A program made the position numbers and the translations under genes. The notes beneath the pieces are model-generated. The model made no database searches and was not told the origin of the DNA. It was given only the letters and a program-made list of their open reading frames with translations. Positions 1 to 64,000 of a DNA stretch of 64,000 bases are shown here, in pieces (position 1 is the stretch's first letter; the number at the start of each line of letters is the position of its first letter). Source of the DNA: a virus; the IMG/VR virus record IMGVR_UViG_3300027849_000009. One strand, written 5' to 3'.

Positions 1-1
1 T

Positions 2-2152
2 GGTATAGTGTCTACAGACTACAACACCATCAATGGTGCGCTTACCTCCCTGCAAGCAGATGTTATAGAGTATGCTGATTGGTATGGTCCAACAACTTAT
101 GATCGAGTTAAATGTAAAAGAGACATTGGATATATTCTTGATGCTCTTACTCACGATATAGTATACGAAGGAAATGTTGGCGCAGTTACTTCTGCAAGAG
201 CATACTTTGTTGGTGCTGTAAGTCAATTAGGTGCAGGAGAGAAAGTTGCTACATTAGGTGCATATGCATATCTGAAGACTTCATTAGGACAAGTTGTTCT
301 TGAAACATATACTGGTCAAGATACTAGCGCAGGAACTGCCACATCTACTCAAGCAACTCAGTTGGGTGTTCTTATGGACATCATCACTGAAGTTATTAAC
401 GATGAAAACTTGAACAATCTTGACGCTACTATTCTACCAAACTTTACTGGTGTTAATGCTACAACAGCGGCAAACTACTCTACTATTCTAGCACAGAAAA
501 GCACGATTCAAACACAAGCAATACAGTATGCTAATCTATACGGTCCTTCATCTTACGATAGAACTAGATGTCGTAGAGACATAGGGTTTATTGTTGACGG
601 TCTAACATTCGATATATTATATGGCGGTACACACGCCATGATTATAAACTCTCGTGCATACTTTGTTGGTGCTGCCAGTCAATTAAACCCTGGTGAAGTT
701 GCGGCAACAATTGCAACATACGAGCATATGAGAGACATTATTGGACAACTTCTCACCAATAATCTTACAAGTAATGTTACTACTGCTTCAGCATATGGTC
801 CTAACGAGACTGGTAACTCCGGTCAGTATGCAACTTCAACAGAATCAACCATTATTAATACGCTGATTGACGACCTCTTAGTTGCCACTTTAGTTGCTGG
901 TAATACTGATAGTCTACCAACTGAAGTTGATCCTATTTTATCAAGTCGTGGAGTAAGTGCAGAGTTACGAAACGCGATTGCCGCAGTCAAGAAAGATCAG
1001 GACTTCATTGTTCTTCAGTCCGTAAAGTCTGCTAAGAATACTGGTGACACTACAATCTTCTTGAAGTCTGGCGATTATATAATAAACAATCCTATTAAGT
1101 TACCGCCTAAGACTGCAATCGTTGGTGATAACTTGAGAACAACAACGGTGCGACCTAAGAGTGTTGACTCTGATATGTTCTATATGGACAATGGTTGCTT
1201 CATCAAAGATATTACTTTCCGAGATCATCAGAACTTTGCTGCCTGTGTAGCATATGATCCTAAAGTAGAAAGTGCTGGCGCTGGACCATTCATCGTTCAA
1301 TCACCATATGTTCAGAACTGTACATCTATTACCAACGATGGTATCGGTATGAAGATTGACGGATCTAAATGTTCTGGATTGAAGTCGATGGTATCAGACG
1401 CATTCACTCAGTACAATGCCGCTGGTATTGGTACTTACTTGTTGAATCGTGGTTACGCACAGTTAGTATCAATCTTTACAATCTCAACTCAGACTTCTAT
1501 TCTTGCTGAAACTGGCGGACAATGTTCTATCACGAACAGTAACTCCTCGTTTGGTGACTTCGGATTGATTGCTCGTGGTAGTTCTGAAGTACTATATGAC
1601 GGTAATCTCGATTCAGCAAAACTTTTGTATGATGACACCATTCGTATTTCAGGAGTGATAAATAGAGATAGTGCTGATTACTTCGGAACTGTAGGACAAA
1701 CTAAGTTGCCTAACTACGGCGATGCAATGAAGTTTGACAGTGAAGAATATTACTATACAGTGTTGGGTGTTGATTCAGTCGGTGGCGGTATGTACGACAT
1801 TGCATTCGAACCTGGACTGAATAGTAATAAGAAAGCAAATCAGCAGATGACCTTCAGACAGCGATCTGTTATCACATCATCTTCTCACACATTTGAATAT
1901 GTTGGATCTGGAACTAACACGTTTACTGCTATTCCACAGAATGGTGGTATACCAAGACCAGAAAGAGAAGTAGTATATGACTCTGCAACGAACGAAGGTT
2001 TAGTAGTATTTACATCAACGGATCAGTTAGGCGACTTTAGAATTGGTTCTGAACTGACAATTAAAAGACAGGAAGGTAGAATTGTAGGTGAGACGTTTGA
2101 ACGATCTCTATACGCTATTCTAACTCCATATATTCTAGCACTAGAAGGTTAA
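2..2152 (+). CDS. Large virion structural/fibre protein, 5'-truncated; N-terminal ~152-aa helical repeats and C-terminal pectin-lyase-like beta-helix
   Basis: Frame is open from the window edge; repeat YDRxxCxRDIGxIxDxLTxDIxYxG at nt 98 and 554; TIFLKSGDYIINNPIKLPPKTAIVGDNLRTT is a typical beta-helix start; lies in the structural module. Confidence 0.7.
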   Translation, partial: GIVSTDYNTINGALTSLQADVIEYADWYGPTTYDRVKCKRDIGYILDALTHDIVYEGNVGAVTSARAYFVGAVSQLGAGEKVATLGAYAYLKTSLGQVVLETYTGQDTSAGTATSTQATQLGVLMDIITEVINDENLNNLDATILPNFTGVNATTAANYSTILAQKSTIQTQAIQYANLYGPSSYDRTRCRRDIGFIVDGLTFDILYGGTHAMIINSRAYFVGAASQLNPGEVAATIATYEHMRDIIGQLLTNNLTSNVTTASAYGPNETGNSGQYATSTESTIINTLIDDLLVATLVAGNTDSLPTEVDPILSSRGVSAELRNAIAAVKKDQDFIVLQSVKSAKNTGDTTIFLKSGDYIINNPIKLPPKTAIVGDNLRTTTVRPKSVDSDMFYMDNGCFIKDITFRDHQNFAACVAYDPKVESAGAGPFIVQSPYVQNCTSITNDGIGMKIDGSKCSGLKSMVSDAFTQYNAAGIGTYLLNRGYAQLVSIFTISTQTSILAETGGQCSITNSNSSFGDFGLIARGSSEVLYDGNLDSAKLLYDDTIRISGVINRDSADYFGTVGQTKLPNYGDAMKFDSEEYYYTVLGVDSVGGGMYDIAFEPGLNSNKKANQQMTFRQRSVITSSSHTFEYVGSGTNTFTAIPQNGGIPRPEREVVYDSATNEGLVVFTSTDQLGDFRIGSELTIKRQEGRIVGETFERSLYAILTPYILALEG

Positions 2153-2158
2153 AGAAAA

Positions 2159-2530
2159 ATGGCAACTCCACTTAATACGTTTAAGTCAACTTCTGTTACT
2201 GTTATTGGTAAAGATACACTTACTGGCGACAGCGATTTAGTCTATACTTCACCCAACGGAATCACTGCGATTGTGTTGATGGCGCAGGTAGCGAATATCG
2301 ACTCTGCTGGTACTGGTACTTTCGAGGTTAATATGCAACAGGCGCTGTCACTGGCAGCACCAGCAGTTCACTTGATTAAAGGTTATCGAGTTGCGCCTCG
2401 TGATGCAGTAAGTCTGATTACAGGTAAGTTAATTATTGAAGAAAACGGTGTTATCCGATGCTCAACTAATGCGGCGGGTGCTGGCAAACTGCAATTAACT
2501 CTAAGTTATTTGGAATCATTAAATGGTTAA
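2159..2530 (+). CDS. Small virion structural protein
   Basis: 123-aa beta-rich ORF coupled between fibre genes. Confidence 0.55.
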   Translation: MATPLNTFKSTSVTVIGKDTLTGDSDLVYTSPNGITAIVLMAQVANIDSAGTGTFEVNMQQALSLAAPAVHLIKGYRVAPRDAVSLITGKLIIEENGVIRCSTNAAGAGKLQLTLSYLESLNG

Positions 2531-3767
2531 TACAATAAGCGTTTCGGGCACTTCTCTTACAGGTGGTGTAACAACCAGACCAGTAGCGGATCTCGATTCA
2601 GCAAGATATGAGTATATCACTCTCGACCAGGTAGAACCTAGTCCTGGTAATCCGACAACTGACGGTCAAGTACTTACGTCTACTGCTAGTGGTGTTAGAT
2701 CATGGGGTGATATATCTTCACTTACACTCAATGCACTTAACTTCACATCATTAGATTCGGGTGATACAAGTGATTTCTACGCCCTATTTGTAAAGAATAA
2801 TCCTTTTGATGGTGCTACGGATAGTGTTGTTGTTCGTAAGATTGGTGAAGGCGCATTTGCTGAGACCGCAAACGAGACACTAGCAACTGTCACCGCACGA
2901 GGCGATAGCACACAAGTCTACTCGTACTTCTACGGTGGACTATATGCTGACAGTGTAGTAATTAATGGTAATCTTACTGTTAATGGTACACAAACAATTC
3001 TGAACACCGCAACATTAGAAATCGATGATAAGAATATTGTTATTGCTAAGAATGCAACTAACAATGCAGAAGCAGAAGGCGCGGGTATCACTGTCGCTGG
3101 AGCAAATGCTGGTATCACATATGCATCGACAGATAACTCGTGGAACTTTAACAGACTAACTAATTTCGAAACAGGCATTGCAGTAGTTGGAGCGTCTCTA
3201 TTTGATTCTGCAACCTTCGACAATGATGTTGTAATTAACAACACTGACGCATCTGTTACTGCTACATTCGGTCTATTCTTAGAACCAACAACAAATAGAA
3301 TTGTTAGACGAACTATATCAACTGATATTCTTGACGGTACTGTCAACTTAACACAAGTTACATCGACTGATGCAGACTTAACTTTCTACCCTACATTTGT
3401 TAGTGTACTAAATGGCGGAGATAGTGCTAAAGTTGATAGTGCATTATCATACAATGCTTCTAGTAATAGACTCACTATGGGTAACTTATCTCTTACTCAG
3501 ATTGATAGAGATCAAGAGACTGATAACGTACTTGTACTTTCTGCACAGGACTCTGTGTCATTCAGAGAATTGGGTAATCTTGCATATTTGGATTCAGAGC
3601 AAGACACACTACAATCTGTAACCAGTCGAGGTGCTACTAGTACAGATAGTGTCACATTCGCAGGCGTAACGGTAGAGGGTGATCTCGAAGCGAGTCGCTA
3701 CTTTGATGCGCAAGCAAGACAATTAGTAATTTATGACTCAGTAGGTGCTACTCTCTGGGGTGCATAA
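2523..3767 (+). CDS. Tail fibre-like protein
   Basis: T/S/G/A-rich; INGNLTVNGTQT and IDDKNIVIA fibre motifs; shares the YPTFV..DSA..LSYN module with the 6788 and 8423 ORFs. Confidence 0.7.
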   Translation: MVNTISVSGTSLTGGVTTRPVADLDSARYEYITLDQVEPSPGNPTTDGQVLTSTASGVRSWGDISSLTLNALNFTSLDSGDTSDFYALFVKNNPFDGATDSVVVRKIGEGAFAETANETLATVTARGDSTQVYSYFYGGLYADSVVINGNLTVNGTQTILNTATLEIDDKNIVIAKNATNNAEAEGAGITVAGANAGITYASTDNSWNFNRLTNFETGIAVVGASLFDSATFDNDVVINNTDASVTATFGLFLEPTTNRIVRRTISTDILDGTVNLTQVTSTDADLTFYPTFVSVLNGGDSAKVDSALSYNASSNRLTMGNLSLTQIDRDQETDNVLVLSAQDSVSFRELGNLAYLDSEQDTLQSVTSRGATSTDSVTFAGVTVEGDLEASRYFDAQARQLVIYDSVGATLWGA

Positions 3768-3794
3768 ATAAACAGATAAACTTTGGAGTAACAA

Positions 3795-4550
3795 ATGGCA
3801 TCGCCAGATTCAAGACAAGATTTAATCGACTTCGCTCTACGTAGATTAGGCGAACCTGTAATTGAAATCAATGTTGATATAGATCAAGTTGAAGATAAGG
3901 TTGATGACGCTCTTCAGAAATACCAAGAGTATCACAGTGATGCAACACTTAGAACTTATCTAAAGCATGAAGTAACTGCCACTGATGTGACCAATGGATA
4001 TATTCCTTTGAGTGCAAGCATTCAGTGGGTGAAGAGATTGTTTCCTATGAACTCTTCGTTTGGTTCTGGTGGAAATATGTTTGATCTAAAGTATCAGATG
4101 TACTTAAACAATATGCAAGACTTCTACAGTTTCGCGGGCGATCTATCATACATATATCAGATGGAACAATATCTGAGCATGATCGATCAACAACTGAATG
4201 GACTACCACAAGTGCGTCACTCGCGTAGACAGCAACGTCTATACATTGATGGCGATCTTGCTGACGGAGATATTAAAGCAGGCGACTATGTTGTTGCCGA
4301 AGTATATCAAATCATTGATCCAGAAGTACACTTGAGCATATGGAATGATATGTTCATGAAAGATTATACCACACAATTAATCAAACAGCAATGGGGCGTG
4401 AACATGTCCAAGTTTGAGGGAATGCAATTGCCTGGTGGTGTTACTATTAGTGGTCGTCAATTGTATGAAGACGCGACTGCTGAAATCGAGAAACTTGAAG
4501 AGAAATTACGTCTCGAACAAGAACTCCCAGTTGACTTTCTGATAGGATAA
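3795..4550 (+). CDS. gp13: Neck protein gp13
   Basis: LRRLGEPVIEINV, KQQWGVNMSKFEGMQLPGGVT; first of the 13-14-15 block. Confidence 0.93.
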   Translation: MASPDSRQDLIDFALRRLGEPVIEINVDIDQVEDKVDDALQKYQEYHSDATLRTYLKHEVTATDVTNGYIPLSASIQWVKRLFPMNSSFGSGGNMFDLKYQMYLNNMQDFYSFAGDLSYIYQMEQYLSMIDQQLNGLPQVRHSRRQQRLYIDGDLADGDIKAGDYVVAEVYQIIDPEVHLSIWNDMFMKDYTTQLIKQQWGVNMSKFEGMQLPGGVTISGRQLYEDATAEIEKLEEKLRLEQELPVDFLIG

Positions 4551-4551
4551 C

Positions 4552-5454
4552 ATGGCAACTAATCTTTACTTCTCACAAGGCAGAAAGTCTGAGCAGACTC
4601 TCTACGAAGATATCATTATTGAATCTTTGAAGATGTATGGTCAGGACGTTTACTATGTCCCACGTGAACTGGTCAACAGAGATACAATCTTTGGTGACGA
4701 TAACACCTCACGATTCGACAATGCTTATCGTATAGAAATGTACATCGAAGGCGTTGAAGGGTTTGATGGCGAAGGTGACTTGTTCGCTAAGTTTGGTGTA
4801 GAGATTCGAGATGCTGCCACATTCATTATGGCAAGGCGTCGATGGTTGAATACTGTTGCTTCTATCGAGAACACATTAGAAGAACCTTTCTATCGCCCAA
4901 GAGAAGGCGATCTAATTGTTTTAACATTGTCTAACTCAATATTTGAGATTCAGAAAGTAGAAGACGAGACACCATTCTACCAGTTAAAGAATCTTCCTGT
5001 GTTCCGTATGCGATGTGAACTGTTTGAATACAATGACGAAGACTTTGATACTGGTGTTGGAGAGATTGATGCAATTGAAACTGTACATGCATACACAACT
5101 ACTCTGATATTTGACGAGACTACATTCAGTGTAGCAGGTAGTAAGTTTGAAATTGGCGAAGAGATATCACAGGTCAATGCAACTTTCACTATGAAAGGAG
5201 AGATTGCTAATATTGATGCATCTGTTCCTGGAACATATAAAGTGTATGTCGCACATGGTGGTGGTTCTGATGGACTCTATCATAGTTGGGCAGCATCGTT
5301 ACCTGTAGTAGGACAGACTTCTGCAATTAGTGAAACTCCGACTTCAGTTGCAGGCGAGAACTTAGAGGTTGACAATCAGAATGCAATCTTTGATACTGTT
5401 GCAACAGAATTCATCGACTTCTCAGAGTCTAATCCATTCGGAGATCCAGTATAA
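4552..5454 (+). CDS. gp14: Neck protein gp14
   Basis: ESLKMYGQDVYYVPRE, KFGVEIRD, RPREGDLI, C-terminal DFSESNPFG. Confidence 0.93.
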   Translation: MATNLYFSQGRKSEQTLYEDIIIESLKMYGQDVYYVPRELVNRDTIFGDDNTSRFDNAYRIEMYIEGVEGFDGEGDLFAKFGVEIRDAATFIMARRRWLNTVASIENTLEEPFYRPREGDLIVLTLSNSIFEIQKVEDETPFYQLKNLPVFRMRCELFEYNDEDFDTGVGEIDAIETVHAYTTTLIFDETTFSVAGSKFEIGEEISQVNATFTMKGEIANIDASVPGTYKVYVAHGGGSDGLYHSWAASLPVVGQTSAISETPTSVAGENLEVDNQNAIFDTVATEFIDFSESNPFGDPV

Positions 5455-6743
5455 TGTTAGGTTCACATTTCTATCATCAAAGAATTAGAAAAGCAGTTGC
5501 CGTATTTGGTTCATTGTTTAATAACATAAATGTCATACGCAAGAATACCGCGGGTGAAGTTATTAGTCAAGTAAAAGTTCCATTATCATATGCACCTAAG
5601 CGAGACTTTCTCACACGCATGGATAATATGCTTAACGGTGAGGTAAACGAAAGACAGATAGCATTAAAACTGCCAAGAATGTCATTCGAAATCGTAGCAA
5701 TGAACTATGATCCAGTAAGACAATTGCCTAAAATGAACAACTGTGTTAAAGCGCCGACAACTTATACTGGTTCAGCAACACAACTATACACACCTGTTCC
5801 ATATAATGTCAACTTTCAGTTGAACGTGTATGGTAAAAGTCAGGACGATGTATTACAAATTATCGAACAGATTCTACCTTATTTCACACCACAGTATACT
5901 GTAACAGTAAAACCTTTATCGGAGTACGATGTCAAGGAAGACACCCCCATAACATTGCAAGGCATAACATTCTCTGATGATTATGAAGGTCAGATAGAGA
6001 ATAGACGTTCAATCATATATACACTCGATTTTGAAATGAAGATTAGTTTGTATAAGGGTGTTGCCGCAACAGGTACTATTATAACAAGTGCTGATATCGG
6101 TGTCAAAGACTTAGAAGGAAATGACTTGTTCACTACATCCGTAGTAGGCAATGTTATAACAGGAGCAAGCGGCACATTAACAAACGAAGATGGCGGTACA
6201 ATAACAACCACATTTAAGATTGCTAATGCACAAAGTAGAGTAGTATCATATACGATAGGTACTGGTCCTACAAATGGTAATGCGCTTGCTACTGTCAGTT
6301 CATCTACCACAACGCCGACAGGTGCATTTAACGCTACGGGTACTTGGGCGTATACACCTGATCCAGACTTCTCGGGTGCTGATTCTTTTGTACTAGAGGT
6401 AAATTTAGTAGATGGAACAAAACTCGATCAGACAATCAATGTCTCAGTAACCAACTCTGTCGATGATGCTATTAATGTTGTAACATCAATTAACACAGGT
6501 GATGCATTGTCAATAGATATTGATGTAGGTGCTAATGACACATTCGAGTCTACATCTATTGTTTACACTATACCATCGGGCGGTGATCCAGATAATGGTG
6601 TGATAGCAATACAAGATTCGGTAAATGGAATCATTCGATATACTCCTACTAGTGGGTTTACCGGTGTTGATACATTTACATACAGAGTAACTCCTAGTAC
6701 AGGACAGGCAGAAACTGCAACAGTTACGATAACCGTGACTTAA
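5454..6743 (+). CDS. gp15: Tail terminator gp15 with C-terminal Ig-like (Big_9/cadherin-like) extension
   Basis: FGSLFNNI, KVPLSYAPK, LPRMSFE, QIIEQILPYF; then two YTP..F.G.D.F repeats. Confidence 0.9.
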   Translation: MLGSHFYHQRIRKAVAVFGSLFNNINVIRKNTAGEVISQVKVPLSYAPKRDFLTRMDNMLNGEVNERQIALKLPRMSFEIVAMNYDPVRQLPKMNNCVKAPTTYTGSATQLYTPVPYNVNFQLNVYGKSQDDVLQIIEQILPYFTPQYTVTVKPLSEYDVKEDTPITLQGITFSDDYEGQIENRRSIIYTLDFEMKISLYKGVAATGTIITSADIGVKDLEGNDLFTTSVVGNVITGASGTLTNEDGGTITTTFKIANAQSRVVSYTIGTGPTNGNALATVSSSTTTPTGAFNATGTWAYTPDPDFSGADSFVLEVNLVDGTKLDQTINVSVTNSVDDAINVVTSINTGDALSIDIDVGANDTFESTSIVYTIPSGGDPDNGVIAIQDSVNGIIRYTPTSGFTGVDTFTYRVTPSTGQAETATVTITVT

Positions 6744-6748
6744 AACAC

Positions 6749-6756
6749 TATAAATA
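6749..6756 (+). promoter_or_regulatory. T4-type late promoter TATAAATA
   Basis: Exact gp55 consensus upstream of a fibre gene. Confidence 0.8.
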
Positions 6757-6787
6757 GAATTATAGAAACATATTCTGAGGAAGAACA

Positions 6788-8380
6788 ATGGCAGGCGTAA
6801 AGATAACAGATTTAGACTCGGCATTCGGTGCACCCGCAATCGATGACGTTCTAATCATAGTAGATACAAGTACTAACTTGACCAAGCAGATTCGCGCGGA
6901 TGATTTGCTCCTTGGGCAGACTGCTGAAAAAGCGAACACTATATTGGTCTCGACAGACACGACATCAACCGAAGCGAAGATTCATTTCGGTAATGGCGCA
7001 TCAGGTACGTATGACTCTGTTGGTATTAGCAACTCGCTTACATACGATGCCGCAACAGGTTCTTTGACAGCACTTGCATTCGAAGGTAATGGTTCTGCTT
7101 TAACTGACTTGCCTCAGAATGATCCTGTCGTGAATGCTGTTGATGCTGGCACAGATGCTAATCCATATTATATAATGATTCGCAACAGTGCGACTGGATT
7201 AGACAGTGTACATACTCAGAGCAACTTAACATCTAATCCAAATACTGGTGTATTAACTACTCCTTTCTTTGCTGGTAACGGTTCGTTACTAACAGGTGTT
7301 CTTGCTGATAGTGCGACAAATGCTGACAGTGCAAACTTTGCTACCGAAGCGACTCATGCTCTATATGCTGACAGTGCTACACAGGCAGCAAGTGCTTTAT
7401 TTGCTCTAAATGCAACTCAAGCAGTTAATGCTGATAGTGCGACAGTCGCCACGTCCTCTTTGACCTCTGCTCTTGCTACATTTGCTCTTGCTGCCGACAG
7501 TGCCGCCAGCGCAAGTAATGCAGTGCAAGCACAATATGCTGACACCATTGCAACTACTACTGCCGCCTCCGAGACAACTTTGTATCCTTTCATGGGTACT
7601 GCTCAGACTGGATTACAAGCAACTCTTGCCGCTGATGCCGCATTAACATATAACGCATCGAACGGTAGATTATCTTCAACAGCATTTTCTGGTGATGGTT
7701 CTTTACTTACTAACTTACCTATTCCTGGTGGTGGTAGTATTGCTAACGCATTGAATGTACTTCCTTCTGCTGTAGATGCTTCACACTCCATTCTATTTGT
7801 TCAGAGTGCGACTGGTGTAGATAGTGTAAACACAGATGCGGGTTTACTGTACAATCCATTAAGCAACTTATTAACTGCTGGTGCTTTCTCTGGTGAAGGT
7901 AAACTACTCACTGAAGTACCTGCAACAAAGATTAACTCTAACTTTAATCCTACTACTGGCACTCAGTATATAATGTTGAAAGCATCTCAGACGGGTTCTG
8001 ATAGTGTATCGACAGATGGTGGTATCGTATTTGATGCAGGAACTAATACACTAACTGCTACAAATCTTGCTGGTAATGGTTCGAACATAACAGACGTAGC
8101 GGCAGTCTCTGCTACTAACGCTGCCAACATAGCGATCACCACGATCAATGATAGTGCAACATACTATGTGCATCTTGGTTCGGCAGCATCTGGTAATGAT
8201 AACACTAACGTGGATCTCAATCTAACATACAATCCTTTGCAGAATCTATTGAATAGCGGTATCGCGTATACTACAGATAGCGCAGGATTATGGAACGGTG
8301 CGGCACCCACAACTCTTGACTCAGCAGTCAATCGATTTGCGATATTACTTAAAACATTAAACAGTCAAGTAGGCGCTTAA
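6788..8380 (+). CDS. Tail/neck fibre protein with internal ~60-aa repeats
   Basis: Repeated module ..SATG.DSV.T...L.YNP...LT...F.G.GS.LT; Ala/Thr-rich; own late promoter. Confidence 0.75.
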   Translation: MAGVKITDLDSAFGAPAIDDVLIIVDTSTNLTKQIRADDLLLGQTAEKANTILVSTDTTSTEAKIHFGNGASGTYDSVGISNSLTYDAATGSLTALAFEGNGSALTDLPQNDPVVNAVDAGTDANPYYIMIRNSATGLDSVHTQSNLTSNPNTGVLTTPFFAGNGSLLTGVLADSATNADSANFATEATHALYADSATQAASALFALNATQAVNADSATVATSSLTSALATFALAADSAASASNAVQAQYADTIATTTAASETTLYPFMGTAQTGLQATLAADAALTYNASNGRLSSTAFSGDGSLLTNLPIPGGGSIANALNVLPSAVDASHSILFVQSATGVDSVNTDAGLLYNPLSNLLTAGAFSGEGKLLTEVPATKINSNFNPTTGTQYIMLKASQTGSDSVSTDGGIVFDAGTNTLTATNLAGNGSNITDVAAVSATNAANIAITTINDSATYYVHLGSAASGNDNTNVDLNLTYNPLQNLLNSGIAYTTDSAGLWNGAAPTTLDSAVNRFAILLKTLNSQVGA

Positions 8381-8422
8381 CACTAAGTCTAAATAACAGA
8401 AAGTATTTGAGGAAGAATAGAA

Positions 8423-9085
8423 ATGGCAGATATTAAGATATCGGCACTACCAGTACTAACATCAGCGGTTGATTCTGATGTTATTGTTATTAATGACGTA
8501 AGTACTGGAACGACGAAGAAGATTACCCGTGGTCTTTTGTTGAATCATCTAGCAAAGCAACTACGGGACTCTGCTGATGGCGGTATTGTCATTCCGAATG
8601 GCGACCTTACTCTTGCTAACGAACTAATCGCTGGTGGTGATATCTCAACTTCGGGTACAATTAACTTTGGTATCCTGCGAGATTATGTTAATAACACATA
8701 TGCAACTTCAATAGTTGATTCTGCTGGTGGTTATGATCTAAGTGATAGTGCTTTAACTACAACTTTGTCAGTTGTTCAATATCTTGCAACACACACTTCT
8801 GATCTAATTAGAATTGATTCTGCTGGACCTACACTCACTACACTATATCCAGTAATGACAAGTATTGTTGCGGGCGAAGATAGTGCGAGAACAGATACAC
8901 AACTATCATACAATCCTCAGACAAATATTCTAACTGCGGGTTCTTACTCTGGTTTAGGCAACTTACTTGGTTACACAGCAGATAGTGCAGGACTCTGGAC
9001 TAGTCCGGCACCAACAAATGTTAAAGATGCGATAGACAGACTAGCATTAACAGTCAAAACACTGAATAGTCAAGTAGGCGCTTAA
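8423..9085 (+). CDS. Short fibre protein, paralogue of 6788..8380
   Basis: Similar N-terminus (MADIKISAL vs MAGVKITDL); identical C-terminal KTLNSQVGA; late-like TCTAAATA at 8388. Confidence 0.7.
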   Translation: MADIKISALPVLTSAVDSDVIVINDVSTGTTKKITRGLLLNHLAKQLRDSADGGIVIPNGDLTLANELIAGGDISTSGTINFGILRDYVNNTYATSIVDSAGGYDLSDSALTTTLSVVQYLATHTSDLIRIDSAGPTLTTLYPVMTSIVAGEDSARTDTQLSYNPQTNILTAGSYSGLGNLLGYTADSAGLWTSPAPTNVKDAIDRLALTVKTLNSQVGA

Positions 9086-12000
9086 TGCACAACGTCTTTA
9101 CGGATAATAGAAGAAGACATCTTAATCTGCGCGAACCGCAGGTGCAGAGTGTTTTGCCTGAGCATTTTGCTGATGCTTATCCCAAGTTCATAAAACTTCT
9201 TGAAGAGTATTATGAGTGGCAAGGTGAGTATGAAGCGACCGAACTTCTCAATCATTTATTCGCATCTCGTGATATTAACGAGACTGACGTTACTCTACTC
9301 TCATTCATTGAAGATGAGTTACTTCTGGGCGAGAATTACTTCGAAGGTTTTGGACAATCAGAGGCAGAGAAACGTGCTGCCGCAAACTTCTCTAGCACAT
9401 TGTTTCGTGCCAAAGGATCTAAGTTTGCTATTGAGTGGTTCTTCAGATCGTTCTATGGTTTGGATGCCGAAGTTCTTTATCCCAAAGAAGACATATTCAA
9501 TGTATCAGATGGCGAGTCTCGTATTGGTCCTGACTATCTAAACTTCTTAACTGATGATAAACTGTATCAGACATATGCTCTGCTTATTCGTGTAGGTATT
9601 CCTATCTCACAATGGTCAGAAGTATTTAAGAAGTTTGTGCATCCTGCGGGAATGTATCTTGGCAGTGAAGTACTACTTGCTTCAGATAATATCAGTAACA
9701 TGAATTTACCCAATGATAGTGCAGTAGCAAGAACTTCTACGTCATTCACTCTCACAAATGATGGTCCTACTGATGAAGGACAAACAACTAACTTTAGAGT
9801 AGTCGCCAATAATGTGCCCGAGAAAACTGGTGTTGTATATGCCTATGTTACTCACGGTTCGACTACAGATGCAGATTTCCCTCTGAATGCATTTACCATA
9901 CCTGCTCACGGACCTCTCAATCGCTATCCTGCTATTAACAAGACAATACCTCTACTCACAGACAGTGGCGGTGCTACATTAATAAACATTAATAACGACA
10001 GCGCAACTTTCTCAATAAGAAGTTGGGTTGATAGTGATGGTGGTGCTAGTAGCGAAAACTACCTACTACATATTATGGATCATGAAGGTAGGGCATTAGA
10101 AAGTACAACTGTCACTATCAACAATGTTGAACCATCATACTCATTAGTTCCTAGTAGCGAGACACCTAATGAAGGTGATGTGATAACATATACAATCACA
10201 GGATCAAACACACCTTACGATGGTGAAACTTCTTTGTTTTACCATCTAGTTCATGGCGGCACAAACGATTCAGATTTTACAGTTCCTCCTCAACAAGTTG
10301 TCAATGATCAGACTGCCGCTTCAGAAATAACTTTATCTGGCGGCACAGGTTCGTTCTCACTTAAAACTATTATCGACGGCGCATCTGATGATGCCGAAGA
10401 ATTCACAGTTAATATTACTGATTCTAAGAAGTTACAAGTTGCAACCAGAACAGTTTCAGTACAGCAAGTCGCAACCTCTTTTGTAGTCAGTGCCGACAAT
10501 ATAGTTGAAGGTAATTCTCTCTTACTTACTGTTGTGGTAAATACGGCAGAGATTGGAGATTCACTGACATATGTTATCACTAATGGCGATGCTAGAATTG
10601 GACTTCTAACAGAAACCTTTACTGCTCCCTCTGAATCATTCGTTAAAGTTATACCCACTTCAGTGAGTAGTTTATATCAAGGAACTATTACACCTACTAT
10701 CAGTGTAACAAACAATGTAACTGGTATTACAGTGACAACGACCTTTCAATTGTCAGATGTGACTCCTGTATGGGACATGACCTCAGAACCAGAGTTCGCT
10801 GTTCAAGGTGACCAAATTACTTTCAAAGTTGACGGAACAAATCTTCCTGATCCTACTACTGTATGGTTCGAAATACTTCACGGCACAACTGCTAATGCGG
10901 ATTTCACAACAACACCTCCGCAGACAGGCACACGTTCATCGACTGCTATTAGTGATCCAGGTGATACTGTCTTTCAGATTACTGTTGATAGTGATGGTGA
11001 AGTTGCTGATGAATCATTCACTGCGCGTCTATATGACGCCGACGCTGGCGGTAATCTGTTAGCATCTATTCCTTACGTGATACAAGGTACTAACACTTCA
11101 TATGTTTTAACGCCTAGTGTCACTACAGTAAATGAAGGTGGTCAAGTTACATTCACCTTTACTACTAATCAACCAGACGGAACATACTATTGGTATATAC
11201 CGACATATTCTGGGTATACAATACAAGTCGAAGACTTTAAGTTTCCGAACGGTGGTTTCGGTAATGGTTATCCTATAGGCACAAATGATAATAGATATTC
11301 GTTTGTTGTAACTGGCGGTACTGGTACAATTCTTGTTGAATTGCTTAATGATACGCTTACCGAGGGCGCAGAATCATTCAATTGTTTAGTATCAACATCT
11401 GCTAATGCAAGCGTACCTCCTATTGCGTCTAGTGCAAATGTTACAGTAAATGATACGTCCATAACAATCTATTCTGTTACTTCTAACAATCCTGTTGAAG
11501 GCAGCACTCTGGATATAGTGGTTACTGCGACAAACCAAACTAATCCAAACAGCGAGACACTGTATATCGAGGTTACTGGATCCCCAGTAGTTGGTAGAAT
11601 ACCTACGCAACAATTTGCATCAACTAGTAGTTCGTATATTCGAAATATATTTGTGAGTACAACTTCTAGTACTACATATCAAGGTACTTCTGTCGGTGGA
11701 GTTTCTGTTTCACGTGGTAACTATGCATCTTTAGGCGGAACATTAATAGATTCTGTAACATTCCAACTAGTGGATCAAGCGCCAGCAATGACGTTGACTC
11801 CTAATGCCACGACTGGTACTGAAGGCGACACAGTAACATATACTGTTGGTGGAACTAACATTCAGAACGGTACTTACTACTGGTACGATCCTGCAATAGT
11901 TAAAACACTTGACTGTCCCAATGGTCGAAGTTCTGGCACGTCACAGATCGATCACCAAGGTCCTTCAAATCTTGGTTTAGATTTAGAAGTAGGAATGTCA

Positions 12001-12966
12001 ACTGATGATGCTGACATACCAGGCACAATAACTAGTGTAATTAATACCGGTTCTACTACTGGTTATATAACTATGTCAGAACCGACAACTAGAGCAACAG
12101 TTACAGGTGAACATATAAAGTTTGCTTTCCCTGCGGACTGGGCAGATGCAACCGAACTCTATGGTACTGTAGCAGTATCAAGCAACGCGGGCACTTTCGA
12201 GTTAGACACTCTTGTGAATTCTGATTTCAATGATGACGTATATTCTATGAGAGTCTTTGATAATTTATTCTCATATAATACATATCTTGGCGCCAATCTC
12301 GGACTTGCTACTGCCGCAACTGTTACTATTGCAGACACTAATCCGGCATCTGTGAATTTACAATATAATACTGGCAACTCTCTCTCAGCAAGTTTCTTTA
12401 ATGTTTTTGGAAATGCGCAAGTTACAACTCTAATGACTGAGTACAATGATACCGGTCAAGGAATCGTGTGGAAGAATTTTACTCCGCATTACGCTTCAAG
12501 CAGTCCCACTGAGGATTTCGGTAATCCGGCGTATGATAATAACTGGATTCTTCCTGTCGAAGCAAGGCAAGATTATATTGGTTCGAATTACCAGATGAAT
12601 GTTAGATTTTATAACGATTCACAAAGAACTATTGCTACAGTACCTGATCAATCAACTGGTGGTGGTTCGGGTTATTCATACGTAAATGGCCAGCGTTTTG
12701 TGGACGGTGTAGAAGTTGATACCTGGGACAATTCAGCAACTCAATGGTGGGTGGTTGGGTCGACTACAGAAAGTGGCACACATTATTTTCGACATATAGC
12801 ACAAACAACGCCTACCGGCGGTAGCGCCAATGTTAGTAATTTCAGATGGGTAACAGTAACCATTAAAGAATTTAGTGGGACTTTAGGTACAGGTACAACT
12901 CTTTTGACATATAACTATCAATCGTATGTCAGTGCCGTCACAGAAACCTGGCAGGGTGGATTTTAA
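9085..12966 (+). CDS. Baseplate wedge (gp7-like) N-terminal domain fused to tandem Ig/Calx-beta-like repeats
   Basis: LPEHF..YPKFIKLLEEYYEW, KGSKFAIEWFFRSFYG, VHPAGM; then repeats such as NEGGQVTFT and DTLTEGAESF. Confidence 0.65.
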   Translation: MHNVFTDNRRRHLNLREPQVQSVLPEHFADAYPKFIKLLEEYYEWQGEYEATELLNHLFASRDINETDVTLLSFIEDELLLGENYFEGFGQSEAEKRAAANFSSTLFRAKGSKFAIEWFFRSFYGLDAEVLYPKEDIFNVSDGESRIGPDYLNFLTDDKLYQTYALLIRVGIPISQWSEVFKKFVHPAGMYLGSEVLLASDNISNMNLPNDSAVARTSTSFTLTNDGPTDEGQTTNFRVVANNVPEKTGVVYAYVTHGSTTDADFPLNAFTIPAHGPLNRYPAINKTIPLLTDSGGATLININNDSATFSIRSWVDSDGGASSENYLLHIMDHEGRALESTTVTINNVEPSYSLVPSSETPNEGDVITYTITGSNTPYDGETSLFYHLVHGGTNDSDFTVPPQQVVNDQTAASEITLSGGTGSFSLKTIIDGASDDAEEFTVNITDSKKLQVATRTVSVQQVATSFVVSADNIVEGNSLLLTVVVNTAEIGDSLTYVITNGDARIGLLTETFTAPSESFVKVIPTSVSSLYQGTITPTISVTNNVTGITVTTTFQLSDVTPVWDMTSEPEFAVQGDQITFKVDGTNLPDPTTVWFEILHGTTANADFTTTPPQTGTRSSTAISDPGDTVFQITVDSDGEVADESFTARLYDADAGGNLLASIPYVIQGTNTSYVLTPSVTTVNEGGQVTFTFTTNQPDGTYYWYIPTYSGYTIQVEDFKFPNGGFGNGYPIGTNDNRYSFVVTGGTGTILVELLNDTLTEGAESFNCLVSTSANASVPPIASSANVTVNDTSITIYSVTSNNPVEGSTLDIVVTATNQTNPNSETLYIEVTGSPVVGRIPTQQFASTSSSYIRNIFVSTTSSTTYQGTSVGGVSVSRGNYASLGGTLIDSVTFQLVDQAPAMTLTPNATTGTEGDTVTYTVGGTNIQNGTYYWYDPAIVKTLDCPNGRSSGTSQIDHQGPSNLGLDLEVGMSTDDADIPGTITSVINTGSTTGYITMSEPTTRATVTGEHIKFAFPADWADATELYGTVAVSSNAGTFELDTLVNSDFNDDVYSMRVFDNLFSYNTYLGANLGLATAATVTIADTNPASVNLQYNTGNSLSASFFNVFGNAQVTTLMTEYNDTGQGIVWKNFTPHYASSSPTEDFGNPAYDNNWILPVEARQDYIGSNYQMNVRFYNDSQRTIATVPDQSTGGGSGYSYVNGQRFVDGVEVDTWDNSATQWWVVGSTTESGTHYFRHIAQTTPTGGSANVSNFRWVTVTIKEFSGTLGTGTTLLTYNYQSYVSAVTETWQGGF

Positions 12967-12968
12967 TA

Positions 12969-13889
12969 ATGCATAACATAGATGCAAATGATTTAGTATA
13001 TGAGCAAGATGAATTGGATCCTAGGGTTTGGTTTTGTAATTTTCTTGATCCTGACGGAAATCTTGATAAGAGCGGAAATGTTTGTGTTAAGTATAGAGTC
13101 CCTGTAGTTTTTAATAATGATGGTACTATTAATTACGCCGAGTCGTATACCGCTATTAATACTTTACATAAACACGAATCGTGGGAATTTTATAGAACAT
13201 TAATTCCTAGCAGTGACAACCCTGCCGCTAACGTGTATGTTAATGGTCAAATAAAAAGAGTAGATCGTTTAATTGGTGAAACAGAAGGTCAAGAACTTGT
13301 TGATATTGTCGAGTCTCGTTTTCCCGCGTATGATCTTGAAACGTGTAATTTGAATGTGGTAGGCAGTTACGGTCCGTATAGACCACCATATACTGCGGCA
13401 TCGTCAATAAGTTTCTATGATATGGAGATGTTCACTGATCCAGCAACGGATTTTGCTAATGTTAATCAATACGTACATAGACGACCTCCACATTCAAAAT
13501 ACAATGTAGACTTAAACGTATATACAATGTTGATGCCTTGGTTCGGTTATAAGTTTAACCTTGATGATGACACTGTGTCAATGAAGATTGTTCACCGAAA
13601 TAGAATACCTTCAGTCACCTATCCTCCTGTGCCTGAAGGTGAGTTAAAAAATATATACTATGCTAGAATACACAACGAAGATGGCACTATAGATAACATG
13701 AACGATGTGTTTTTTGATGTATATTGGGATGATGTGCAGAGATATTGTACAGAGCATGATTTAGATTATCCGATACCAGAAGGTGTTGATGCTACTCATG
13801 TTCTTGTTTGGGGTATTGTGTTTAATGGTACTACCGGTGTACCGGTGATGGTAAAAGGATATGAAAGCAGAGATGTCGTTCCAACTTGA
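12969..13889 (+). CDS. Hypothetical protein
   Basis: 306-aa ORF coupled to the upstream structural gene; no motif recognised. Confidence 0.6.
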   Translation: MHNIDANDLVYEQDELDPRVWFCNFLDPDGNLDKSGNVCVKYRVPVVFNNDGTINYAESYTAINTLHKHESWEFYRTLIPSSDNPAANVYVNGQIKRVDRLIGETEGQELVDIVESRFPAYDLETCNLNVVGSYGPYRPPYTAASSISFYDMEMFTDPATDFANVNQYVHRRPPHSKYNVDLNVYTMLMPWFGYKFNLDDDTVSMKIVHRNRIPSVTYPPVPEGELKNIYYARIHNEDGTIDNMNDVFFDVYWDDVQRYCTEHDLDYPIPEGVDATHVLVWGIVFNGTTGVPVMVKGYESRDVVPT

Positions 13890-14088
13890 TACAACTGAAA
13901 TAGATAAGAAATTCTGGGATAAAACAAACGAAGAGTTGAGTATTGCCAAGCAAAGATATGTTGATGTTCGTATTGAACAACTTGCCGAAGAGCGAGATAA
14001 GAATACTGATACATATGACATAGCGTGGTATAATCGACTCATCGAAGAATTGACTTGGGCACAACAAATGTCTGAGCGAAAGAGATAG
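13861..14088 (+). CDS. Hypothetical protein (start may be 13873)
   Basis: Short helical ORF directly before the small terminase. Confidence 0.55.
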   Translation: MKAEMSFQLDTTEIDKKFWDKTNEELSIAKQRYVDVRIEQLAEERDKNTDTYDIAWYNRLIEELTWAQQMSERKR

Positions 14089-14091
14089 TAT

Positions 14092-14457
14092 ATGGCAGAA
14101 CATGATAACATTGATGCGGACTACAACACCTCTCGTGACACATACAACGATCTGATTGACAAGGGACGCGAGTCTTTAGAGTTGATGATTGAAGTTGCTC
14201 GTGAGAGTGAACATCCTCGGGCATTCGAAGTTCTTTCTGGCATGATTAAAAACATATCTGATGTCAATGATAAGTTGATGGACTTGAATAAGAAGTACAA
14301 AGAAGTTACCGCAACTACTAAACCCGCTTTAGACGCGCCTAGTACTGTTACTAATAATAATGTATTCATTGGCAGTACAACAGACTTACAGCGAATGCTG
14401 ATTAAGAATGCCGAAGAGCAAAAGGTAATTGATGTCGTTCCAGACGAATCTCAATAG
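14092..14457 (+). CDS. gp16: Terminase small subunit gp16
   Basis: ESEHPRAFEV, NNNVFIGSTTDLQ. Confidence 0.93.
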   Translation: MAEHDNIDADYNTSRDTYNDLIDKGRESLELMIEVARESEHPRAFEVLSGMIKNISDVNDKLMDLNKKYKEVTATTKPALDAPSTVTNNNVFIGSTTDLQRMLIKNAEEQKVIDVVPDESQ

Positions 14458-16054
14458 CGGCACATCCTATCTCGGTAATCCTAATGTAAAACGTGACGGC
14501 GTATTACAGCAATGGACTGAGTGGGAAGTCATGGAGTACGCGAAGTGCAGTAATGATCCTGCCTACTTTGCTCGTACTTACATTAAGATTATATCATTGG
14601 ATGAAGGTCTTGTAAACTTTAATCTATATGATTATCAAGAAAATATGTTTGACCACTTCGACTCACACAGATTCACTATCGTGCTTGCCTGTAGACAGTC
14701 AGGTAAATCTATATCATCTGTTGTATATCTTTTGTGGTATGCACTCTTTCATCCAGAGAAAACGATTGCTGTTCTAGCGAACAAAGGAGCAACCTCTCGT
14801 GAAATGCTACAACGTATTACACTTGCTCTTGAAAACCTACCGTTCTTTCTGCAACCAGGTTGTAAAGCACTCAACAAAGGTTCTATTGAATTTTCTAATA
14901 ATAGTCGAATTATTGCCGCTGCTACTAGTGGGTCTTCTATTCGGGGTATGTCTGTTAATCTGTTGTTTCTCGATGAGTTTGCTTTCGTTGAACGCGCTTC
15001 TGAGTTCTATACTTCAACGTATCCAGTTGTCTCTGCGGGTAAAGATACAAAAGTTATCATCACCTCAACTGCCAACGGAATAGGTAATACATATCACAAG
15101 ATATGGCAGGGAGCAACACAGGGCGTTAATGAATATAAACCATTCACTGTAAACTGGTGGGATGTACCTGGACGAGACGAAGAGTGGAAGCGACAGACTA
15201 TCGCGAACACTTCGCAGTTGCAGTTCGATCAAGAATTTGGTAACACCTTCTTCGGAACAGGTGATACGCTGATTAATGCTGGTTGTCTATTAGACTTGAG
15301 AGCAATTAATCCTATACAGATACTAGAAGGCGGTGATTGCCTCGTATATAAAGAACCTGTAAAAAGTCACGAATATATCATGACTTGTGATGTAAGTAAG
15401 GGAAGAGGACAGGATTATTCTACATTTACTTTAATCGATATTACTACAAGACCTTTTCAACAGGTATGTGTATATCGCAACAACAATATCTCTCCATTAC
15501 TCTTCCCTGACATTATATATAAATATGCGAAAGTCTACAATGAAGCGTATGTTATAGTCGAGTCAAACGATCAAGGCACTGTAGTGTGTCAAGGTCTGTA
15601 TCACGACTTAGAGTATGAGAATGTCCATGTCGAATCTGCTACTAAAGCAAATCGAATTGGTGTTGAAATAACCCGTAAGTCGAAGCGACTAGGTTGTTCT
15701 GCTATCAAAGATATTCTTGAAGAGAATAAGTTAGAAATCGTCGATGAGAATACTATCTTTGAGATGTCCACGTTTACAGCACAGGGACAATCTTATGAAG
15801 CATCAGATGGTAATCACGATGACTTGATGATGAATCTAGTGATGTTTGGTTACTTTGTATCCACACAGTTCTTCGCAGACATGACAGATATTAATTTAAA
15901 GCAGATGATGTTCGAGAATCAAGTAAGACAGATCGAAGATGATATCGTGCCCTTTGGTTTTATTGACAACGGCGACGATGAAATAAACAGAATAGAACAA
16001 GTAGAGAATGATAAGCACCAGCAATGGGCAACATGGGGTAACGATGATTATTGA
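14429..16054 (+). CDS. gp17: Terminase large subunit gp17
   Basis: YLGNPNVKR, Walker A RQSGKS, Walker B LLFLDEFAF, nuclease DVSKG and HDDLMM. Confidence 0.97.
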   Translation: MMSFQTNLNSGTSYLGNPNVKRDGVLQQWTEWEVMEYAKCSNDPAYFARTYIKIISLDEGLVNFNLYDYQENMFDHFDSHRFTIVLACRQSGKSISSVVYLLWYALFHPEKTIAVLANKGATSREMLQRITLALENLPFFLQPGCKALNKGSIEFSNNSRIIAAATSGSSIRGMSVNLLFLDEFAFVERASEFYTSTYPVVSAGKDTKVIITSTANGIGNTYHKIWQGATQGVNEYKPFTVNWWDVPGRDEEWKRQTIANTSQLQFDQEFGNTFFGTGDTLINAGCLLDLRAINPIQILEGGDCLVYKEPVKSHEYIMTCDVSKGRGQDYSTFTLIDITTRPFQQVCVYRNNNISPLLFPDIIYKYAKVYNEAYVIVESNDQGTVVCQGLYHDLEYENVHVESATKANRIGVEITRKSKRLGCSAIKDILEENKLEIVDENTIFEMSTFTAQGQSYEASDGNHDDLMMNLVMFGYFVSTQFFADMTDINLKQMMFENQVRQIEDDIVPFGFIDNGDDEINRIEQVENDKHQQWATWGNDDY

Positions 16055-16067
16055 AAATAGTGGTATG

Positions 16068-16075
16068 TATAAATA
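16068..16075 (+). promoter_or_regulatory. T4-type late promoter
   Basis: TATAAATA upstream of the sheath gene. Confidence 0.85.
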
Positions 16076-16140
16076 AAACATTGATATCTAATCGTATTAT
16101 GAAAATCTTATCATATGTTTAACTAATAAAGGACAAGACC

Positions 16141-17892
16141 ATGGCATTTATTCCATCAGAGTCTCCCAACATTACAGTAAAAGAGTTTGACTTGTCAGGT
16201 GTTGTACCTGCTGTCACCACTTCTACTGGCGCAATTGTTGGTGACTTTAACTGGGGACCTATAGGCGTACCAACGAAGATTTCGAATGAATCTCAATTGG
16301 TGGGTACTTTCGGATCTCCAACATTAACAAACGAAGGTTCCGCAGTCGATTACTTGACCGCCGGCGCATTCTTAAAATATTCTAGCGATCTCTTTGTTGT
16401 ACGTGACGCAACTGTTGCGGCACTTAACTCATACGATAGTGACGGCGCCGCTGCCGCATCTATTGTTAAAAACGACGATGATTTCCTAACTAAAAAATCA
16501 GGTCTTGCTACTAGTGGACATACGTTCATCGGCAAACACGCTGGTATTCTGGGTAGCGACATTGACATTCAAATTGTTGGTGAAGATTCCGCAGTATTTG
16601 GTGCTTGGACATATGCTCCTAACTTCGATGAGAAACCAGGTACTTCTGCTCATGTCGCGGCACGATCCGCTAGTGCCGCCGCTGCTAATGACGAAATTCA
16701 TATTGCAGTTATTGATCGTACTGGTATATTCTCTGGTGTTCCAGGAACTCTTCTCGAAGCGTTTCCATTCGTATCTTTAGCAACTGACGCAAGAACACCC
16801 GAAGGTGCATCTAACTATGCAGTCGATGTGGTCAATGCTGGTTCTGAGTATGTACGATGTGCTTCACTTCCTGACGAAGTAGGAACTCCTACAACTTCAA
16901 TCGCACATACTACATCTGCTAACGGTTCTCAACTTATCACTGCTGTTGATACAACAGTACTTAAAGGTGGTACAAACAGCGGAACATTCACTACTGCCGA
17001 GTATACTGGTGTAGAGAAAGGATTCAGTCTGTTCGAAGATGTTGATACCATTCAAGTCGATTTCTTAATTGCTCCTGGACTTGCCACTTCTGCTGATCAA
17101 GTAACAGTCGTAAATGCTCTAACAGGTATTGCTGCCGCACGTAAAGATTGTGTTGTTGTATCATCTCCTGCACGTACTGATGTTGTCGGTGTAGCACCTA
17201 GTTCTATAGTAACAAAGTCTATCGTTACTACTAACTTGTTTAACGCATCATCTTACTTGATTGTTGATAACAACTATCTTAAAGTCTATGACAAGTACAA
17301 CGACCAATATGTTTATATCCCTGCGGCATCTTCAACTGCTGGTGTAATGGCAGCGACAGATGATGTTGCGGCACCTTGGTTCTCTCCTGCAGGCAGTCGC
17401 CGTGGTCAATACTACGGTGTAACTAATCTTGCATACTCAGCAACTAAAGCACAGCGTGATACTCTGTACAAAGCAGGCGTTAACCCAATTGTTAATCTGC
17501 CAGGACAAGGTATTCTTCTGTATGGCGATAAGACTAAACTAGGTCGTCCATCTGCATTTGATCGTATCAACGTCCGTCGTCTGTTCTTAGGCGTAGAACG
17601 TGCAATCAAAGCGGCAGCACAGAACGTAATGTTTGAATTCAATGATGAGTTCACTCGTGCTGAGTTCGTAAACATAATCGAACCTTTCTTGAGAGAGATT
17701 AAGGGTCGTAGAGGTATTACTGATTTTAGAGTTGTATGTGATGAAACAAACAACACTGCCGCAGTAATTGACAATAATCAATTTATCGCTTCTGTCTTTA
17801 TCAAACCAGCACGATCTATCAACTACGTATCTTTGAACTTCGTAGCAGTTAGAACCGGTGTTGATTTCGATGAAGTAGTCGGTCTGGTATAA
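16141..17892 (+). CDS. gp18: Tail sheath gp18
   Basis: SPNITVKEFDLS, FNWGP, PWFSPAG, FDRINVRRLF, FIKPARSINY. Confidence 0.97.
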   Translation: MAFIPSESPNITVKEFDLSGVVPAVTTSTGAIVGDFNWGPIGVPTKISNESQLVGTFGSPTLTNEGSAVDYLTAGAFLKYSSDLFVVRDATVAALNSYDSDGAAAASIVKNDDDFLTKKSGLATSGHTFIGKHAGILGSDIDIQIVGEDSAVFGAWTYAPNFDEKPGTSAHVAARSASAAAANDEIHIAVIDRTGIFSGVPGTLLEAFPFVSLATDARTPEGASNYAVDVVNAGSEYVRCASLPDEVGTPTTSIAHTTSANGSQLITAVDTTVLKGGTNSGTFTTAEYTGVEKGFSLFEDVDTIQVDFLIAPGLATSADQVTVVNALTGIAAARKDCVVVSSPARTDVVGVAPSSIVTKSIVTTNLFNASSYLIVDNNYLKVYDKYNDQYVYIPAASSTAGVMAATDDVAAPWFSPAGSRRGQYYGVTNLAYSATKAQRDTLYKAGVNPIVNLPGQGILLYGDKTKLGRPSAFDRINVRRLFLGVERAIKAAAQNVMFEFNDEFTRAEFVNIIEPFLREIKGRRGITDFRVVCDETNNTAAVIDNNQFIASVFIKPARSINYVSLNFVAVRTGVDFDEVVGLV

Positions 17893-17905
17893 GGGAGAAT
17901 AGACA

Positions 17906-18433
17906 ATGGCAATTTTAGGCGTAGATGATTTTAAATCGAAACTCAGAGGTGGCGGTGCTCGTCCCAATCTGTTTAAGACAACCCTTAACTTTCCGGCATA
18001 TGCTGGAGGTGACGTAGAACTTACGTCATTCCTTTGTAAGGCAGCACAGTTACCACAATCAAGCATGGCACCTCTTTTGGTACCATTCCGTGGTCGTGAG
18101 ATGAAGATTGCTGGTGATCGTACATTCGAAGATTGGACAGTAACCATTATTAACGATACTGATTTCGATGTTCGTGATGCTTTCGAGCGTTGGATGAACG
18201 GTATCAATGCACACCAATCCAACACTGGTCTAGTTAATCCTGTTGATTATCAAGCAGACTTAATTGTTGATCAATTGGATCGTAACTCTGACGTATTAAA
18301 GCGTTATCAGTTCAGAGGCGCTTTCCCAACACTTGTAGGACCAATTCAGTTGAGTTATGATACTCGCGACGAAGTTGAAACCTTTGATGTGACGTTCTCA
18401 TATCAGTATTGGGAATCAAATACTACTAGTTAA
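17906..18433 (+). CDS. gp19: Tail tube gp19
   Basis: GGARPNLF, GDRTFEDWTVTIIND. Confidence 0.96.
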   Translation: MAILGVDDFKSKLRGGGARPNLFKTTLNFPAYAGGDVELTSFLCKAAQLPQSSMAPLLVPFRGREMKIAGDRTFEDWTVTIINDTDFDVRDAFERWMNGINAHQSNTGLVNPVDYQADLIVDQLDRNSDVLKRYQFRGAFPTLVGPIQLSYDTRDEVETFDVTFSYQYWESNTTS

Positions 18434-18450
18434 GACCGTACTAAATAATA

Positions 18451-18470
18451 GGGAGTGCTTCGGTGCTCCC
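18451..18470 (+). terminator. C(UUCG)G hairpin after gp19
   Basis: GGGAGTGC-TTCG-GTGCTCCC; weak U-tail, so may instead be a 5' stabiliser of the portal transcript (CTAAATA at 18441). Confidence 0.6.
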
Positions 18471-18495
18471 TCATTATTATTTACTAGGAAAGAAT

Positions 18496-20121
18496 ATGGC
18501 AGACCAAGACAACAACAACGCATTAAAACTCTTTGGGTTTGAAATCAAAAGAGCAGGCAAAGCAAATTCTAATAAAGAGAAGTTGCCCTCTGTCGTGCCT
18601 CCAACAGACAATGACGGTGCAGGTTATGTAACTGCTACTGCTGGACACTTTGGTCAGTACGTAAACATGGACGGCGACCAGTCTAAAGACAACGCCCAGT
18701 TGATCATGCGTTATCGTGGTGTTTCAATGCATCCCGAAGTTGATATGGCAATTGAAGAAATTGTAAACGAAGGTATTTCATCATCAGAAAACTCATCATC
18801 GGTTGAGATTGCACTAGATGATATTGAAGCACCTGACAAAATTAAAGACCAGGTTCGCGAGGAGTTTGACTCCATCATTGCGATGCTCAAGTTCAACGAA
18901 TTGGGTCACGATATATTCAGATCGTTTTACGTAGACGGTAGACTGTACTATCATTTGCTTGTTAATGAAAGCAACATGAAAGCGGGCATCCAAGAGATAC
19001 GTAACATCGATAGCGCAAAAGTGCGTAAAGTTAAAGAAATCAAGTACAAGAAAGACCCAAAAACTGGTGTTAAACTCGTTGATACTATTGATGAGTACTT
19101 TGTATACGAAGACAAACCAGGCAATCAGAACAGTGGTGTTAAACTAGCAACTGATTCTATTGCATATGTCACATCAGGTTTACTTGACGAATCTAAAAAG
19201 AAGGTAGTATCTTATCTTCACAAAGCATTAAAACCAATCAACCAATTGCGTATGATGGAGGATAGTCTTGTAATCTATCGTCTTGCTCGTGCGCCAGAAC
19301 GTCGAATCTTTTATATCGATGTTGGTAACTTGCCACGTGGTAAGTCAGAACAGTACATGAAAGACATTATGACACAGTATCGTAACAAGTTAGTATATGA
19401 TGCTGATACTGGTCAGATGAAAGATGACCGAAAGCATATGTCTATGCTCGAAGATTTCTGGTTACCTCGTCGTGAAGGCGGTCGTGGTACTGAGATTAGT
19501 ACACTGCCTGGCGGTGAGAATCTTGGACAGATTGACGATGTTATCTACTTTCAGAAGCGTCTGTATCGTTCACTGAATGTACCTGTCAGTCGATTAGAGC
19601 AAGAGGCACAGTTCTCGCTAGGTCGTAGTACTGAGATTTCACGAGACGAAGTTAAGTTCCAAAAGTTCATTGATCGCTTGAGACGTAGATTCTCTGGACT
19701 GTTCATGAACATCCTACGCAAGCAGTTATTGATCAAAGGTATCATTACTGAGCAAGATTGGGAAGAGTGGAAAGATGACATCTATGTAGATTTCATGAAG
19801 GACAACCACTTCACCGAACTTAAAGAGATGGAGATTCTTCGAGAGCGTGTTGGTCTAATGAATGAAGTAACACAGTACGTTGGTGAATACTTCTCTAAAG
19901 ATTGGGTCATGCGTAATGTTCTTCAGTTAAGCGAAGACGATATGAAAGACATGAAGAAGGACATTGCTAAAGAAATCTCTGACGATGAGATTGTAGACAG
20001 GAGTCCTGGTGCTGAAGATGAGAAAGAAGAACCAGCACCTAAAGCACCTGCTCCTACTGCACCAGTTGCCGCACCTAAAGCGCCAGTTAAGAAAGACATA
20101 GATACAGCACAAGAAAAGTAA
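18496..20121 (+). CDS. gp20: Portal protein gp20
   Basis: YRLARAPERRIFYIDVGNLP, EDFWLPRREGGRGTEI; ATG 18496 has an RBS. Confidence 0.97.
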   Translation: MADQDNNNALKLFGFEIKRAGKANSNKEKLPSVVPPTDNDGAGYVTATAGHFGQYVNMDGDQSKDNAQLIMRYRGVSMHPEVDMAIEEIVNEGISSSENSSSVEIALDDIEAPDKIKDQVREEFDSIIAMLKFNELGHDIFRSFYVDGRLYYHLLVNESNMKAGIQEIRNIDSAKVRKVKEIKYKKDPKTGVKLVDTIDEYFVYEDKPGNQNSGVKLATDSIAYVTSGLLDESKKKVVSYLHKALKPINQLRMMEDSLVIYRLARAPERRIFYIDVGNLPRGKSEQYMKDIMTQYRNKLVYDADTGQMKDDRKHMSMLEDFWLPRREGGRGTEISTLPGGENLGQIDDVIYFQKRLYRSLNVPVSRLEQEAQFSLGRSTEISRDEVKFQKFIDRLRRRFSGLFMNILRKQLLIKGIITEQDWEEWKDDIYVDFMKDNHFTELKEMEILRERVGLMNEVTQYVGEYFSKDWVMRNVLQLSEDDMKDMKKDIAKEISDDEIVDRSPGAEDEKEEPAPKAPAPTAPVAAPKAPVKKDIDTAQEK

Positions 20122-20140
20122 ACGATAAACTTTGGAGAAT

Positions 20141-20434
20141 ATGATGTCAGAAGAAAACGTGATTATTGATGAATTAGAAGCAGAACCTATTGAGACTGGT
20201 TCTGAACCTATCGCTGATTTAATTGATGCGATAAAAGCGCAAGACTTTAATGCGGCAGAATCTCAGTTCAACGATTTAGTTGGCGAGAGACTATCAGATA
20301 CACTTGATCAGGCGAAGATTGCTATTGCGGATCAAATCTTTAATGCACAAGCAGAGACTTGGGCAGATGCTGGCGACGATGCTGAGGATGACATTGAAGA
20401 AGAAGATGAAGACCTCGATGATTCAGAAGTATAA
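20141..20434 (+). CDS. Acidic prohead core-like protein (gp67 position)
   Basis: Very acidic small ORF after the portal; GGAG RBS. Confidence 0.6.
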   Translation: MMSEENVIIDELEAEPIETGSEPIADLIDAIKAQDFNAAESQFNDLVGERLSDTLDQAKIAIADQIFNAQAETWADAGDDAEDDIEEEDEDLDDSEV

Positions 20435-20453
20435 ATACTAATAAGTATAAATA
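20430..20453 (+). promoter_or_regulatory. Two tandem T4-type late promoters
   Basis: TATAAATA at 20430 and 20446. Confidence 0.75.
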
Positions 20454-20454
20454 A

Positions 20455-21093
20455 ATGCTAGTAGATAAAAAACGTGAAGCGGTCATTGAGAAGGCGTCAG
20501 AAGACCACCTCTATTACGTAATGAAGCATAAGGAACTGTTCGCGGTTCCTATGCATCTTAGCACAGTGCAGTACATGAATGCTAAGAATATGCGGAACCA
20601 ACTCAAGTTTAATGAGTTACTATATAAGAGGTTACTAGCATTTGATAGAGGCGGGATATACTTAGATATTGGAGTAGGACCTGCGTTTCTTGAGTATGCT
20701 AATAATGAATTAGGTAAGAAGTTACATCTATCTACAGTAGAGTGGGAAGAGCAAGTTGACCACTTTAAGTGTGTACGTGATTCGTGGAAAGTTACTGTCG
20801 ATTACGAATGCAATGATATATTGAAAGATGATTTTAAAATACATAATTGTGAGACGTACTATGATTATGTATTACTTCAGAGATTCTTTCCTGTCTATAA
20901 GACCACAGGAACACAAAGAATTGATGATGTACTGACTAAGTTTGTACCGTATGCAAAGACTGCGATTATCATTGAGTCTGATACGAATTGGACAAAAGTG
21001 CAGTGGAAATATCTACTGTCGATAAGTAAAGAACGTATTAAAGTCTATGGTGATTTTAATATGTTTATCATAGATTTGGAACAGTATAAATGA
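20455..21093 (+). CDS. Class I SAM-dependent methyltransferase-like protein
   Basis: Motif I YLDIGVGPA, acidic TVEWEE, YDYVLL strand. Confidence 0.6.
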   Translation: MLVDKKREAVIEKASEDHLYYVMKHKELFAVPMHLSTVQYMNAKNMRNQLKFNELLYKRLLAFDRGGIYLDIGVGPAFLEYANNELGKKLHLSTVEWEEQVDHFKCVRDSWKVTVDYECNDILKDDFKIHNCETYYDYVLLQRFFPVYKTTGTQRIDDVLTKFVPYAKTAIIIESDTNWTKVQWKYLLSISKERIKVYGDFNMFIIDLEQYK

Positions 21094-21296
21094 TATCATT
21101 CAAAGAAATTAGAGAAGCGAAGACTAAGATGCCTCCGGGTGATCATGTCTTCGATACTAAAGTTGGCAAAGTGAAGGTAATGATTCACAAAGATGCCAAA
21201 GGATTTACTGTCTTTATTGATGGTGAAAAACTCGACACCTATCGTTCGCAGAAAGAAGCGGAAAAGATGGGCGTAGCATTTGCCAAGGAAATGTAA
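21090..21296 (+). CDS. Small head-module protein
   Basis: MISFKEIRE N-terminus typical of T4-like head-associated proteins; coupled to gp21. Confidence 0.55.
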   Translation: MISFKEIREAKTKMPPGDHVFDTKVGKVKVMIHKDAKGFTVFIDGEKLDTYRSQKEAEKMGVAFAKEM

Positions 21297-21955
21297 TGAA
21301 ACTGATCACTGAATACACAGAGAATGATGTACAATGCATTGTCGAAAAGAATGCACAAGGTGAGAAGAAGTTTGTCATTGAAGGCATCTTTATGTCGGCA
21401 GAGCAAAAGAATAGAAATGGTCGTATTTACCCTAAGCAGATTATGGAACGTGCTGTAGATAAATACGTCAAAGAACAAGTAAGTCAGAAGCGAGCGGTTG
21501 GTGAGTTGAATCACCCCGAAGGTCCGACTGTAAATCTTGATAAAGTTTCACATCTCATTACTGACCTCCAGTGGGAAGGTAATGATGTTGTTGGAAAGGC
21601 ACAAATATTGGATACTCCGATGGGTAGGATTGTAAAAGGTCTTCTCGAAGGTGGCGTTCAACTAGGTGTGTCAACTCGTGGTATGGGTAGTCTTGAGAAT
21701 AGAAATGGCGTTATGTACGTTAAAGATGACTTTATGTTAAATACTGTTGACATCGTACAAGATCCATCGGCACCATCAGCATTTGTTAATGGTATCATGG
21801 AAGGCGTTGACTGGGTATGGAACAATGGTATCCTCTCTTCTCAGGTAATTGAAAATATGGAGACAGAAATAAGAACTGCTCCGAAAAAGCATCTCTATGA
21901 GACGCAGGTTCGGGAGTACAAGAATTTCCTCTCATTACTCAAGTCAAACTATTAA
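21296..21955 (+). CDS. gp21: Prohead protease gp21
   Basis: KNRNGRIYP, GELNHP, GVSTRGMGS, DIVQDPSAPSA. Confidence 0.96.
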   Translation: MKLITEYTENDVQCIVEKNAQGEKKFVIEGIFMSAEQKNRNGRIYPKQIMERAVDKYVKEQVSQKRAVGELNHPEGPTVNLDKVSHLITDLQWEGNDVVGKAQILDTPMGRIVKGLLEGGVQLGVSTRGMGSLENRNGVMYVKDDFMLNTVDIVQDPSAPSAFVNGIMEGVDWVWNNGILSSQVIENMETEIRTAPKKHLYETQVREYKNFLSLLKSNY

Positions 21956-21965
21956 GGAGTCAAAC

Positions 21966-23018
21966 ATGTCGGAAGATATGAATGTTGAACTTCCTATTGA
22001 TGAGAATACATCAGTCGAGGAAGGAAGTGTACAACAAATGCCAGTAGGCACCGAAGCAGACGCAGTTGCGTCCGTAGATAAAGCAGAAGATGGAGTTAAG
22101 TCTAAAGCGCCAGCACGTAAGGGCGACAATACTAAACAAGATCCTGCACCAAAGACCAAAGCAGGTCTGCTCAATGCAATGTATGGTAAGTTATCTTCTT
22201 TGAAGAAAGCGGATCTAAACGCTGTATATACCAAGTTCTCAGAAGATTTTGATTTTGAAGATATGGAAGTTTCAGATGCAGTTGCACTGCCTGAATTCTC
22301 TGTAACAGATGAGTTGAATGACCTTGTAGAATCTGAGCAAACTTTATCAGATGAGTTTAAAGCGAAAACTGCTGTAATCTTTGACACTGCTATTCGTTCA
22401 AAACTTTCAGAAGAAGTTGAAAGAATTGAAGATGAATACCAATCACGACTTGACGAAGAACTAGAGGCAACTCGAAGTGACCTTGTTGAGAAAGTAGATT
22501 CATATCTTAACTACGTAGTTGAGAACTGGATGAAAGAGAATCAGATTGCTGTTGAATCTGGTCTGCGTACTGAAATCGCTGAGAACTTTATGGGCAGTCT
22601 GAAAGACTTGTTTGTAGAATCTTACATCGAAGTACCTGAATCCAAAGTGAATCTTGTAGACGAACTAGCGGAGCAAGTTTCTGAGTTAGAAGAGAAACTT
22701 AATGCACAAACTGGTTCTGCCATAGAAATGTCTGAGAAGTTAGAAACTCTACAGCGTGACGCGATTATTCGTGAATCTGCTGGCGATCTTGCTGACACTC
22801 AGGTTGAGAAGTTAAAAGGTCTAGTTGAATCACTCGACTTCGAAGATGCTGAATCTTTCGCACAGAAAGTAAAGACTGTTAAAGAGTCCTACTTTAAGAA
22901 AGACGTAGTAACTGTAGAAGAAGAAATCAACGAAGATTGGTCTGCTGAAGCATCTGCACCTGCACAAGGTTCAGTTATGGATCAGTACCTTACACAAATC
23001 AAAAAATCAAACAAGTAA
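21966..23018 (+). CDS. gp22: Prohead scaffold gp22
   Basis: Acidic coiled coil; VDSYLNYVVENWMKEN, GLRTEIAENF; AAGGAG RBS before ATG 21966. Confidence 0.93.
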   Translation: MSEDMNVELPIDENTSVEEGSVQQMPVGTEADAVASVDKAEDGVKSKAPARKGDNTKQDPAPKTKAGLLNAMYGKLSSLKKADLNAVYTKFSEDFDFEDMEVSDAVALPEFSVTDELNDLVESEQTLSDEFKAKTAVIFDTAIRSKLSEEVERIEDEYQSRLDEELEATRSDLVEKVDSYLNYVVENWMKENQIAVESGLRTEIAENFMGSLKDLFVESYIEVPESKVNLVDELAEQVSELEEKLNAQTGSAIEMSEKLETLQRDAIIRESAGDLADTQVEKLKGLVESLDFEDAESFAQKVKTVKESYFKKDVVTVEEEINEDWSAEASAPAQGSVMDQYLTQIKKSNK

Positions 23019-23037
23019 ATACTAGGAGTATTAACAA

Positions 23038-24381
23038 ATGCAACAATCATACGATAAATTAATCGAAAAGTGGAGTCCAGTATTGGACGAAAGTTCTGCC
23101 GGTGTTATCACTGACAACCACAAAAAAGCAGTAACCGCCGCTATCCTTGAGAACCAAGAGAAAGCATTCCTCGAAGAAAGCAACATGCTTAACGAAACAC
23201 CAACAAACACCAACGCTACTGTAACAGGTACTGCTAACTGGAATCCAGTATTGATTGCACTCGTTCGTCGTGCAATGCCTAACTTGATGGCATACGATCT
23301 TGCTGGTGTTCAACCTATGACTGGTCCTACTGGTTTGATCTTCGCTATGAAGAGCAACTACAAGACTACTCGTGCCGGTGCTACTTCTGGTGACGAAGCA
23401 TTGTACAACGAAGCAGTAACTGGTTTCTCTGGTGATTCTTCTGCTACTACTGATGGTCGTGGTTCTTCTGGTCTAGTTGGCGCAACTGATACTGACGTTG
23501 ACTCAAGCATTGCTGATTCTGGTTCTGTCTATGTACCAAAAGTTGGCGGCGCTATGCCTACTGCTGATGCTGAAGCACTTGGTGGTGCTACCGGTTCTGC
23601 ATTCGCTGAAATGGGTTTCTCAATCGAGAAAGCAACTGTAACCGCTAAGTCTCGTGCATTGAAAGCAGAATACTCGCTTGAACTTGCTCAGGATCTTAAA
23701 GCAATCCACGGTTTGGATGCTGAAACTGAACTTGCAAACATCTTGTCTACTGAGATTCTTGCTGAGATCAACCGCGAAATCGTTCGTACTATCAACAGTC
23801 AAGCGAAGATCGGTTGTCTTACTTCTAACGTCCAGACTCAAGGTATCTTTGACTTGTCAACTGATGCAGACGGTCGTTGGAGCGTAGAGAAGTTCAAAGG
23901 TTTGTTAGTTCAAATCGAACGCGAAAGCAACCAAATCGCCAAAGACACTCGTCGCGGTAAAGGTAACGTAGTAATCTGTTCTTCAGATGTTGCTACTGCC
24001 CTTGTTGCTGCCGGTATGCTTGATTATTCACCTGCTATCTCTGCTAACTTGAACGTAGATGATACTGGTAATACCTTTGCTGGTGTTCTTAACGGTCGCA
24101 CTAAAGTGTTCATCGATCCCTACGCCACTGGTGACTATGTTACTGTTGGTTATAAAGGCACTAACCCATATGACGCTGGTATCTTCTACTGCCCATATGT
24201 TCCTTTACAAATGGTTCGCGCAGTTGGCGAGAATGATTTCCAACCACGTATCGGGTTCAAGACTCGTTATGGTATGGTATCTAACCCATATGCTGGAACT
24301 GCTGGTGCTCAAGACGGACTTGCTGCCGCTCGTACCAACCAATACTACCGTATCTTCCGCGTAGACAACATCCTCGCATAA
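23038..24381 (+). CDS. gp23: Major capsid protein gp23
   Basis: VRRAMPNL, GVQPMTGPTGLIFAM, ELAQDLKAIHGLDAE, FYCPYVPL. Confidence 0.98.
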   Translation: MQQSYDKLIEKWSPVLDESSAGVITDNHKKAVTAAILENQEKAFLEESNMLNETPTNTNATVTGTANWNPVLIALVRRAMPNLMAYDLAGVQPMTGPTGLIFAMKSNYKTTRAGATSGDEALYNEAVTGFSGDSSATTDGRGSSGLVGATDTDVDSSIADSGSVYVPKVGGAMPTADAEALGGATGSAFAEMGFSIEKATVTAKSRALKAEYSLELAQDLKAIHGLDAETELANILSTEILAEINREIVRTINSQAKIGCLTSNVQTQGIFDLSTDADGRWSVEKFKGLLVQIERESNQIAKDTRRGKGNVVICSSDVATALVAAGMLDYSPAISANLNVDDTGNTFAGVLNGRTKVFIDPYATGDYVTVGYKGTNPYDAGIFYCPYVPLQMVRAVGENDFQPRIGFKTRYGMVSNPYAGTAGAQDGLAAARTNQYYRIFRVDNILA

Positions 24382-24428
24382 GACTGTAGTAGAAAAGATA
24401 ATAATAAGAAACTTGTTTTAATCTTTAT

Positions 24429-24455
24429 ACCCCTCCTCACGGAGGGGTTTTTTTT
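24429..24455 (+). terminator. Rho-independent terminator after gp23
   Basis: ACCCCTCC-TCAC-GGAGGGGT followed by a T-run. Confidence 0.9.
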
Positions 24456-24495
24456 GTCTGCTAAATAGTTCTATAATTAAACTCTGAGAAACGTG

Positions 24496-24681
24496 ATGCC
24501 TACATACAATTATGAATGTAAGAAGTGTGAAAACAAATTAGAAGTGATGCAAAAAATGTCAGACGATCCATTGACTACTTGTCCTAAATGTAAAGAAGAA
24601 GAACTAAAGAAAGTCTTTGTTGCTGGTGGTGGTGGGTTTCATCTTAAAGGAAAAGGATGGTTTAAGACTGGTGGATACTAA
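24496..24681 (+). CDS. FmdB-family zinc-ribbon protein
   Basis: MPTYNYECKKC...CPKC...FHLKGKGWFKT. Confidence 0.85.
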   Translation: MPTYNYECKKCENKLEVMQKMSDDPLTTCPKCKEEELKKVFVAGGGGFHLKGKGWFKTGGY

Positions 24682-24692
24682 GTTAAAACTTG

Positions 24693-24700
24693 TATAAATA
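24693..24700 (+). promoter_or_regulatory. T4-type late promoter
   Basis: TATAAATA before gp3. Confidence 0.8.
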
Positions 24701-24725
24701 TCTGTATAAACTGGAGTAAGAAACA

Positions 24726-25229
24726 ATGACTGACTTTACATGCGATACTAACTATCTCGCACCAACTGGATTTAAGATCACGATATCTCGTGAGAACTTT
24801 CCTAATTTACAATTCTTCGCACAGCAAGTAATGCATCCCTCTATGGAGATGAATGCTGTTGATGTTGGTTACAGAAGAGCGTCTGTTGCATTGACAGGTG
24901 ATACAGTCGGGTTCGGCACATTGTCTATGGATATTCTAATGGACGAGAACATGAATACTTACGAAGAACTGTTTCAGTGGATGGAAAGAATGGTTGAAAC
25001 ACCACACAGACCTAATACTGGTAGACTTCTAGGTGGTATAAGTGATGTCGCACACTACTGTGATATTAGAGTGGCAGTGCTGACTAGTGGCAATAATGTT
25101 GCAAGAGAACTGAAGTATGTCAACTCATTTCCTATATCATTAGGTGATATTACTTTTGCTTCGACCAACGATGGACAGTTTATTACGTTCCCAGTATCGT
25201 TTAAGTTTGACTATTTTGATTTTGTGTGA
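24726..25229 (+). CDS. gp3: Tail completion protein gp3
   Basis: NYLAPTGFK, DENMNTYEEL, FPISLGDI; position between gp23 and uvsY. Confidence 0.85.
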   Translation: MTDFTCDTNYLAPTGFKITISRENFPNLQFFAQQVMHPSMEMNAVDVGYRRASVALTGDTVGFGTLSMDILMDENMNTYEELFQWMERMVETPHRPNTGRLLGGISDVAHYCDIRVAVLTSGNNVARELKYVNSFPISLGDITFASTNDGQFITFPVSFKFDYFDFV

Positions 25230-25254
25230 TATAATAGTGTAGTTAATAACTACA
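25207..25254 (+). promoter_or_regulatory. Sigma70-type promoter for uvsY followed by a short inverted repeat
   Basis: TTGACT(25207)-17-TATAAT(25230); TGTAGTT-AAT-AACTACA at 25238-25254 then TTTTT. Confidence 0.75.
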
Positions 25255-25272
25255 TTTTTAAGGTGAAATATT

Positions 25273-25716
25273 ATGGATTTACAAACTGTTCTACAAGAAT
25301 GGAAGAAAGACTGTGAAATTGAGTTTAACCAATTAGACGTTAGTTCCCAGGAGACACCCCGTCTTCATGCTAAGTATCTAACATTACTCTCTGACTCGCG
25401 CCTGAAGTTAAAGGACGTGGAGTTCAAGCAGAAATTACTACTTAAAGATAAGTGGTTATATTACCAAGGTAAGATGTCTCGTGAAGATATTGAACGGAAA
25501 GGATGGAATCCTGATCCTTTTGATGGTCTGAAGATTCTTAAAGGTGAGATGGATTACTACTACAACTCTGACCCCGAGATCATGAAGAGCGAGGCAAGGA
25601 TCACATATATAAAAGAACTAATCGATGTGTTGAAAGAAATCGTCGAGAACATTAAGTGGCGACACCAGACAATCGGAAATATGATACGATGGAAGCAATT
25701 TGAAGCAGGATTCTAA
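25273..25716 (+). CDS. uvsY: Recombination mediator UvsY
   Basis: PRLHAKYL, KWLYYQGK, IGNMIRWKQFEAG; precedes uvsW. Confidence 0.9.
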   Translation: MDLQTVLQEWKKDCEIEFNQLDVSSQETPRLHAKYLTLLSDSRLKLKDVEFKQKLLLKDKWLYYQGKMSREDIERKGWNPDPFDGLKILKGEMDYYYNSDPEIMKSEARITYIKELIDVLKEIVENIKWRHQTIGNMIRWKQFEAGF

Positions 25717-27192
25717 ATGCAAACAATAACCCTGAAAATGAAAGATTACTCGATGCTTCAATTGGTGGAGTGTGACCCTGATGTGGTCCATGAATTGAGT
25801 GAACACTTTACATTTGAGGTACCTGGTGCGAAGTTCATGCCCGCTGTAAAGAAGCGGTTGTGGGACGGCAAGATAAGAATGCTGGATCGTAACACAGGAC
25901 AGATCAATGCAGGGTTATACTATGCTATAAAGAAGTTTGCTATGCAACGTGGGTATGGCATCAAGGTGGACGAAGGTGCTTACGGTTTCCCGTACGAAAC
26001 TAACAAAGTCAATCACTTAGAGACTATGAATTGGATGGATACTTTAGGTATTCCATTCAAACCTCGCGACTATCAGTATGATGCTATAACACATGCAATC
26101 ACATATAAGCGATGCATTCTAATATCACCGACTGGTTCTGGCAAATCCTTTATCATCTATCTGTTAATGCAATGGTACATGGCGAATCATGATAAGAAGA
26201 TTCTTGTTATTGTTCCGACAACATCTCTTGTTGAGCAGATGTATGCTGACTTTAAATCATACGGAATGGATGTAGATAACGAAGTACACAAGATTTATTC
26301 TGGTAAAGATAAAGAGACTGATAAGCGTATTGTTGTCACAACATGGCAGTCCATCTATAAGTTACACCCAGTTTGGTTCGAAAACTATGGTGCTATCTTT
26401 GGTGATGAAGTACATGGATTCAAGTCGAAGTCCTTATCATCTATTATGAACAAAGCAAAGAATGCTGAATATAGATGGGGAACAACAGGCACACTCGACG
26501 GTACTCAAGTACATAAGTTAGTACTAGAGGGACTATTTGGTCCAGTACATCGTGTTACTACTACACACGCACTACAAGAAAATGAGACATTAGCAAAACT
26601 CGATATTGATATCATACTGCTGAAGTATGCCGAAGAGTTTTGTAAGTTGACCGAAGGCAGGACTTACCAAGAAGAGATTGATTTCATTGTATCATATGAG
26701 AAGCGTAATAACTTTATTGCAAACCTCGCAATCAATCAGAAAGGAAATACGCTAGTACTATTCAACTTAGTTGATAGACATGGTAAAGTTCTACGTGATT
26801 TAGTAGAAGATAAACTTAAAGAAGGACAAAGGATATTCTATGTTAGTGGGGAGACGAAGACAGCAGATAGAGAGCAGATCCGTAATATCGTTGATAAGCA
26901 TAATAATTGTATCATTGTTGCCTCTCTTGGCACTTTTTCTACTGGTATTAACATTCGAAATTTGCATAACATTATATTCGCGTCTCCGAGCAAGTCTCAG
27001 ATACGTGTACTCCAGTCTATCGGGCGTGGGTTAAGGCAGAGTGATGATGGTTCAACTGCTAAGTTATATGATATAGCAGATGATCTACATATAGGTAAGA
27101 AAGCAAACTTTACTCTTCGCCATAGTGCGGAAAGAATAAAGATATATACTAGTGAGAAGTTTCCCTATAAGATAACTCAGGTTGATATATGA
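25717..27192 (+). CDS. uvsW: SF2 helicase UvsW
   Basis: SPTGSGKS, GDEVH, QSIGRGLR, WDGKIR. Confidence 0.96.
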   Translation: MQTITLKMKDYSMLQLVECDPDVVHELSEHFTFEVPGAKFMPAVKKRLWDGKIRMLDRNTGQINAGLYYAIKKFAMQRGYGIKVDEGAYGFPYETNKVNHLETMNWMDTLGIPFKPRDYQYDAITHAITYKRCILISPTGSGKSFIIYLLMQWYMANHDKKILVIVPTTSLVEQMYADFKSYGMDVDNEVHKIYSGKDKETDKRIVVTTWQSIYKLHPVWFENYGAIFGDEVHGFKSKSLSSIMNKAKNAEYRWGTTGTLDGTQVHKLVLEGLFGPVHRVTTTHALQENETLAKLDIDIILLKYAEEFCKLTEGRTYQEEIDFIVSYEKRNNFIANLAINQKGNTLVLFNLVDRHGKVLRDLVEDKLKEGQRIFYVSGETKTADREQIRNIVDKHNNCIIVASLGTFSTGINIRNLHNIIFASPSKSQIRVLQSIGRGLRQSDDGSTAKLYDIADDLHIGKKANFTLRHSAERIKIYTSEKFPYKITQVDI

Positions 27193-27677
27193 TGAACGAA
27201 TTAGATTTTGCACAATTTAAGTTAGCAAGCGGACACGAAGTTGTCTGTGAAGTATTAGAGTGGACCGATCCTGCTATTCCAGACTCTAAAGAAATTATTA
27301 TTAAAAATGTTATGCAGATAATTAATGGTCAAGTCAACGAGTCTGGTGAAAGCATTTTCATGTTTCGCCCTTTCGTTAATTTCTGTGAAGGCGAGAAAGA
27401 ATATATGGTGATGGATATGAGTCATGTTCTTACGGTGAATCGACCTAACAAACATCTTACTGCCGAGTTCATCTATGCAGTAGATGAGATGAATGCTATT
27501 GCTCAGGATAGGGATGATGAAGTTGCTGAAGCAGAAGAATTATTTGCACAGAACCTAGAGAAGAATAAAGGACGCTTAGAAGCATCGATGAAACGTGTTA
27601 TGAGCAAAGATGGTGATAATGTTGTTCAGTTTCCTTTTATGAAGAATAAACCAGAAGACGATGATATTATTCACTGA
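27189..27677 (+). CDS. Hypothetical protein (Sm-like N-terminus)
   Basis: QFKLASGHEVVCEV; usual position after uvsW. Confidence 0.6.
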   Translation: MMNELDFAQFKLASGHEVVCEVLEWTDPAIPDSKEIIIKNVMQIINGQVNESGESIFMFRPFVNFCEGEKEYMVMDMSHVLTVNRPNKHLTAEFIYAVDEMNAIAQDRDDEVAEAEELFAQNLEKNKGRLEASMKRVMSKDGDNVVQFPFMKNKPEDDDIIH

Positions 27678-27721
27678 GTGTCTAAAGAGTTTTTCTTTGT
27701 GATTAAAAACGTGCTAAGTGC

Positions 27722-27750
27722 ATTATACTATAAATGAAGAAGGATGTCAA
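27722..27750 (-). promoter_or_regulatory. Antisense consensus sigma70 promoter
   Basis: Minus strand reads TTGACA-tccttcttcatttatag(17)-TATAAT-gcactta. Confidence 0.8.
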
Positions 27751-27776
27751 CCTTTTTCTTTAATTATTTTTACTAC

Positions 27777-27805
27777 TTGACAACCGTTCATTAATAGTGT
27801 ATAAT
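27777..27805 (+). promoter_or_regulatory. Consensus sigma70 promoter
   Basis: TTGACA-17-TATAAT. Confidence 0.85.
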
Positions 27806-27837
27806 GGACTCTATATTAAAAGAAATGGCATTATATT

Positions 27838-28314
27838 ATGAAAATTGGTTTCACTTGCTCCGCATTCGATCTGCTACATGCTGGTCACGTACAGATGCTC
27901 CGCAACGCAAAAGAACAATGTGAATATCTTATAGTAGGACTTCAAGTTGACCCTCAACTAGATCGACCCACAAAGAACGCACCCATCCAAACTATCGTTG
28001 AACGCTACACGCAACTTCAAGCGTGTTCGTATGTTGACGAGATTGTCCCATACAGCACCGAACGTGACCTCACTGACATTCTTTCTATGTACGATATAGA
28101 TGTACGTATACTTGGCGAAGAATATAAAGATAAAGAATTTACTGGCAGAGACCTCTGTCGTAAGCGCGGTATGCACATCTACTTTAACGAAAGATCCCAC
28201 AGATTCTCATCTTCTGATTTAAGACAGAGAGTGGTTGACAATCAGAAAGAAGTAGTGTATAATAAACCAACAAACGAAGTTACACAAACCCTTAACCCGA
28301 GTAAGCAAAGATAA
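27838..28314 (+). CDS. TagD-like cytidylyltransferase
   Basis: FDLLHAGH (HxGH), YVDEIVPY, RFSSSDLR. Confidence 0.88.
   Translation: MKIGFTCSAFDLLHAGHVQMLRNAKEQCEYLIVGLQVDPQLDRPTKNAPIQTIVERYTQLQACSYVDEIVPYSTERDLTDILSMYDIDVRILGEEYKDKEFTGRDLCRKRGMHIYFNERSHRFSSSDLRQRVVDNQKEVVYNKPTNEVTQTLNPSKQR
28235..28263 (+). promoter_or_regulatory. Consensus sigma70 promoter for gp55, inside the upstream CDS
   Basis: TTGACA-17-TATAAT. Confidence 0.8.
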
Positions 28315-28925
28315 TGAAAGAACCAACAAAGAAACTAAAACCGAAAGAGAAACCGCATTACGTTAATAATGCTCTGTTCTCACAGTCGGTAGTAGACTAT
28401 GTTGCATCTAAGAATGCCGCAGTAGCGAAGGGCGAAGTACCACCAATCGTCACTAACTACATTGCGGAATGCTTTTTAAAGATATGTGAAGGACTATCAC
28501 ACAAAGCAAATTTCGTCCGATATACGTATCGCGAAGAGATGGTAATGGATGCTGTAGAAAACTGCCTTAAAGCAATTGAAAACTATAATCTGGAGACTGC
28601 TACACGAACTGGTAAACCTAATGCATTTGCATACTTCACACAGATTAGTTGGTATGCGTTTCTTCGTCGTATCGAGAAAGAGAAGAAGCAACAGGACATT
28701 AAAGTACGCTACTTGTCAGAGAGTGGTTTGTCCGAACTAGTGAGTAGTGAATTGCTTGATGCCGGAGTACAACAGCAGACACAAGCGTTTGTCGAAGAGT
28801 TGCGTGGTAGAATCGACTATGTTAAGTCCAATGATAGACTCATTAAAGAGTATGCCAAAGACACAAAGCGTAAACGTCGAAGTCGCTCTGTTGATTCTGA
28901 TTTGACTGGTCACTTTGAGGAATAA
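28314..28925 (+). CDS. gp55: Late sigma factor gp55
   Basis: HYVNN, YTYREEMVMDAVENC, NAFAYFTQI, AFLRRIEKEKKQ. Confidence 0.96.
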   Translation: MKEPTKKLKPKEKPHYVNNALFSQSVVDYVASKNAAVAKGEVPPIVTNYIAECFLKICEGLSHKANFVRYTYREEMVMDAVENCLKAIENYNLETATRTGKPNAFAYFTQISWYAFLRRIEKEKKQQDIKVRYLSESGLSELVSSELLDAGVQQQTQAFVEELRGRIDYVKSNDRLIKEYAKDTKRKRRSRSVDSDLTGHFEE

Positions 28926-28927
28926 CG

Positions 28928-30001
28928 GTGAAGATTGCTTTTCTAAATGACACCCATTGTGGTGTAAGAAATTCTTCTGAAGTCTTCATGGACTATCAAG
29001 AGAGATTCTATCGCGATGTATTCTTTCCATATCTGAAAGAGAACGGTATTACTAAGATTGTACATCTTGGTGATTATTATGAGAATAGAAAGACCATTAA
29101 CTTTAAGGCACTAGAACACAATCGTAAGATATTCCTAGAGAAACTTCGTGAGTATGGTATACACATGGACATTATCCCGGGCAATCACGATGTGTACTAC
29201 AAGAACACGAATCAACTGAATGCTCTAAAAGAACTACTCGGACATTATATGGCAGAGGTTCGTATCATCGAAAAACCTACTGTTGTTAATTATGATGGTC
29301 TTGATTTTGCACTTGTTCCGTGGATAAACCAAGATAACGAAAAGCACACGATGGAGTTTCTTGCTACGTGTAAAGCATCTCATGTAGGTGCGCACTTGGA
29401 GTTAGAAGGGTTTGAGATGCAAGCGGGTATCCCTTGTGTACATGGTATGAAATCATCGACGTTCGATAGATTCGAAATGGTTCTATCTGGTCACTTCCAT
29501 ACCAAGTCACAGCAAGGACCGATTCATTATCTTGGGTCACAGTACGAGTTCTTCTGGTCTGATGCACATGATCCTAAGTACTTCCATGTCCTAGACACAG
29601 ACACTCGTGAACTGACACCTGTACATAATCCACTACGTATCTTTGAACGTGTATACTATGATGATACAGTAGAGAAAGCAGACTACAAGTATGGCATTGG
29701 TGAACTACCTGACGTAGACCATAAGTATGTTAAGTTAGTTGTAGTGAACAAATCTAAACCTAAATTGTTCGAGAAGTTCGTGGATCGTTTGCAGATGAAA
29801 CAGATACATGAACTGAAGATTGCAGAGAACTTTTCTGAGTTTATGGGTGATGATGTTGATGATGATAAAATAAATGTTGACTCTACCGAAGATTTGTTGT
29901 ATACTTACATAGACGCTGTAGATACAGTCTTAGATAAAGATCGTATCAAAGGCGAAGTTCGACAATTAATGATTGAGGCACAGACCCTAGATATAGTATG
30001 A
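28928..30001 (+). CDS. gp47: Recombination nuclease gp47 (Mre11-like)
   Basis: DTHCG, HLGD, GNHD, SGHFH. Confidence 0.95.
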   Translation: MKIAFLNDTHCGVRNSSEVFMDYQERFYRDVFFPYLKENGITKIVHLGDYYENRKTINFKALEHNRKIFLEKLREYGIHMDIIPGNHDVYYKNTNQLNALKELLGHYMAEVRIIEKPTVVNYDGLDFALVPWINQDNEKHTMEFLATCKASHVGAHLELEGFEMQAGIPCVHGMKSSTFDRFEMVLSGHFHTKSQQGPIHYLGSQYEFFWSDAHDPKYFHVLDTDTRELTPVHNPLRIFERVYYDDTVEKADYKYGIGELPDVDHKYVKLVVVNKSKPKLFEKFVDRLQMKQIHELKIAENFSEFMGDDVDDDKINVDSTEDLLYTYIDAVDTVLDKDRIKGEVRQLMIEAQTLDIV

Positions 30002-31704
30002 TAATATTTAAAAAACTAAGATATAAGAATTTCTTATCGACTGGTGATAGTTTCACTGAGATCCAACTGAATCGTTCTAGGTCTACTCTTGTAGTAGGTC
30101 AGAACGGTGCAGGTAAGTCTACGATGTTGGATGCTCTGTCATTCGCACTGTTCGGTAAGGCACATCGGAGTATCACGAAGAATCAGTTGATCAATTCTAT
30201 CAACAACAAAGGAACTGAAGTTGAAGTAGAGTTCTCTGTTGGTGTAAGTGAGTATAAGATTCATCGTGGTATTAAACCTAACACTTTCGAGATATGGAAA
30301 GATAATGTTCTGGTCAATCAGGACAGTCACAACAAGGAGTATCAGTCAGTACTTGAGAAGAATATTCTGAAGTTGAATCACAAATCGTTTCACCAGATAG
30401 TTGTTCTTGGATCATCTTCATTTGTTCCATTCATGCAACTCCCTGCTCAACATAGACGAGATGTGATCGAAGACCTACTTGACATTAACGTATTCTCTAA
30501 GATGAATGGTATTCTTAAAGAGCGTATGTCTGTGCTACGTGAGAAGGGTCGGACTAATCAAGTTCAGTTAGAGTTGATTCGTGATAAGATTAAGAACCAA
30601 GAACGATATGTAAACACACTTCGTCTACTTAGTTCCGAACAGAAAGCGAAGAAGCAGGTAGAGATAACTGAGTTAGGCGAGAAGATTGATGAACGTATAG
30701 CAACTAATACTGCTGATCTTGAGCATGAACTGACACAAGTAAAGTCACAACTTGCTAAGATAAACAAGCAGAGAGTAGAGTTCGAGAAGTACGACCATCA
30801 GTTTCAGGTTAAACAGAAAGAACTTGCGAAGGAAATTAAATTCTATGAAAGTAATGACATCTGTCCAACCTGTGACCAGGACATCGAAGAATCCCTTAAA
30901 TCAACAAAAACAGCACACGCACGAACTAAGGGAGAAGAACTCGAAGAAGGTAGAACCCAAGCGTCCACCAAAATCAACGAACTCGACGATAGACGTGGAA
31001 GTGTAGAGACGCATAGCAAGCAACTAGTCTCTGCTATTAATGATGTACATATCAGCAATGCTCAAGTGAACGAGTGGCAGAAACGTATGTCAGTTCTTCA
31101 GAATGACCTTATTAAGATTGATGAAGAGACAGCAAGTATTGATGAGGCATTAGAGGCGAAATCAGAACTCGAATCGAGCAAGCAAGTTTTACATGATGAG
31201 CATATCGTGATTGCTGATGAAGGATCATACGGTGTTGTTATAGCAGAACTGTTGAAAGATACTGGTATTAAAACCAAAATCATTAAGCAGTACTTGCCTG
31301 TCATTAATAAACTGACGAATCAGTATCTCCAGATTCTGGACTTCTATGTCTCGTTTGACCTAGATGACACTTTCAAAGAAACTATTCGTTCGCGTCACCG
31401 TGATTCGTTCTCGTATGATTCGTTCTCTGAGGGTGAGAAGCAACGCATCGATCTGGCGTTACTATTTACTTGGCGTATGATCGCTAAGATGAAGAACAGT
31501 GTTGCCACTAATCTGCTGATACTAGATGAGACTTTTGATTCATCTCTTGATGCTGATGGTGTGGATAACCTGACTAAGATAATTGATAGTATGGATGGTG
31601 ATTCTAGCATCTTTGTTATCAGTCATAAAGGAGCAATCCTGGAGCAATACTTTGATTCGAAGATTGAATTCATTAAAGAGAAAAACTTTAGTAAAGTCGC
31701 TTGA
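29998..31704 (+). CDS. gp46: Recombination ATPase gp46 (Rad50-like)
   Basis: GQNGAGKS, CPTC hook, FSEGEK, LILDE, SHK. Confidence 0.96.
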   Translation: MIIFKKLRYKNFLSTGDSFTEIQLNRSRSTLVVGQNGAGKSTMLDALSFALFGKAHRSITKNQLINSINNKGTEVEVEFSVGVSEYKIHRGIKPNTFEIWKDNVLVNQDSHNKEYQSVLEKNILKLNHKSFHQIVVLGSSSFVPFMQLPAQHRRDVIEDLLDINVFSKMNGILKERMSVLREKGRTNQVQLELIRDKIKNQERYVNTLRLLSSEQKAKKQVEITELGEKIDERIATNTADLEHELTQVKSQLAKINKQRVEFEKYDHQFQVKQKELAKEIKFYESNDICPTCDQDIEESLKSTKTAHARTKGEELEEGRTQASTKINELDDRRGSVETHSKQLVSAINDVHISNAQVNEWQKRMSVLQNDLIKIDEETASIDEALEAKSELESSKQVLHDEHIVIADEGSYGVVIAELLKDTGIKTKIIKQYLPVINKLTNQYLQILDFYVSFDLDDTFKETIRSRHRDSFSYDSFSEGEKQRIDLALLFTWRMIAKMKNSVATNLLILDETFDSSLDADGVDNLTKIIDSMDGDSSIFVISHKGAILEQYFDSKIEFIKEKNFSKVA

Positions 31705-31729
31705 CATCCCTAAAGTTCTATGTTATAAT
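31701..31729 (+). promoter_or_regulatory. Consensus sigma70 promoter
   Basis: TTGACA-17-TATAAT with extended TG. Confidence 0.85.
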
Positions 31730-31760
31730 ACACCCATAAACAAACAAACTGAGATATATT

Positions 31761-32435
31761 ATGGAATTAACTGAAAAGACTATGCAAGTTCTCAAGAACT
31801 ATGCTACTATCAACCCAAACATTGTGATCACTGAAGGCAATGTAATCAAGACTGTATCAGAAGCAAAGAATGTTCTAAGTTCTGTTGAACTAGATGTAAC
31901 ATTCCCGCAGACGTTTGGTATCTATGAACTAAGCGAGTTCCTAAGTGTTCTATCTCTGGTAGATTCACCACGACTCAAGTTCGAAGACACTTATGTCCTT
32001 GTTACTGACAATGCTGGTCGTTCACGTATCAAGTACTTCTATTCTGATATTGATATGCTGACTACTCCTTCGAAAGACATCATTATGCCTGAGACCGAAG
32101 TTAAGTTTACACTAGATAGTGCCACTCTATCCAGTATCAAACGTGCGGCATCTGTTCTTGGTCATACTGAAATGTCAGTGACCGCATCTGATGGTGTTGT
32201 ATCGTTATCTGTAATCGATAACAATGATCGTACCTCAAACGTATATTCTATTGATGTTGATGGAGTATTTGCTGAAGAGAAGTTTAACTTTATCTTTAAC
32301 ATCTCTAACCTTAAGATGGTTGATGGTGATTATGAAGTTGGTATTTCTAAGAAATTAATCTCACATTTTGTGAACAAAGAGAACGGCATCGAATACTGGT
32401 GCGCCCTCGAAAAATCTAGTACTTACGGAGAATAG
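31761..32435 (+). CDS. gp45: Sliding clamp gp45
   Basis: LKNYATINPNI, FGIYELSEFL, YWCALE. Confidence 0.95.
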   Translation: MELTEKTMQVLKNYATINPNIVITEGNVIKTVSEAKNVLSSVELDVTFPQTFGIYELSEFLSVLSLVDSPRLKFEDTYVLVTDNAGRSRIKYFYSDIDMLTTPSKDIIMPETEVKFTLDSATLSSIKRAASVLGHTEMSVTASDGVVSLSVIDNNDRTSNVYSIDVDGVFAEEKFNFIFNISNLKMVDGDYEVGISKKLISHFVNKENGIEYWCALEKSSTYGE

Positions 32436-32437
32436 TA

Positions 32438-32626
32438 ATGAGTAACAATGTAGAAATGACAGACCTGGCGAATCGTATCACACGATCAACTGTTGCAGTA
32501 ATCGACACAGTTGCCGCCCGAGGTGGATTTAAAGGTGAAGAACTAGCAACTATTGGACAGTTGCGTGATCAGTGTATTGCATTGATTCAGATTGTTGAAG
32601 ACGCTCAGGCGCAAGCAGTAGAATAA
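32438..32626 (+). CDS. Hypothetical protein
   Basis: 62 aa; GGAG RBS; ARGGFKGEEL. Confidence 0.6.
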   Translation: MSNNVEMTDLANRITRSTVAVIDTVAARGGFKGEELATIGQLRDQCIALIQIVEDAQAQAVE

Positions 32627-32639
32627 AGATTCGATTCGC

Positions 32640-32694
32640 TTGACTTTTGGTCTTGTCTGCTGTATAATTACGTATAGTAGACAAGACATTTTTT
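32640..32694 (+). promoter_or_regulatory. Sigma70 promoter overlapped by a terminator-like hairpin
   Basis: TTGACT(32640)-17-TATAAT(32663); 16-bp stem 32650-32665/32672-32687 followed by a T-run. Confidence 0.75.
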
Positions 32695-32710
32695 ATATTA
32701 TGAGGCACAT

Positions 32711-33646
32711 ATGAGCAAAGACTTTTTATGGGTAGAGAAATATCGCCCACAAACAATTAAAGACACCATCCTTCCTAAAAAACTAAAAGACGTATTCCTT
32801 AAAATCGTAGAAGGCGGCGAGATGCCCAATATGCTTTTTACTGGTACTGCTGGTCTTGGTAAAACAACTGTAGCAAAAGCACTATGTAAAGAACTTGACT
32901 ATGATTGTATTGTGGTCAACTGTTCTGAAGATGGTAACATCGATACACTTCGTGGTAAGATTAGACGCTTTGCATCTTCGGTATCTCTTGGCGGTGACGT
33001 TAAAGTTGTTATCCTAGATGAGGCAGATTATCTTAATGCTCAATCAACTCAACCCGCACTACGTGGTTTCATCGAAGAGTTTGCTGACAACTGTAGATTC
33101 ATCTTAACTTGTAACTTCAAGAACCGTATCATCGAACCTATCCATTCTCGCTGTGGTGTATATGAATTCAATACATCTAAGAAAGACATGGGTCAATTGT
33201 GTGGTCAGTTCATGGAACGACTCAAGACAATTCTTGATACCGAAGGTGTTACGTACAGTGATAAACTGATTGCTAACATGATTATGAAACATGCTCCTGA
33301 TTGGAGAAGAGTGATTAATGAATGTCAACGCTATTCAATGGGTGGTCAACTAGACTCTATTGCTATCGATAGTACTGATAGTGAAGTCGATCAACTGTTC
33401 GCCTCGCTGAAAGCAAAAGACTTTAAGAAGATGCGCTCATGGGTTGTTAATAATGTTGATGTAGATACCTCGACCATCTTCCGTTCACTATATGACAAGA
33501 TGTATGATAGAGTTGATCCGTCATCTATTCCGCAGTTAGTATTAATTCTTGCTGACTATCAATACAAGGCGGCATTTGTTGCTGACCATGAGTTAAACAT
33601 TGTTGCTTGTATGACTGAAGTAATGGCAAATGTGGAGATGATCTAA
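32711..33646 (+). CDS. gp44: Clamp loader large subunit gp44
   Basis: LWVEKYRP, GTAGLGKTT, ILDEAD, SRC. Confidence 0.96.
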   Translation: MSKDFLWVEKYRPQTIKDTILPKKLKDVFLKIVEGGEMPNMLFTGTAGLGKTTVAKALCKELDYDCIVVNCSEDGNIDTLRGKIRRFASSVSLGGDVKVVILDEADYLNAQSTQPALRGFIEEFADNCRFILTCNFKNRIIEPIHSRCGVYEFNTSKKDMGQLCGQFMERLKTILDTEGVTYSDKLIANMIMKHAPDWRRVINECQRYSMGGQLDSIAIDSTDSEVDQLFASLKAKDFKKMRSWVVNNVDVDTSTIFRSLYDKMYDRVDPSSIPQLVLILADYQYKAAFVADHELNIVACMTEVMANVEMI

Positions 33647-34251
33647 TGATTAACATATATGATTATGAAACATTAGGCACTGACTTGAACACTGCTCCTG
33701 TAGTGAACGTGGCGGCAATGACAGTTGACGAAGATATGTTTCTTTCTGATACTCCATACTCTTATATGGACTTAGTTGGTCTTGCTAAGATAATGAAGTT
33801 TGATGTTAAAGAGCAGGTCGAGAAGTACGGACGTATTGTAGATAAGAATACACTCGCGTGGTGGCAGAAGCAAGGAGAAGCGGCAATGTCGCAACTCAAA
33901 CCTCTGTCAACAGATGTATCAATCACAGAACTGCCAGCGTTTCTTCGTGCAACAATGACACCTGGTCAATTAGTTTATACGCGAGGCAACACTTTCGATC
34001 CTGTTCTCACTACATCTATATGCAATCTACTAGACGCATCAGAACCCTACAGATTCTGGGATGTTCGTGATACTCGTACTATGATTGAAGGCATTGCAAT
34101 TGGTCATGGTATTAATATCAATAACTCATTCGTACCTAAGGGCGTTAATGATGGTGACTTCATTGCTCACAATCCTGCACACGATATCGCTATGGACATT
34201 TTCAGAATACAGCAGTTGCTAAGAGGTGTATTCTACAATGAACCCTTTTGA
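33646..34251 (+). CDS. dexA: DexA-like 3'-5' exonuclease
   Basis: DEDDh motifs DYETLG, RGNTFD, RDTRT, HNPAHD. Confidence 0.8.
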   Translation: MINIYDYETLGTDLNTAPVVNVAAMTVDEDMFLSDTPYSYMDLVGLAKIMKFDVKEQVEKYGRIVDKNTLAWWQKQGEAAMSQLKPLSTDVSITELPAFLRATMTPGQLVYTRGNTFDPVLTTSICNLLDASEPYRFWDVRDTRTMIEGIAIGHGININNSFVPKGVNDGDFIAHNPAHDIAMDIFRIQQLLRGVFYNEPF

Positions 34252-34615
34252 TTATGTGATGGCGATTAATCTAAGTAAGAAAGACCTGATGGTAGATGAC
34301 CTGACTGAGAAGGGTTATGCTCCATATATGGTAAATAGATCCCTTTCTTACTTCCCAGACACTGTTGCTGTTGCTAATGCTATGAATCAGCACTACTCTA
34401 TTGACAAAAAACTACAATTTCATTTTCTGCTAAATATAGTTAGAAAGAGGAAGCGGTTCTCTAAATGGGATAAAGCGACCAAATCTGATGACGTGGATGC
34501 AGTTAAAGAGTATTATGGTTATAGCAACGAGAAAGCAAAGTCTGCTCTTAAACTCCTCACACCCGACCAAATAATAAGTATTAAGAAAAGGATCTATAAA
34601 GGTGGAAGGAATTAA
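34238..34615 (+). CDS. gp62: Clamp loader small subunit gp62
   Basis: PYMVNRSLS, RKRKRFSKW, EYYGYSNEKA. Confidence 0.93.
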   Translation: MNPFDYVMAINLSKKDLMVDDLTEKGYAPYMVNRSLSYFPDTVAVANAMNQHYSIDKKLQFHFLLNIVRKRKRFSKWDKATKSDDVDAVKEYYGYSNEKAKSALKLLTPDQIISIKKRIYKGGRN

Positions 34616-35006
34616 ATTATGGACATCGTCCGATATGTTAGAAGTTATTCTTCAAGAACCCGATGACTTCTTAAAAGTGCGCGAGACACTGACACGAATG
34701 GGTGTCGCATCTCGCAAAGAAAATAAACTGTTTCAGTCTTGTCACATTCTACATAAGCAAGGCAGATACTTCATTGTTCACTTCAAAGAACTATTTCTAC
34801 TAGACGGCAAGAAGTCTAATTTAGAAGAGATGGATCTACTACGAAGAAATAGTATTGCTCAGTTGTTAGCAGATTGGGGTTTAGTAAGCATCGTTGATAA
34901 AGAGATGGTTGCTGAATGCGCACCGCTAAGACAGATTAAGATTATTTCTCACAAAGAAAAGAGTGAGTGGGAGTTATGTCCCAAGTATAATATAGGTAAC
35001 AAGTGA
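34602..35006 (+). CDS. regA: Translational repressor RegA
   Basis: DDFLKVRETLTRMG, QSCHILHKQGRYFIVHFKELF. Confidence 0.96.
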   Translation: MEGIKLWTSSDMLEVILQEPDDFLKVRETLTRMGVASRKENKLFQSCHILHKQGRYFIVHFKELFLLDGKKSNLEEMDLLRRNSIAQLLADWGLVSIVDKEMVAECAPLRQIKIISHKEKSEWELCPKYNIGNK

Positions 35007-35134
35007 CAGTAGAAGAACATATACACAGGATGGAAGAACTCTTCGGGGAACTTCCTAATCCTGATCACAGTCCAATACAGTTTCAATACTATGTTGACCT
35101 GTACAAGTTTTATACGAAACAGGGTTACTGTTAG
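35003..35134 (+). CDS. Small hypothetical protein (43 aa, not in ORF track)
   Basis: GTG overlaps the regA stop; MTVEEHIHRMEELFGELPNPDHSPIQFQYYVDLYKF. Confidence 0.55.
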   Translation: MTVEEHIHRMEELFGELPNPDHSPIQFQYYVDLYKFYTKQGYC

Positions 35135-35205
35135 TATAAATAAGCGCGTAGATGCGGATGGTCCGGTCTACATTTTTATCTTGCTTTTAATTAAGGAGAA
35201 GCACT
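35135..35205 (+). promoter_or_regulatory. Late promoter plus ROSE-like RNA thermometer in the hsp20 5' UTR
   Basis: TATAAATA at 35135; hairpin 35148-35171; TCTTGCTT (35179) pairs with SD AAGGAGA (35193) leaving a bulged G. Confidence 0.8.
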
Positions 35206-35634
35206 ATGACGAACACAACGAGTATCAAAGTACCCAGTCTATATCCACGAGCATCATTTGTGGGTTTTGACCACCTCTTCGCTGAATTAGATTTTGTCAC
35301 GAGAAATGCCAAAGACACTTACCCTCCACATAACGTAGTAAAAATCAACGAGTTTGATTATGTGATAGAGATAGCAGTCGCGGGTTTTGAGATGGACGAT
35401 CTTATCATTGAACAGGACGAGCGAACTTTGAACATAGCAGGCAATCAACAAAGTGTGGATGCGCCTGTTGAATACCTACACAAAGGTATTTCCACTAAAA
35501 AGTTTCAACGAACTTTTCGACTTTCCGAGTATGTTGAAGTAGTAGGAGCGACTCTGGACAAAGGTATCCTTGTAGTTAATCTAAAGGTCGAATTGCCCGC
35601 AGAGAAGCGTCCACGTAAAATTAAAATCAATTAA
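35206..35634 (+). CDS. Small heat-shock protein (IbpA-type Hsp20)
   Basis: VGFDHLF, YPPHNV, IEIAVAGF, YLHKGIS, PRKIKI. Confidence 0.95.
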   Translation: MTNTTSIKVPSLYPRASFVGFDHLFAELDFVTRNAKDTYPPHNVVKINEFDYVIEIAVAGFEMDDLIIEQDERTLNIAGNQQSVDAPVEYLHKGISTKKFQRTFRLSEYVEVVGATLDKGILVVNLKVELPAEKRPRKIKIN

Positions 35635-35655
35635 TTTTCGTGGAGAAAAAAAGAA

Positions 35656-35748
35656 ATGGCAACGTCTAAAGTAGACAGGGTCGGTTCTTGGTTAATAGGT
35701 TCAATGTGTACTATCGCATTGTTCGTATCAATCACAGCACTGATTTAA
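35656..35748 (+). CDS. 30-aa single-TM peptide (not in ORF track)
   Basis: GGAG RBS; MATSKVDRVGSWLIGSMCTIALFVSITALI. Confidence 0.5.
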   Translation: MATSKVDRVGSWLIGSMCTIALFVSITALI

Positions 35749-35763
35749 CAGTCAAGAAAACTC

Positions 35764-35789
35764 GGGAGGTGAGATGCCTCCCAACTTTT
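35764..35789 (+). terminator. Probable intrinsic terminator
   Basis: GGGAGGT..GCCTCCC stem, short T-run. Confidence 0.6.
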
Positions 35790-35800
35790 AGGATGAACTA

Positions 35801-36517
35801 ATGATTGAAGCATATATGGGAGTTGATCTAAACAATCCACTCGCAGTAAAGTACAACGAATTATCCCTCAAATCTTTTGAATGCGTATCTGACGTACTCA
35901 ACATAAACGTAATACAATGTATAACACCAGATACATTATTCCCACATCTTACGTTATCAAAACATAAAGACAGATCACCACAAGAAATAGCACATATTCA
36001 TTCAACCTTCAGACTCATGCGACGAATCTCTCGTGGCGAACGTCTATGGATTATGGAGCATGATGCATATTTAATCCCGGAACAGGTTGACATGTTCAGG
36101 CGTATTATGTTAAAATATACAGAGATGCCAACATGTAATATTGGTATTGCGCTTGAGTGTTACACAGTTATACCACAGATTGCAGAGATGTTTTGTGAAC
36201 ATGTTATTAATGACGAGATGCACAACTGTCGTGGACCTATGAGTATACTCCACTCTGTCACTGACTTTTACTGTAAAGCGAACAACAATAATCGATACAA
36301 TGTTTATTGGCCAAAGAAGGGCATGGATAACAAAACTGGCGTTTCAGTTAATGTTTCTCATGCTCACACTCGACCCAGTGTAGTACTTGATAGTCCTATT
36401 ACTCAGTTAATAGATGAGAATCAAGGTTGCACAGTAACAGATAGAACTAGATTCCAAGGAAAAGAACGATACTACAATTCAAAGACACACCCAAACTTTC
36501 ACTTCGTTACATTATAA
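35801..36517 (+). CDS. Glycosyltransferase family 25-like protein
   Basis: [23 protein letters not shown] resembles the GT25 pattern E.GC..SH..LW...ILEDD. Confidence 0.5.
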
Positions 36518-36522
36518 ATCGC

Positions 36523-36551
36523 TTGACTGTCCGCGCCATGTGTGTTATAAT
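36523..36551 (+). promoter_or_regulatory. Sigma70 promoter for gp43
   Basis: TTGACT-17-TATAAT with extended TG. Confidence 0.8.
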
Positions 36552-36575
36552 GGTGTCTTATACTATGGAGAACCT

Positions 36576-39014
36576 ATGAACTTTTACACAAATGTGACCC
36601 GATACGGTAACAAATTACTTTATCGTGGATATGAAAACGGTGAGCGCGTAGAACTACGCATACCTTATCAACCCACAATGTATGTTACCTCACGTAAGGC
36701 GACTGGCAAATACAATACACTCTACGGTGTTCCTGTCGAACCTATGCAGTTCGATTCCATGAAAGAAGCAACTGAATTCACCAAGCAATACGAAGGTGTG
36801 AAGAACTTCGATGTTCACGGTCAGTCTAACTTCGTAACCCAATTCATTAGTGATGCATTCCCTCAAGAGGACATCAAGTGGGATCTCAGTCAAATTAACA
36901 TATGCTCAATCGATATTGAGGTGAAGTCTGATCAGGGTTTCCCTAAACCTCAAGAGGCGGCACATCCTATCACTGCTATTGGTGTCAAGAACAATCAAAG
37001 CGATGGTTACACAGTATGGGGTCTTAAAGATTATGATCCAACTCTGAATGACTTAGAAGTGACGTACTTCAAGATGATCGACGAGAAGGCGTTGATTCGT
37101 GCTTTCTTGGACTGGTGGGGTGCTAACTCGCCTGACATCGTTACTGGTTGGAACTCAAAGGGTTTTGATATTCCATACCTAGTCAACCGCACTCGTAATA
37201 TAATCAATGATGATGCTATTAAAGCATTCTCTCCATGGAAGTTAGTTCAAGCGAGAGAAACTAAAACTGCTTACGGTGTTGACCAGACTTACGATCTTAT
37301 GGGCATTGCGCAACTCGACTACCTTGAATTGTTTAAGAAGTTCGGTAAACTGACATACGGTGAGCAAGAGTCCTACAAACTGGATCATATTGCTCAGACC
37401 ATACTCGGCGAAGCAAAACTATCATACGAAGAACATGGTAATCTACACACACTATACGAGCAAGATCACCAGAAGTACATCGACTATAACATTAGAGATG
37501 TCGAGTTGATCGTGCGATTCGAAGAGAAGATGGGTCTAATTGCTCTTGCTCTTACTATGGCATACCAGTCTAAAGTAAACTATGCAGATACATTCGGCAC
37601 AACTTCTATCTGGGATTCTATCATCTACAATCAGTTGATTAAGAAGAATGTTATTATTCCACCTAAACCTCCTCTGGATCACGATGTTAGTCGTATTGTT
37701 GGTGGTTACGTGAAAGAACCTCAAGTAGGATCACATAACTGGGTAACATCATTCGATTTGGCATCTCTGTATCCTAACATCATTGTACAGTACAATATGT
37801 CACCCGAGACTATGTGCTATGACGAAGATATTCCTACTGCTATTGCCGCTAACGGTGCTTCTTTCCGCAAAGATAAAGAGGGTATTATTCCTAACGTGAT
37901 TCGTAAGTTCTATGATAATCGTGTTACTATCAAAAAGAACATGCTTGCGGCACAGCAGAAGTATGAGATTGAACCCACCCATGAACTCGTGAATGAGATT
38001 GCAACGCTGAATAATCAGCAGATGGCGATTAAGATTTTGATGAACAGTCTCTACGGTGCGCTTGCTAATAAGTACTTCCGTTACTTCGATCAGCGTATCG
38101 CCGAGGGTGTTACTATGTCTGGTCAACGTGCTATCAAGGTAGCAGAGGTAGCAGTCAATGACGAGATGAACAATCTCCTCAAAGATAAGAAAGATTATGT
38201 TATTGCTATGGATACTGACTCCTTGTATATCAACATGGAATCTTTGGTGACGAAGTTCTCACCTGCTGATCCTGTTAAGTTTCTTGATAAGATATGCGGT
38301 GAACATTTCGAGAAAGTTATTGCTGGCGCATATGACAAACTAGCGAACGACACTGGTGCATACATCAATCGCATGGTGATGGAGCGAGAAGTTATTGCTG
38401 ATCGTGGTATCTGGTTGGCGAAGAAGCGTTACATCCTAAATGTACATAACAACGAGGGTGTCCAGTACGCAGAACCCAAACTCAAGATGATGGGTATCGA
38501 AGCAATCAAGTCATCCACTCCTATGGTCTGTCGTAAGAAGTTCAAAGAAGTCTTTAAGGTTATCATCGAAGGTACAGAAGAAGATACTCAGAAGTTTATT
38601 GCAGACTTCAGAAGCGAGTTTAGTTCTCTCAATCCCGAAGATGTTGCATTCCCCAGAGGTATCTCGGATCTTACTAAGTATAAGGATCGAAAGAATATTT
38701 ATGGTAAGGGCACTCCAATTCATGTTCGTGGCGCCCTTCTATATAATCACTACGTAAAGAAAGCAGGAATGACTGACAAATACGAGACGGTTAAAGATGG
38801 TGAGAAGATTAAGTTTATCTACCTGAAACAACCTAATCGTATTAAAGAGAATGTTATTTCATTCCCAACTACTTTACCAAAAGAACTTGGACTCCATCCT
38901 CAGATTGATTACAATTTACAGTATGAGAAGACTTTTCTTTCACCACTTGAACCCATTCTGGCGGCAGTCGGATGGAGTTCTGAACCAAGAGCATCACTAG
39001 AGGAGTTCTTTTAA
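36576..39014 (+). CDS. gp43: Family B DNA polymerase gp43
   Basis: DIEV exonuclease, [31 protein letters not shown]; GGAG RBS before ATG 36576. Confidence 0.98.
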
Positions 39015-39601
39015 TGAAATTAGATCATCTGTCATTCCCCGACATAGGTTGGGGTTATATGCCACCCACAAAGCAAGTGTTTGCCGCATTTGAGTTTGTG
39101 CAAGAACACTATAAACCAAAGTCTGTATTGGAGATTGGGTTTCATATTGGTCATTCAACTACTTACCAGTTAGACATATACAAGGATGCAAGAATTGTTG
39201 GTGTATCTCCTGACAATGAACGTATTGGTAAACCAGGCGATTGCACCGATCCTCAAGTTAGAAGGGATATGGTAGGGATTCTGAATGAGTTATACATCAA
39301 TCGATTCACTTGGGTACCAGGTAGAACAAAGGACGTTAAAGATAAATTGGTCGATGAGTATGTATTCGACTTTGCGTTGGTTGATGGTAATCATGCAGAA
39401 GCGGCGGCACTCTATGACATGGAAGTTATCTACGAGTTAGCGATTCCTAATCTACTGATAGACAACTGGGATCAAGCACCAGTAAAGTCTGCTGTAATCA
39501 AACATGGCAAGTATGAACTAGTAAAGGAGTTCGACTATGACCAAACTTTCAAAGGCAAGACTCAGACCAATCAAATGGGACTATTAACTCTTAAAAAATA
39601 A
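39014..39601 (+). CDS. Class I SAM methyltransferase (Methyltransf_24-like)
   Basis: VLEIGFHIGHS, FDFALVDGNH. Confidence 0.8.
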   Translation: MKLDHLSFPDIGWGYMPPTKQVFAAFEFVQEHYKPKSVLEIGFHIGHSTTYQLDIYKDARIVGVSPDNERIGKPGDCTDPQVRRDMVGILNELYINRFTWVPGRTKDVKDKLVDEYVFDFALVDGNHAEAAALYDMEVIYELAIPNLLIDNWDQAPVKSAVIKHGKYELVKEFDYDQTFKGKTQTNQMGLLTLKK

Positions 39602-39604
39602 TGG

Positions 39605-39633
39605 TTGCATTCTGAAATTAACTGTGTTATAAT
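39605..39633 (+). promoter_or_regulatory. Sigma70 promoter, probably producing a leaderless mRNA
   Basis: TTGCAT-17-TATAAT with extended TG; ATG 7 nt after the -10 box; no SD. Confidence 0.7.
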
Positions 39634-39640
39634 ACATACT

Positions 39641-40585
39641 ATGAAATACGAACTGACAATATTCCAATCTGCATTCGACAATAAGACTCACCGCAAGGCA
39701 TCTTTTGATACTTGGGATGAGTTTGTTGGATTACTAGAAGCACTCTCAACTAAATATGGAGAAAAAGGTGGTAAAAACTCATCCGCTCTTATCAGTCCTG
39801 CCATTTTCGCAGACGGCACAACACGTAGCAACGTCAATACTTTACATTGGGGAGGTTGGTGTGCAGTTGATGTTGATAAGCATAGTTTCCTTCCTGACTT
39901 GGACATTCTAAAGAATGAACTTATCACTCGATTTAGTGATCTGGATTTCGTGTGCTATTCTACTGCTAGTTCTCGCGACGACTATTATAAGTTCCGTCTT
40001 GTCTTCAGAATTGAAGAAACTATCCCAAATGATAAAATCAAGTCATTTTGGTACGCCCTCAATACCGATATTGGAGAAATCGGTGACCCGCAGACAAAGG
40101 ATCTTGCAAGGATGTATTACATTCCTGCAGTGTATCCAGGCGCTAATAATTTTTTCTTCAAGCACTCTGGTGGTAGTAGCATTGATCCAAATGCTCTTAT
40201 AAGTAAACATCCATACGTTACAAAGACTGGCAATTCTTTTCTGGACAGATTGCCCGAAGAAATGCAACAAGCAGTAATACAGCATCGTAAAAATTCGATG
40301 ACTGCAACAAACATCTCATGGACAGATTATCGCGACTGTCCATTCTTTCCGAAGCGTCTTGCTATAGAATATGGTTCGATTGCTGAGGGTGGGTGGTATC
40401 ACAAGATGTATCAAATAATGGTTGCTACAGCAGGTACGGCAATCAAGCGAGGTTATCCTATCACTGCCAAGCAAGTTGCAGATTTATGCAGACAACTTGA
40501 CAATGACAATGGAAAATGGTATACTAGTAGACCGCTAGAAGTTGAAGCGGATCGAGCAGTTGAATATGCGTATAGAAATAATTAA
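39641..40585 (+). CDS. AEP-superfamily primase-polymerase-like protein
   Basis: ISPAIF, AVDVD, YSTASS, KFRLVF, DPQTKDLARMYYIP; helical C-terminal domain. Confidence 0.65.
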   Translation: MKYELTIFQSAFDNKTHRKASFDTWDEFVGLLEALSTKYGEKGGKNSSALISPAIFADGTTRSNVNTLHWGGWCAVDVDKHSFLPDLDILKNELITRFSDLDFVCYSTASSRDDYYKFRLVFRIEETIPNDKIKSFWYALNTDIGEIGDPQTKDLARMYYIPAVYPGANNFFFKHSGGSSIDPNALISKHPYVTKTGNSFLDRLPEEMQQAVIQHRKNSMTATNISWTDYRDCPFFPKRLAIEYGSIAEGGWYHKMYQIMVATAGTAIKRGYPITAKQVADLCRQLDNDNGKWYTSRPLEVEADRAVEYAYRNN

Positions 40586-40606
40586 TTTAATGAAAGGTAA
40601 AAATGT

Positions 40607-41569
40607 ATGAGTGATATAAGCGAAGGCGAAATGGTAGAACTGCCAGGAGAAGAAATAACCGGAATGGAGACGCTAACTGAAGTGCAAGCAAATATGATTG
40701 CTGAAGGTCAAGGCGAAGAGGTAAGTGGACAGATGGACAAGAAAGGTGGTGAACAACAGAAGATTCGTATTGGTGTTATCGGTGACAATGCAGTCGCTCA
40801 AGCAATGCAATTAGCATTTGATGTTAAGTCAGTAGAGACTATGCACGTTTCTGGACTAGAGGGTATCGATGATCTAATTGATTGGAAACCAGGGATCACA
40901 TTCTTATGTACTCCGGTTCCTCTATTGAAGAATGATTCAGTGGATGATGCTGACCTAATCAACATGACTAACAAGTTGATTCGTGGTTGTGGTAGTGGTG
41001 TATGTATCAAATCAAGCATCAATATCGAAACTATTGAGCGTCTGATTAAAGCATTATCGTATGAAATTATGGTAAAGAAAGTTACATACAATCCTGTTAT
41101 GGGTGATGATACTGACATTGGTAACATTCTATCTCCTGAAGTAGAGTATTTCGGTGGTGATCCAGCAGTTATTCCAGAGCATATGAAGATTATTCAACAC
41201 ACTAGTGTATTTTCTGCACAGCAGGTTATTACTGGTTCTATCTTCGAAGTTGCGTATGCTAAGTTGGCAGTAGCAGGTTTCAAAGCAGTGAAGCAAACAT
41301 ACTTTAATCAGTTGCATGATGCAATTATGGACACCGGTGGTGCTAATCCATCTATCGTTCGCCGTATGATTGAGAAAGCGCCTGAACTGATTGATCGTTC
41401 TGTAATGATTCCGACGTTCATTCGTGGTCGTACTGATGCTGGTATTAGTTACAAGCAAGCGCGATCCTTTGGCGGAGAGTTTGAGAATGATGTTCGTATG
41501 TTCGCCAGCACGACTGATAAGTTGCCCTTATTGGATGAATGTATTAACTACAAAAATCTGAAGGATTAA
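40607..41569 (+). CDS. Degenerate UDP-glucose/GDP-mannose dehydrogenase-like protein
   Basis: FLCTPVP, CIKSSI, AKLAVAGFKAVKQTYFNQ; lacks GxGxxG and the catalytic Cys. Confidence 0.65.
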   Translation: MSDISEGEMVELPGEEITGMETLTEVQANMIAEGQGEEVSGQMDKKGGEQQKIRIGVIGDNAVAQAMQLAFDVKSVETMHVSGLEGIDDLIDWKPGITFLCTPVPLLKNDSVDDADLINMTNKLIRGCGSGVCIKSSINIETIERLIKALSYEIMVKKVTYNPVMGDDTDIGNILSPEVEYFGGDPAVIPEHMKIIQHTSVFSAQQVITGSIFEVAYAKLAVAGFKAVKQTYFNQLHDAIMDTGGANPSIVRRMIEKAPELIDRSVMIPTFIRGRTDAGISYKQARSFGGEFENDVRMFASTTDKLPLLDECINYKNLKD

Positions 41570-41572
41570 TAT

Positions 41573-42604
41573 ATGTCTGTTATGGATAAATTGAAAAAGA
41601 ACTCAAAGATTAAGGGCACCAATGTGTTGTCCAAGTCCGAGTTCTTCGGTGAGAAAGAGATGTGTTCTATTGATGTGCCCATGTTAAATGTGGCACTATC
41701 AGGTAAACTTGATGGTGGTTTGGTGTCTGGCATGACTGTACTTGCTGGTCCATCGAAGCACTTCAAGACATCATTTGCTTTAAAGATTGCCTCTGCTTAT
41801 CTGAAATCAGATCCTGAAGCAATCATGTTGTTCTATGATTCTGAGTTTGGTTCACCGCAGTCGTACTTCACTGCATTCGGCATCGATGTGGATCGTGTAC
41901 TCCATACTCCTATTCGTAATGTCGAAGAACTGAAGTTTGATTTGATTGGTCAACTTGAGAGTATCGAGAAGAAAGATAAAGTAATTATTGTTATTGATTC
42001 TATTGGTAACCTAGCGTCCAAGAAAGAACTTCAAGATGCTATTGATGAGAAATCTGTTGCTGATATGTCTCGTGCTAAAGCATTGAAGGGTCTGTTCCGT
42101 ATGACCACTCCTTACTTGACCATGAAGAATATTCCTTTACTTGCTATCAATCACACTTATAAAGAGATTGGTTTGTTCCCTAAAGACATCGTTGGCGGTG
42201 GTACTGGCATCTATTATAGTGCTGATAACATCTGGATCATCGGTCGTCGCCAGAACAAGACGGGTACAGAAGTGATGGGTTATGACTTCATTGTTAAAGT
42301 AGAGAAGTCTCGGTATGTTAAAGAGCAGTCTAAGATTCCGATCACGGTGACGTGGGAAGGTGGTATCGAGCAGTATTCTGGTCTACTTGACATTGCACTT
42401 GGCGGTGGTTATGTTACTAAACCATCTAATGGTTGGTATCAGAAAGCAGGTGAAGATACTAAAGTTCGTCAGAAAGATACTCTCACCGCAGAGTTCTGGG
42501 CAGACATTCTTAATCAGAAAGGTTTCCAAGATTTAGTTGAATCAACCTACTGTATCGGTAAGCGATCAGAGATTGACCTTGACGCATTGATCGAGGAGGG
42601 TTAA
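41573..42604 (+). CDS. uvsX: Recombinase UvsX
   Basis: AGPSKHFKT, FYDSEFG, DSIGNLASKKE. Confidence 0.96.
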   Translation: MSVMDKLKKNSKIKGTNVLSKSEFFGEKEMCSIDVPMLNVALSGKLDGGLVSGMTVLAGPSKHFKTSFALKIASAYLKSDPEAIMLFYDSEFGSPQSYFTAFGIDVDRVLHTPIRNVEELKFDLIGQLESIEKKDKVIIVIDSIGNLASKKELQDAIDEKSVADMSRAKALKGLFRMTTPYLTMKNIPLLAINHTYKEIGLFPKDIVGGGTGIYYSADNIWIIGRRQNKTGTEVMGYDFIVKVEKSRYVKEQSKIPITVTWEGGIEQYSGLLDIALGGGYVTKPSNGWYQKAGEDTKVRQKDTLTAEFWADILNQKGFQDLVESTYCIGKRSEIDLDALIEEG

Positions 42605-42921
42605 TGACTGCTATGGTAGAAGGGACTGACTACGAGTTGGTCCCTGCTGATGGTACTGAAGCACTGAATGACCAAGCGTGGGATGTACGTCTCACGACTG
42701 GTTCGTTCGTTGAAACTGTATTAAGATTCGGTAATATTAAATTTAATGCAGAAGATGGTTGCTTAAACTTCAGTTTTATGATACAATCAACACCTGACGC
42801 CAGTATTAATGAAGAAGACACTGGATTACAGGAACACGCTGGTGCTATACTAGAAAGTATCCTAGAGACGGCAGCACAAGAAGGACAACTACAGTTGGGT
42901 GACCCTGACTCTGAGGAATAG
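42604..42921 (+). CDS. gp40-like head vertex assembly protein
   Basis: Size and position between uvsX and gp41, as in T4. Confidence 0.55.
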   Translation: MTAMVEGTDYELVPADGTEALNDQAWDVRLTTGSFVETVLRFGNIKFNAEDGCLNFSFMIQSTPDASINEEDTGLQEHAGAILESILETAAQEGQLQLGDPDSEE

Positions 42922-42923
42922 AA

Positions 42924-44291
42924 TTGAAGATTGACTTAGAACAAACTATATTAAGAAACTTGTTGACGAATGAACCTTACTTGCGTAAAGTTATTCCTCA
43001 TCTGAAAAAAGAGTACTTCGAAGGTGTTTACTCTTTATTGTTCACTGAAGTCACTAAGTTCGTTAGTAGGTTCAATGCGTTACCTACTATCGAATCATTC
43101 AAGATTGAAATTGACCAATGTGATTTATTCACTGAGCAAACTTACACACACGCGATGGATATTCTGCCAACCATCTTCACTCACTCACCTGAGAACGAAG
43201 ATTGGTTGTTAGAGTCCACTGAGAAGTGGTGCCAAGATCGTGCTGTATATCTCGCTATCATGGAATCGATTGCAGTCATTGATGGTAAACACCAGACGTT
43301 TACTAAAGATGCTCTGCCTGATATTCTCACCGAAGCACTATCAGTATGTTTTGATAACAATGTAGGTCACGATTATCTCGAAGATGTTGAGGGTCGTTAT
43401 AACTTTTACCATGAGCAAGAAGAACGACTGCCGTTTGACTTGTCACAGTTCAATACTATCACTAAGGGTGGATTACCCAATAAGACTTTGAATATCTGTC
43501 TTGCTGGTACTGGTGTTGGTAAGTCTCTGTTCATGTGTCACGTGGCAGCAAATGCTTTATCACAAGGACGTAATGCTCTATACATTACTATGGAGATGGC
43601 AGAAGAGCGTATCGCAGAACGTATTGATGCTAACTTACTGAATGTTCCTATTGACCAGTTAGAGAATATGTCGCAGAAGATGTTCAGTGATAGGGTCAAT
43701 AAAGTCGCTTCGGGTACTAATGGTAAGTTAATCATTAAAGAGTATCCAACTGGTGCGGCACACAGCGGACACTTTCGTGCATTGTTGAACGAATTAAAGT
43801 TGAAAAAGAAGTTCGTTCCTGATATAATATTCATTGACTACTTAAACATATGTGCGAGTGCGAGAATGAAGAGTATGGGTGGAGCAATCAACTCTTATAC
43901 ATATATTAAAGCAATCGCTGAAGAGTTACGCGGTCTTGCTGTAGAGTTCAATGTTCCTATTATGTCTGCGACACAGACTACACGATCTGGATTTGGTAAC
44001 TCTGATCCCGGTCTTGAAGATACTAGTGAATCATTCGGACTACCCGCAACTGCTGATCTAATGTTCGCATTGATTAGTAACGAAGAGTTGTCAAGTCTCA
44101 ATCAAATCATGGTAAAGCAGTTGAAGAATCGTTACAATGATCCGAACGTCGAGAAGCGTTTCGTTATTGGTGTTGATCGTTCTAAGATGCGCCTCTATGA
44201 TATTGATCCTTCGGAGCAGACACTTGCTAATGATGTACCTCAGATGAGTACACCAAATGGTAAGGATCTATCCGGCATCAAAATGTTCTAG
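42924..44291 (+). CDS. gp41: Replicative helicase gp41
   Basis: AGTGVGKS, TMEMAEE, IDYLNI, SATQTTR, KQLKNRY. Confidence 0.97.
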   Translation: MKIDLEQTILRNLLTNEPYLRKVIPHLKKEYFEGVYSLLFTEVTKFVSRFNALPTIESFKIEIDQCDLFTEQTYTHAMDILPTIFTHSPENEDWLLESTEKWCQDRAVYLAIMESIAVIDGKHQTFTKDALPDILTEALSVCFDNNVGHDYLEDVEGRYNFYHEQEERLPFDLSQFNTITKGGLPNKTLNICLAGTGVGKSLFMCHVAANALSQGRNALYITMEMAEERIAERIDANLLNVPIDQLENMSQKMFSDRVNKVASGTNGKLIIKEYPTGAAHSGHFRALLNELKLKKKFVPDIIFIDYLNICASARMKSMGGAINSYTYIKAIAEELRGLAVEFNVPIMSATQTTRSGFGNSDPGLEDTSESFGLPATADLMFALISNEELSSLNQIMVKQLKNRYNDPNVEKRFVIGVDRSKMRLYDIDPSEQTLANDVPQMSTPNGKDLSGIKMF

Positions 44292-44301
44292 GAGAATAGA
44301 A

Positions 44302-44505
44302 ATGGATCCAGTTTTACATACATTATTAGCAATTAGTTGCATGGCAGTATCATACTATGTAGGTAAAGCAGTAGGAGTAAGAGAGGGGATGTCAGACGTA
44401 TGGCAGTCCCTGCTTACATTATTTAAAGCAAAGAGTATCGAAGTCGATGATGACCTGAACATGTTCATTACTGATTACGATGGAAACGATAGAAAAATTA
44501 ATTAA
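44302..44505 (+). CDS. Small membrane protein
   Basis: AGGAG RBS; N-terminal hydrophobic helix. Confidence 0.6.
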   Translation: MDPVLHTLLAISCMAVSYYVGKAVGVREGMSDVWQSLLTLFKAKSIEVDDDLNMFITDYDGNDRKIN

Positions 44506-44518
44506 TAGGAATTATATT

Positions 44519-45043
44519 ATGTTAGTCCCAGATACAATGTTTTATATGAGAGTACCATTTTTTAGCGACGATGCAAATCCATTCGCGTGGTCGTACAAGA
44601 CCAGCAAAGATTTATTTGCAGGAAAGAATGTGATCATCTTTGGTCTACCAGGAGCGTTCACTCCCACTTGTTCTAATGAGCAACTACCGGGTTATGAGGG
44701 ACTTTATAATGAGTTCATGGAAGCGGGTATTGATGAAGTGTGGTGCACCTCGGTGAACGATGCTTTCAGTATGTTCCAGTGGGCAAAGAATCTTGGTATT
44801 GAGAATGTTAAGATGTTGCCTGATGGTAATGGAGACTTCGCAGAGAGTCTAGGAATGTTAGTTGACAAGTCTAATCTTGGATTCGGTAAGCGTTCTTGGA
44901 GATACTCTATGCTAGTTCAAGATATGAGAATTACTAAAATGTTCGAAGAGCGAGGATTCGGTAATAATTGTCCTACAGATCCCTTTGAAGTATCAGATGC
45001 GCAGACCATGTTAATTGAGGTGACCAAAAATGCCGAACTATAA
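44519..45043 (+). CDS. Peroxiredoxin (Prx5/type II)
   Basis: LPGAFTPTCS, SVNDAF, DGNGDF, RSWRYSM. Confidence 0.93.
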   Translation: MLVPDTMFYMRVPFFSDDANPFAWSYKTSKDLFAGKNVIIFGLPGAFTPTCSNEQLPGYEGLYNEFMEAGIDEVWCTSVNDAFSMFQWAKNLGIENVKMLPDGNGDFAESLGMLVDKSNLGFGKRSWRYSMLVQDMRITKMFEERGFGNNCPTDPFEVSDAQTMLIEVTKNAEL

Positions 45044-45539
45044 ATTTAGAGAAGACGAACTGATTGCTGAGTTCATGAAGTATATTGACCAGACTTATGG
45101 TGGTCATTATGGACAGGGCGGATTACAGTCGAGCGAAGTAATCGTTGATCGTGGTCATGGTATTGGATTCTTTCTTGGTAATGTTGACAAGTACAATGGT
45201 CGATATGGTAAGAAGGGTGAACCCGCAGATCACCGCAAAGATATTGTAAAGATTATTCATTATGGATTTCTTGCACTGTATGAGCATGATCGTATCCATG
45301 AAGTGTCAGCGCCGACAGAAGATTTTTCATATGACGCGGCAAGTCATGTTGGCACACCCGAAGGTTATGATGTAACATTTGACTTCCCACGTGAAGATGT
45401 AATTGAAACTAAGTTATCATTCGAAGATATAAATTGGTTGAATGTAAACTCAACTGATGCTAGATCATTGAATGATGTTTCGCCTCAAGAGTGGGATAGA
45501 GTAGGCAAAGCATTTCTTGAAAAGGAATTAGCGAAGTGA
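45030..45539 (+). CDS. DUF3310-like (nucleotide kinase-like) phage protein
   Basis: TYGGHY, FFLGNVDKYNGRYGKKG, KDIVKIIHY. Confidence 0.6.
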   Translation: MPNYKFREDELIAEFMKYIDQTYGGHYGQGGLQSSEVIVDRGHGIGFFLGNVDKYNGRYGKKGEPADHRKDIVKIIHYGFLALYEHDRIHEVSAPTEDFSYDAASHVGTPEGYDVTFDFPREDVIETKLSFEDINWLNVNSTDARSLNDVSPQEWDRVGKAFLEKELAK

Positions 45540-45778
45540 GTGACATCTTCGATTTTGGATTCACAGCAGTTACAGAGGACGAACTTGAAACTGTAACTGT
45601 TGCAAAAGAAAGTGAGATTTTGGTTGCAAATAGGTTAGATATGTTGTATAATGGCATTCTACCATTGTTAGAGAACTTAAAGAAAAACCCAGAAAAAGAT
45701 TACATTTATTGGCCAAATAGAACTGGCAAAGTAGAAGAGTTTGAAAAACACTTAAAGAAAATCTACCAAGGAGAATAA
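45536..45778 (+). CDS. Conserved hypothetical phage protein
   Basis: FDFGFTAVTEDEL, NPEKDYIYWPNR. Confidence 0.65.
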   Translation: MSDIFDFGFTAVTEDELETVTVAKESEILVANRLDMLYNGILPLLENLKKNPEKDYIYWPNRTGKVEEFEKHLKKIYQGE

Positions 45779-45889
45779 CATTGCGATCAAACACTGCTCA
45801 AGTAAGGACACTACAGAGAAGACAGCGATCAGTATGGGATTTAATTGAGAGACAAGACAAAGCGAGACTAATTAATAATGAGGTATTGG

Positions 45890-46189
45890 ATGATAGAAGC
45901 GAGAATAGAGCAAGTAAAGCAGTGGCACATAGATCGGAATCTGATTGATGGTGCAACTGACAAGGATCAAGTTTGTAAGTTGATTCAGGAAGTAGGTGAG
46001 TTATCCGATAACGTCTGTAAGAATTTAGATGTAGCAGACGATATTGGTGACATCATGGTAGTATTGATTAACATTGCAGAGCGTAATGGTTTATCATTAG
46101 AACATTGTTTAGATGTTGCATACGATGATATTAAGGACCGAAAGGGTCGAATGGTTGATGGTATATTTGTTAAGGAAGGTGATTTATGA
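45890..46189 (+). CDS. MazG-like NTP pyrophosphohydrolase
   Basis: KLIQEVGEL, DDIGDIMVVL, AYDDIKDRKG. Confidence 0.85.
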   Translation: MIEARIEQVKQWHIDRNLIDGATDKDQVCKLIQEVGELSDNVCKNLDVADDIGDIMVVLINIAERNGLSLEHCLDVAYDDIKDRKGRMVDGIFVKEGDL

Positions 46190-46443
46190 ATAAAGAAGAA
46201 TTTTTATTAGCGGCACAAGCAGGCGTAGTTACAGTTCAGTTCGAGAAGATTAATGATGGCGGCACAAGGATCATGCCTTGCACCCTCAATCGAGCATTGT
46301 CTCAAGATAATGTACCTGAGATACTAGAGCAGAAATCAGAAAACGACCACTTCGCTGTCTGGTCATTAGACAAAGAAGCATGGCGATCCTTTCGAGTTGA
46401 CACCGTGACTGACTGGTACGAGGGTTATCCACCCGAAGCATAA
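46186..46443 (+). CDS. WYL_2/SH3-like small protein
   Basis: VQFEKINDGGTRIMPCTL, WSLDKEAWRSFR. Confidence 0.7.
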   Translation: MNKEEFLLAAQAGVVTVQFEKINDGGTRIMPCTLNRALSQDNVPEILEQKSENDHFAVWSLDKEAWRSFRVDTVTDWYEGYPPEA

Positions 46444-46446
46444 GAA

Positions 46447-46511
46447 GTTATGTTCTTATAACAAAACAATCTAAGCGAACTGTTGACAGCAGTTCGTTTT
46501 TTTGCTATAAT
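46447..46511 (+). promoter_or_regulatory. Class A early cassette promoter: palindrome, hairpin and consensus promoter
   Basis: GTTAT-N6-ATAAC 46447-46462, 20 bp, TTGACA 46483, 17 bp, TATAAT 46506. Confidence 0.85.
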
Positions 46512-46546
46512 AGTGTCTGATTTGATTGATTTGTAAAGGATATATT

Positions 46547-46702
46547 ATGAGTGTTTTAGTTGATATGAGTACTGGACGTTTTGTTGAGTTTGGTTGTTTT
46601 GGCAATATTGCTGAGTATGTACAGAGTTTAGATTCTGCGGGTGTTGAACACACCTACCGTATCTTTCTGGATGCAGAAGAAGCATATGCCGAAGTGTCAT
46701 AA
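46547..46702 (+). CDS. 51-aa hypothetical early protein (not in ORF track)
   Basis: AAGGA RBS; MSVLVDMSTGRFVEFGCFG..; fills the gap between two promoters. Confidence 0.65.
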   Translation: MSVLVDMSTGRFVEFGCFGNIAEYVQSLDSAGVEHTYRIFLDAEEAYAEVS

Positions 46703-46708
46703 GTTTCA

Positions 46709-46774
46709 TGAATGATCACTATTCACGATAAAAATGTGGATAGTGTTGACATACCAAGCAAACATTGATATAAT
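46709..46774 (+). promoter_or_regulatory. Class B early cassette promoter
   Basis: TGAAT-N7-ATTCA 46709-46725, 20 bp, TTGACA 46746, 17 bp, TATAAT 46769. Confidence 0.85.
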
Positions 46775-46804
46775 AACACCTGATTCGAACGATTACTGAG
46801 AGAT

Positions 46805-47215
46805 ATGATTATGGCGTATGTAAGTCAAGAAATGAAAAAAGAATTCGCTCCTGCTATCAAAGCAGTCCTCAAGAAGTACAACATGAAAGGTAGTATTGCC
46901 GTTCGTCACCACAGCGTTTTGGTTGTAAACATCAAGAGTGGTGCTTTAGACATTCTCGGTTCTTTGCCTGTCAGTGAGTACGGACCGCGTGATTACGTTC
47001 AAGTCAACGAACACTGGATCAAAGAGAACTATGATGATGCCACTGTTGTTGCGTTCCTGACTGAACTGAAAGATGCGATGAAAGGACCAGACTTCTTCGA
47101 TGAATCTGATGCAATGACTGATTACTTCAACGTCAGTCACTACCTCTCTATGAATGTTGGAAACTACAACACTCCTTACATCTATACTCCCCTTGAACTG
47201 AAGAAGGCAGCATAA
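46805..47215 (+). CDS. Early protein, LPD29-like domain
   Basis: FDESDAMTDYF motif. Confidence 0.55.
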   Translation: MIMAYVSQEMKKEFAPAIKAVLKKYNMKGSIAVRHHSVLVVNIKSGALDILGSLPVSEYGPRDYVQVNEHWIKENYDDATVVAFLTELKDAMKGPDFFDESDAMTDYFNVSHYLSMNVGNYNTPYIYTPLELKKAA

Positions 47216-47216
47216 A

Positions 47217-47366
47217 ATGAACGTAATGAATCTCGAATATATCGACAGTTTAGGCGAGAGACACATTGTATGGAACGTAGCAGATCCCGAGCAGTTGAAA
47301 CGTAATCTGATTGCTCTGAATGTTCCTGCTGAGAATATTGAAATCTACGAAAAGGATGTATCATGA
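47217..47366 (+). CDS. 49-aa hypothetical protein (not in ORF track)
   Basis: Translated by hand; abuts its neighbours. Confidence 0.5.
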   Translation: MNVMNLEYIDSLGERHIVWNVADPEQLKRNLIALNVPAENIEIYEKDVS

Positions 47367-47512
47367 AACGACAACATAAGGTTATAATGCTTTTTCTACC
47401 CATGTTAATCTGGGACACGTATTACTATTTGCTCAAGCATTTGTACAGATTAAGCACCAATATAGATAAAGTAGGCGGCAACAAAATAGAGAACTTTCTA
47501 GGTGACGAATAA
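47363..47512 (+). CDS. 49-aa hypothetical protein (not in ORF track)
   Basis: ATGA overlap; AAGGA RBS. Confidence 0.45.
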   Translation: MKRQHKVIMLFLPMLIWDTYYYLLKHLYRLSTNIDKVGGNKIENFLGDE

Positions 47513-48293
47513 ATTGAAAAAGAAAATTATAATTGCTGGTTATGGTCCAGTAGGTCAAGCGATACACGCGGCACTAAAAGAACATCCTAAGATTGAACTT
47601 CTTATCGATGATCCTTACCTGGGTCTCTATGTCGATGAGGATGTAATCGTCGAAGGCGTAATCGTGTGTGTTGCTACTCCTCAGGGAGATGATGGCAAGT
47701 GTGATACGACTGCATTAGAAGAAGTATTTTCTAAGTACGGTGATGTAAAGTATTTGGTCAAGTCAACAACTGATCCAGTCTTCTTCGACTTCCGTGATGA
47801 AAACATTACATTTAGTCCTGAGTACATTCGCGGTACGACTAGTTTCAACTACCTCAAAGACTTCACCGATTCCACGTTTGCGGTCTACGGTGGTGGTGAG
47901 ATGCGATATTGGCACGAACTGCTTAAACCAGTTATGCCTAATCTGAAAGATGTGAGGTTCTTACCTGATGCATCACAGGCAGCATTCACTAAATACTTCC
48001 TCAACTGTTATCTGGCGACCAAGGTATCATTCTTTAATCAGATGTTCCAAGTGTTCGAGGACTATAGAGGCGGTGACGTATCTGATTTTGATTGTGTGAT
48101 CGATGCGTTATGTTTAGACCCGAGAGTGTCTGACTCTCATACACAAGTGCCTGGTCCTGACGGCGAGTTCGGTTACGGTGGACATTGTTTCCCCAAAGAC
48201 ATGAGTGCAATGATTCAGGTAGGCAAAGAGTTGGGAACTGATATGACGTTCCTAGAGAATGTGGTTGAAGCGAACGAAAGGAACAGGAGTTAA
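47502..48293 (+). CDS. UDP-glucose 6-dehydrogenase-like protein (short form)
   Basis: GYGPVG, VCVATP, FSPEY, TKYFLNCYLATKVSFFN, GYGGHCFPKD with catalytic Cys. Confidence 0.88.
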   Translation: MTNKLKKKIIIAGYGPVGQAIHAALKEHPKIELLIDDPYLGLYVDEDVIVEGVIVCVATPQGDDGKCDTTALEEVFSKYGDVKYLVKSTTDPVFFDFRDENITFSPEYIRGTTSFNYLKDFTDSTFAVYGGGEMRYWHELLKPVMPNLKDVRFLPDASQAAFTKYFLNCYLATKVSFFNQMFQVFEDYRGGDVSDFDCVIDALCLDPRVSDSHTQVPGPDGEFGYGGHCFPKDMSAMIQVGKELGTDMTFLENVVEANERNRS

Positions 48294-48295
48294 AC

Positions 48296-48493
48296 ATGAG
48301 CGTAATCGATTTTATTATTCTGGCAATCTCAATGTATGCTTTATATTGGGTAATCAGAGGTTTGATTGGGTTTGCAAAATTGTACTGGACAGAGATTTTA
48401 GATGAAGACGAACGGTCGTTTTTCCGTGATCCTGTAGCGTACACAAGAAAGTCTGCTAAAGACGATAAGGACGAGAGTGATGGAACTGGGTGA
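48296..48493 (+). CDS. Small membrane protein
   Basis: N-terminal TM helix; AGGAG RBS. Confidence 0.55.
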   Translation: MSVIDFIILAISMYALYWVIRGLIGFAKLYWTEILDEDERSFFRDPVAYTRKSAKDDKDESDGTG

Positions 48494-48590
48494 TTTAGAT
48501 AGCGGACATTATATAGGAATGGTATTCATTACTGTCCTGATGTTTGTATGGTTAGCATTTGATTTAAGAGAGGATGATGATGATGAGTAA
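48480..48590 (+). CDS. 36-aa TM peptide (not in ORF track)
   Basis: MELGDLDSGHIIGMVFITVLMFVWLAFDLREDDDDE. Confidence 0.45.
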   Translation: MELGDLDSGHYIGMVFITVLMFVWLAFDLREDDDDE

Positions 48591-48855
48591 AATGATTGTA
48601 TTGAATAAGTTTGTAGTAGTGAAAGAAATAGCGGTAGCAGATACAGAATTAGCAAGTGGTATTATTCTATCGGGTGATATTACAACGGGTAATAAACCTG
48701 CTGAAGTGGTTGCTGTCGGTGCTGAGTGTGAATACATTGTTCCTGGTATCAACGTGATCCTTGATTGGACCAAAGCAATGCCATTCGAAAGTGAAAGTGT
48801 AAAGTTAGCGGTTATTGCTTACGAACACGTTAAGGTGATTCTCAATGTCGATTAA
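48574..48855 (+). CDS. GroES-like co-chaperonin
   Basis: VVVKEI..TELASGIIL mobile loop, AEVVAVG. Confidence 0.8.
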   Translation: MMMMSKMIVLNKFVVVKEIAVADTELASGIILSGDITTGNKPAEVVAVGAECEYIVPGINVILDWTKAMPFESESVKLAVIAYEHVKVILNVD

Positions 48856-49045
48856 TATTGAATTGGAACATGAGCAAGTCGATGCTATTATGGTGCAAGA
48901 GTTGACGCGCCAGATTGATGACTTCGAAGCGAACAAGCATCCACCCGGCATGACAATATTTGATGACGATCCAGTGAAAGATGCTGTATTGATTCAGCAA
49001 CAGATCGATGCTATGCGCCTAGTTAGGGAATGGTACACTGCATGA
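48845..49045 (+). CDS. Hypothetical protein
   Basis: ORF coupled to its neighbours. Confidence 0.55.
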   Translation: MSINIELEHEQVDAIMVQELTRQIDDFEANKHPPGMTIFDDDPVKDAVLIQQQIDAMRLVREWYTA

Positions 49046-49158
49046 TTATCAAGATAGAGGTCGAGATCGATACTAATGATAACCGCGACCAGCAATCTAT
49101 AATGGAATTAATAGAAATACTTAAAGACTTTGGAAGTCGAGAAACGGAGGAAGAGTAA
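49042..49158 (+). CDS. 38-aa hypothetical protein (not in ORF track)
   Basis: ATGA and TAATG overlaps on either side. Confidence 0.5.
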   Translation: MIIKIEVEIDTNDNRDQQSIMELIEILKDFGSRETEEE

Positions 49159-50273
49159 TGAGTTATGAGTTTACCAGCGAGAGTGTTAGTGAGGGGCATC
49201 CGGACAAGATAGCGGACCTCATCTCTGACAGTATCGCAGATTTTCTTATTGAGAAGAACCCAAACAATCGTGCGGCAATCGAAACCCTAGTGACTAGCAA
49301 TACCGTGGTAGTTGCAGGCGAATATAAAAGTGATACTCCTATGTCGATGAAAACTCGATTTAGAATTGAGGGTATTATTCGTCGTGTTGTGCGCGAGATT
49401 GGGTATGAGCAAGAGAATTTTCATTGGGACACATTAGATGTTGTCAATCTTATCCATGGTCAGAGTCCTGATATTGCTTTAGGCACTGATGACTTTGGTG
49501 CTGGCGATCAGGGTTTGATGTTTGGTTATGCGTGTACCGAGACCGAAGACTTTATGCCGAGTGCGATATATCACAGTCACAAGATACTTCAACTATTGAC
49601 CGAAGAGCGAAAGAGTGGTCGTGCTGAATATCTGGGTCCTGATGCTAAAGCACAGGTGACGATGGAGTACAACGATGATGGCACTCCTCTACGCATTAGT
49701 AAAGTTGTTTGTAGTAGTCAACACACAGAAGATTATCCATTCGATATTATTCGGACGTTCATCACCCAGATTGTCAAGCGGGCAATTACTGGTTACTTCG
49801 ATGAAGATACAGAGTTCTTAATCAATCCGACTGGTAGATTCATCATTGGTGGTCCAGACGGTGATACAGGCGTAACTGGTCGAAAGATCATCGTAGACAC
49901 CTATGGTGGATACGCACCGCACGGAGGTGGAGCGTTTAGCGGTAAAGACTGTACTAAAGTCGATAGAAGTGGCGCATATATGGCGAGATATCTTGCTAAA
50001 AACATTGTTGCCTCAACCTTTGCTGACACTTGTACTGTTCAATTAAGTTATGCGATTGGTGTGAAAGAACCAACAAGTCTACACGTATTTGCTGACGGTA
50101 AGGTTAGAAACGATCTAGCGGCATTGATTCGTGAAAAAGTTGACCTAACACCAAAAGGAATCATTGACAAGTTCGACCTGTTTATGTTACAATTAGAACT
50201 TACTACTAACTATGGTCATTTCGGCAAAGCAGACTTACCATGGGAAAGACTTGATTTAGACTTAGGTGAATAA
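49158..50273 (+). CDS. metK: S-adenosylmethionine synthetase
   Basis: FTSESVSEGHPDK, GAGDQG, GRKIIVDTYGG, GGGAFSGKD. Confidence 0.97.
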   Translation: MSYEFTSESVSEGHPDKIADLISDSIADFLIEKNPNNRAAIETLVTSNTVVVAGEYKSDTPMSMKTRFRIEGIIRRVVREIGYEQENFHWDTLDVVNLIHGQSPDIALGTDDFGAGDQGLMFGYACTETEDFMPSAIYHSHKILQLLTEERKSGRAEYLGPDAKAQVTMEYNDDGTPLRISKVVCSSQHTEDYPFDIIRTFITQIVKRAITGYFDEDTEFLINPTGRFIIGGPDGDTGVTGRKIIVDTYGGYAPHGGGAFSGKDCTKVDRSGAYMARYLAKNIVASTFADTCTVQLSYAIGVKEPTSLHVFADGKVRNDLAALIREKVDLTPKGIIDKFDLFMLQLELTTNYGHFGKADLPWERLDLDLGE

Positions 50274-50730
50274 TATGAAAGAAAAGTTCGTGAAAGCATA
50301 TATGGATACTGCACATAGATTTGCACAGTTAAGCACTGCAAAGAGATTACAAGTGGGAGCGATCATTGTAAAAGATGATCGTATCATTTCTATTGGTTAT
50401 AATGGTATGCCTTCAGGTTGGGATAATGTGTGTGAACATCATCTTTACACAAATGAATTTGGTAGAGAGAAATCCTATACTAAGTCGCGACCCGAAGTTC
50501 TTCATGCTGAAGCGAATGCAATCACCAAGGTTGCACGTAGTTCCGAATCAAGTAAAGGTGCAACTCTATTCTGTACTCACACTCCTTGCATGGAATGTGC
50601 TAAGTTAATATATCAGAGTGGTATCGATACCGTCTATGTTGATACCGAGTATGTTGCAAGTAAGGGCAGCGGCAAGCAGTTTCTAATTGATTGTGGCGTA
50701 GAGGTAATTCAGTATGACAATGCCATGTGA
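50266..50730 (+). CDS. cd: dCMP deaminase
   Basis: SIGYNG, HAEANAI, PCMECAK. Confidence 0.92.
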   Translation: MNNMKEKFVKAYMDTAHRFAQLSTAKRLQVGAIIVKDDRIISIGYNGMPSGWDNVCEHHLYTNEFGREKSYTKSRPEVLHAEANAITKVARSSESSKGATLFCTHTPCMECAKLIYQSGIDTVYVDTEYVASKGSGKQFLIDCGVEVIQYDNAM

Positions 50731-50908
50731 AAGAACCCGAGCAGTTAATAATACTAGACAGTTTCTGGTTGACTTGCAGTCAGACCTCAGTGCACCTGAT
50801 GCAGTAAGGAAAGAAGCATCCCGATGCCTCAGGCACTATCCTGGCGAATACTATATGGAATTATCACAAGAACATTTACCAGAAGTGTGGGGAGAACCTA
50901 ATGAGTAA
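50714..50908 (+). CDS. BPSL0761-like small protein
   Basis: MTMPCERTRAV..CLRHYP. Confidence 0.6.
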   Translation: MTMPCERTRAVNNTRQFLVDLQSDLSAPDAVRKEASRCLRHYPGEYYMELSQEHLPEVWGEPNE

Positions 50909-51188
50909 GTTTGTTATGGTCGATTGTATCAGCACCTATCGTATGAGATATTGTGTCGAATTGAATGACAATGATCCGAAAGAGTGGGCGCTGGATACTG
51001 TAGTTATGGAGGAAGCGAAAGAGTTTTCTCAAGAGCATTTAGGTGAAATGATAACATCTCATAGAGTATTATCTGATAAAGAAGAGGCATTCGAAATATT
51101 TCGAGAAGATAACGAATACCTTAAAGACATAAGCGAAGAGCGTCTTACTGAGATTGGAATAACTTTGATCGAGGACTATACTAAATGA
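50901..51188 (+). CDS. Hypothetical protein
   Basis: GGAG RBS; EFSQEHLGE. Confidence 0.6.
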   Translation: MSKFVMVDCISTYRMRYCVELNDNDPKEWALDTVVMEEAKEFSQEHLGEMITSHRVLSDKEEAFEIFREDNEYLKDISEERLTEIGITLIEDYTK

Positions 51189-51559
51189 AACATTACTACA
51201 AATTTATATCTACACCTTATGAGTGTGATCTAGGCAGTTCGGTCAACAATCACATAGAGTTTTCTATTACTGATCGTGATGTTCCTCTACATGATATGCT
51301 AGAACAGTTTAAGTATTTCTTGCAGGCATCAGGTTACAATATATACCCTAATGAACATATTGAGATTGTAACTGACGAAGAAAGGTTCGAATATCCCTCT
51401 GAGCATGAATGGAAAGATGTGACCCGAGTAGAAGTCATTGATGATAATGGACGTGCTTATGTTGGTTATGGATTAGAGAGTGTATCACATTCTGTACAAG
51501 ATGATGGACAAACCCTTAAAATATTTGTAGAGAATGAGAAGCATGATAGTACCAGATAA
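51185..51559 (+). CDS. Hypothetical protein (two small domains)
   Basis: FLQASGY; VTRVEVIDDNGRAYV, QDDGQTLKIF. Confidence 0.6.
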   Translation: MKHYYKFISTPYECDLGSSVNNHIEFSITDRDVPLHDMLEQFKYFLQASGYNIYPNEHIEIVTDEERFEYPSEHEWKDVTRVEVIDDNGRAYVGYGLESVSHSVQDDGQTLKIFVENEKHDSTR

Positions 51560-51950
51560 GACCTATAAGATTGAAGCGGCAAACAAAAAGTGTGTAAGAC
51601 TCTCTGATTGTTATGAACATGATAACGGCGATGAAGTCTGGTTGCAAAAGATATATCGCAATGGTGCATTTATTATTACACCTCAAGATTGGGATGAATG
51701 TGATGCAATTCAGGCAGCACTAGACGGTGATGTTATTTCACTTGACGAGTTTTCAGAATGGGAATTTGATTCAGTGTATGATTTATGCTCCGAAGATTCG
51801 ATAGGCGACACCGAGAAGATGGATGAAGCACTTGACACTGATGATTGGGATGACGAAGAAGAGTGGTTAGAAAACAACGACTTCAATAACACCAAGTCCT
51901 TCTACGAAATTCAAGATGGTATAATCCTGAGTGATGACGAACATTCATGA
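51534..51950 (+). CDS. Highly acidic hypothetical protein
   Basis: D/E/W-rich C-terminal half. Confidence 0.55.
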   Translation: MRSMIVPDKTYKIEAANKKCVRLSDCYEHDNGDEVWLQKIYRNGAFIITPQDWDECDAIQAALDGDVISLDEFSEWEFDSVYDLCSEDSIGDTEKMDEALDTDDWDDEEEWLENNDFNNTKSFYEIQDGIILSDDEHS

Positions 51951-51996
51951 GATAAATGGTTAAACTGTTGACAACCTCTCGCTTTCTTGATATAAT
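51928..51996 (+). promoter_or_regulatory. Class B early cassette promoter (left half displaced by 3 bp)
   Basis: ATTCAtgagataaatgg at 51943, 20 bp to TTGACA 51968, TATAAT 51991. Confidence 0.8.
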
Positions 51997-52031
51997 AGTA
52001 CCCTAATCAAATGAAGAGAGTGAGAAAGATT

Positions 52032-52397
52032 ATGTGTGGAACTTATACTGGTGAACATGAAGAGACTAAACCCACTAATGAATTTAGATATGCAAACTAC
52101 TACGGTTACTCGGACGTTAGTCCGTATGAGATTACTAAAGTAATTTCTAGGCAAACTATGGAAGTTCGTCCTATGCGGGCGACTCTTGATCCTAACTTCA
52201 AATGTGAAACAGTTGTCGGTGGATTCTTCGGACACACTACTAACAACAACTCTCAAACTTACACCTACGAATCACTTGCAGATGCTCCTACGATGAGAAT
52301 TCGATACAGCAAAGCGAAACGTGGTTGGTTCTCTGCTTGCGGTCAACGTCATCTTTTAGAAGATGCTCCTGTTCGCTTTTATGACTATAACTTTTAA
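52032..52397 (+). CDS. Hypothetical early protein
   Basis: First gene after the promoter; GYSDVSPYEI. Confidence 0.65.
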   Translation: MCGTYTGEHEETKPTNEFRYANYYGYSDVSPYEITKVISRQTMEVRPMRATLDPNFKCETVVGGFFGHTTNNNSQTYTYESLADAPTMRIRYSKAKRGWFSACGQRHLLEDAPVRFYDYNF

Positions 52398-52407
52398 GGA
52401 GATTGAA

Positions 52408-52629
52408 ATGAGTAGAATGATCCAGAATGCAGTTGCGGTTGACAAAGTTCATAAACTAGTTGACCAGATGACAAAACTTATCGAGAAGCAAGGTGCTGAT
52501 CAGTATCAGATTAACGATTCCTCGTACTCTCTTGGTTATCTCAAGGGTATGTTGACCACGCTATGCTGTAAGAATCCTCAAGTACTTGACCACGTTATCG
52601 ATACGATTGACTATTTAGAAGAAGCATAA
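52408..52629 (+). CDS. Hypothetical protein
   Basis: AAGGAG RBS; YSLGYLKGML. Confidence 0.6.
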   Translation: MSRMIQNAVAVDKVHKLVDQMTKLIEKQGADQYQINDSSYSLGYLKGMLTTLCCKNPQVLDHVIDTIDYLEEA

Positions 52630-52632
52630 AAG

Positions 52633-52697
52633 GTTATGTTCTTATAACAAAGTATTCTAAGTGAAGTGTTGACAGCACCCTTAGAATATGAGATAAT
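52633..52697 (+). promoter_or_regulatory. Class A early cassette promoter
   Basis: GTTATGTTCTTATAAC 52633-52648, 20 bp, TTGACA 52669, 17 bp, GATAAT 52692. Confidence 0.85.
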
Positions 52698-52728
52698 GGT
52701 TGTACAAATTGAGTTGAGAGAGTTTATT

Positions 52729-53139
52729 ATGTTTTGTATTGAAGGTCGTCATGCCAAACCAGAAATCGTCGAAGAGTATGTTGCGCGTCTTATGGGCGCT
52801 CTAAAAATTCATCGATTCACTTCTAAGTTGGTAACAGTCAAGTTCAAATCTGAACTGCCTAGTTACGCTCAAGGTCTATGTGAGGGCGATAAAGATTACG
52901 CCTACATTCAGATCGGCAAGTTTGATCAGACCTTCCTTCAACAGATGCAAGCACTCGCTCACGAGATGGTTCATGCTCGACAGTTTTTACGTGGTCAATT
53001 GACTGCTGAAGGTGTGTGGAAGTGGAAGGGTCGCAATGCTGACAACTACGCTTACACTAACCAACCTTGGGAGAAAGAAGCATATCGCCTTGAGCGTGAA
53101 CTCTTTCTCGATTGTTTCCCCTTTGAGAAGATGGTATAA
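52729..53139 (+). CDS. Zincin-like metallopeptidase
   Basis: LAHEMVHARQ (HExxH), PWEKEAY. Confidence 0.8.
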   Translation: MFCIEGRHAKPEIVEEYVARLMGALKIHRFTSKLVTVKFKSELPSYAQGLCEGDKDYAYIQIGKFDQTFLQQMQALAHEMVHARQFLRGQLTAEGVWKWKGRNADNYAYTNQPWEKEAYRLERELFLDCFPFEKMV

Positions 53140-53141
53140 TT

Positions 53142-53576
53142 ATGGGACATTATGACGAACAACGCGAAGCAGATCGAAAGCAAAATATGCCACCGAATCT
53201 TATTCGCAATGCAATACAAACGCCTGACGGCACGATCTTAGAATCGACACATCGGCACGACTACAAAGAATATAAGGATGCCAATGGGTTGACTTATATG
53301 GTTGATGGTGGATTAGAATACTGTAGACGTAATCGACAAGACTCTGAACCTTATATTGAAATGAATCTGTATGATGATGAACCACATTCTGTACAGCGTG
53401 AAGTTCTGAAGTGGGGAACGTATGGTATCAATGGTGATCAACCACTCAAATGGTTATCTGTCGCTGAAATGGAGACTGGTCACATTGAAGCAGTGGTAAA
53501 GATGTCGAATGTGAGACCACAAATACGTGACTGTATGAAAGAAGAACTCGGACAACGGGAGATGAGTGGTGAATAA
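53142..53576 (+). CDS. Conserved hypothetical phage protein
   Basis: ESTHRHDY, MVDGGLEY, WGTYGING. Confidence 0.65.
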   Translation: MGHYDEQREADRKQNMPPNLIRNAIQTPDGTILESTHRHDYKEYKDANGLTYMVDGGLEYCRRNRQDSEPYIEMNLYDDEPHSVQREVLKWGTYGINGDQPLKWLSVAEMETGHIEAVVKMSNVRPQIRDCMKEELGQREMSGE

Positions 53577-53931
53577 ATTAGAAACTGCATTTGAACGTCT
53601 ACGTGCCGAGGGTTGGTATTGTGCATGGGGTTTACCTTGCTGTCAGACTTGCGCATGGGATGAAGTATCCTGCGAAGATGATATTGATCTCGAAAAGGTA
53701 TTGTTCAATCACGAGCAGGATATCGAAGAAGAAGTGGATTATGATGATGATGAAATGGAGTGGGATCGGCACTTCTACGAAATTGATGCTATCAATGGAA
53801 GTCTGTTTTGTTTCAGCGGAAGTAAAGAGGGTGTTAAAAATCTCATCGAAGTGTTGCCTATCTTTGAAGAGTGTGGAGTAAAGGTGCTTTGGAATCAGAA
53901 TGGTAATTCCAGAATAGAGTTGGAATGGTAA
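53566..53931 (+). CDS. DUF6891-like protein
   Basis: AFERLRAEG, CCQTCA, FNHEQD. Confidence 0.55.
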   Translation: MVNKLETAFERLRAEGWYCAWGLPCCQTCAWDEVSCEDDIDLEKVLFNHEQDIEEEVDYDDDEMEWDRHFYEIDAINGSLFCFSGSKEGVKNLIEVLPIFEECGVKVLWNQNGNSRIELEW

Positions 53932-53934
53932 TAT

Positions 53935-54411
53935 ATGACTAAGAGTATTATAGTCGTGGATGATTTTCTCGAGGAACATATCATTGATTTGATGATAGAG
54001 TTCTATGATTCGAGTGCCTATATTCCTGATTATGATAAGTTAAGCAAACTCGACTGTGGTGAATGGAAACCTTCTAACGAATTAGTTCAACACGTTTGGG
54101 ATGCGCAGAATGAGCAGTCGATGAAAATTGCGAATGCTGTAGTACATTGGGGAGACATCTATCGCTGGCCGATTGGTTCTGATATGGGTCTCCATAATGA
54201 TGTAGCGAGTAAACATACTGTATTCACCTCGATATTATATTTGAATGATGATTTCGAAGGTGGGTTTACAGAGTTTGCGGACGGTACAAGAGTAGCACCG
54301 AAGAAAGGACGTATTGTGTTCTATGATGGAATACATTACTGGCACAAAGTAACACCGATAACGAAAGGAATACGATACACATTTGCATCGTGGTACCGAA
54401 CAAACAATTAA
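53935..54411 (+). CDS. 2OG-Fe(II) oxygenase (prolyl-4-hydroxylase-like)
   Basis: HND, LYLNDDFEGG, WHKVTPI, GIRY. Confidence 0.88.
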   Translation: MTKSIIVVDDFLEEHIIDLMIEFYDSSAYIPDYDKLSKLDCGEWKPSNELVQHVWDAQNEQSMKIANAVVHWGDIYRWPIGSDMGLHNDVASKHTVFTSILYLNDDFEGGFTEFADGTRVAPKKGRIVFYDGIHYWHKVTPITKGIRYTFASWYRTNN

Positions 54412-54432
54412 ATTTAATAATGAGGCAGTAAA

Positions 54433-54678
54433 ATGATTAGTAGTCCAGCAGACCGTAAGAAAGTAAAAGACTCCATCAAAGAGTTATCCGATTCAATGCT
54501 ACGTGTTGATAGTGAGAAAGATTTGCAGAAAGACATCGTTCAGGTGACGTTCGAAGATACTGGTGTTGATAAGAAGCATATCCGCAAACTTGCGGTGATC
54601 TATCATAAGCAATCAATGAATGATGTTAAGTCAGACTACGAAGACCTCGAAGCACTGTACGACGAATTGTTCAAATAA
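54433..54678 (+). CDS. DsbA-like (T4) / GapR-like dsDNA-binding protein
   Basis: IKELSDSMLRVDSEKD, IRKLAVIYHKQ. Confidence 0.7.
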   Translation: MISSPADRKKVKDSIKELSDSMLRVDSEKDLQKDIVQVTFEDTGVDKKHIRKLAVIYHKQSMNDVKSDYEDLEALYDELFK

Positions 54679-54682
54679 GTGG

Positions 54683-54711
54683 TTGCATATGACACAAGGA
54701 TGTGTTATAAT
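54683..54711 (+). promoter_or_regulatory. Sigma70 promoter
   Basis: TTGCAT-17-TATAAT with extended TG. Confidence 0.75.
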
Positions 54712-54735
54712 ATCATATATTATGAGGAGTTAGTG

Positions 54736-54921
54736 ATGGGACGTTCACAGTCAAAAAGAAGCAATCGTAAGAATACCGCGAAGGATTTCAGTAACACTAA
54801 TCCAGTAGCAAAGAACATGGAGAAGTTCAACAAACCTGCTACACACGTTGATAAGAAGAAAGAATCTAAGATCAAGGGTCTCGATATAGATAAAGCGTGG
54901 TTAGACGATGAAATACGGTAG
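54736..54921 (+). CDS. Small basic hypothetical protein
   Basis: GAGGAG RBS; NPVAKNMEKFNKPATH. Confidence 0.6.
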   Translation: MGRSQSKRSNRKNTAKDFSNTNPVAKNMEKFNKPATHVDKKKESKIKGLDIDKAWLDDEIR

Positions 54922-55216
54922 CATGACACACGACTTTCATGGTCGTAAAATCAAAAAGAAGAAAGCACGAGGTGTTGTATATGACAAGTACACACCACCA
55001 GCATTCAAAGAATTAGTTACTAGTGATGGACCCTACCAGAGAGAGACTAAGGTTTATAAATCTCTTGATGTTGGTACTGGTAATACTGAAAGAAAGGAAC
55101 GAATGAACTATACTGGCACTCTTATCAAAGGTATTGCTACCATGCATAAGAGCAATGCGGTGCCAATCCTCAATCAACAAGATGCAATAGACATTGCAAA
55201 CATGAGAAGATCCTGA
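54908..55216 (+). CDS. Conserved hypothetical phage protein
   Basis: YTGTLIKGIATMHKSNAVP. Confidence 0.65.
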   Translation: MKYGSMTHDFHGRKIKKKKARGVVYDKYTPPAFKELVTSDGPYQRETKVYKSLDVGTGNTERKERMNYTGTLIKGIATMHKSNAVPILNQQDAIDIANMRRS

Positions 55217-55220
55217 TATA

Positions 55221-55400
55221 ATGGTAGATTATACACTGAAGACTAACTGGGATTGCCTAGCGACTCTGACGAAAAAGATTGAAGATGATAAGAAGTCCAA
55301 AGAGAAAGTGATTTCTTTTGATGGACTTACGTTGACTACCAACAAGTTTACATATACGTTATTTGCTGGTGAATTGAATAGAAAGAAGAGGACTAAATGA
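55221..55400 (+). CDS. 59-aa hypothetical protein (not in ORF track)
   Basis: Fills the gap; stop overlaps the next ATG. Confidence 0.5.
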   Translation: MVDYTLKTNWDCLATLTKKIEDDKKSKEKVISFDGLTLTTNKFTYTLFAGELNRKKRTK

Positions 55401-55630
55401 TGGCAGAACGATATCGCGAAGAAACTACTGATTGGGGTGATTACAAGATAAGCAATCACATATATATTACTATGGGTGAGCAATTGTTAGGTTATATACC
55501 CAAAGGCGGTAAAGAGATGCGATTCTCTAAACCGAAGAAGCAATGGTCAGTATCGCGACGAAAGTTTCGTGAACTCACCAAGAAAGAAATAGCGTGGGTA
55601 AAAGAAAATGGTAACATACCGCAAAGTTAG
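55397..55630 (+). CDS. Hypothetical protein
   Basis: EETTDW, NHIYI, SRRKF. Confidence 0.6.
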   Translation: MMAERYREETTDWGDYKISNHIYITMGEQLLGYIPKGGKEMRFSKPKKQWSVSRRKFRELTKKEIAWVKENGNIPQS

Positions 55631-55982
55631 TATATTAGCACTAGCAATATTAATATCTGGATGTAATTTATTACCAGACAACTTCGATAATCAAGAGTTT
55701 GGTTATCTCGCAGAACTTCATGTATCTGCATCCGTAACACCAAGTCCCTGTGATCAAGACGAACTAAAAGAAATACATCGTCTAGCATCCGTTCTCACTA
55801 CATACAGTGAACATACACTAAATGACAATACCACACTAATCTATAGTGAGATTCAAAGTCTCACGGGTGAGTTGTTGGACAGGGAATCACCTAGTAGAAC
55901 CTACTGTAAAATGAAACGAAAGAGTATCCGACAAGTGACTGACACAGCACTATCGGTATTCGGAACGAGGATAAAGAAATGA
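55608..55982 (+). CDS. Lipoprotein
   Basis: Signal peptide with lipobox LISGC; two further Cys. Confidence 0.7.
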   Translation: MVTYRKVSILALAILISGCNLLPDNFDNQEFGYLAELHVSASVTPSPCDQDELKEIHRLASVLTTYSEHTLNDNTTLIYSEIQSLTGELLDRESPSRTYCKMKRKSIRQVTDTALSVFGTRIKK

Positions 55983-56200
55983 GTGCATTATTAGACGATT
56001 GGGAAAAGAAAGCAGAAGTTCATATTCATGAGTTGAAGAGTTACTTGGATAATGGTGAACTTGCACAAGATGAATATGACGAGTTAGTAAAAGATGTTGT
56101 TGATACATCTACTATTGTCGGACTACTTGATACAGAAAACGATCGGATCATTATGGCGAAGATTGCAGAAGGACTAATGGTTCTTGCAGGTGCGCTATGA
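55979..56200 (+). CDS. Hypothetical protein
   Basis: ATGA-coupled on both sides. Confidence 0.55.
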   Translation: MSALLDDWEKKAEVHIHELKSYLDNGELAQDEYDELVKDVVDTSTIVGLLDTENDRIIMAKIAEGLMVLAGAL

Positions 56201-56589
56201 TAAGTAAAATACTGTTCGGTGTGATACTGAGTGGTTCTATAGGTTTCTATCTGTTCTATACGTTTGCGCATCTACCATTAGTCACTAAGGTGGAGCAACA
56301 GCAGTTAGTTCTACAGGCACAAGAGTTTCGCCAGCAAGAACAGATTGCTACTATAGACGCACTTCAGAACAATCTAACCAAGACTAGTGAAGCACTAAGC
56401 ACACAGTCGGCACGTAACTCAGAGATTGAGGGTGAGATGTCTCGATACATGAACATCTTTCGTAGACACAACCTAAGTAAATTAGCGGCAGCAAAACCTG
56501 GACTAATTGAACCACGTATTAACAAGGGGACCAAGAATGTATTTGACAGCATCGAAAAAGATTCTGCTTTTATCAGCGATCTTAATTAG
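56197..56589 (+). CDS. i-spanin (Rz-like)
   Basis: N-terminal TM plus coiled coil; overlaps a downstream lipoprotein gene. Confidence 0.75.
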   Translation: MISKILFGVILSGSIGFYLFYTFAHLPLVTKVEQQQLVLQAQEFRQQEQIATIDALQNNLTKTSEALSTQSARNSEIEGEMSRYMNIFRRHNLSKLAAAKPGLIEPRINKGTKNVFDSIEKDSAFISDLN

Positions 56590-56929
56590 TACAGGTTGTT
56601 CGTTACTTCCTCAAGCACCTAAAGTTATTCCAGTTGAGATTCGTACTATAGAGGTAAAGATACCTATTGTGCATCCTACTCTGCCTCGTGCAATCGATCT
56701 GAAAGAACCATACTTCTATGTGGTATCAGATAAGAACATGGATACGTTTATCGCAGAGATGGAGAAACTAAATGGTACAGTAGTCTTCACTGCAATGACA
56801 ATTGATGACTATGAGTTGATGGCATATAACATGCAGGAAATAAAACGCTACATAGGACAGTTAAAGGAAGTTGTGGTATACTACCGAACTATTAATGACG
56901 AACCCGAAGAGGTCGTAGAGGAAAAATAA
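56537..56929 (+). CDS. o-spanin (Rz1-like lipoprotein)
   Basis: Lipobox LISTGC, Pro-rich linker, overlap with the i-spanin. Confidence 0.75.
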   Translation: MYLTASKKILLLSAILISTGCSLLPQAPKVIPVEIRTIEVKIPIVHPTLPRAIDLKEPYFYVVSDKNMDTFIAEMEKLNGTVVFTAMTIDDYELMAYNMQEIKRYIGQLKEVVVYYRTINDEPEEVVEEK

Positions 56930-57384
56930 TGTACGATTACAAAGTAAAAATCGTGAGAGTGGTCGATGGCGATACAGTGGATGTTGATATTGACTTAGGT
57001 TTTGGTATCTGGATGCTTAAAGAACGTGTACGTATGATGGGCATCGACACACCTGAATCACGTACTCGCGATAAGGTAGAGAAGAAGTTTGGTCTTGCCG
57101 CTAAGAAACATCTCAAAGAAATGTTAGGTAAGACAGCGATTCTTAGGACTCAGATCGATAGGTCCGGAGAAGACAAGAAAGGTAAGTTCGGTCGTATTCT
57201 AGGGGACTTCGATGTTCAAGTTGAACCATCTATCGGTCAGTATGATACAATGAAGAGTGCTTGCCAGATTATGATTGATGACGGTCATGCAGTATCGTAC
57301 TTCGGTGGTAATAAAGAAGAGAATAAAGCAAAGCATTTAGCGAACCGTGAACGCCTGATTGCCGAAGGTGTTGTCGTTCTATAG
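56929..57384 (+). CDS. Thermonuclease (SNase-like)
   Basis: RVVDGDT, RMMGIDTPE, GKFGRILG. Confidence 0.88.
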   Translation: MYDYKVKIVRVVDGDTVDVDIDLGFGIWMLKERVRMMGIDTPESRTRDKVEKKFGLAAKKHLKEMLGKTAILRTQIDRSGEDKKGKFGRILGDFDVQVEPSIGQYDTMKSACQIMIDDGHAVSYFGGNKEENKAKHLANRERLIAEGVVVL

Positions 57385-57392
57385 ATCGAAAG

Positions 57393-57477
57393 GTTATATG
57401 CATATAACAAAATACTCTAAAAATAGTGTTATTAAATCATAATAATGCTTGTGGATGTTACTCTCTCGTGTTATAAT
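57393..57477 (+). promoter_or_regulatory. Class A early cassette promoter (40-bp spacing variant)
   Basis: Perfect palindrome GTTATATGCATATAAC 57393-57408; TTGTGG 57449, 17 bp, TATAAT 57472 with extended TG. Confidence 0.75.
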
Positions 57478-57508
57478 GGTACCTCATTAGACAGAGAGAG
57501 TAACTACC

Positions 57509-58138
57509 ATGTTCATGAAGATCGCAGATTCTACCCTTTACGAGATGTACGTAACTAAGCATCAAATCAAGCAGAACAAAGGCGAAGCACGTGGTTCTAA
57601 GGACATGGAGCGCACCAAGTGCTACGATGCAGAGTGGAGATTCCAACGCTCTGTTCAGATCCCTCTATTCAAGTCTATCGCAGAAGCAGAAAAATTCACT
57701 AAGAAAATCTACAAGTCTAAGTTGTGGGAGAAGATGTGGAAAGAATCTGTCGAGAACAATGTCGGTAGAATCTTCAACAACTATCCTGACGTAGTACAGA
57801 TGAAGCGCGCCTCAGGAAGAACTGCTGGTTCTACTAACGGTAAGACTGTATACTTAAATGTCAATTCTGGTTTAGATATGTACACTTTGTTGCACGAACT
57901 TGCTCACACTCTTGGTCACATGCACCACGGACGTTCGTTTCGTCAAGCACTGTTGAAACTTGTAGGACAGTTCATGGGTGCCAAGTTCAAGAAAGTTCTA
58001 GCAGAATCATTCAAGAAAAACAAACTCAAGTGTGGCGATGCTCGTAAAGCAATGTCATTTGAGAACTGGGTTGCTTCTCGTGATCGAATGGAGAAGATTC
58101 GTCAAGAGAAAGGAATAGGGGAGTTCGCACCATTATGA
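57509..58138 (+). CDS. SprT/zincin-like metallopeptidase
   Basis: LLHELAHTLGHMHHGRSF. Confidence 0.75.
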   Translation: MFMKIADSTLYEMYVTKHQIKQNKGEARGSKDMERTKCYDAEWRFQRSVQIPLFKSIAEAEKFTKKIYKSKLWEKMWKESVENNVGRIFNNYPDVVQMKRASGRTAGSTNGKTVYLNVNSGLDMYTLLHELAHTLGHMHHGRSFRQALLKLVGQFMGAKFKKVLAESFKKNKLKCGDARKAMSFENWVASRDRMEKIRQEKGIGEFAPL

Positions 58139-58503
58139 GACCAATATGCTTAAATTACGGTTGTGAGAAACTAGTGACCCATAACGGTAGCAGATGGCGA
58201 TCCTTCTGTGCCCGTTGTCATCGTGCTGGATATGGTGCCGCGACACTAGCAGAAGGTGTAACTGCATTCAAGACTGGTGTGTGTAGTAATCAGAACGGTC
58301 AACTTGGATTCGGATGTGCAATCGATTATGTTAAAGCACCGTGGGCATTGGGACAGACTCAGATCGATCATATATCTGGTGACTACTTTCATAACGATCC
58401 AATCAACTGTATGGAACTATGTGATATGTGCCATACTTACAAGGGTAAACTGTCAGGCGATTTCAAGCGACAGAATAAATATATGTATAAAAAAACGAAA
58501 TAA
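58135..58503 (+). CDS. HNH endonuclease-like protein
   Basis: QIDHISGDYFHNDPINCMELCDMCH plus N-terminal Cys clusters. Confidence 0.75.
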   Translation: MRPICLNYGCEKLVTHNGSRWRSFCARCHRAGYGAATLAEGVTAFKTGVCSNQNGQLGFGCAIDYVKAPWALGQTQIDHISGDYFHNDPINCMELCDMCHTYKGKLSGDFKRQNKYMYKKTK

Positions 58504-58516
58504 ACTGAGAAATATG

Positions 58517-58545
58517 TTGCAATTACATATTACCTATGTTATAAT
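58517..58545 (+). promoter_or_regulatory. Sigma70 promoter
   Basis: TTGCAA-17-TATAAT with extended TG. Confidence 0.8.
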
Positions 58546-58577
58546 AACACTTCATTAATGAGAAAGAGAGATATATT

Positions 58578-59540
58578 ATGAGTCATGAATTAGAGATTGT
58601 AAACGGTAAAGCACAAATGGCATATGCAGGACAAGTTCCTTGGCATGGTCTCGGTACTAAAGTATCTACAGATTTGTCTCCGAGAGAGATGATGGTCGAA
58701 GCGGGATTGGATTGGGGTGTGGAGAAACACTCTGCATTGATCAACGTGCGTGGTGAGTTAATTGAGACGGGTCAGGAAGCACTTATCCGTACAGATACCA
58801 ATGCTGTACTAACTAACGTAGGTAAGAACTGGAATCCTGTTCAGAATAGCGAAGCATTCGATTTCTTTGCTGAGTACTGCGCCGCTGGCGATATGGAGAT
58901 GCACACAGCGGGTTCACTAAAGGATGGGCAAATCACTTGGGTTCTTGCTAAAGTAAATGAGTCATTCGATATCCTTGGTGATGATCAAGTAGATTCGTTC
59001 TTGTTACTATCTAACCCACATCAGTATGGCAAAGCAATCAATGTTCGCTTCACTCCTATTCGTGTAGTATGTAACAACACCTTGACCTTCTCACTTAGTG
59101 CGAACTCAAACAATCAAGTAACTATGAATCACCGTTCTAAGTTTAATCCTGATGAAGTTAAAGCACATATGGGAATTGCTCACGACAAGTTTGCTCAGTA
59201 TAAAGAGATGGCGAATTACTTAGGACACAAGCAAGCATCATTCGGTGATTTGATTAACTACTTTAACAACGTGTTCCCAGTTGCTAATGCTGCCGCTCGT
59301 GAAGCGAAATCATACAGTGATTTGTCTCGTACTGCTAAGATAGCGATGGATCAACTTGACACACAACCGGGTGCTGAGTACGGACGCGGATCATGGTGGC
59401 AAGCACTTAATGCAGTGACTTACACAACCGATCACTTGTTGGGTCGCTCTGCTGATACTCGTATGGCGTCTGCATGGTTCGGATCTAATCAAGCGAAGAA
59501 AGTCAAAGCAGTAAACCTCGCAGTTGAGATGGCATCGTAA
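58578..59540 (+). CDS. DUF932 family protein
   Basis: VPWHGLG, PVQNSEAFDFF, TPIRVVCNNTL, WWQALNAVT. Confidence 0.88.
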   Translation: MSHELEIVNGKAQMAYAGQVPWHGLGTKVSTDLSPREMMVEAGLDWGVEKHSALINVRGELIETGQEALIRTDTNAVLTNVGKNWNPVQNSEAFDFFAEYCAAGDMEMHTAGSLKDGQITWVLAKVNESFDILGDDQVDSFLLLSNPHQYGKAINVRFTPIRVVCNNTLTFSLSANSNNQVTMNHRSKFNPDEVKAHMGIAHDKFAQYKEMANYLGHKQASFGDLINYFNNVFPVANAAAREAKSYSDLSRTAKIAMDQLDTQPGAEYGRGSWWQALNAVTYTTDHLLGRSADTRMASAWFGSNQAKKVKAVNLAVEMAS

Positions 59541-59550
59541 TTAACGCCTG

Positions 59551-59606
59551 AAAAACGTCTTTAGTATAAATATTATAATGATATTCATGTACTAAAGGCG
59601 TTGTTT
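59551..59606 (+). promoter_or_regulatory. Late promoter inside an RBS-sequestering hairpin
   Basis: TATAAATA at 59565 in the left arm; arms 59554-59575 and 59579-59602; AAAGG in the right arm; ATG at 59608. Confidence 0.8.
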
Positions 59607-59607
59607 T

Positions 59608-60081
59608 ATGATCGATCCTATATCTGCTGTGGCAGTTGCAACATCCGCATACAAAACAATAACTGCAATGCTTTCTGCTGGACGTGAAGTTGAAGATACT
59701 CTCGGTCAGTTAGGAAAATGGTACGGCGCTATCGCTGACTTCAATGAAGCAAAGCGACAAGCAGAAAATCCCCCTCTATTCAAGAAACTATTCTATTCCT
59801 CAAGTATTGAACAAGAGGCGATGAATATGTTCATTCAAGAACGAAAAATCAAAGCACAAGAAAAAGACCTCCGAGAACTATTGACCTTCTGTTTTCCTGG
59901 TGACGCATACAAAGAATTGACGGATATGCGTAGAAAAATAAGGGATCAGCGAGAGAAAACCCAGTACAAGCAAATTCGCCAGAGACAAGCATTTGTTGCC
60001 AATGCAATCAACTGTATACTGATTGTTGTTTTAAGTGCTTTTACGTATGGTATATTTTCAATGATTATAAATAACATATAG
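59608..60081 (+). CDS. Helical protein with C-terminal TM anchor
   Basis: Coiled-coil body; AINCILIVVLSAFTYGIFSMII. Confidence 0.7.
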   Translation: MIDPISAVAVATSAYKTITAMLSAGREVEDTLGQLGKWYGAIADFNEAKRQAENPPLFKKLFYSSSIEQEAMNMFIQERKIKAQEKDLRELLTFCFPGDAYKELTDMRRKIRDQREKTQYKQIRQRQAFVANAINCILIVVLSAFTYGIFSMIINNI

Positions 60082-60128
60082 ATAAGATAAGATAAACAAT
60101 TGAATTAAATGAATGAAAGGTGGAATAA

Positions 60129-60689
60129 ATGAAACATATAATTTGTGTGATGTTAATGGGAATGCTATGCACCATAGCGAATGCACAAGATGCTCCCATT
60201 GATGATACTATCAGAACAGACTCAGTAACAAACAGTACGGTTGATTCAACATCGAGATCAACTACCACGCTGAACTCTCCTCCTGCTTCTGCAATAACTC
60301 CGACTATCAATACGTCAAACTCTGACTTATGTACGTTCGGTGTTGCGGGTGCAATTCAAACACAGATTCTAGGTATCTCTACTGGCACTCAGGTGACAGA
60401 TGATAACTGTGAACGCCTGAAACTTTCGAAGACTCTGTATGATATGGGTATGAAAGTGGCAGCGGTTTCGACGATGTGTCAAGACGAACGAGTATTCAAC
60501 GCTATGATGATGGCAGGCACTCCGTGTCCCTACGATGGTATGATTGGATCAGAAGCAAAGGCAGCATGGGAAGTTAATGCTGAAGAGAAACCAGATGCTA
60601 AAAAAGAAGAGGAGGGACTGACTGATGGTACTAAGACATTATTGGGCGGCGCTGGCGTTGCTAGTTTGCTCTTGTTACTCCTACTCTAA
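60129..60689 (+). CDS. Exported protein with Cys-bounded beta-hairpin and C-terminal hydrophobic anchor
   Basis: Signal peptide ending ANA|QD; four Cys in the mature part; LLGGAGVASLLLLLL end. Confidence 0.75.
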   Translation: MKHIICVMLMGMLCTIANAQDAPIDDTIRTDSVTNSTVDSTSRSTTTLNSPPASAITPTINTSNSDLCTFGVAGAIQTQILGISTGTQVTDDNCERLKLSKTLYDMGMKVAAVSTMCQDERVFNAMMMAGTPCPYDGMIGSEAKAAWEVNAEEKPDAKKEEEGLTDGTKTLLGGAGVASLLLLLLL

Positions 60690-61515
60690 CGATACAGTTT
60701 ATGGTTCTACGTCGAATGCGGCAGCAAATGGTTACAGATGGGTCATGACAAATGTTCTACCTCAACAGTTAGGATTGACTGTTGGTAATGTCATCTATCA
60801 ATACACTACAGTTAAGAATACTGATGACGATATGGTTGTCAGTGTACAGAATGAGAATGCGCGAGGCGAAGGTTATATCTTTAGATCAGTAGATGATTGG
60901 TCAGGAATACCGGGCAATAGTATAAATAAAGTCGTTCCTGCAGGCAACATAGACATATCATACTGGGGGAATGGTTCGATAGATTGGACAGGCACTGGTT
61001 CTGTTACAGATGCGAAAGTGATATACACGTATCAGTACGACCCATGTTTTGATCCGCAGACTGATCCCGCTTGCCCAGGATGGATAGCGCCAGTTAATTA
61101 CAGTATCGAAGACGCCGAAGCATACGATGCTTTATCTGAAGACTATGTTCAGAATGAACTGGATCGAAAGCAGACTCTCCAAGATGAAGAAGAGGAAGAA
61201 GAAGCGGAACGCAAGGCAAACATTCTAAGAAAGAAAAGAGAGAATGACGAACGACTAGAAGTAATGTTGGGATATGTGAATACATCCCTATTATCTGACG
61301 GTCAACTAATTCAGCATGAGATGCTAAAGGCGACAAACAATCTGTCGGGTGCGTATTATGCAACTATATCAGGTGGTAATTATCCAGAGACTATTAAGTT
61401 GATTGATAAGAAACTGCCGGATAGTAAGAGTGGTGTCAGAACCAATCTTGCGCAACAAGTGCTACACCAACAGATGGTCGACTCACAATATAATAATAAT
61501 AACGGAGAACAATAA
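60625..61515 (+). CDS. Exported protein (beta domain, Cys motif, acidic stalk)
   Basis: Signal peptide; DPCFDPQTDPACPG; EEEEEEAE. Confidence 0.7.
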   Translation: MVLRHYWAALALLVCSCYSYSNDTVYGSTSNAAANGYRWVMTNVLPQQLGLTVGNVIYQYTTVKNTDDDMVVSVQNENARGEGYIFRSVDDWSGIPGNSINKVVPAGNIDISYWGNGSIDWTGTGSVTDAKVIYTYQYDPCFDPQTDPACPGWIAPVNYSIEDAEAYDALSEDYVQNELDRKQTLQDEEEEEEAERKANILRKKRENDERLEVMLGYVNTSLLSDGQLIQHEMLKATNNLSGAYYATISGGNYPETIKLIDKKLPDSKSGVRTNLAQQVLHQQMVDSQYNNNNGEQ

Positions 61516-62009
61516 TGTTCAAAAAATTAATGTTATCGGTAGCAATTCTGAGTGGCAGTGCAATTGCCCAAGAAGTGCCTATTACTGGCAACGTAGAATC
61601 AAAATGTATAGTACAAACTGATACACTCGGAGTATATGGTAACCCGACTCCTAGTCAACTAACTACATCATCTAATAGTGGCGGAGTAACTCCTATTATT
61701 CGTTTCGATGTGATTCAAGCAAGTTTTTATAAAGCACGAATCACTACACCGAGCGGATTCTCAGAAAGTCCTGCGCTAGATGATGTTGTAACATGGACGG
61801 GTGATGTTGCTGTAGGCGAAGTTTCCGATGCTACTATGTCATCTTATAGCACCAGCAAAGTCGAGTACGATAACACAACTGAAATAGATTTGACAGTTGC
61901 GGGCAGTACTTGGTTTAATATTACATCAACAGCAGACTACGGATATGACACAGCACTTCCTGCTGGCACTTATCGTGCTGTTGTAAGCGCGGAATGTATC
62001 GCTCTGTAA
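61515..62009 (+). CDS. Fimbrial/pilin-like (Csu/SCPU-like) exported subunit
   Basis: Signal ending AIA|QE; ITGNVESKCIV; C-terminal LPAGTYRAVVSAEC. Confidence 0.6.
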   Translation: MFKKLMLSVAILSGSAIAQEVPITGNVESKCIVQTDTLGVYGNPTPSQLTTSSNSGGVTPIIRFDVIQASFYKARITTPSGFSESPALDDVVTWTGDVAVGEVSDATMSSYSTSKVEYDNTTEIDLTVAGSTWFNITSTADYGYDTALPAGTYRAVVSAECIAL

Positions 62010-62383
62010 TGCGTTTTTTTGTAATGCTATTATTGATGACTTTAAGCACCTATGTAATAGGTCATCAATGGACTCCAACTTATCCTACGTTGAAGAACTC
62101 TTATGTATCTGGGGTTCTTTCAACTAGGATGGAGTTGTTCAATGCTAGAAAAGAGGTGTTGTATTATCAGATTGGTGTATTTGATACCGACTTCAAAGCA
62201 GTGCCATTTGCTACCTCAGAAAAGATAATAAAGATTGAACACCTTGACCGAAGGACTGTTGACATTTTTATTAGAAATAGAGATAAAAGTAAAGCAGTAT
62301 ATATTTGTTCTAAGTCTAAGTTGTTAGCAAAGGGATCGGCAACAACCTCTATATCTTCAAGGATATGTTCTAAAATTAAATGA
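62009..62383 (+). CDS. PapD-like single-domain periplasmic chaperone candidate
   Basis: Signal peptide; MELFN..YYQIGVFD..VPFA..TVDIFI pattern; two Cys. Confidence 0.5.
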   Translation: MRFFVMLLLMTLSTYVIGHQWTPTYPTLKNSYVSGVLSTRMELFNARKEVLYYQIGVFDTDFKAVPFATSEKIIKIEHLDRRTVDIFIRNRDKSKAVYICSKSKLLAKGSATTSISSRICSKIK

Positions 62384-62393
62384 GTAAATTGTA

Positions 62394-62822
62394 GTGAGAA
62401 AGATTTTTATAATATTGATGTTAGTAAGTACCGGAGCAATAGGTGAATCTAGTTCTTTGAATCTTGCTATACCTCAATCACAACAGAGTTACCAGTCAGA
62501 CAGAATACGTGCAGGGAATATCGAATGTTCTAATGCTATCGGTTCTGCAACTAATGTTGAGTTTGGTGTTGTTGGAATCATTGGAGAGAATGATCCCTAC
62601 GGTTATAATAATAACTCTGGCGCCAGTATGAACACAGGTAGCAATAACGGTATGGTCAAAGATGTCGGTGTGTATGCTAAGATAACGATACCAATCGGTG
62701 GACCAAAAGAAAGAATAAACTGTAATACTTTGTATCAACTAGAACTAGAAAAGACTCGCTTAGAAGTTCGCAAACTGAAAGCAGAAATACAGAGTATGAA
62801 GCAACTAGAATTTGATAACTAA
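62394..62822 (+). CDS. Exported protein with amphipathic beta-hairpin and C-terminal coiled coil
   Basis: Signal peptide; C..NVEFGVVGI..VGVYAKITIPIG..C; LELEKTRLEVRKLKAEI. Confidence 0.65.
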   Translation: MRKIFIILMLVSTGAIGESSSLNLAIPQSQQSYQSDRIRAGNIECSNAIGSATNVEFGVVGIIGENDPYGYNNNSGASMNTGSNNGMVKDVGVYAKITIPIGGPKERINCNTLYQLELEKTRLEVRKLKAEIQSMKQLEFDN

Positions 62823-62836
62823 AGGATCAATGTAAC

Positions 62837-63295
62837 ATGGCAGAAGTAGAGTTTGGTGGAGTAACTTTTAGTGGCGGTAAGATGTTTGTCTTACTCTCTG
62901 CACTTTCTACTTTGGGCGGTGCTACATGGGCAGGTTTCGAGTTCTATTCCGACTACATGGATATGAAAGAGATTGTCCAGAACATCGACACTACCGAGAT
63001 AGCAAACCGAAATGCTCAGATCGAGATTAAACTTGACGAAGCAATCGACTATTCACGTAGTATCAAGAACGACCTTCGTGATGACTTCAATCGTATGGAA
63101 GGTAATGTTGACCGTATCGAAGATAAGAATCGTGATATGGAAGATAAAGTAAAGACGATGATTGATCGCGCCAGCGAGAGATTTGACTCAAAGAGAGATA
63201 GTCTTCAGAACGATACCGAGATTAAAATCAACTCTCTTGAAGATCGAATGAATAAGAAGATACAAACTGTTTTAGATAATCCTCTGGCAGATTAA
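62837..63295 (+). CDS. Membrane-anchored coiled-coil protein
   Basis: TM MFVLLSALSTLGGATWAGF followed by a long heptad region. Confidence 0.7.
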   Translation: MAEVEFGGVTFSGGKMFVLLSALSTLGGATWAGFEFYSDYMDMKEIVQNIDTTEIANRNAQIEIKLDEAIDYSRSIKNDLRDDFNRMEGNVDRIEDKNRDMEDKVKTMIDRASERFDSKRDSLQNDTEIKINSLEDRMNKKIQTVLDNPLAD

Positions 63296-63299
63296 AGTA

Positions 63300-63587
63300 A
63301 TGCAAGTAACAGATAGAGCAAGAGAGAAACTCCAAAACTTCTTAGAACAACGGAGTAAAGGTTGCGGTGTGTTCGTAACAGTTAAAACAACTGGATGCTC
63401 TGGGTATGCATATCATTTAGAATTTGCAAATGACCAAGATAGTCTTATCGAAGTAGACCCCAAATACAAGTATATGTTCGAAGGAGTCATTCTTGATTAT
63501 GTCAAGCAGGGTCTTAATGAAGGATTCGAATTTGACAATCCTAACGAAAAACACAAATGCGGTTGTGGTGAATCTTTTACCGTATAA
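63300..63587 (+). CDS. iscA: A-type Fe-S carrier (IscA/HesB family)
   Basis: TTGCSGYAY, FDNPN, CGCGESF. Confidence 0.92.
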   Translation: MQVTDRAREKLQNFLEQRSKGCGVFVTVKTTGCSGYAYHLEFANDQDSLIEVDPKYKYMFEGVILDYVKQGLNEGFEFDNPNEKHKCGCGESFTV

Positions 63588-63596
63588 AAATAACAC

Positions 63597-63625
63597 TTGA
63601 CATTCCTTATAAATCCTAGTATAAT
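63597..63625 (+). promoter_or_regulatory. Consensus sigma70 promoter with no clear downstream gene
   Basis: TTGACA-17-TATAAT-gcactta. Confidence 0.75.
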
Positions 63626-63744
63626 GCACTTAACGCTTTTATGAATACTAAATATTATCTTTTCAACAAATATCGCAAATACCAATTCTATCTTGAGAGA
63701 AAGGGTAATACTATAGATGTATATGTTTAGTACTATAAATCCTA

Positions 63745-63810
63745 TGAATGATGACTATTCATGAGATAAATGGTAATTAGGTTGACGATGTTGTGATATC
63801 ATGATATAAT
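63745..63810 (+). promoter_or_regulatory. Class B early cassette promoter
   Basis: TGAAT-N7-ATTCA 63745-63761, 20 bp, TTGACG 63782, 17 bp, TATAAT 63805. Confidence 0.85.
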
Positions 63811-63838
63811 AACACTATATTAACCAATTGAGAAAATT

Positions 63839-64000
63839 ATGAATTTATATGATATGAACGATACAAACTTTGATAACTACCAAAACTACATTATGGACAA
63901 TGCTGATCTTTCTGAGGTCACCATCTGTAACGGAGACACACTCTTGGAGGCAGCAGAAAATTCGTACCTCCTAGAAGAGTTCATGCAATCACCCCAATAC
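63839..64000 (+). CDS. Hypothetical early protein, 3'-truncated
   Basis: MNLYDMNDTNFDNYQNYIMDNAD..ICNGDTLLEAAE; open to the window end. Confidence 0.65.
   Translation, partial: MNLYDMNDTNFDNYQNYIMDNADLSEVTICNGDTLLEAAENSYLLEEFMQSPQY

Follow-up and report, generated by a model that had tools for sequence, protein, structure and literature searches.

Classic cases of restriction-site avoidance are Staphylococcus phage K, which is free of GATC, and Bacillus phages that are poor in GGCC, and Rusinov et al. reportedly surveyed such avoidance in phage genomes in 2018. We know of no bacterial enzyme with RGCY specificity, and the characterised RGCY enzymes known to us come from chloroviruses. In chlorovirus IL-3A, R.CviJI targets RGCY and M.CviJI targets RGC(Y/G) (PMC3526282). 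Among the methylated motifs of marine viral MAGs, mostly from myovirus-like viruses, RGCY in its m4C form also ranks first in frequency (Hiraoka et al., 2022; PMC8919816). In that metaepigenomic study prokaryotic MAGs rarely had motifs in common with the viruses, and the method used detects m5C poorly (PMC8919816). Our literature search returned no report of RGCY avoidance in phages and nothing on phage C48C1, one of the relatives used for comparison here.

The DNA analyzed here, referred to as the window, is a stretch of 64,000 nt from an abundant but uncultured ocean T4-like myovirus with a genome of about 151 kb. An exhaustive count of the window revealed no AGCT, no AGCC and no GGCT, and only four GGCC (12688, 36309, 45711 and 54167). 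Counts and positions match exactly those of an earlier note on this DNA. The purge and the sites that survive it are the following:

1..64000, both strands: purge of RGCY (AGCT, AGCC, GGCT, GGCC) in genes and intergenic DNA, 4 sites vs. 455 +/- 16 expected
12688..12691, + strand: unforced GGCC, GGC CAG (Gly-Gln), near the C-terminus of a 1293-aa baseplate/fibre protein, gene 9085-12966
36309..36312, + strand: GGCC forced by Trp-Pro (TGG CCA), context TGGCCA, in gene 35801-36517, a 241-codon open frame
45711..45714, + strand: GGCC forced by Trp-Pro (TGG CCA), in gene 45536-45778
54167..54170, + strand: GGCC forced by Trp-Pro (TGG CCG), in the 2OG-Fe(II) oxygenase gene 53935-54411

The expectation of 455 sites was obtained by synonymous-codon shuffling in the 89 + strand genes, and the minimum among 200 trials was still 404. 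Base composition predicts 633 sites in the window, a first-order Markov model 511 and a second-order model 317. The earlier note had expected several hundred sites and had asked for a Markov-corrected comparison; under each of these models the observed-to-expected ratio (O/E) is nowhere near 1. The avoidance also extends, as had been claimed, to the accessory genes between 45 and 64 kb (2 sites vs. 127 expected) and to the exported cluster (0 vs. 23). Intergenic DNA contains no RGCY at all, with about 26 sites expected. All called genes of the window lie on the + strand, and nonetheless AGCC and GGCT are both absent. Together with the clean intergenic regions, this suggests that the word is recognised in duplex DNA and not in RNA. 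The remaining 4-mer palindromes reach O/E values of 0.81-1.04 in the window, with the exceptions of CCGG (0.57) and AATT (0.55), and in this comparison RGCY is the sole 4-mer class that is purged. The depletion of RGCY is real, selective and strand-symmetric, it acts at the synonymous level, and it goes far beyond dinucleotide or codon bias.

Codon context reflects the same avoidance. Ala codons that follow A or G are GCA or GCG in all 457 cases, and after T, GCT is the commonest. Likewise, Met-Ala pairs use GCR (33 of 33), Trp-Leu pairs use TTR (10 of 10) and Lys/Glu/Gln-Pro pairs have NNA as the first codon (75 of 75), so that the codon preferences described earlier hold throughout. A check of the reading frames also agrees that three GGCC are forced by TGG CCN and that the one at 12688 is unforced. 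The window contains just three Trp-Pro pairs, all of them at a surviving GGCC. The unforced site belongs to a gene whose product has a Baseplate_wedge domain and falls into a stretch (window 11459-12966) that does not align to G012. This relative (116 kb, 90% nucleotide identity) and G013 (91% complete) served for comparisons beyond the window. Residual GGCC in the window and G012 are almost exclusively found in YGGCCR context, and about eight unforced GGCC persist, while none of the other three words occurs. Hence the target cannot be described as RGCY in a simple, uniform sense.

The window resembles known cases of restriction-site avoidance in that a short, reverse-complement-symmetric word has been removed genome-wide through synonymous choices; we found under-representation beyond the models, strand symmetry, and synonymous removal with forced survivors. 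As in those cases, several further palindromes are purged, in a pattern that varies between close relatives. Among 6-bp palindromes the window lacks AACGTT (0 vs. 23 expected), AGATCT (0 vs. 21) and TCTAGA (0 vs. 21), contains a single GTTAAC (1 vs. 18), and is also devoid of CTTAAG and AGCGCT. The set of missing palindromes differs in each long relative, and G012, at 90% identity, retains 20 AACGTT. These lineage-specific purges match that of RGCY and look like those typical of host restriction-modification. Avoidance of a Cac8I-type GCNNGC was considered and ruled out, since only the GCRYGC subset is absent. Unlike in the classic cases, the avoided word is a degenerate 4-mer class, its removal is near-absolute although a site is expected about every 140 bp, and the purge is found repeatedly within a large clade of ocean myoviruses that are uncultured. 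Compared with R.CviJI and M.CviJI, the target word is identical and all four words are purged together. However, the CviJI system is encoded by a virus of eukaryotic algae. In contrast to CviJI, a C5 methyltransferase was not detected in the scanned window ORFs (about 46 of 89) or in G012-G016, and YGGCCR sites are seemingly tolerated here.

Contigs from other metagenomes with 98-99% identity are free of RGCY to the same degree as the window. L093, a contig of the same species with 99% identity to window 43414-54761, covers the site at 45711 and keeps two GGCC, as many as the window in this region. Comparison with L001 and L093 yielded 279 SNPs, of which 9.8 were expected to create an RGCY site and none did (P about 6e-5). 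In seven instances a SNP that on its own would have created a site was coupled to an adjacent second change, for example from YGCY to RGCR. Purifying selection against RGCY is ongoing.

The purge reaches far beyond this species. G012 contains 13 RGCY vs. 814 expected, and the window's clade (n = 9) is purged as a whole, whereas RGCY O/E is 0.85-0.98 in the sister lineage (L210/G013 and L191) and in the next outgroups. The sister lineage avoids GGCC only, and the purge in the window's clade is therefore derived. Purging of GGCC alone is also seen in G016, and L013 has purged AGCT alone. Among 82 relatives identified by their DNA polymerase, 43 are purged, and the tree requires at least five to six changes of state; the capsid tree requires at least three. 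Thus, the RGCY purge is derived and recurrent among the relatives. A uniform, partial RGCY depletion (O/E 0.2-0.5) is present in cultured relatives with SAR11, OM43 and Synechococcus as hosts. As far as is known, SAR11 and OM43, at least, have few restriction systems. The suggestion that RGCY avoidance is a host-prediction signature is not supported: the purge arose several times and partial depletion spans phages of differing hosts.

Processes other than nuclease selection might in principle produce such a pattern, namely a base-calling or sequencing artefact at modified sites, context mutation (e.g. deamination of methylated RGCY), or selection at the RNA level. Some sequencing platforms are known to miscall methylated motifs systematically, and a dCMP deaminase is encoded in the window. 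However, at 450 sites where RGCY is present in five relatives, the replacements in the window are diverse, affect all four positions and preserve the residue in about half of the cases. Enrichment is seen for flanking changes to RGCR/YGCY (O/E 1.48) and not for deamination products. Independent metagenomes yield the identical RGCY-free sequence, and this, together with the diversity of replacements, excludes an artefact. Furthermore, the survivors are amino-acid-forced sites plus one other, and RNA-level selection does not fit a purge of both orientations in a genome stretch with one-stranded genes. We regard this group of explanations as close to refuted and give it hardly any weight. It is also improbable, in our view, that RGCY is a composite of an older, HaeIII-like pressure on GGCC and newer pressures on AGCT (AluI-like) and on AGCC/GGCT, and not the target of one degenerate enzyme. 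The lineages that have purged only GGCC (G013, L191, L210 and G016) or only AGCT (L013) would fit such a history, as would the leftovers of the window's clade, which are all GGCC, some of them unforced, with the other three words at zero in 180 kb. On the contrary, several independent lineages have purged all four words jointly, and no enzyme that targets the asymmetric 4-mer AGCC/GGCT is known to us. In marine viruses, moreover, RGCY has been detected as a single methylated motif (PMC8919816).

A nuclease carried by phages is another candidate, and we consider it rather unlikely. Such an enzyme might degrade host DNA while the phage's own genome is site-free, or a nuclease of competing myoviruses, combined with an m4C methylase, might destroy co-infecting phages. 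The known RGCY enzymes are indeed viral, and partial depletion is found in phages whose hosts belong to three unrelated groups. RGCY is the commonest methylated motif of viruses, and viral motifs are seldom found in prokaryotic MAGs (PMC8919816). The methylated marine viral MAGs share environment, virus type and motif with the window phage, which implies the same selective agent. They keep and methylate their sites, whereas the window's clade deletes them and has no detectable N4 or C5 methyltransferase. Their RGCY methylation shows an alternative defence of the same word, an observation that also speaks for the restriction reading given below. One could go further and view RGCY nucleases as weapons of marine T4-like phages, paired with the m4C RGCY methylases of viral metagenomes much as in the chlorovirus CviJI system, so that the purges would record co-infection exclusion and not host immunity; in this view we place little confidence. 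The gene content argues against a phage-borne enzyme. Pfam and PHROG scans, which covered about 46 of the 89 window ORFs, detected neither a restriction-type nuclease nor a DNA methyltransferase in these ORFs; the nuclease-like matches were limited to a non-specific SNase and an HNH protein that stayed below threshold. The earlier note had proposed a phage nuclease that cuts host RGCY and named these two proteins, a proposal that finds no support here. The SNase belongs to a generic, non-specific family, and the HNH protein was rejected as the RGCY agent, having only a Pfam HNH match with E 0.054, no PHROG match and no PDB sequence match. By tblastn, a homologue of the HNH protein is absent from five long relatives (G013-G016 and C48C1; G012 stops short of the region), and the protein therefore cannot account for the purged state of G014 and G015. 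Likewise, no gene is common to the purged genomes (window/G012, G014, G015) and missing from the unpurged ones (G013, G016, C48C1). Methyltransferases of PF01555 (N4/N6) and PF00145 (C5) were not found in the five long relatives G012-G016. The normal RGCY content of G013 is thus not due to self-methylation. A PF01555 search in the contigs of ten relatives, mostly fragments, matched only G002 and G003, which are both partly depleted. The slot adjoining the DNA polymerase was inspected for an RGCY methylase and discarded as a source, the C48C1 gene being Dam-class and the G003 gene CcrM-like and adenine-specific; the window has a Methyltransf_24 protein in this slot that is unrelated to either. 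A phage armed with such an enzyme would not be expected to tolerate the 4-13 remaining sites, and the lineage-specific purges of 6-bp palindromes resemble changing host repertoires.

We therefore favor, with a probability of about 0.6, that RGCY sites are selected away under a double-strand endonuclease of R.CviJI specificity, most likely a host Type II restriction enzyme. The phage would encounter this endonuclease in marine, probably heterotrophic, hosts. Every RGCY site would raise the odds of cleavage for incoming, unmodified phage DNA, and exposed lineages would shed their sites via synonymous and flanking-base changes. The endpoint would be a genome in which only protein-forced sites are left, such as Trp-Pro (TGG CCN). 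The nuclease nature of the agent and its origin from the host are inferred, as is the lack of protective modification in the phage DNA. It is plausible that the DNA is not shielded by hypermodification, since many restriction-type palindromes are purged and the scans of G012 and of about 46 window ORFs yielded no cytosine methyltransferase. Three observations stand against this reading: the partial depletion is alike in SAR11, OM43 and Synechococcus phages, although the first two host groups have, as far as is known, few restriction systems; viral methylated motifs are seldom shared with prokaryotic MAGs, with the limit that m5C is poorly detected (PMC8919816); and the residual GGCC in YGGCCR do not fit a uniform RGCY target. 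The search for host nucleases also counts against it, as it recovered no bacterial RGCY endonuclease and followed a MetK lead only. The best bacterial match of MetK, a Marinimicrobia MAG (63% identity, 31% GC, no C5 methylase), was dismissed as a host clue, its RGCY O/E being about 1. Of the RGCY-targeting pressure that the earlier note had postulated, the selection is real and a nuclease is the only agent that fits, whereas its value for host prediction and the phage-nuclease alternative found no support.

The purged G012 and the unpurged G013 constitute a natural experiment for an enzyme hunt, and the pair could also be used to time the recoding of about 1% of bases by a phage. CviJI-type enzymes are useful as near-random cutters, and a bacterial source of such an enzyme would be of practical interest. 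Close relatives differ sharply in their avoided words, which makes host prediction from oligonucleotides doubtful and calls for caution with such signatures. Two independent lines, the recurrent, near-absolute purges in abundant ocean myoviruses described here and the published RGCY methylation, the top methylation motif of marine viruses, imply that an activity which cuts RGCY, widespread but uncharacterised, exists in the surface ocean.

By exhaustive count, AGCT, AGCC and GGCT are entirely missing from the window (64 kb, 40.0% GC) and GGCC occurs four times, at 12688, 36309, 45711 and 54167, exactly as an earlier note had reported from reading the sequence. Base composition predicts 633 RGCY sites (these four words form the recognition site of CviJI), and the Markov correction called for in the note still predicts 511 at first order and 317 at second order. 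The depletion also goes beyond codon usage. When synonymous codons were exchanged among the 89 called plus-strand genes, which make up 95% of the window, 455 +/- 16 sites were expected within genes (200 trials, minimum 404) and 4 were observed. The intergenic 3.6 kb contain none, compared with about 26 expected. Words of the form RGCR and YGCY are in surplus (AGCA 406, TGCT 415) and YGCR is normal. Using a null in which RGCY is already forbidden, the remaining 4-mer palindromes show observed/expected ratios (O/E) of 0.81-1.04, with the exceptions of CCGG (0.57) and AATT (0.55). RGCY is therefore the sole 4-mer class that is purged, i.e., nearly eliminated.

The codon contexts described in the earlier note hold without exception. 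Alanine codons following a purine are GCR in 457/457 cases, Met-Ala uses GCR in 33/33 and Trp-Leu TTR in 10/10, while in Lys/Glu/Gln-Pro pairs the first codon is NNA in all 75. With 2 RGCY in accessory genes (127 expected) and 0 in the exported cluster (23 expected), both regions are as clean as the core, as had been proposed. Likewise, three of the four survivors are forced by TGG CCN, at the window's only Trp-Pro pairs, and the one at 12688 (GGC CAG) is unforced. This sole unforced site lies within 11459-12966, the C-terminal part of a 1293-aa baseplate/fibre protein. This segment does not align to G012, a relative's genome of 116 kb with 90% nucleotide identity to the window, and could represent an exchanged receptor-binding tip.

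GGCC survives almost exclusively in the context YGGCCR, namely 4/4 in the window, 12/13 in G012, and 20/23 and 9/10 in the related genomes G014 and G016. At forced Trp-Pro sites proline is always encoded by CCR, though CCR accounts for just 43% of proline codons. About eight unforced GGCC remain in the window and G012 together, and AGCT, AGCC and GGCT are at zero across 180 kb. The YGGCCR bias and the CCR choice suggest local protection or a target that depends on the flanking bases. The agent may leave YGGCCR uncut, the sites may be protected, or the apparent RGCY avoidance may combine an older pressure on GGCC with a newer one.

The purge reflects real selection and is not an artefact. Five relatives with normal RGCY content carry the word at 450 positions within orthologous genes. 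The window has dozens of distinct replacement words there, with changes seen at each of the four bases, and about half of the replacements keep the spanned residues identical. Neither a systematic miscall nor one mutational process gives such diversity. Nearly identical contigs recovered from different metagenomes, L001 (window 15102-27128, 98.3% identical), L093 (43414-54761, 99%) and L184, likewise lack AGCT, AGCC and GGCT, and the window's exact capsid protein is on record in 60 contigs (IMG, ENA, Tara), the longest of 151 kb. Among 279 SNPs between the window and L001 plus L093, none creates RGCY, while 9.8 would be expected (P ~6e-5). Seven SNPs could do so alone, and each is paired with a second adjacent difference, e.g., ACTGCC versus ACAGCA. 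Hence, purifying selection continues to operate in this species. Although every gene is on the plus strand, AGCC and its complement GGCT are both gone, which indicates that the agent reads duplex DNA and not mRNA.

The window carries the core structural and replication genes of a T4-like myovirus, together with an accessory block. Synteny is shared with Phage C48C1, whose capsid protein is 68% identical to the window's, followed at 57-59% by the OM43 phage Melnitz, the SAR11 phages HTVC008M and Mosig, and cyanomyoviruses. No psbA was found in five long relatives, and the group therefore probably falls outside the cyanophages.

Comparison with relatives revealed that the purge arose repeatedly. 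The codon-shuffle null is well behaved (O/E 0.96-1.1 in unpurged relatives). The 80 capsid-gene relatives include three purged loci, L001, L015 and L032 (O/E no higher than 0.02). Each has a sister of normal content, and the capsid tree requires at least three changes. Of the 82 DNA-polymerase relatives, 43 show O/E at or below 0.12, spread over several large clades, and at least 5-6 changes of state are required. In this tree the window falls within a purged clade of nine, whose sister (L210 in genome G013; L191) and next outgroups (L193, L194) have O/E of 0.85-0.98; the purge in the window's clade is thus derived. G012 has no AGCT, AGCC or GGCT and 13 GGCC (12 RGCY in genes, 814 expected), whereas G013 (153 kb, 91% complete) has 1415 RGCY compared with 1388 expected within genes, but just 20 GGCC. 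All cultured relatives show a uniform partial depletion.

RGCY depletion in cultured relatives (phage, host, O/E)
HTVC008M, SAR11, 0.33
Melnitz, OM43, 0.44
S-SKS1, Synechococcus, 0.21
S-SSM7, Synechococcus, 0.44
C48C1, host not recorded, 0.49

The proposal that the purge serves as a host-prediction signature is not supported, because it is polyphyletic and occurs in partial form among phages whose hosts are unrelated.

About 46 of the 89 window ORFs were compared with Pfam or PHROGs, and most core genes outside this set could be named through their synteny with C48C1. No DNA methyltransferase or restriction-type nuclease was detected among the scanned ORFs. The scans and a motif (last line) identified:

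39014-39601, plus strand, Methyltransf_24 protein
49158-50273, plus strand, MetK (S-adenosylmethionine synthetase)
50266-50730, plus strand, dCMP deaminase
56929-57384, plus strand, SNase
58135-58503, plus strand, Cys-rich 122-aa protein, HNH-like candidate (motif DH..N..CxxCH; Pfam HNH only at E 0.054)

The metK 3' end overlaps the deaminase gene by 8 bases (49158-50730), and the best bacterial match found for MetK is a Marinimicrobia MAG (63% identity). The slot directly after the DNA polymerase gene (window 39014-39601; L081 33480-34364; L090 4659-7010) is occupied by a methyltransferase that differs from relative to relative: Methyltransf_24 in the window, an unrelated Dam-class D12 enzyme in C48C1, and two PF01555 genes in the genome G003, of which the one tested is CcrM-like. 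A 530-aa structural-region protein (6788-8380) weakly matches the Chlorovirus glycoprotein repeat (PF06598, E 1.9e-5, under the curated cut-off).

We favour a host Type II enzyme with CviJI-like specificity as the agent that would drive the purge (probability roughly 0.6). A phage-borne RGCY nuclease is the main rival, and we consider it unlikely. No gene distinguishes the purged set (window/G012, G014, G015) from the unpurged or partly depleted set (G013, G016, C48C1) by being present throughout the former and missing from the latter. For the HNH-like candidate, neither PHROG nor PDB sequences gave a match, and tblastn detected no copy in G013-G016 or C48C1. PF01555 and PF00145 methyltransferases were not found in G012-G016, so the normal RGCY content of G013 is not due to self-methylation; the most economical explanation would be that the enzyme is absent from its hosts. 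In Pacific seawater metaepigenomics, RGCY (m4C) was the top methylated motif in viral MAGs, occurring in nine, mostly myovirus-like, and viral motifs were seldom seen in prokaryotic MAGs as well (PMC8919816). This shows attack on the same word among viruses of this group, some of which protect it through methylation and do not delete it. Because host m5C would be invisible to its method, the survey is compatible with either a host or a phage as owner of the nuclease.

Restriction-site avoidance as such is already well known. In the literature searched we found no report of this word, of the near-absolute degree, of repeated origin in abundant ocean myoviruses, or of a link to viral RGCY methylation.

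Many further words of restriction-site type are missing from the window.

Depleted palindromes (word, observed, expected; RGCY-forbidding null except for CTGCAG, plain codon-shuffle null)
AACGTT, 0, 23
AGATCT, 0, 21
TCTAGA, 0, 21
GTTAAC, 1, 18
CTTAAG, 1, 12.5
CTGCAG, 3, 23

AGCGCT, GACGTC and ACGCGT are also at zero, and GCRYGC occurs once (18 expected). HGCAGC/GCTGCD occurs twice in the window (61 expected) and six times in G012, and GGCAGC/GCTGCC 26 times (16 expected) and 52 times, respectively. The purged 6-bp palindromes form a separate set in every long relative (G012-G016, C48C1; loci L264-L302), and these sets diverge even at 90% nucleotide identity. Like the window, G012 lacks AGATCT, TCTAGA, CTTAAG and AGCGCT, but retains 20 AACGTT and 10 GTTAAC. 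G013 lacks AACGTT, AGATCT, AGCGCT and all GCWGC; G014, G015 and G016 lack differing combinations of TACGTA, ACCGGT, ACTAGT, ATTAAT or CCGG, and G016 has no AAGCTT despite 341 AGCT. Purges of AGCT only (L013) or GGCC only (L002/L193, G013, G016) also occur. Such a shifting mosaic in close relatives, of which RGCY is the commonest member, would be the pattern expected from changing host restriction repertoires.

Follow-up and report, generated by a model that had tools for sequence, protein, structure and literature searches.

A conserved module of exported phage proteins beside lysis genes, a putative late lysis accessory containing a chaperone-subunit pair

In classical phages, breaking or fusing the outer membrane is the job of an i-spanin/o-spanin pair. 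We know of no mechanism established for the outer-membrane breach by marine phages of SAR11, Roseobacter and relatives, and canonical spanins and holins are, to our knowledge, mostly unrecognized in the genomes of these phages. In PapD, a chaperone of the chaperone-usher pathway, the C-terminus of the bound subunit is anchored by a conserved basic pair, R8/K112. Two other systems are also close to the locus described here. Curli modules with bacterial homologs occur in pelagiphages, are shared by marine Myoviridae and Podoviridae, and are abundant in ocean viromes (Wittmers et al. 2022, PMC9599517). In Enterococcus, the ElrE/ElrD system has a chaperone that primes and polymerizes subunits by donor-strand exchange with no outer-membrane usher, and its chaperone family is unrelated in sequence to the chaperones of the chaperone-usher pathway (bioRxiv 10.64898/2026.10.17.759780).

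Gene content and expression signals of the module

In the window (the whole 64,000-nucleotide stretch of DNA that was analyzed, from an uncultured marine T4-like phage), seven genuine and tightly packed + strand ORFs, here called A to G, occupy positions 59608-63295 (Table 1). A sequence-only reading had taken them for a pilus or fibre module of coupled, envelope-targeted genes without an usher. All seven ORFs that it listed are present, and the coupling that it described can be read directly as TAATG stop/start sequences at 61513-61517 (C/D) and 62007-62011 (D/E). The 65-nt overlap that it reported is also real: the start of C lies inside B, with a strong GAGGAGGG Shine-Dalgarno sequence ahead of it, and the B/C overlap recurs in related loci.

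Table 1. Genes of the module and upstream motif copies; topologies and folds are predictions.
Feature	Position	Strand	Description
TATAAATA	59565..59572	+	T4-type late-promoter motif, 36 nt ahead of the A start
A	59608..60081	+	157 aa; Ala/Ser/Thr-rich N-terminal helix, charged helical middle, C-terminal transmembrane segment
TATAAATA	60066..60073	+	Second copy of the motif, 55 nt ahead of the B start
B	60129..60689	+	Signal peptide, Ser/Thr-rich stretch, four-Cys domain, C-terminal hydrophobic tail
C	60625..61515	+	Signal peptide, beta-rich N-terminal domain, acidic helical linker, conserved C-terminal domain
D	61515..62009	+	Exported Ig-like beta-sandwich subunit
E	62009..62383	+	Exported single-domain PapD_N/MSP-fold protein
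F	62394..62822	+	GTG start, signal peptide, two amphipathic strands, then a C-terminal coiled-coil-like helix
G	62837..63295	+	N-terminal membrane anchor, coiled-coil-like helix of about 110 aa, C-terminal motif

The export proposed for five of the genes agrees with the hydrophobic N-termini and small-x-small sites of B, C, D, E, and F. These signal-like N-termini are kept in 33-36 diverse homologs of each protein, and the signal peptides are predicted from sequence and conservation. The invariant Cys residues of each mature exported protein are even in number, as the idea of paired Cys would have it. A and G, proposed as membrane-anchored coiled coils, have their anchor segments at the C-terminus and N-terminus, respectively.

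The TATAAATA motif, a putative promoter, occurs 10 times in the window, always on the + strand, and several copies precede structural genes such as that of the tail sheath. Of 44 distinct upstream regions from related loci, 16 contain the motif in the last 200 nt ahead of B (expected, 0.025 per 200 nt), with its start mostly 30-50 nt from the gene. Among the closest relatives, it lies just 5' of the adjoining lysozyme gene in L007, between this gene and B in L005, and inside the 1.5 kb scanned upstream of the lysozyme gene in the others checked. In about ten related loci, a perfect sigma-70 promoter replaces the late motif ahead of B; thus, the timing of the module is not uniform.

Predicted folds and architectures of the proteins

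None of the proteins A to G belongs to a named family in Pfam, PHROGs, or NCBIfam. E has a predicted PapD-like Ig fold corresponding to domain 1 of the chaperone-usher chaperones. Its mature chain of ~105 aa opens with an invariant His and is closed, in 34/34 homologs, by the G1-equivalent strand; C100 and C120 make up its Cys pair, and its final strand, S-R-I-C-S-K-I-K, is conserved. The second, C-terminal Ig domain of the subunit-binding cleft is absent from E and from the 34 homologs covered. The earlier proposal that E is a chaperone holds for the fold, but with only one of the two domains and no PapD_N sequence match: neither E nor any of the 34 family members matches PF00345 at E values up to 10, and an ESM feature search gave a lead only (0.84). 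K122 of E (94% conserved) falls roughly at the place of PapD K112 when the aligned ranges, 18-124 and 1-114, are simply offset against each other. No conserved basic residue was found at the R8 position of E; R47 is invariant.

D begins with a conserved 12-residue N-terminal extension of alternating pattern (V21-I23-G25-V27-S29), carries a C31-C161 pair, and has a fixed C-terminus, ...AECIA-x. Its designation as a pilin was borne out in part. The predicted Ig-like beta-sandwich finds its best Foldseek matches among chaperone-usher pilins (E 7e-4), yet these are generic by Z, so that the modeled likeness is weak, and no sequence match to PF05229 (SCPU) or PapD_N was obtained for D or E.

Among the other exported proteins, B is encoded by the core gene of the module. 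Its four-Cys domain (C68/C94/C117/C133) is highly conserved, with 57 invariant columns in the B alignment; C68 and C94 flank a Gly-rich hairpin-like stretch, and C117 and C133 lie in helices. B corresponds to phrog_20531 and has more than 8000 metagenome protein clusters, all unnamed. C has one C-x-DP-x5-CPGY disulfide motif (C141/C150) and ends in ...LHxxMVxSQY; its C-terminal domain shares homology with the one found in "long C" proteins of 460-710 aa (hhalign probability 95%, E 3e-8). The long forms belong to a reduced version of the module and contain several tandem copies of the CPGY motif. In F (phrog_37374, function not named there), the amphipathic strands at residues 53-63 and 90-102 are conserved, bracketed by invariant C45/C110, and separated by a hypervariable loop of 13-30 residues.

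The anchor of A (phrog_32327, likewise with no function named) is a strong hydrophobic segment (KD 2.44). That of G is mild, with no 19-mer flagged at KD 1.6, and is conserved. G ends in an invariant LDNPLA(D/N) and forms about 4000 clusters; its family matches are weak and limited to generic coiled-coil families. Homologs with the same build and NPLA end are HTVC115P gp49 (E 5e-37), HTVC023P gp48, and Mosig_00200. This architecture would be that of an i-spanin.

D and E resemble components of the chaperone-usher pathway in being Sec-exported, disulfide-bonded, and Ig-like, with an N-terminal extension on D. The module differs in lacking an usher, a second chaperone domain, and an evident R8 equivalent, in encoding four further exported or membrane proteins that the pathway does not have, and in being carried by lytic phages beside lysis genes. 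Here, an usher was defined as an outer-membrane protein of about 800 aa encoded beside chaperone and subunits. As had been claimed, the cluster contains no usher-sized ORF: none exceeds 320 aa at 57-64 kb, and the ORF maps inspected for related loci show no usher either. Like the pelagiphage curli set (PMC9599517), the module is a multigene, Sec-exported set with no ATPase, occurs in marine Myoviridae as well as Podoviridae, is abundant in ocean viromes, and would give the host envelope a function it otherwise lacks, but its genes are different. No Pfam match to CsgG, CsgF, or the curlin repeat was found for A to G at E values up to 1. The mechanism of ElrE/ElrD is the same as that proposed for E and D; however, it belongs to a Gram-positive, non-phage system in which the subunits have the WxL fold, the chaperone is a DUF916 protein anchored in the membrane, and anchoring is by sortase.

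These features bear on a fibre built without an usher, in which E as chaperone would let D polymerize through donor-strand exchange, F and/or B would form a small outer-membrane pore, and C would be the tip, giving the infected cell a surface structure for aggregation, attachment, or exclusion. The PapD_N fold of E and the pilin matches of D point this way, as do the alternating N-terminal extension, invariant Gly, and fixed C-terminus of D, all as in donor-strand subunits, and the strand pair and hypervariable loop of F, as expected of a surface-exposed membrane hairpin. Precedents are the type VIII (curli) fibre secretion genes of pelagiphages (PMC9599517) and the usher-free, chaperone-guided donor-strand pilus of Enterococcus (bioRxiv 10.64898/2026.10.17.759780). 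Nevertheless, neither an usher nor another recognizable pore is present, and late expression beside an endolysin would give a surface fibre little time to be of use. Moreover, D, E, and F are missing from the widespread reduced form, so that a fibre cannot be the core function of the module. We consider this explanation improbable.

Far less probable still is a role in the virion or its assembly, for example in envelope penetration, with signal-like N-termini that stay uncleaved. Structural genes likewise have late-promoter motifs, and the B and long-C genes of HTVC023P come after the capsid gene region. Against this stand the five conserved Sec-type signal peptides with their small-x-small sites, the invariant Cys pairs typical of periplasmic disulfides, the periplasmic chaperone fold of E, and, in the window, the large distance of the module from the structural block at 1-25 kb.

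Distribution and lysis-gene neighborhood

The module or its reduced form was found in 101 uncultured viral loci. The order B to G is the same in about 60 IMG/VR loci, at identities as low as 44%, and even a rearranged variant (L072) keeps all six genes; strict co-occurrence, on which the idea of a functional module depended, is seen in related phage loci. The reduced form, without D, E, and F, is widespread. A, in contrast, is a variable accessory and not the fixed first gene that it had been taken for: its homologs occur in only 20 of the 101 loci, in the F/G interval, in the interval between long C and G, or downstream on the opposite strand. Cultured carriers are the pelagiphages HTVC023P, HTVC115P, and Mosig and the roseophages CRP-207 and CRP-810, all of which have B homologs, as does Ralstonia phage RSP15. 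Zero matches to C or D were obtained in 50,697 GenBank phages. Among 185,579 species genomes scanned, the block appeared only on metagenome-bin contigs of scattered taxa, which are most likely misbinned phage DNA; the curli set, by comparison, has bacterial homologs.

Among the 20 loci with a recognized endolysin, 19 have its gene no more than 1.5 kb from the module and 10 have it within 20 nt; the 20 loci are the ones matched by endolysin seeds spanning few families, and they represent roughly 8-10 arrangements rather than 20 independent lineages. A PF00959 lysozyme gene is immediately 5' of B in the T4-like loci closest to the window (L001-L007; also L102/L103, with G 96% identical), and MW202481 also has a PF00959 lysozyme. 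The other enzymes are GH19 (L078, L090, and L091), GH108 with PG_binding_3 (L092), and Peptidase_M15_3 in HTVC023P, where the G-like gp48 directly precedes the M15 gene. These four families are spread across myovirus-, podovirus-, and TerS-type backgrounds. No endolysin was detected in the 64 kb of the window, in which A stands where the closest relatives have the lysozyme. Small membrane proteins in holin-like positions include an EF-hand-like two-TM family (41 loci) and tail-anchored proteins of 70-78 aa (26 loci). G is followed directly by the small terminase gene in 28 loci, and the place before this gene is the classical site of lysis cassettes. The module thus resembles such cassettes in its endolysin and small-membrane-protein neighbors, its position before the terminase gene, and its late motifs.

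The likeness of G to the two-component spanins (lambda Rz/Rz1 and T4 PseT.3/PseT.2) would lie in the N-terminal anchor, the predicted periplasmic coiled coil, and the conserved C-terminal motif for contact. The module differs from them in its five extra exported proteins, in having no sequence similarity to Rz families, and in lacking an o-spanin lipoprotein. In the window, no Rz1-type gene is embedded in or overlaps G, and no lipobox ORF lies in or next to it, the sole candidate (55608-55982) being 4 kb upstream; the coding strand of HTVC023P has none in its first 50 kb, and most cassettes have none beside them.

Endolysin adjacency is guilt by association, and exclusion genes and other morons likewise adjoin lysis genes. 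The module might instead act as a periplasmic guard that blocks superinfection, masks receptors on the dying cell and its debris to spare progeny phages, or senses superinfection and adjusts lysis timing in the manner of T4 RI/T lysis inhibition. All parts of the module are predicted to be periplasmic or in the inner membrane, the compartments in which T4 Imm, Sp, and RI act, and lysis regulators are also found beside holin and endolysin genes. In L072, D and E have diverged faster than B, F, and G (HMM E values of 1e-14 for D versus 3e-79 for B and 3e-47 for F), as would suit contact with variable host or phage surfaces. On the other hand, T4-type exclusion genes are early and the motifs of the module are late, six to seven conserved proteins would be a large set for exclusion, and no similarity to Imm, Sp, RI, Cor, or Llp was found. 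Such a function seems unlikely, if less so than a surface fibre.

A putative periplasm-spanning lysis accessory

We favor, at a probability of roughly 40%, the reading of the module as a late, periplasm-spanning lysis accessory containing a chaperone-subunit pair. Since endolysins and candidate holins adjoin the module and putative late promoters precede it, lysis or late envelope remodeling is a better fit than an aggregation or attachment fibre. The original pilus proposal is only partly supported: its gene set, export, folds, and lack of an usher stand, but the genomic context favors lysis.

The module would be phage-specific and functionally part of the lysis cassette, transcribed late, with products directed to the periplasm and inner membrane. 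G would be held in the inner membrane by its N-terminal anchor in an i-spanin-like manner and B by its C-terminal tail, with A as a tail-anchored accessory; C, D, E, and F would be soluble periplasmic or outer-membrane-directed proteins locked by disulfides. E, a putative one-domain relative of the pilus chaperones, may hold D by strand complementation, and D would then be built into a short periplasmic assembly that, with C and F, might connect the outer membrane with the inner-membrane anchors. After the adjoining endolysin has cut the wall, this trans-envelope assembly could help break or fuse the outer membrane. Compared with the spanins that we know of, one made of six proteins would be much more complex.

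It is conceivable, though doubtful, that many marine phages of the highest abundance (pelagiphages, roseophages, and T4-like myoviruses of heterotrophs) lack Rz/Rz1-type spanins and instead open the outer membrane with such a multi-protein trans-envelope machine. Its core would be B, C, and G, and the expanded form would add the borrowed half-chaperone E, the Ig-like D by donor-strand chemistry, and F as an outer-membrane-engaging hairpin protein.

The module is extremely common, occurs in several unrelated phage types, and sits at lysis-gene sites; because cultured carriers exist, its role is directly testable. If it builds some other periplasmic structure, it would still be a new usher-less chaperone-subunit system. 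If it provides the missing last step of lysis, it would represent a new class of lysis machinery governing ocean carbon release and the first viral use of the pilus-chaperone fold.

Organization and transcription of the module

The window, with a GC content of about 40%, belongs to an uncultured marine myovirus of the T4-like type. Its DNA polymerase, helicases, tail fibre, sheath, portal and major head protein are of T4 type, and the last of these shares 68% identity with that of Phage C48C1 and approximately 59% with those of Pelagibacter phage HTVC008M and Methylophilales phage Melnitz. Seven plus-strand ORFs (named A to G) occupy positions 59608-63295, F starting with GTG. The sequence-only reading had described them as a cluster of coupled, envelope-targeted genes, and this anatomy was found to be correct with regard to ORFs, junctions and export features. 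TAATG junctions are present at C/D and D/E, and B and C overlap by 65 nt, with a strong Shine-Dalgarno sequence for C lying within B. An N-terminal hydrophobic segment followed by a small-x-small site was observed in B, C, D, E and F and is retained in 33 to 36 diverse homologs of each, and the number of invariant Cys residues is even in every mature exported protein. Transmembrane segments are C-terminal in A and N-terminal in G (milder but conserved), and B has a C-terminal hydrophobic tail. None of the seven proteins matched a named family in Pfam, NCBIfam or PHROGs, and when PDB sequences were searched with profiles of B, C, D, E and F, no hit had an E-value below 0.06.

Late-promoter motifs (TATAAATA) precede both A and B. 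A total of 10 copies were found in the window, all on the plus strand (4.6 expected over both strands together), several of them directly 5' of structural genes; this distribution fits T4-type late promoters. Among 44 distinct related regions upstream of B, 16 contain the motif within 200 nt (0.025 expected), mostly 30-50 nt before the gene, and approximately ten others have a perfect TTGACA-17-TATAAT promoter and no late motif there. That the products are virion components is considered very improbable. No strong internal promoter or terminator was detected in the block. Two near-perfect sigma-70 promoters follow the IscA-like gene, which starts 4 nt after G, and mark where the transcription unit ends. 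This IscA/Fe-S biosynthesis-like gene is missing from that position in all related loci. Genes for a DUF932 protein and, farther upstream, an SNase-like protein precede the module; they are again found near it in some related loci (L010, L048 and L072), in positions that are not fixed.

Coordinates of the module genes and associated features (L-numbers denote related viral loci compared with the window)
Feature	Location	Strand	Remark
Late-promoter motif	window, 16068	+	before sheath gene
Lipobox ORF	window, 55608-55982	+	124 aa; ...LAILISGC/N...
SNase-like ORF	window, 56929-57384	+
DUF932 protein gene	window, 58578-59540	+	PF06067, E 7e-39
Late-promoter motif	36 nt before A	+	motif match
A	window, starts at 59608	+
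Late-promoter motif	55 nt before B	+	motif match
B	window, starts at 60129	+
C	window, starts at 60625	+
D	window, starts at 61515	+
E	window, starts at 62009	+
Codon for His19 of E	window, 62063-62065	+	invariant
F	window, starts at 62394	+
G	window, starts at 62837	+
IscA-like gene	window, 63300-63587	+	PF01521, E 2e-11
Sigma-70 promoters	window, 63597-63625 and 63782-63810		near-perfect
Lipoprotein-signal ORF	L097:3615-3875	+	86 aa; ...STLLSAC/G...
CRP-810 gp51	L097:5219-5641		G homolog
CRP-207 gp73	L101:3292-3873		G homolog
Long C-like proteins	L091:8531-10672, L087:8348-10453, L092:8413-10314, L056:4282-6294		tandem repeats
EF-hand-like two-TM family (examples)	L101:3870-4226, L090:5222-5569, L027:8831-9157		108-147 aa

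Distribution and reduced form

Back-translated C and D queries retrieved 66 loci from IMG/VR, with identity down to about 44%. The genes B to G co-occur in these loci and B-C-D-E-F-G are collinear in nearly all of them, which upholds the proposal that they belong together; the divergent variant L072 has all six in the order B, C, G, D, E, F. Metagenome clusters at 90% identity number more than 8000 for B and about 4000 for G, all effectively unnamed. Searched by tblastn, 50,697 GenBank phage records contained no match to C or D, and no paper describing the module was found in the literature. When one genome per prokaryotic species was scanned, every contig with the module came from a metagenome bin, and the taxa were scattered (Melainabacteria, Aquiluna, Opitutales, Rhodobacteraceae, Bacteroides and others); we read these contigs as phage DNA that was binned wrongly. 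The scan brought up neither an isolate genome with the module nor a bacterial operon that includes an usher. Homologs of A occur in 20 of the 101 loci with the module or its reduced form, located between F and G, after long C, or downstream on the opposite strand, and A is thus a non-fixed member.

HMMs of the six families revealed a second architecture, in which D, E and F are missing and B and G are accompanied by a long C-like protein of 460-710 aa and by small membrane proteins. The Pelagibacter phages HTVC115P (gp54, gp53, gp49), HTVC023P (gp45, gp46, gp48) and Mosig have this form; in Roseobacter phages CRP-207 and CRP-810, which have B and G, the position of C is occupied by a gene that is shorter and unrelated. 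C and long C proteins have a common C-terminal domain (hhalign probability 95%). One C-x-x-P-x5-CPGY motif is found in C and several tandem copies in the long C proteins, whose repeat unit of about 20 aa has the form QQC-x-x-NPLY-x3-CPGY-x-x-AY and presumably builds a disulfide-stapled rod of variable length. The long C-like proteins matched no Pfam family and showed no relation to D by hhalign. Since the reduced form keeps B, G and the C-terminal domain of C, these constitute the core of the module, and D-E-F is an add-on.

Predicted folds of D and E and the fibre question

The sequence-only reading had taken D as a pilin and E as its chaperone in an usher-less pilus. The role of E is borne out at the level of the predicted fold, which is chaperone-like. 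Its end coincides with the end of chaperone domain 1, the last strand (S-R-I-C-S-K-I-K) is nearly invariant, and K122 lies, by a simple offset of aligned ranges, roughly at the position of the subunit-anchoring K112 of PapD. However, compared with the chaperones of chaperone-usher pili, E has no second domain, no evident equivalent of R8 and no PF00345 sequence signal. In addition, mature E begins with the invariant His19 followed by an almost invariant x-x-T-P-T-Y-P, a feature that those chaperones do not have. A copper-binding histidine brace is unlikely, as only this single His is invariant.

For D, the claim holds in part. The predicted structure (pLDDT 89.2) is a beta-sandwich and pilins (CfaB, PapG pilin domain, FimF/G, CsuA/B) top the Foldseek list, but the match is weak (E 6.7e-4, TM 0.37-0.44) and the pilin family SCPU (PF05229) was not found by Pfam. 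Residues 19-30, with an alternating V-I-G-V-S, are highly conserved yet outside any strand; G25, S29, K30 and C31 are invariant and the C-terminus is fixed at ...AECIA-x. Language-model feature searches, which provide leads only, linked D to an SCPU cluster (0.94) and E to PapD_N clusters (0.84); Pfam scans of every member of both alignments returned neither SCPU nor PapD_N. The D profile recovered a tight family of 109 among 1.8 billion representatives, and seven of its matches, including the four distant full-length ones, had no real Pfam match (one at chance level, E 0.056). The predicted structure of D is therefore compatible, and only compatible, with a donor-strand subunit.

Known systems offer partial parallels. 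For fibre secretion encoded by phages, the nearest precedent is provided by the curli (type VIII) modules of pelagiphages (PMC9599517), but they consist of different genes, and a curli/T8SS identity of the module was rejected by Pfam. An usher-less, chaperone-guided donor-strand pilus has recently been reported in Enterococcus (bioRxiv 10.64898/2026.10.17.759780). The evidence does not show the pilus, pore or surface structure that had been envisaged, and the core exists without D, E and F; a fibre displayed by the module, in which the chaperone-like fold of E and the weak pilin likeness of D would find a place, is quite unlikely.

Lysis-gene neighborhood and proposed function

The neighboring genes gave the decisive clue. 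In one contig, which encodes a G 96% identical to that of the window, a PF00959 lysozyme gene ends 26 nt before B, and such a gene also directly precedes B in L001-L007. In L007, TATAAATA is located just 5' of the lysozyme gene, and in L005 between lysozyme and B; the remaining close relatives that were examined have a copy somewhere in the 1.5 kb of scanned sequence that leads up to the lysozyme gene. Elsewhere the module adjoins endolysins of the GH19 (L078, L090, L091), GH108 with PG_binding_3 (L092) and Peptidase_M15_3 (HTVC023P) types; in a complete podovirus genome (MW202481) it lies beside a PF00959 lysozyme. An endolysin was recognizable with the search seeds in 20 of the 101 loci, in 19 cases no more than 1.5 kb from the module; the 20 loci represent perhaps 8-10 independent arrangements, CRP-810 and CRP-207 being left out of the count. 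The 64 kb of the window contain no recognizable endolysin, and A stands in the place of the lysozyme. Such adjacency alone does not prove the function of the module.

Small membrane proteins occupy holin-like positions, namely an EF-hand-like two-TM family (41 of 101 loci; missing from the window) and tail-anchored proteins of 70-78 aa (26 of 101). The former combines a DxDGDG motif (Pfam EF-hand_5, E 3e-4, below the cut-off) with two hydrophobic segments and, because it is often beside the endolysin, is a candidate holin. A family of 158-165-aa membrane proteins was considered as a GTA-type three-TM holin, a guess that Pfam did not confirm. The small terminase gene directly follows G in 28 loci.

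G-like proteins have in common an anchor at the N-terminus, an extended helical region and, at the C-terminus, the motif (L)DNPLA, which is invariant. CRP-810 gp51 and CRP-207 gp73, wrongly labeled 'lysozyme' or 'putative lysozyme' without containing a lysozyme domain, have the N-terminal anchor, a coiled coil and a C-terminal NPL motif. The annotations 'OmpA family' (CRP-810 gp53) and 'TonB' (MW202481) had no Pfam support either. A lipobox scan for o-spanins, the outer-membrane lipoprotein partners of phage lysis, gave no candidate beside G in the window, nor among the coding-strand ORFs in the first 50 kb of HTVC023P. The sole lipobox candidate of the window is situated among the early genes, 4 kb before the module, and its product could be o-spanin-like or a lipoprotein that acts in exclusion. 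In CRP-810 only, a possible o-spanin-like partner is encoded by an unannotated ORF, which carries a lipoprotein signal and overlaps the 5' end of the B-like gene.

With the same endolysin neighborhood and exported products, the module might instead serve as a periplasmic guard or lysis-timing sensor, which seems rather unlikely. The readings are not mutually exclusive in mechanics, and the remaining probability goes to functions that we have not thought of. Our main reading, to which we give a probability of roughly 40%, is that the module is a late, periplasm-spanning part of the lysis cassette. G would form the inner-membrane arm, and a D assembly chaperoned by E, together with C and F, the outer arm, by which the module would carry out, or assist, the outer-membrane step of lysis.
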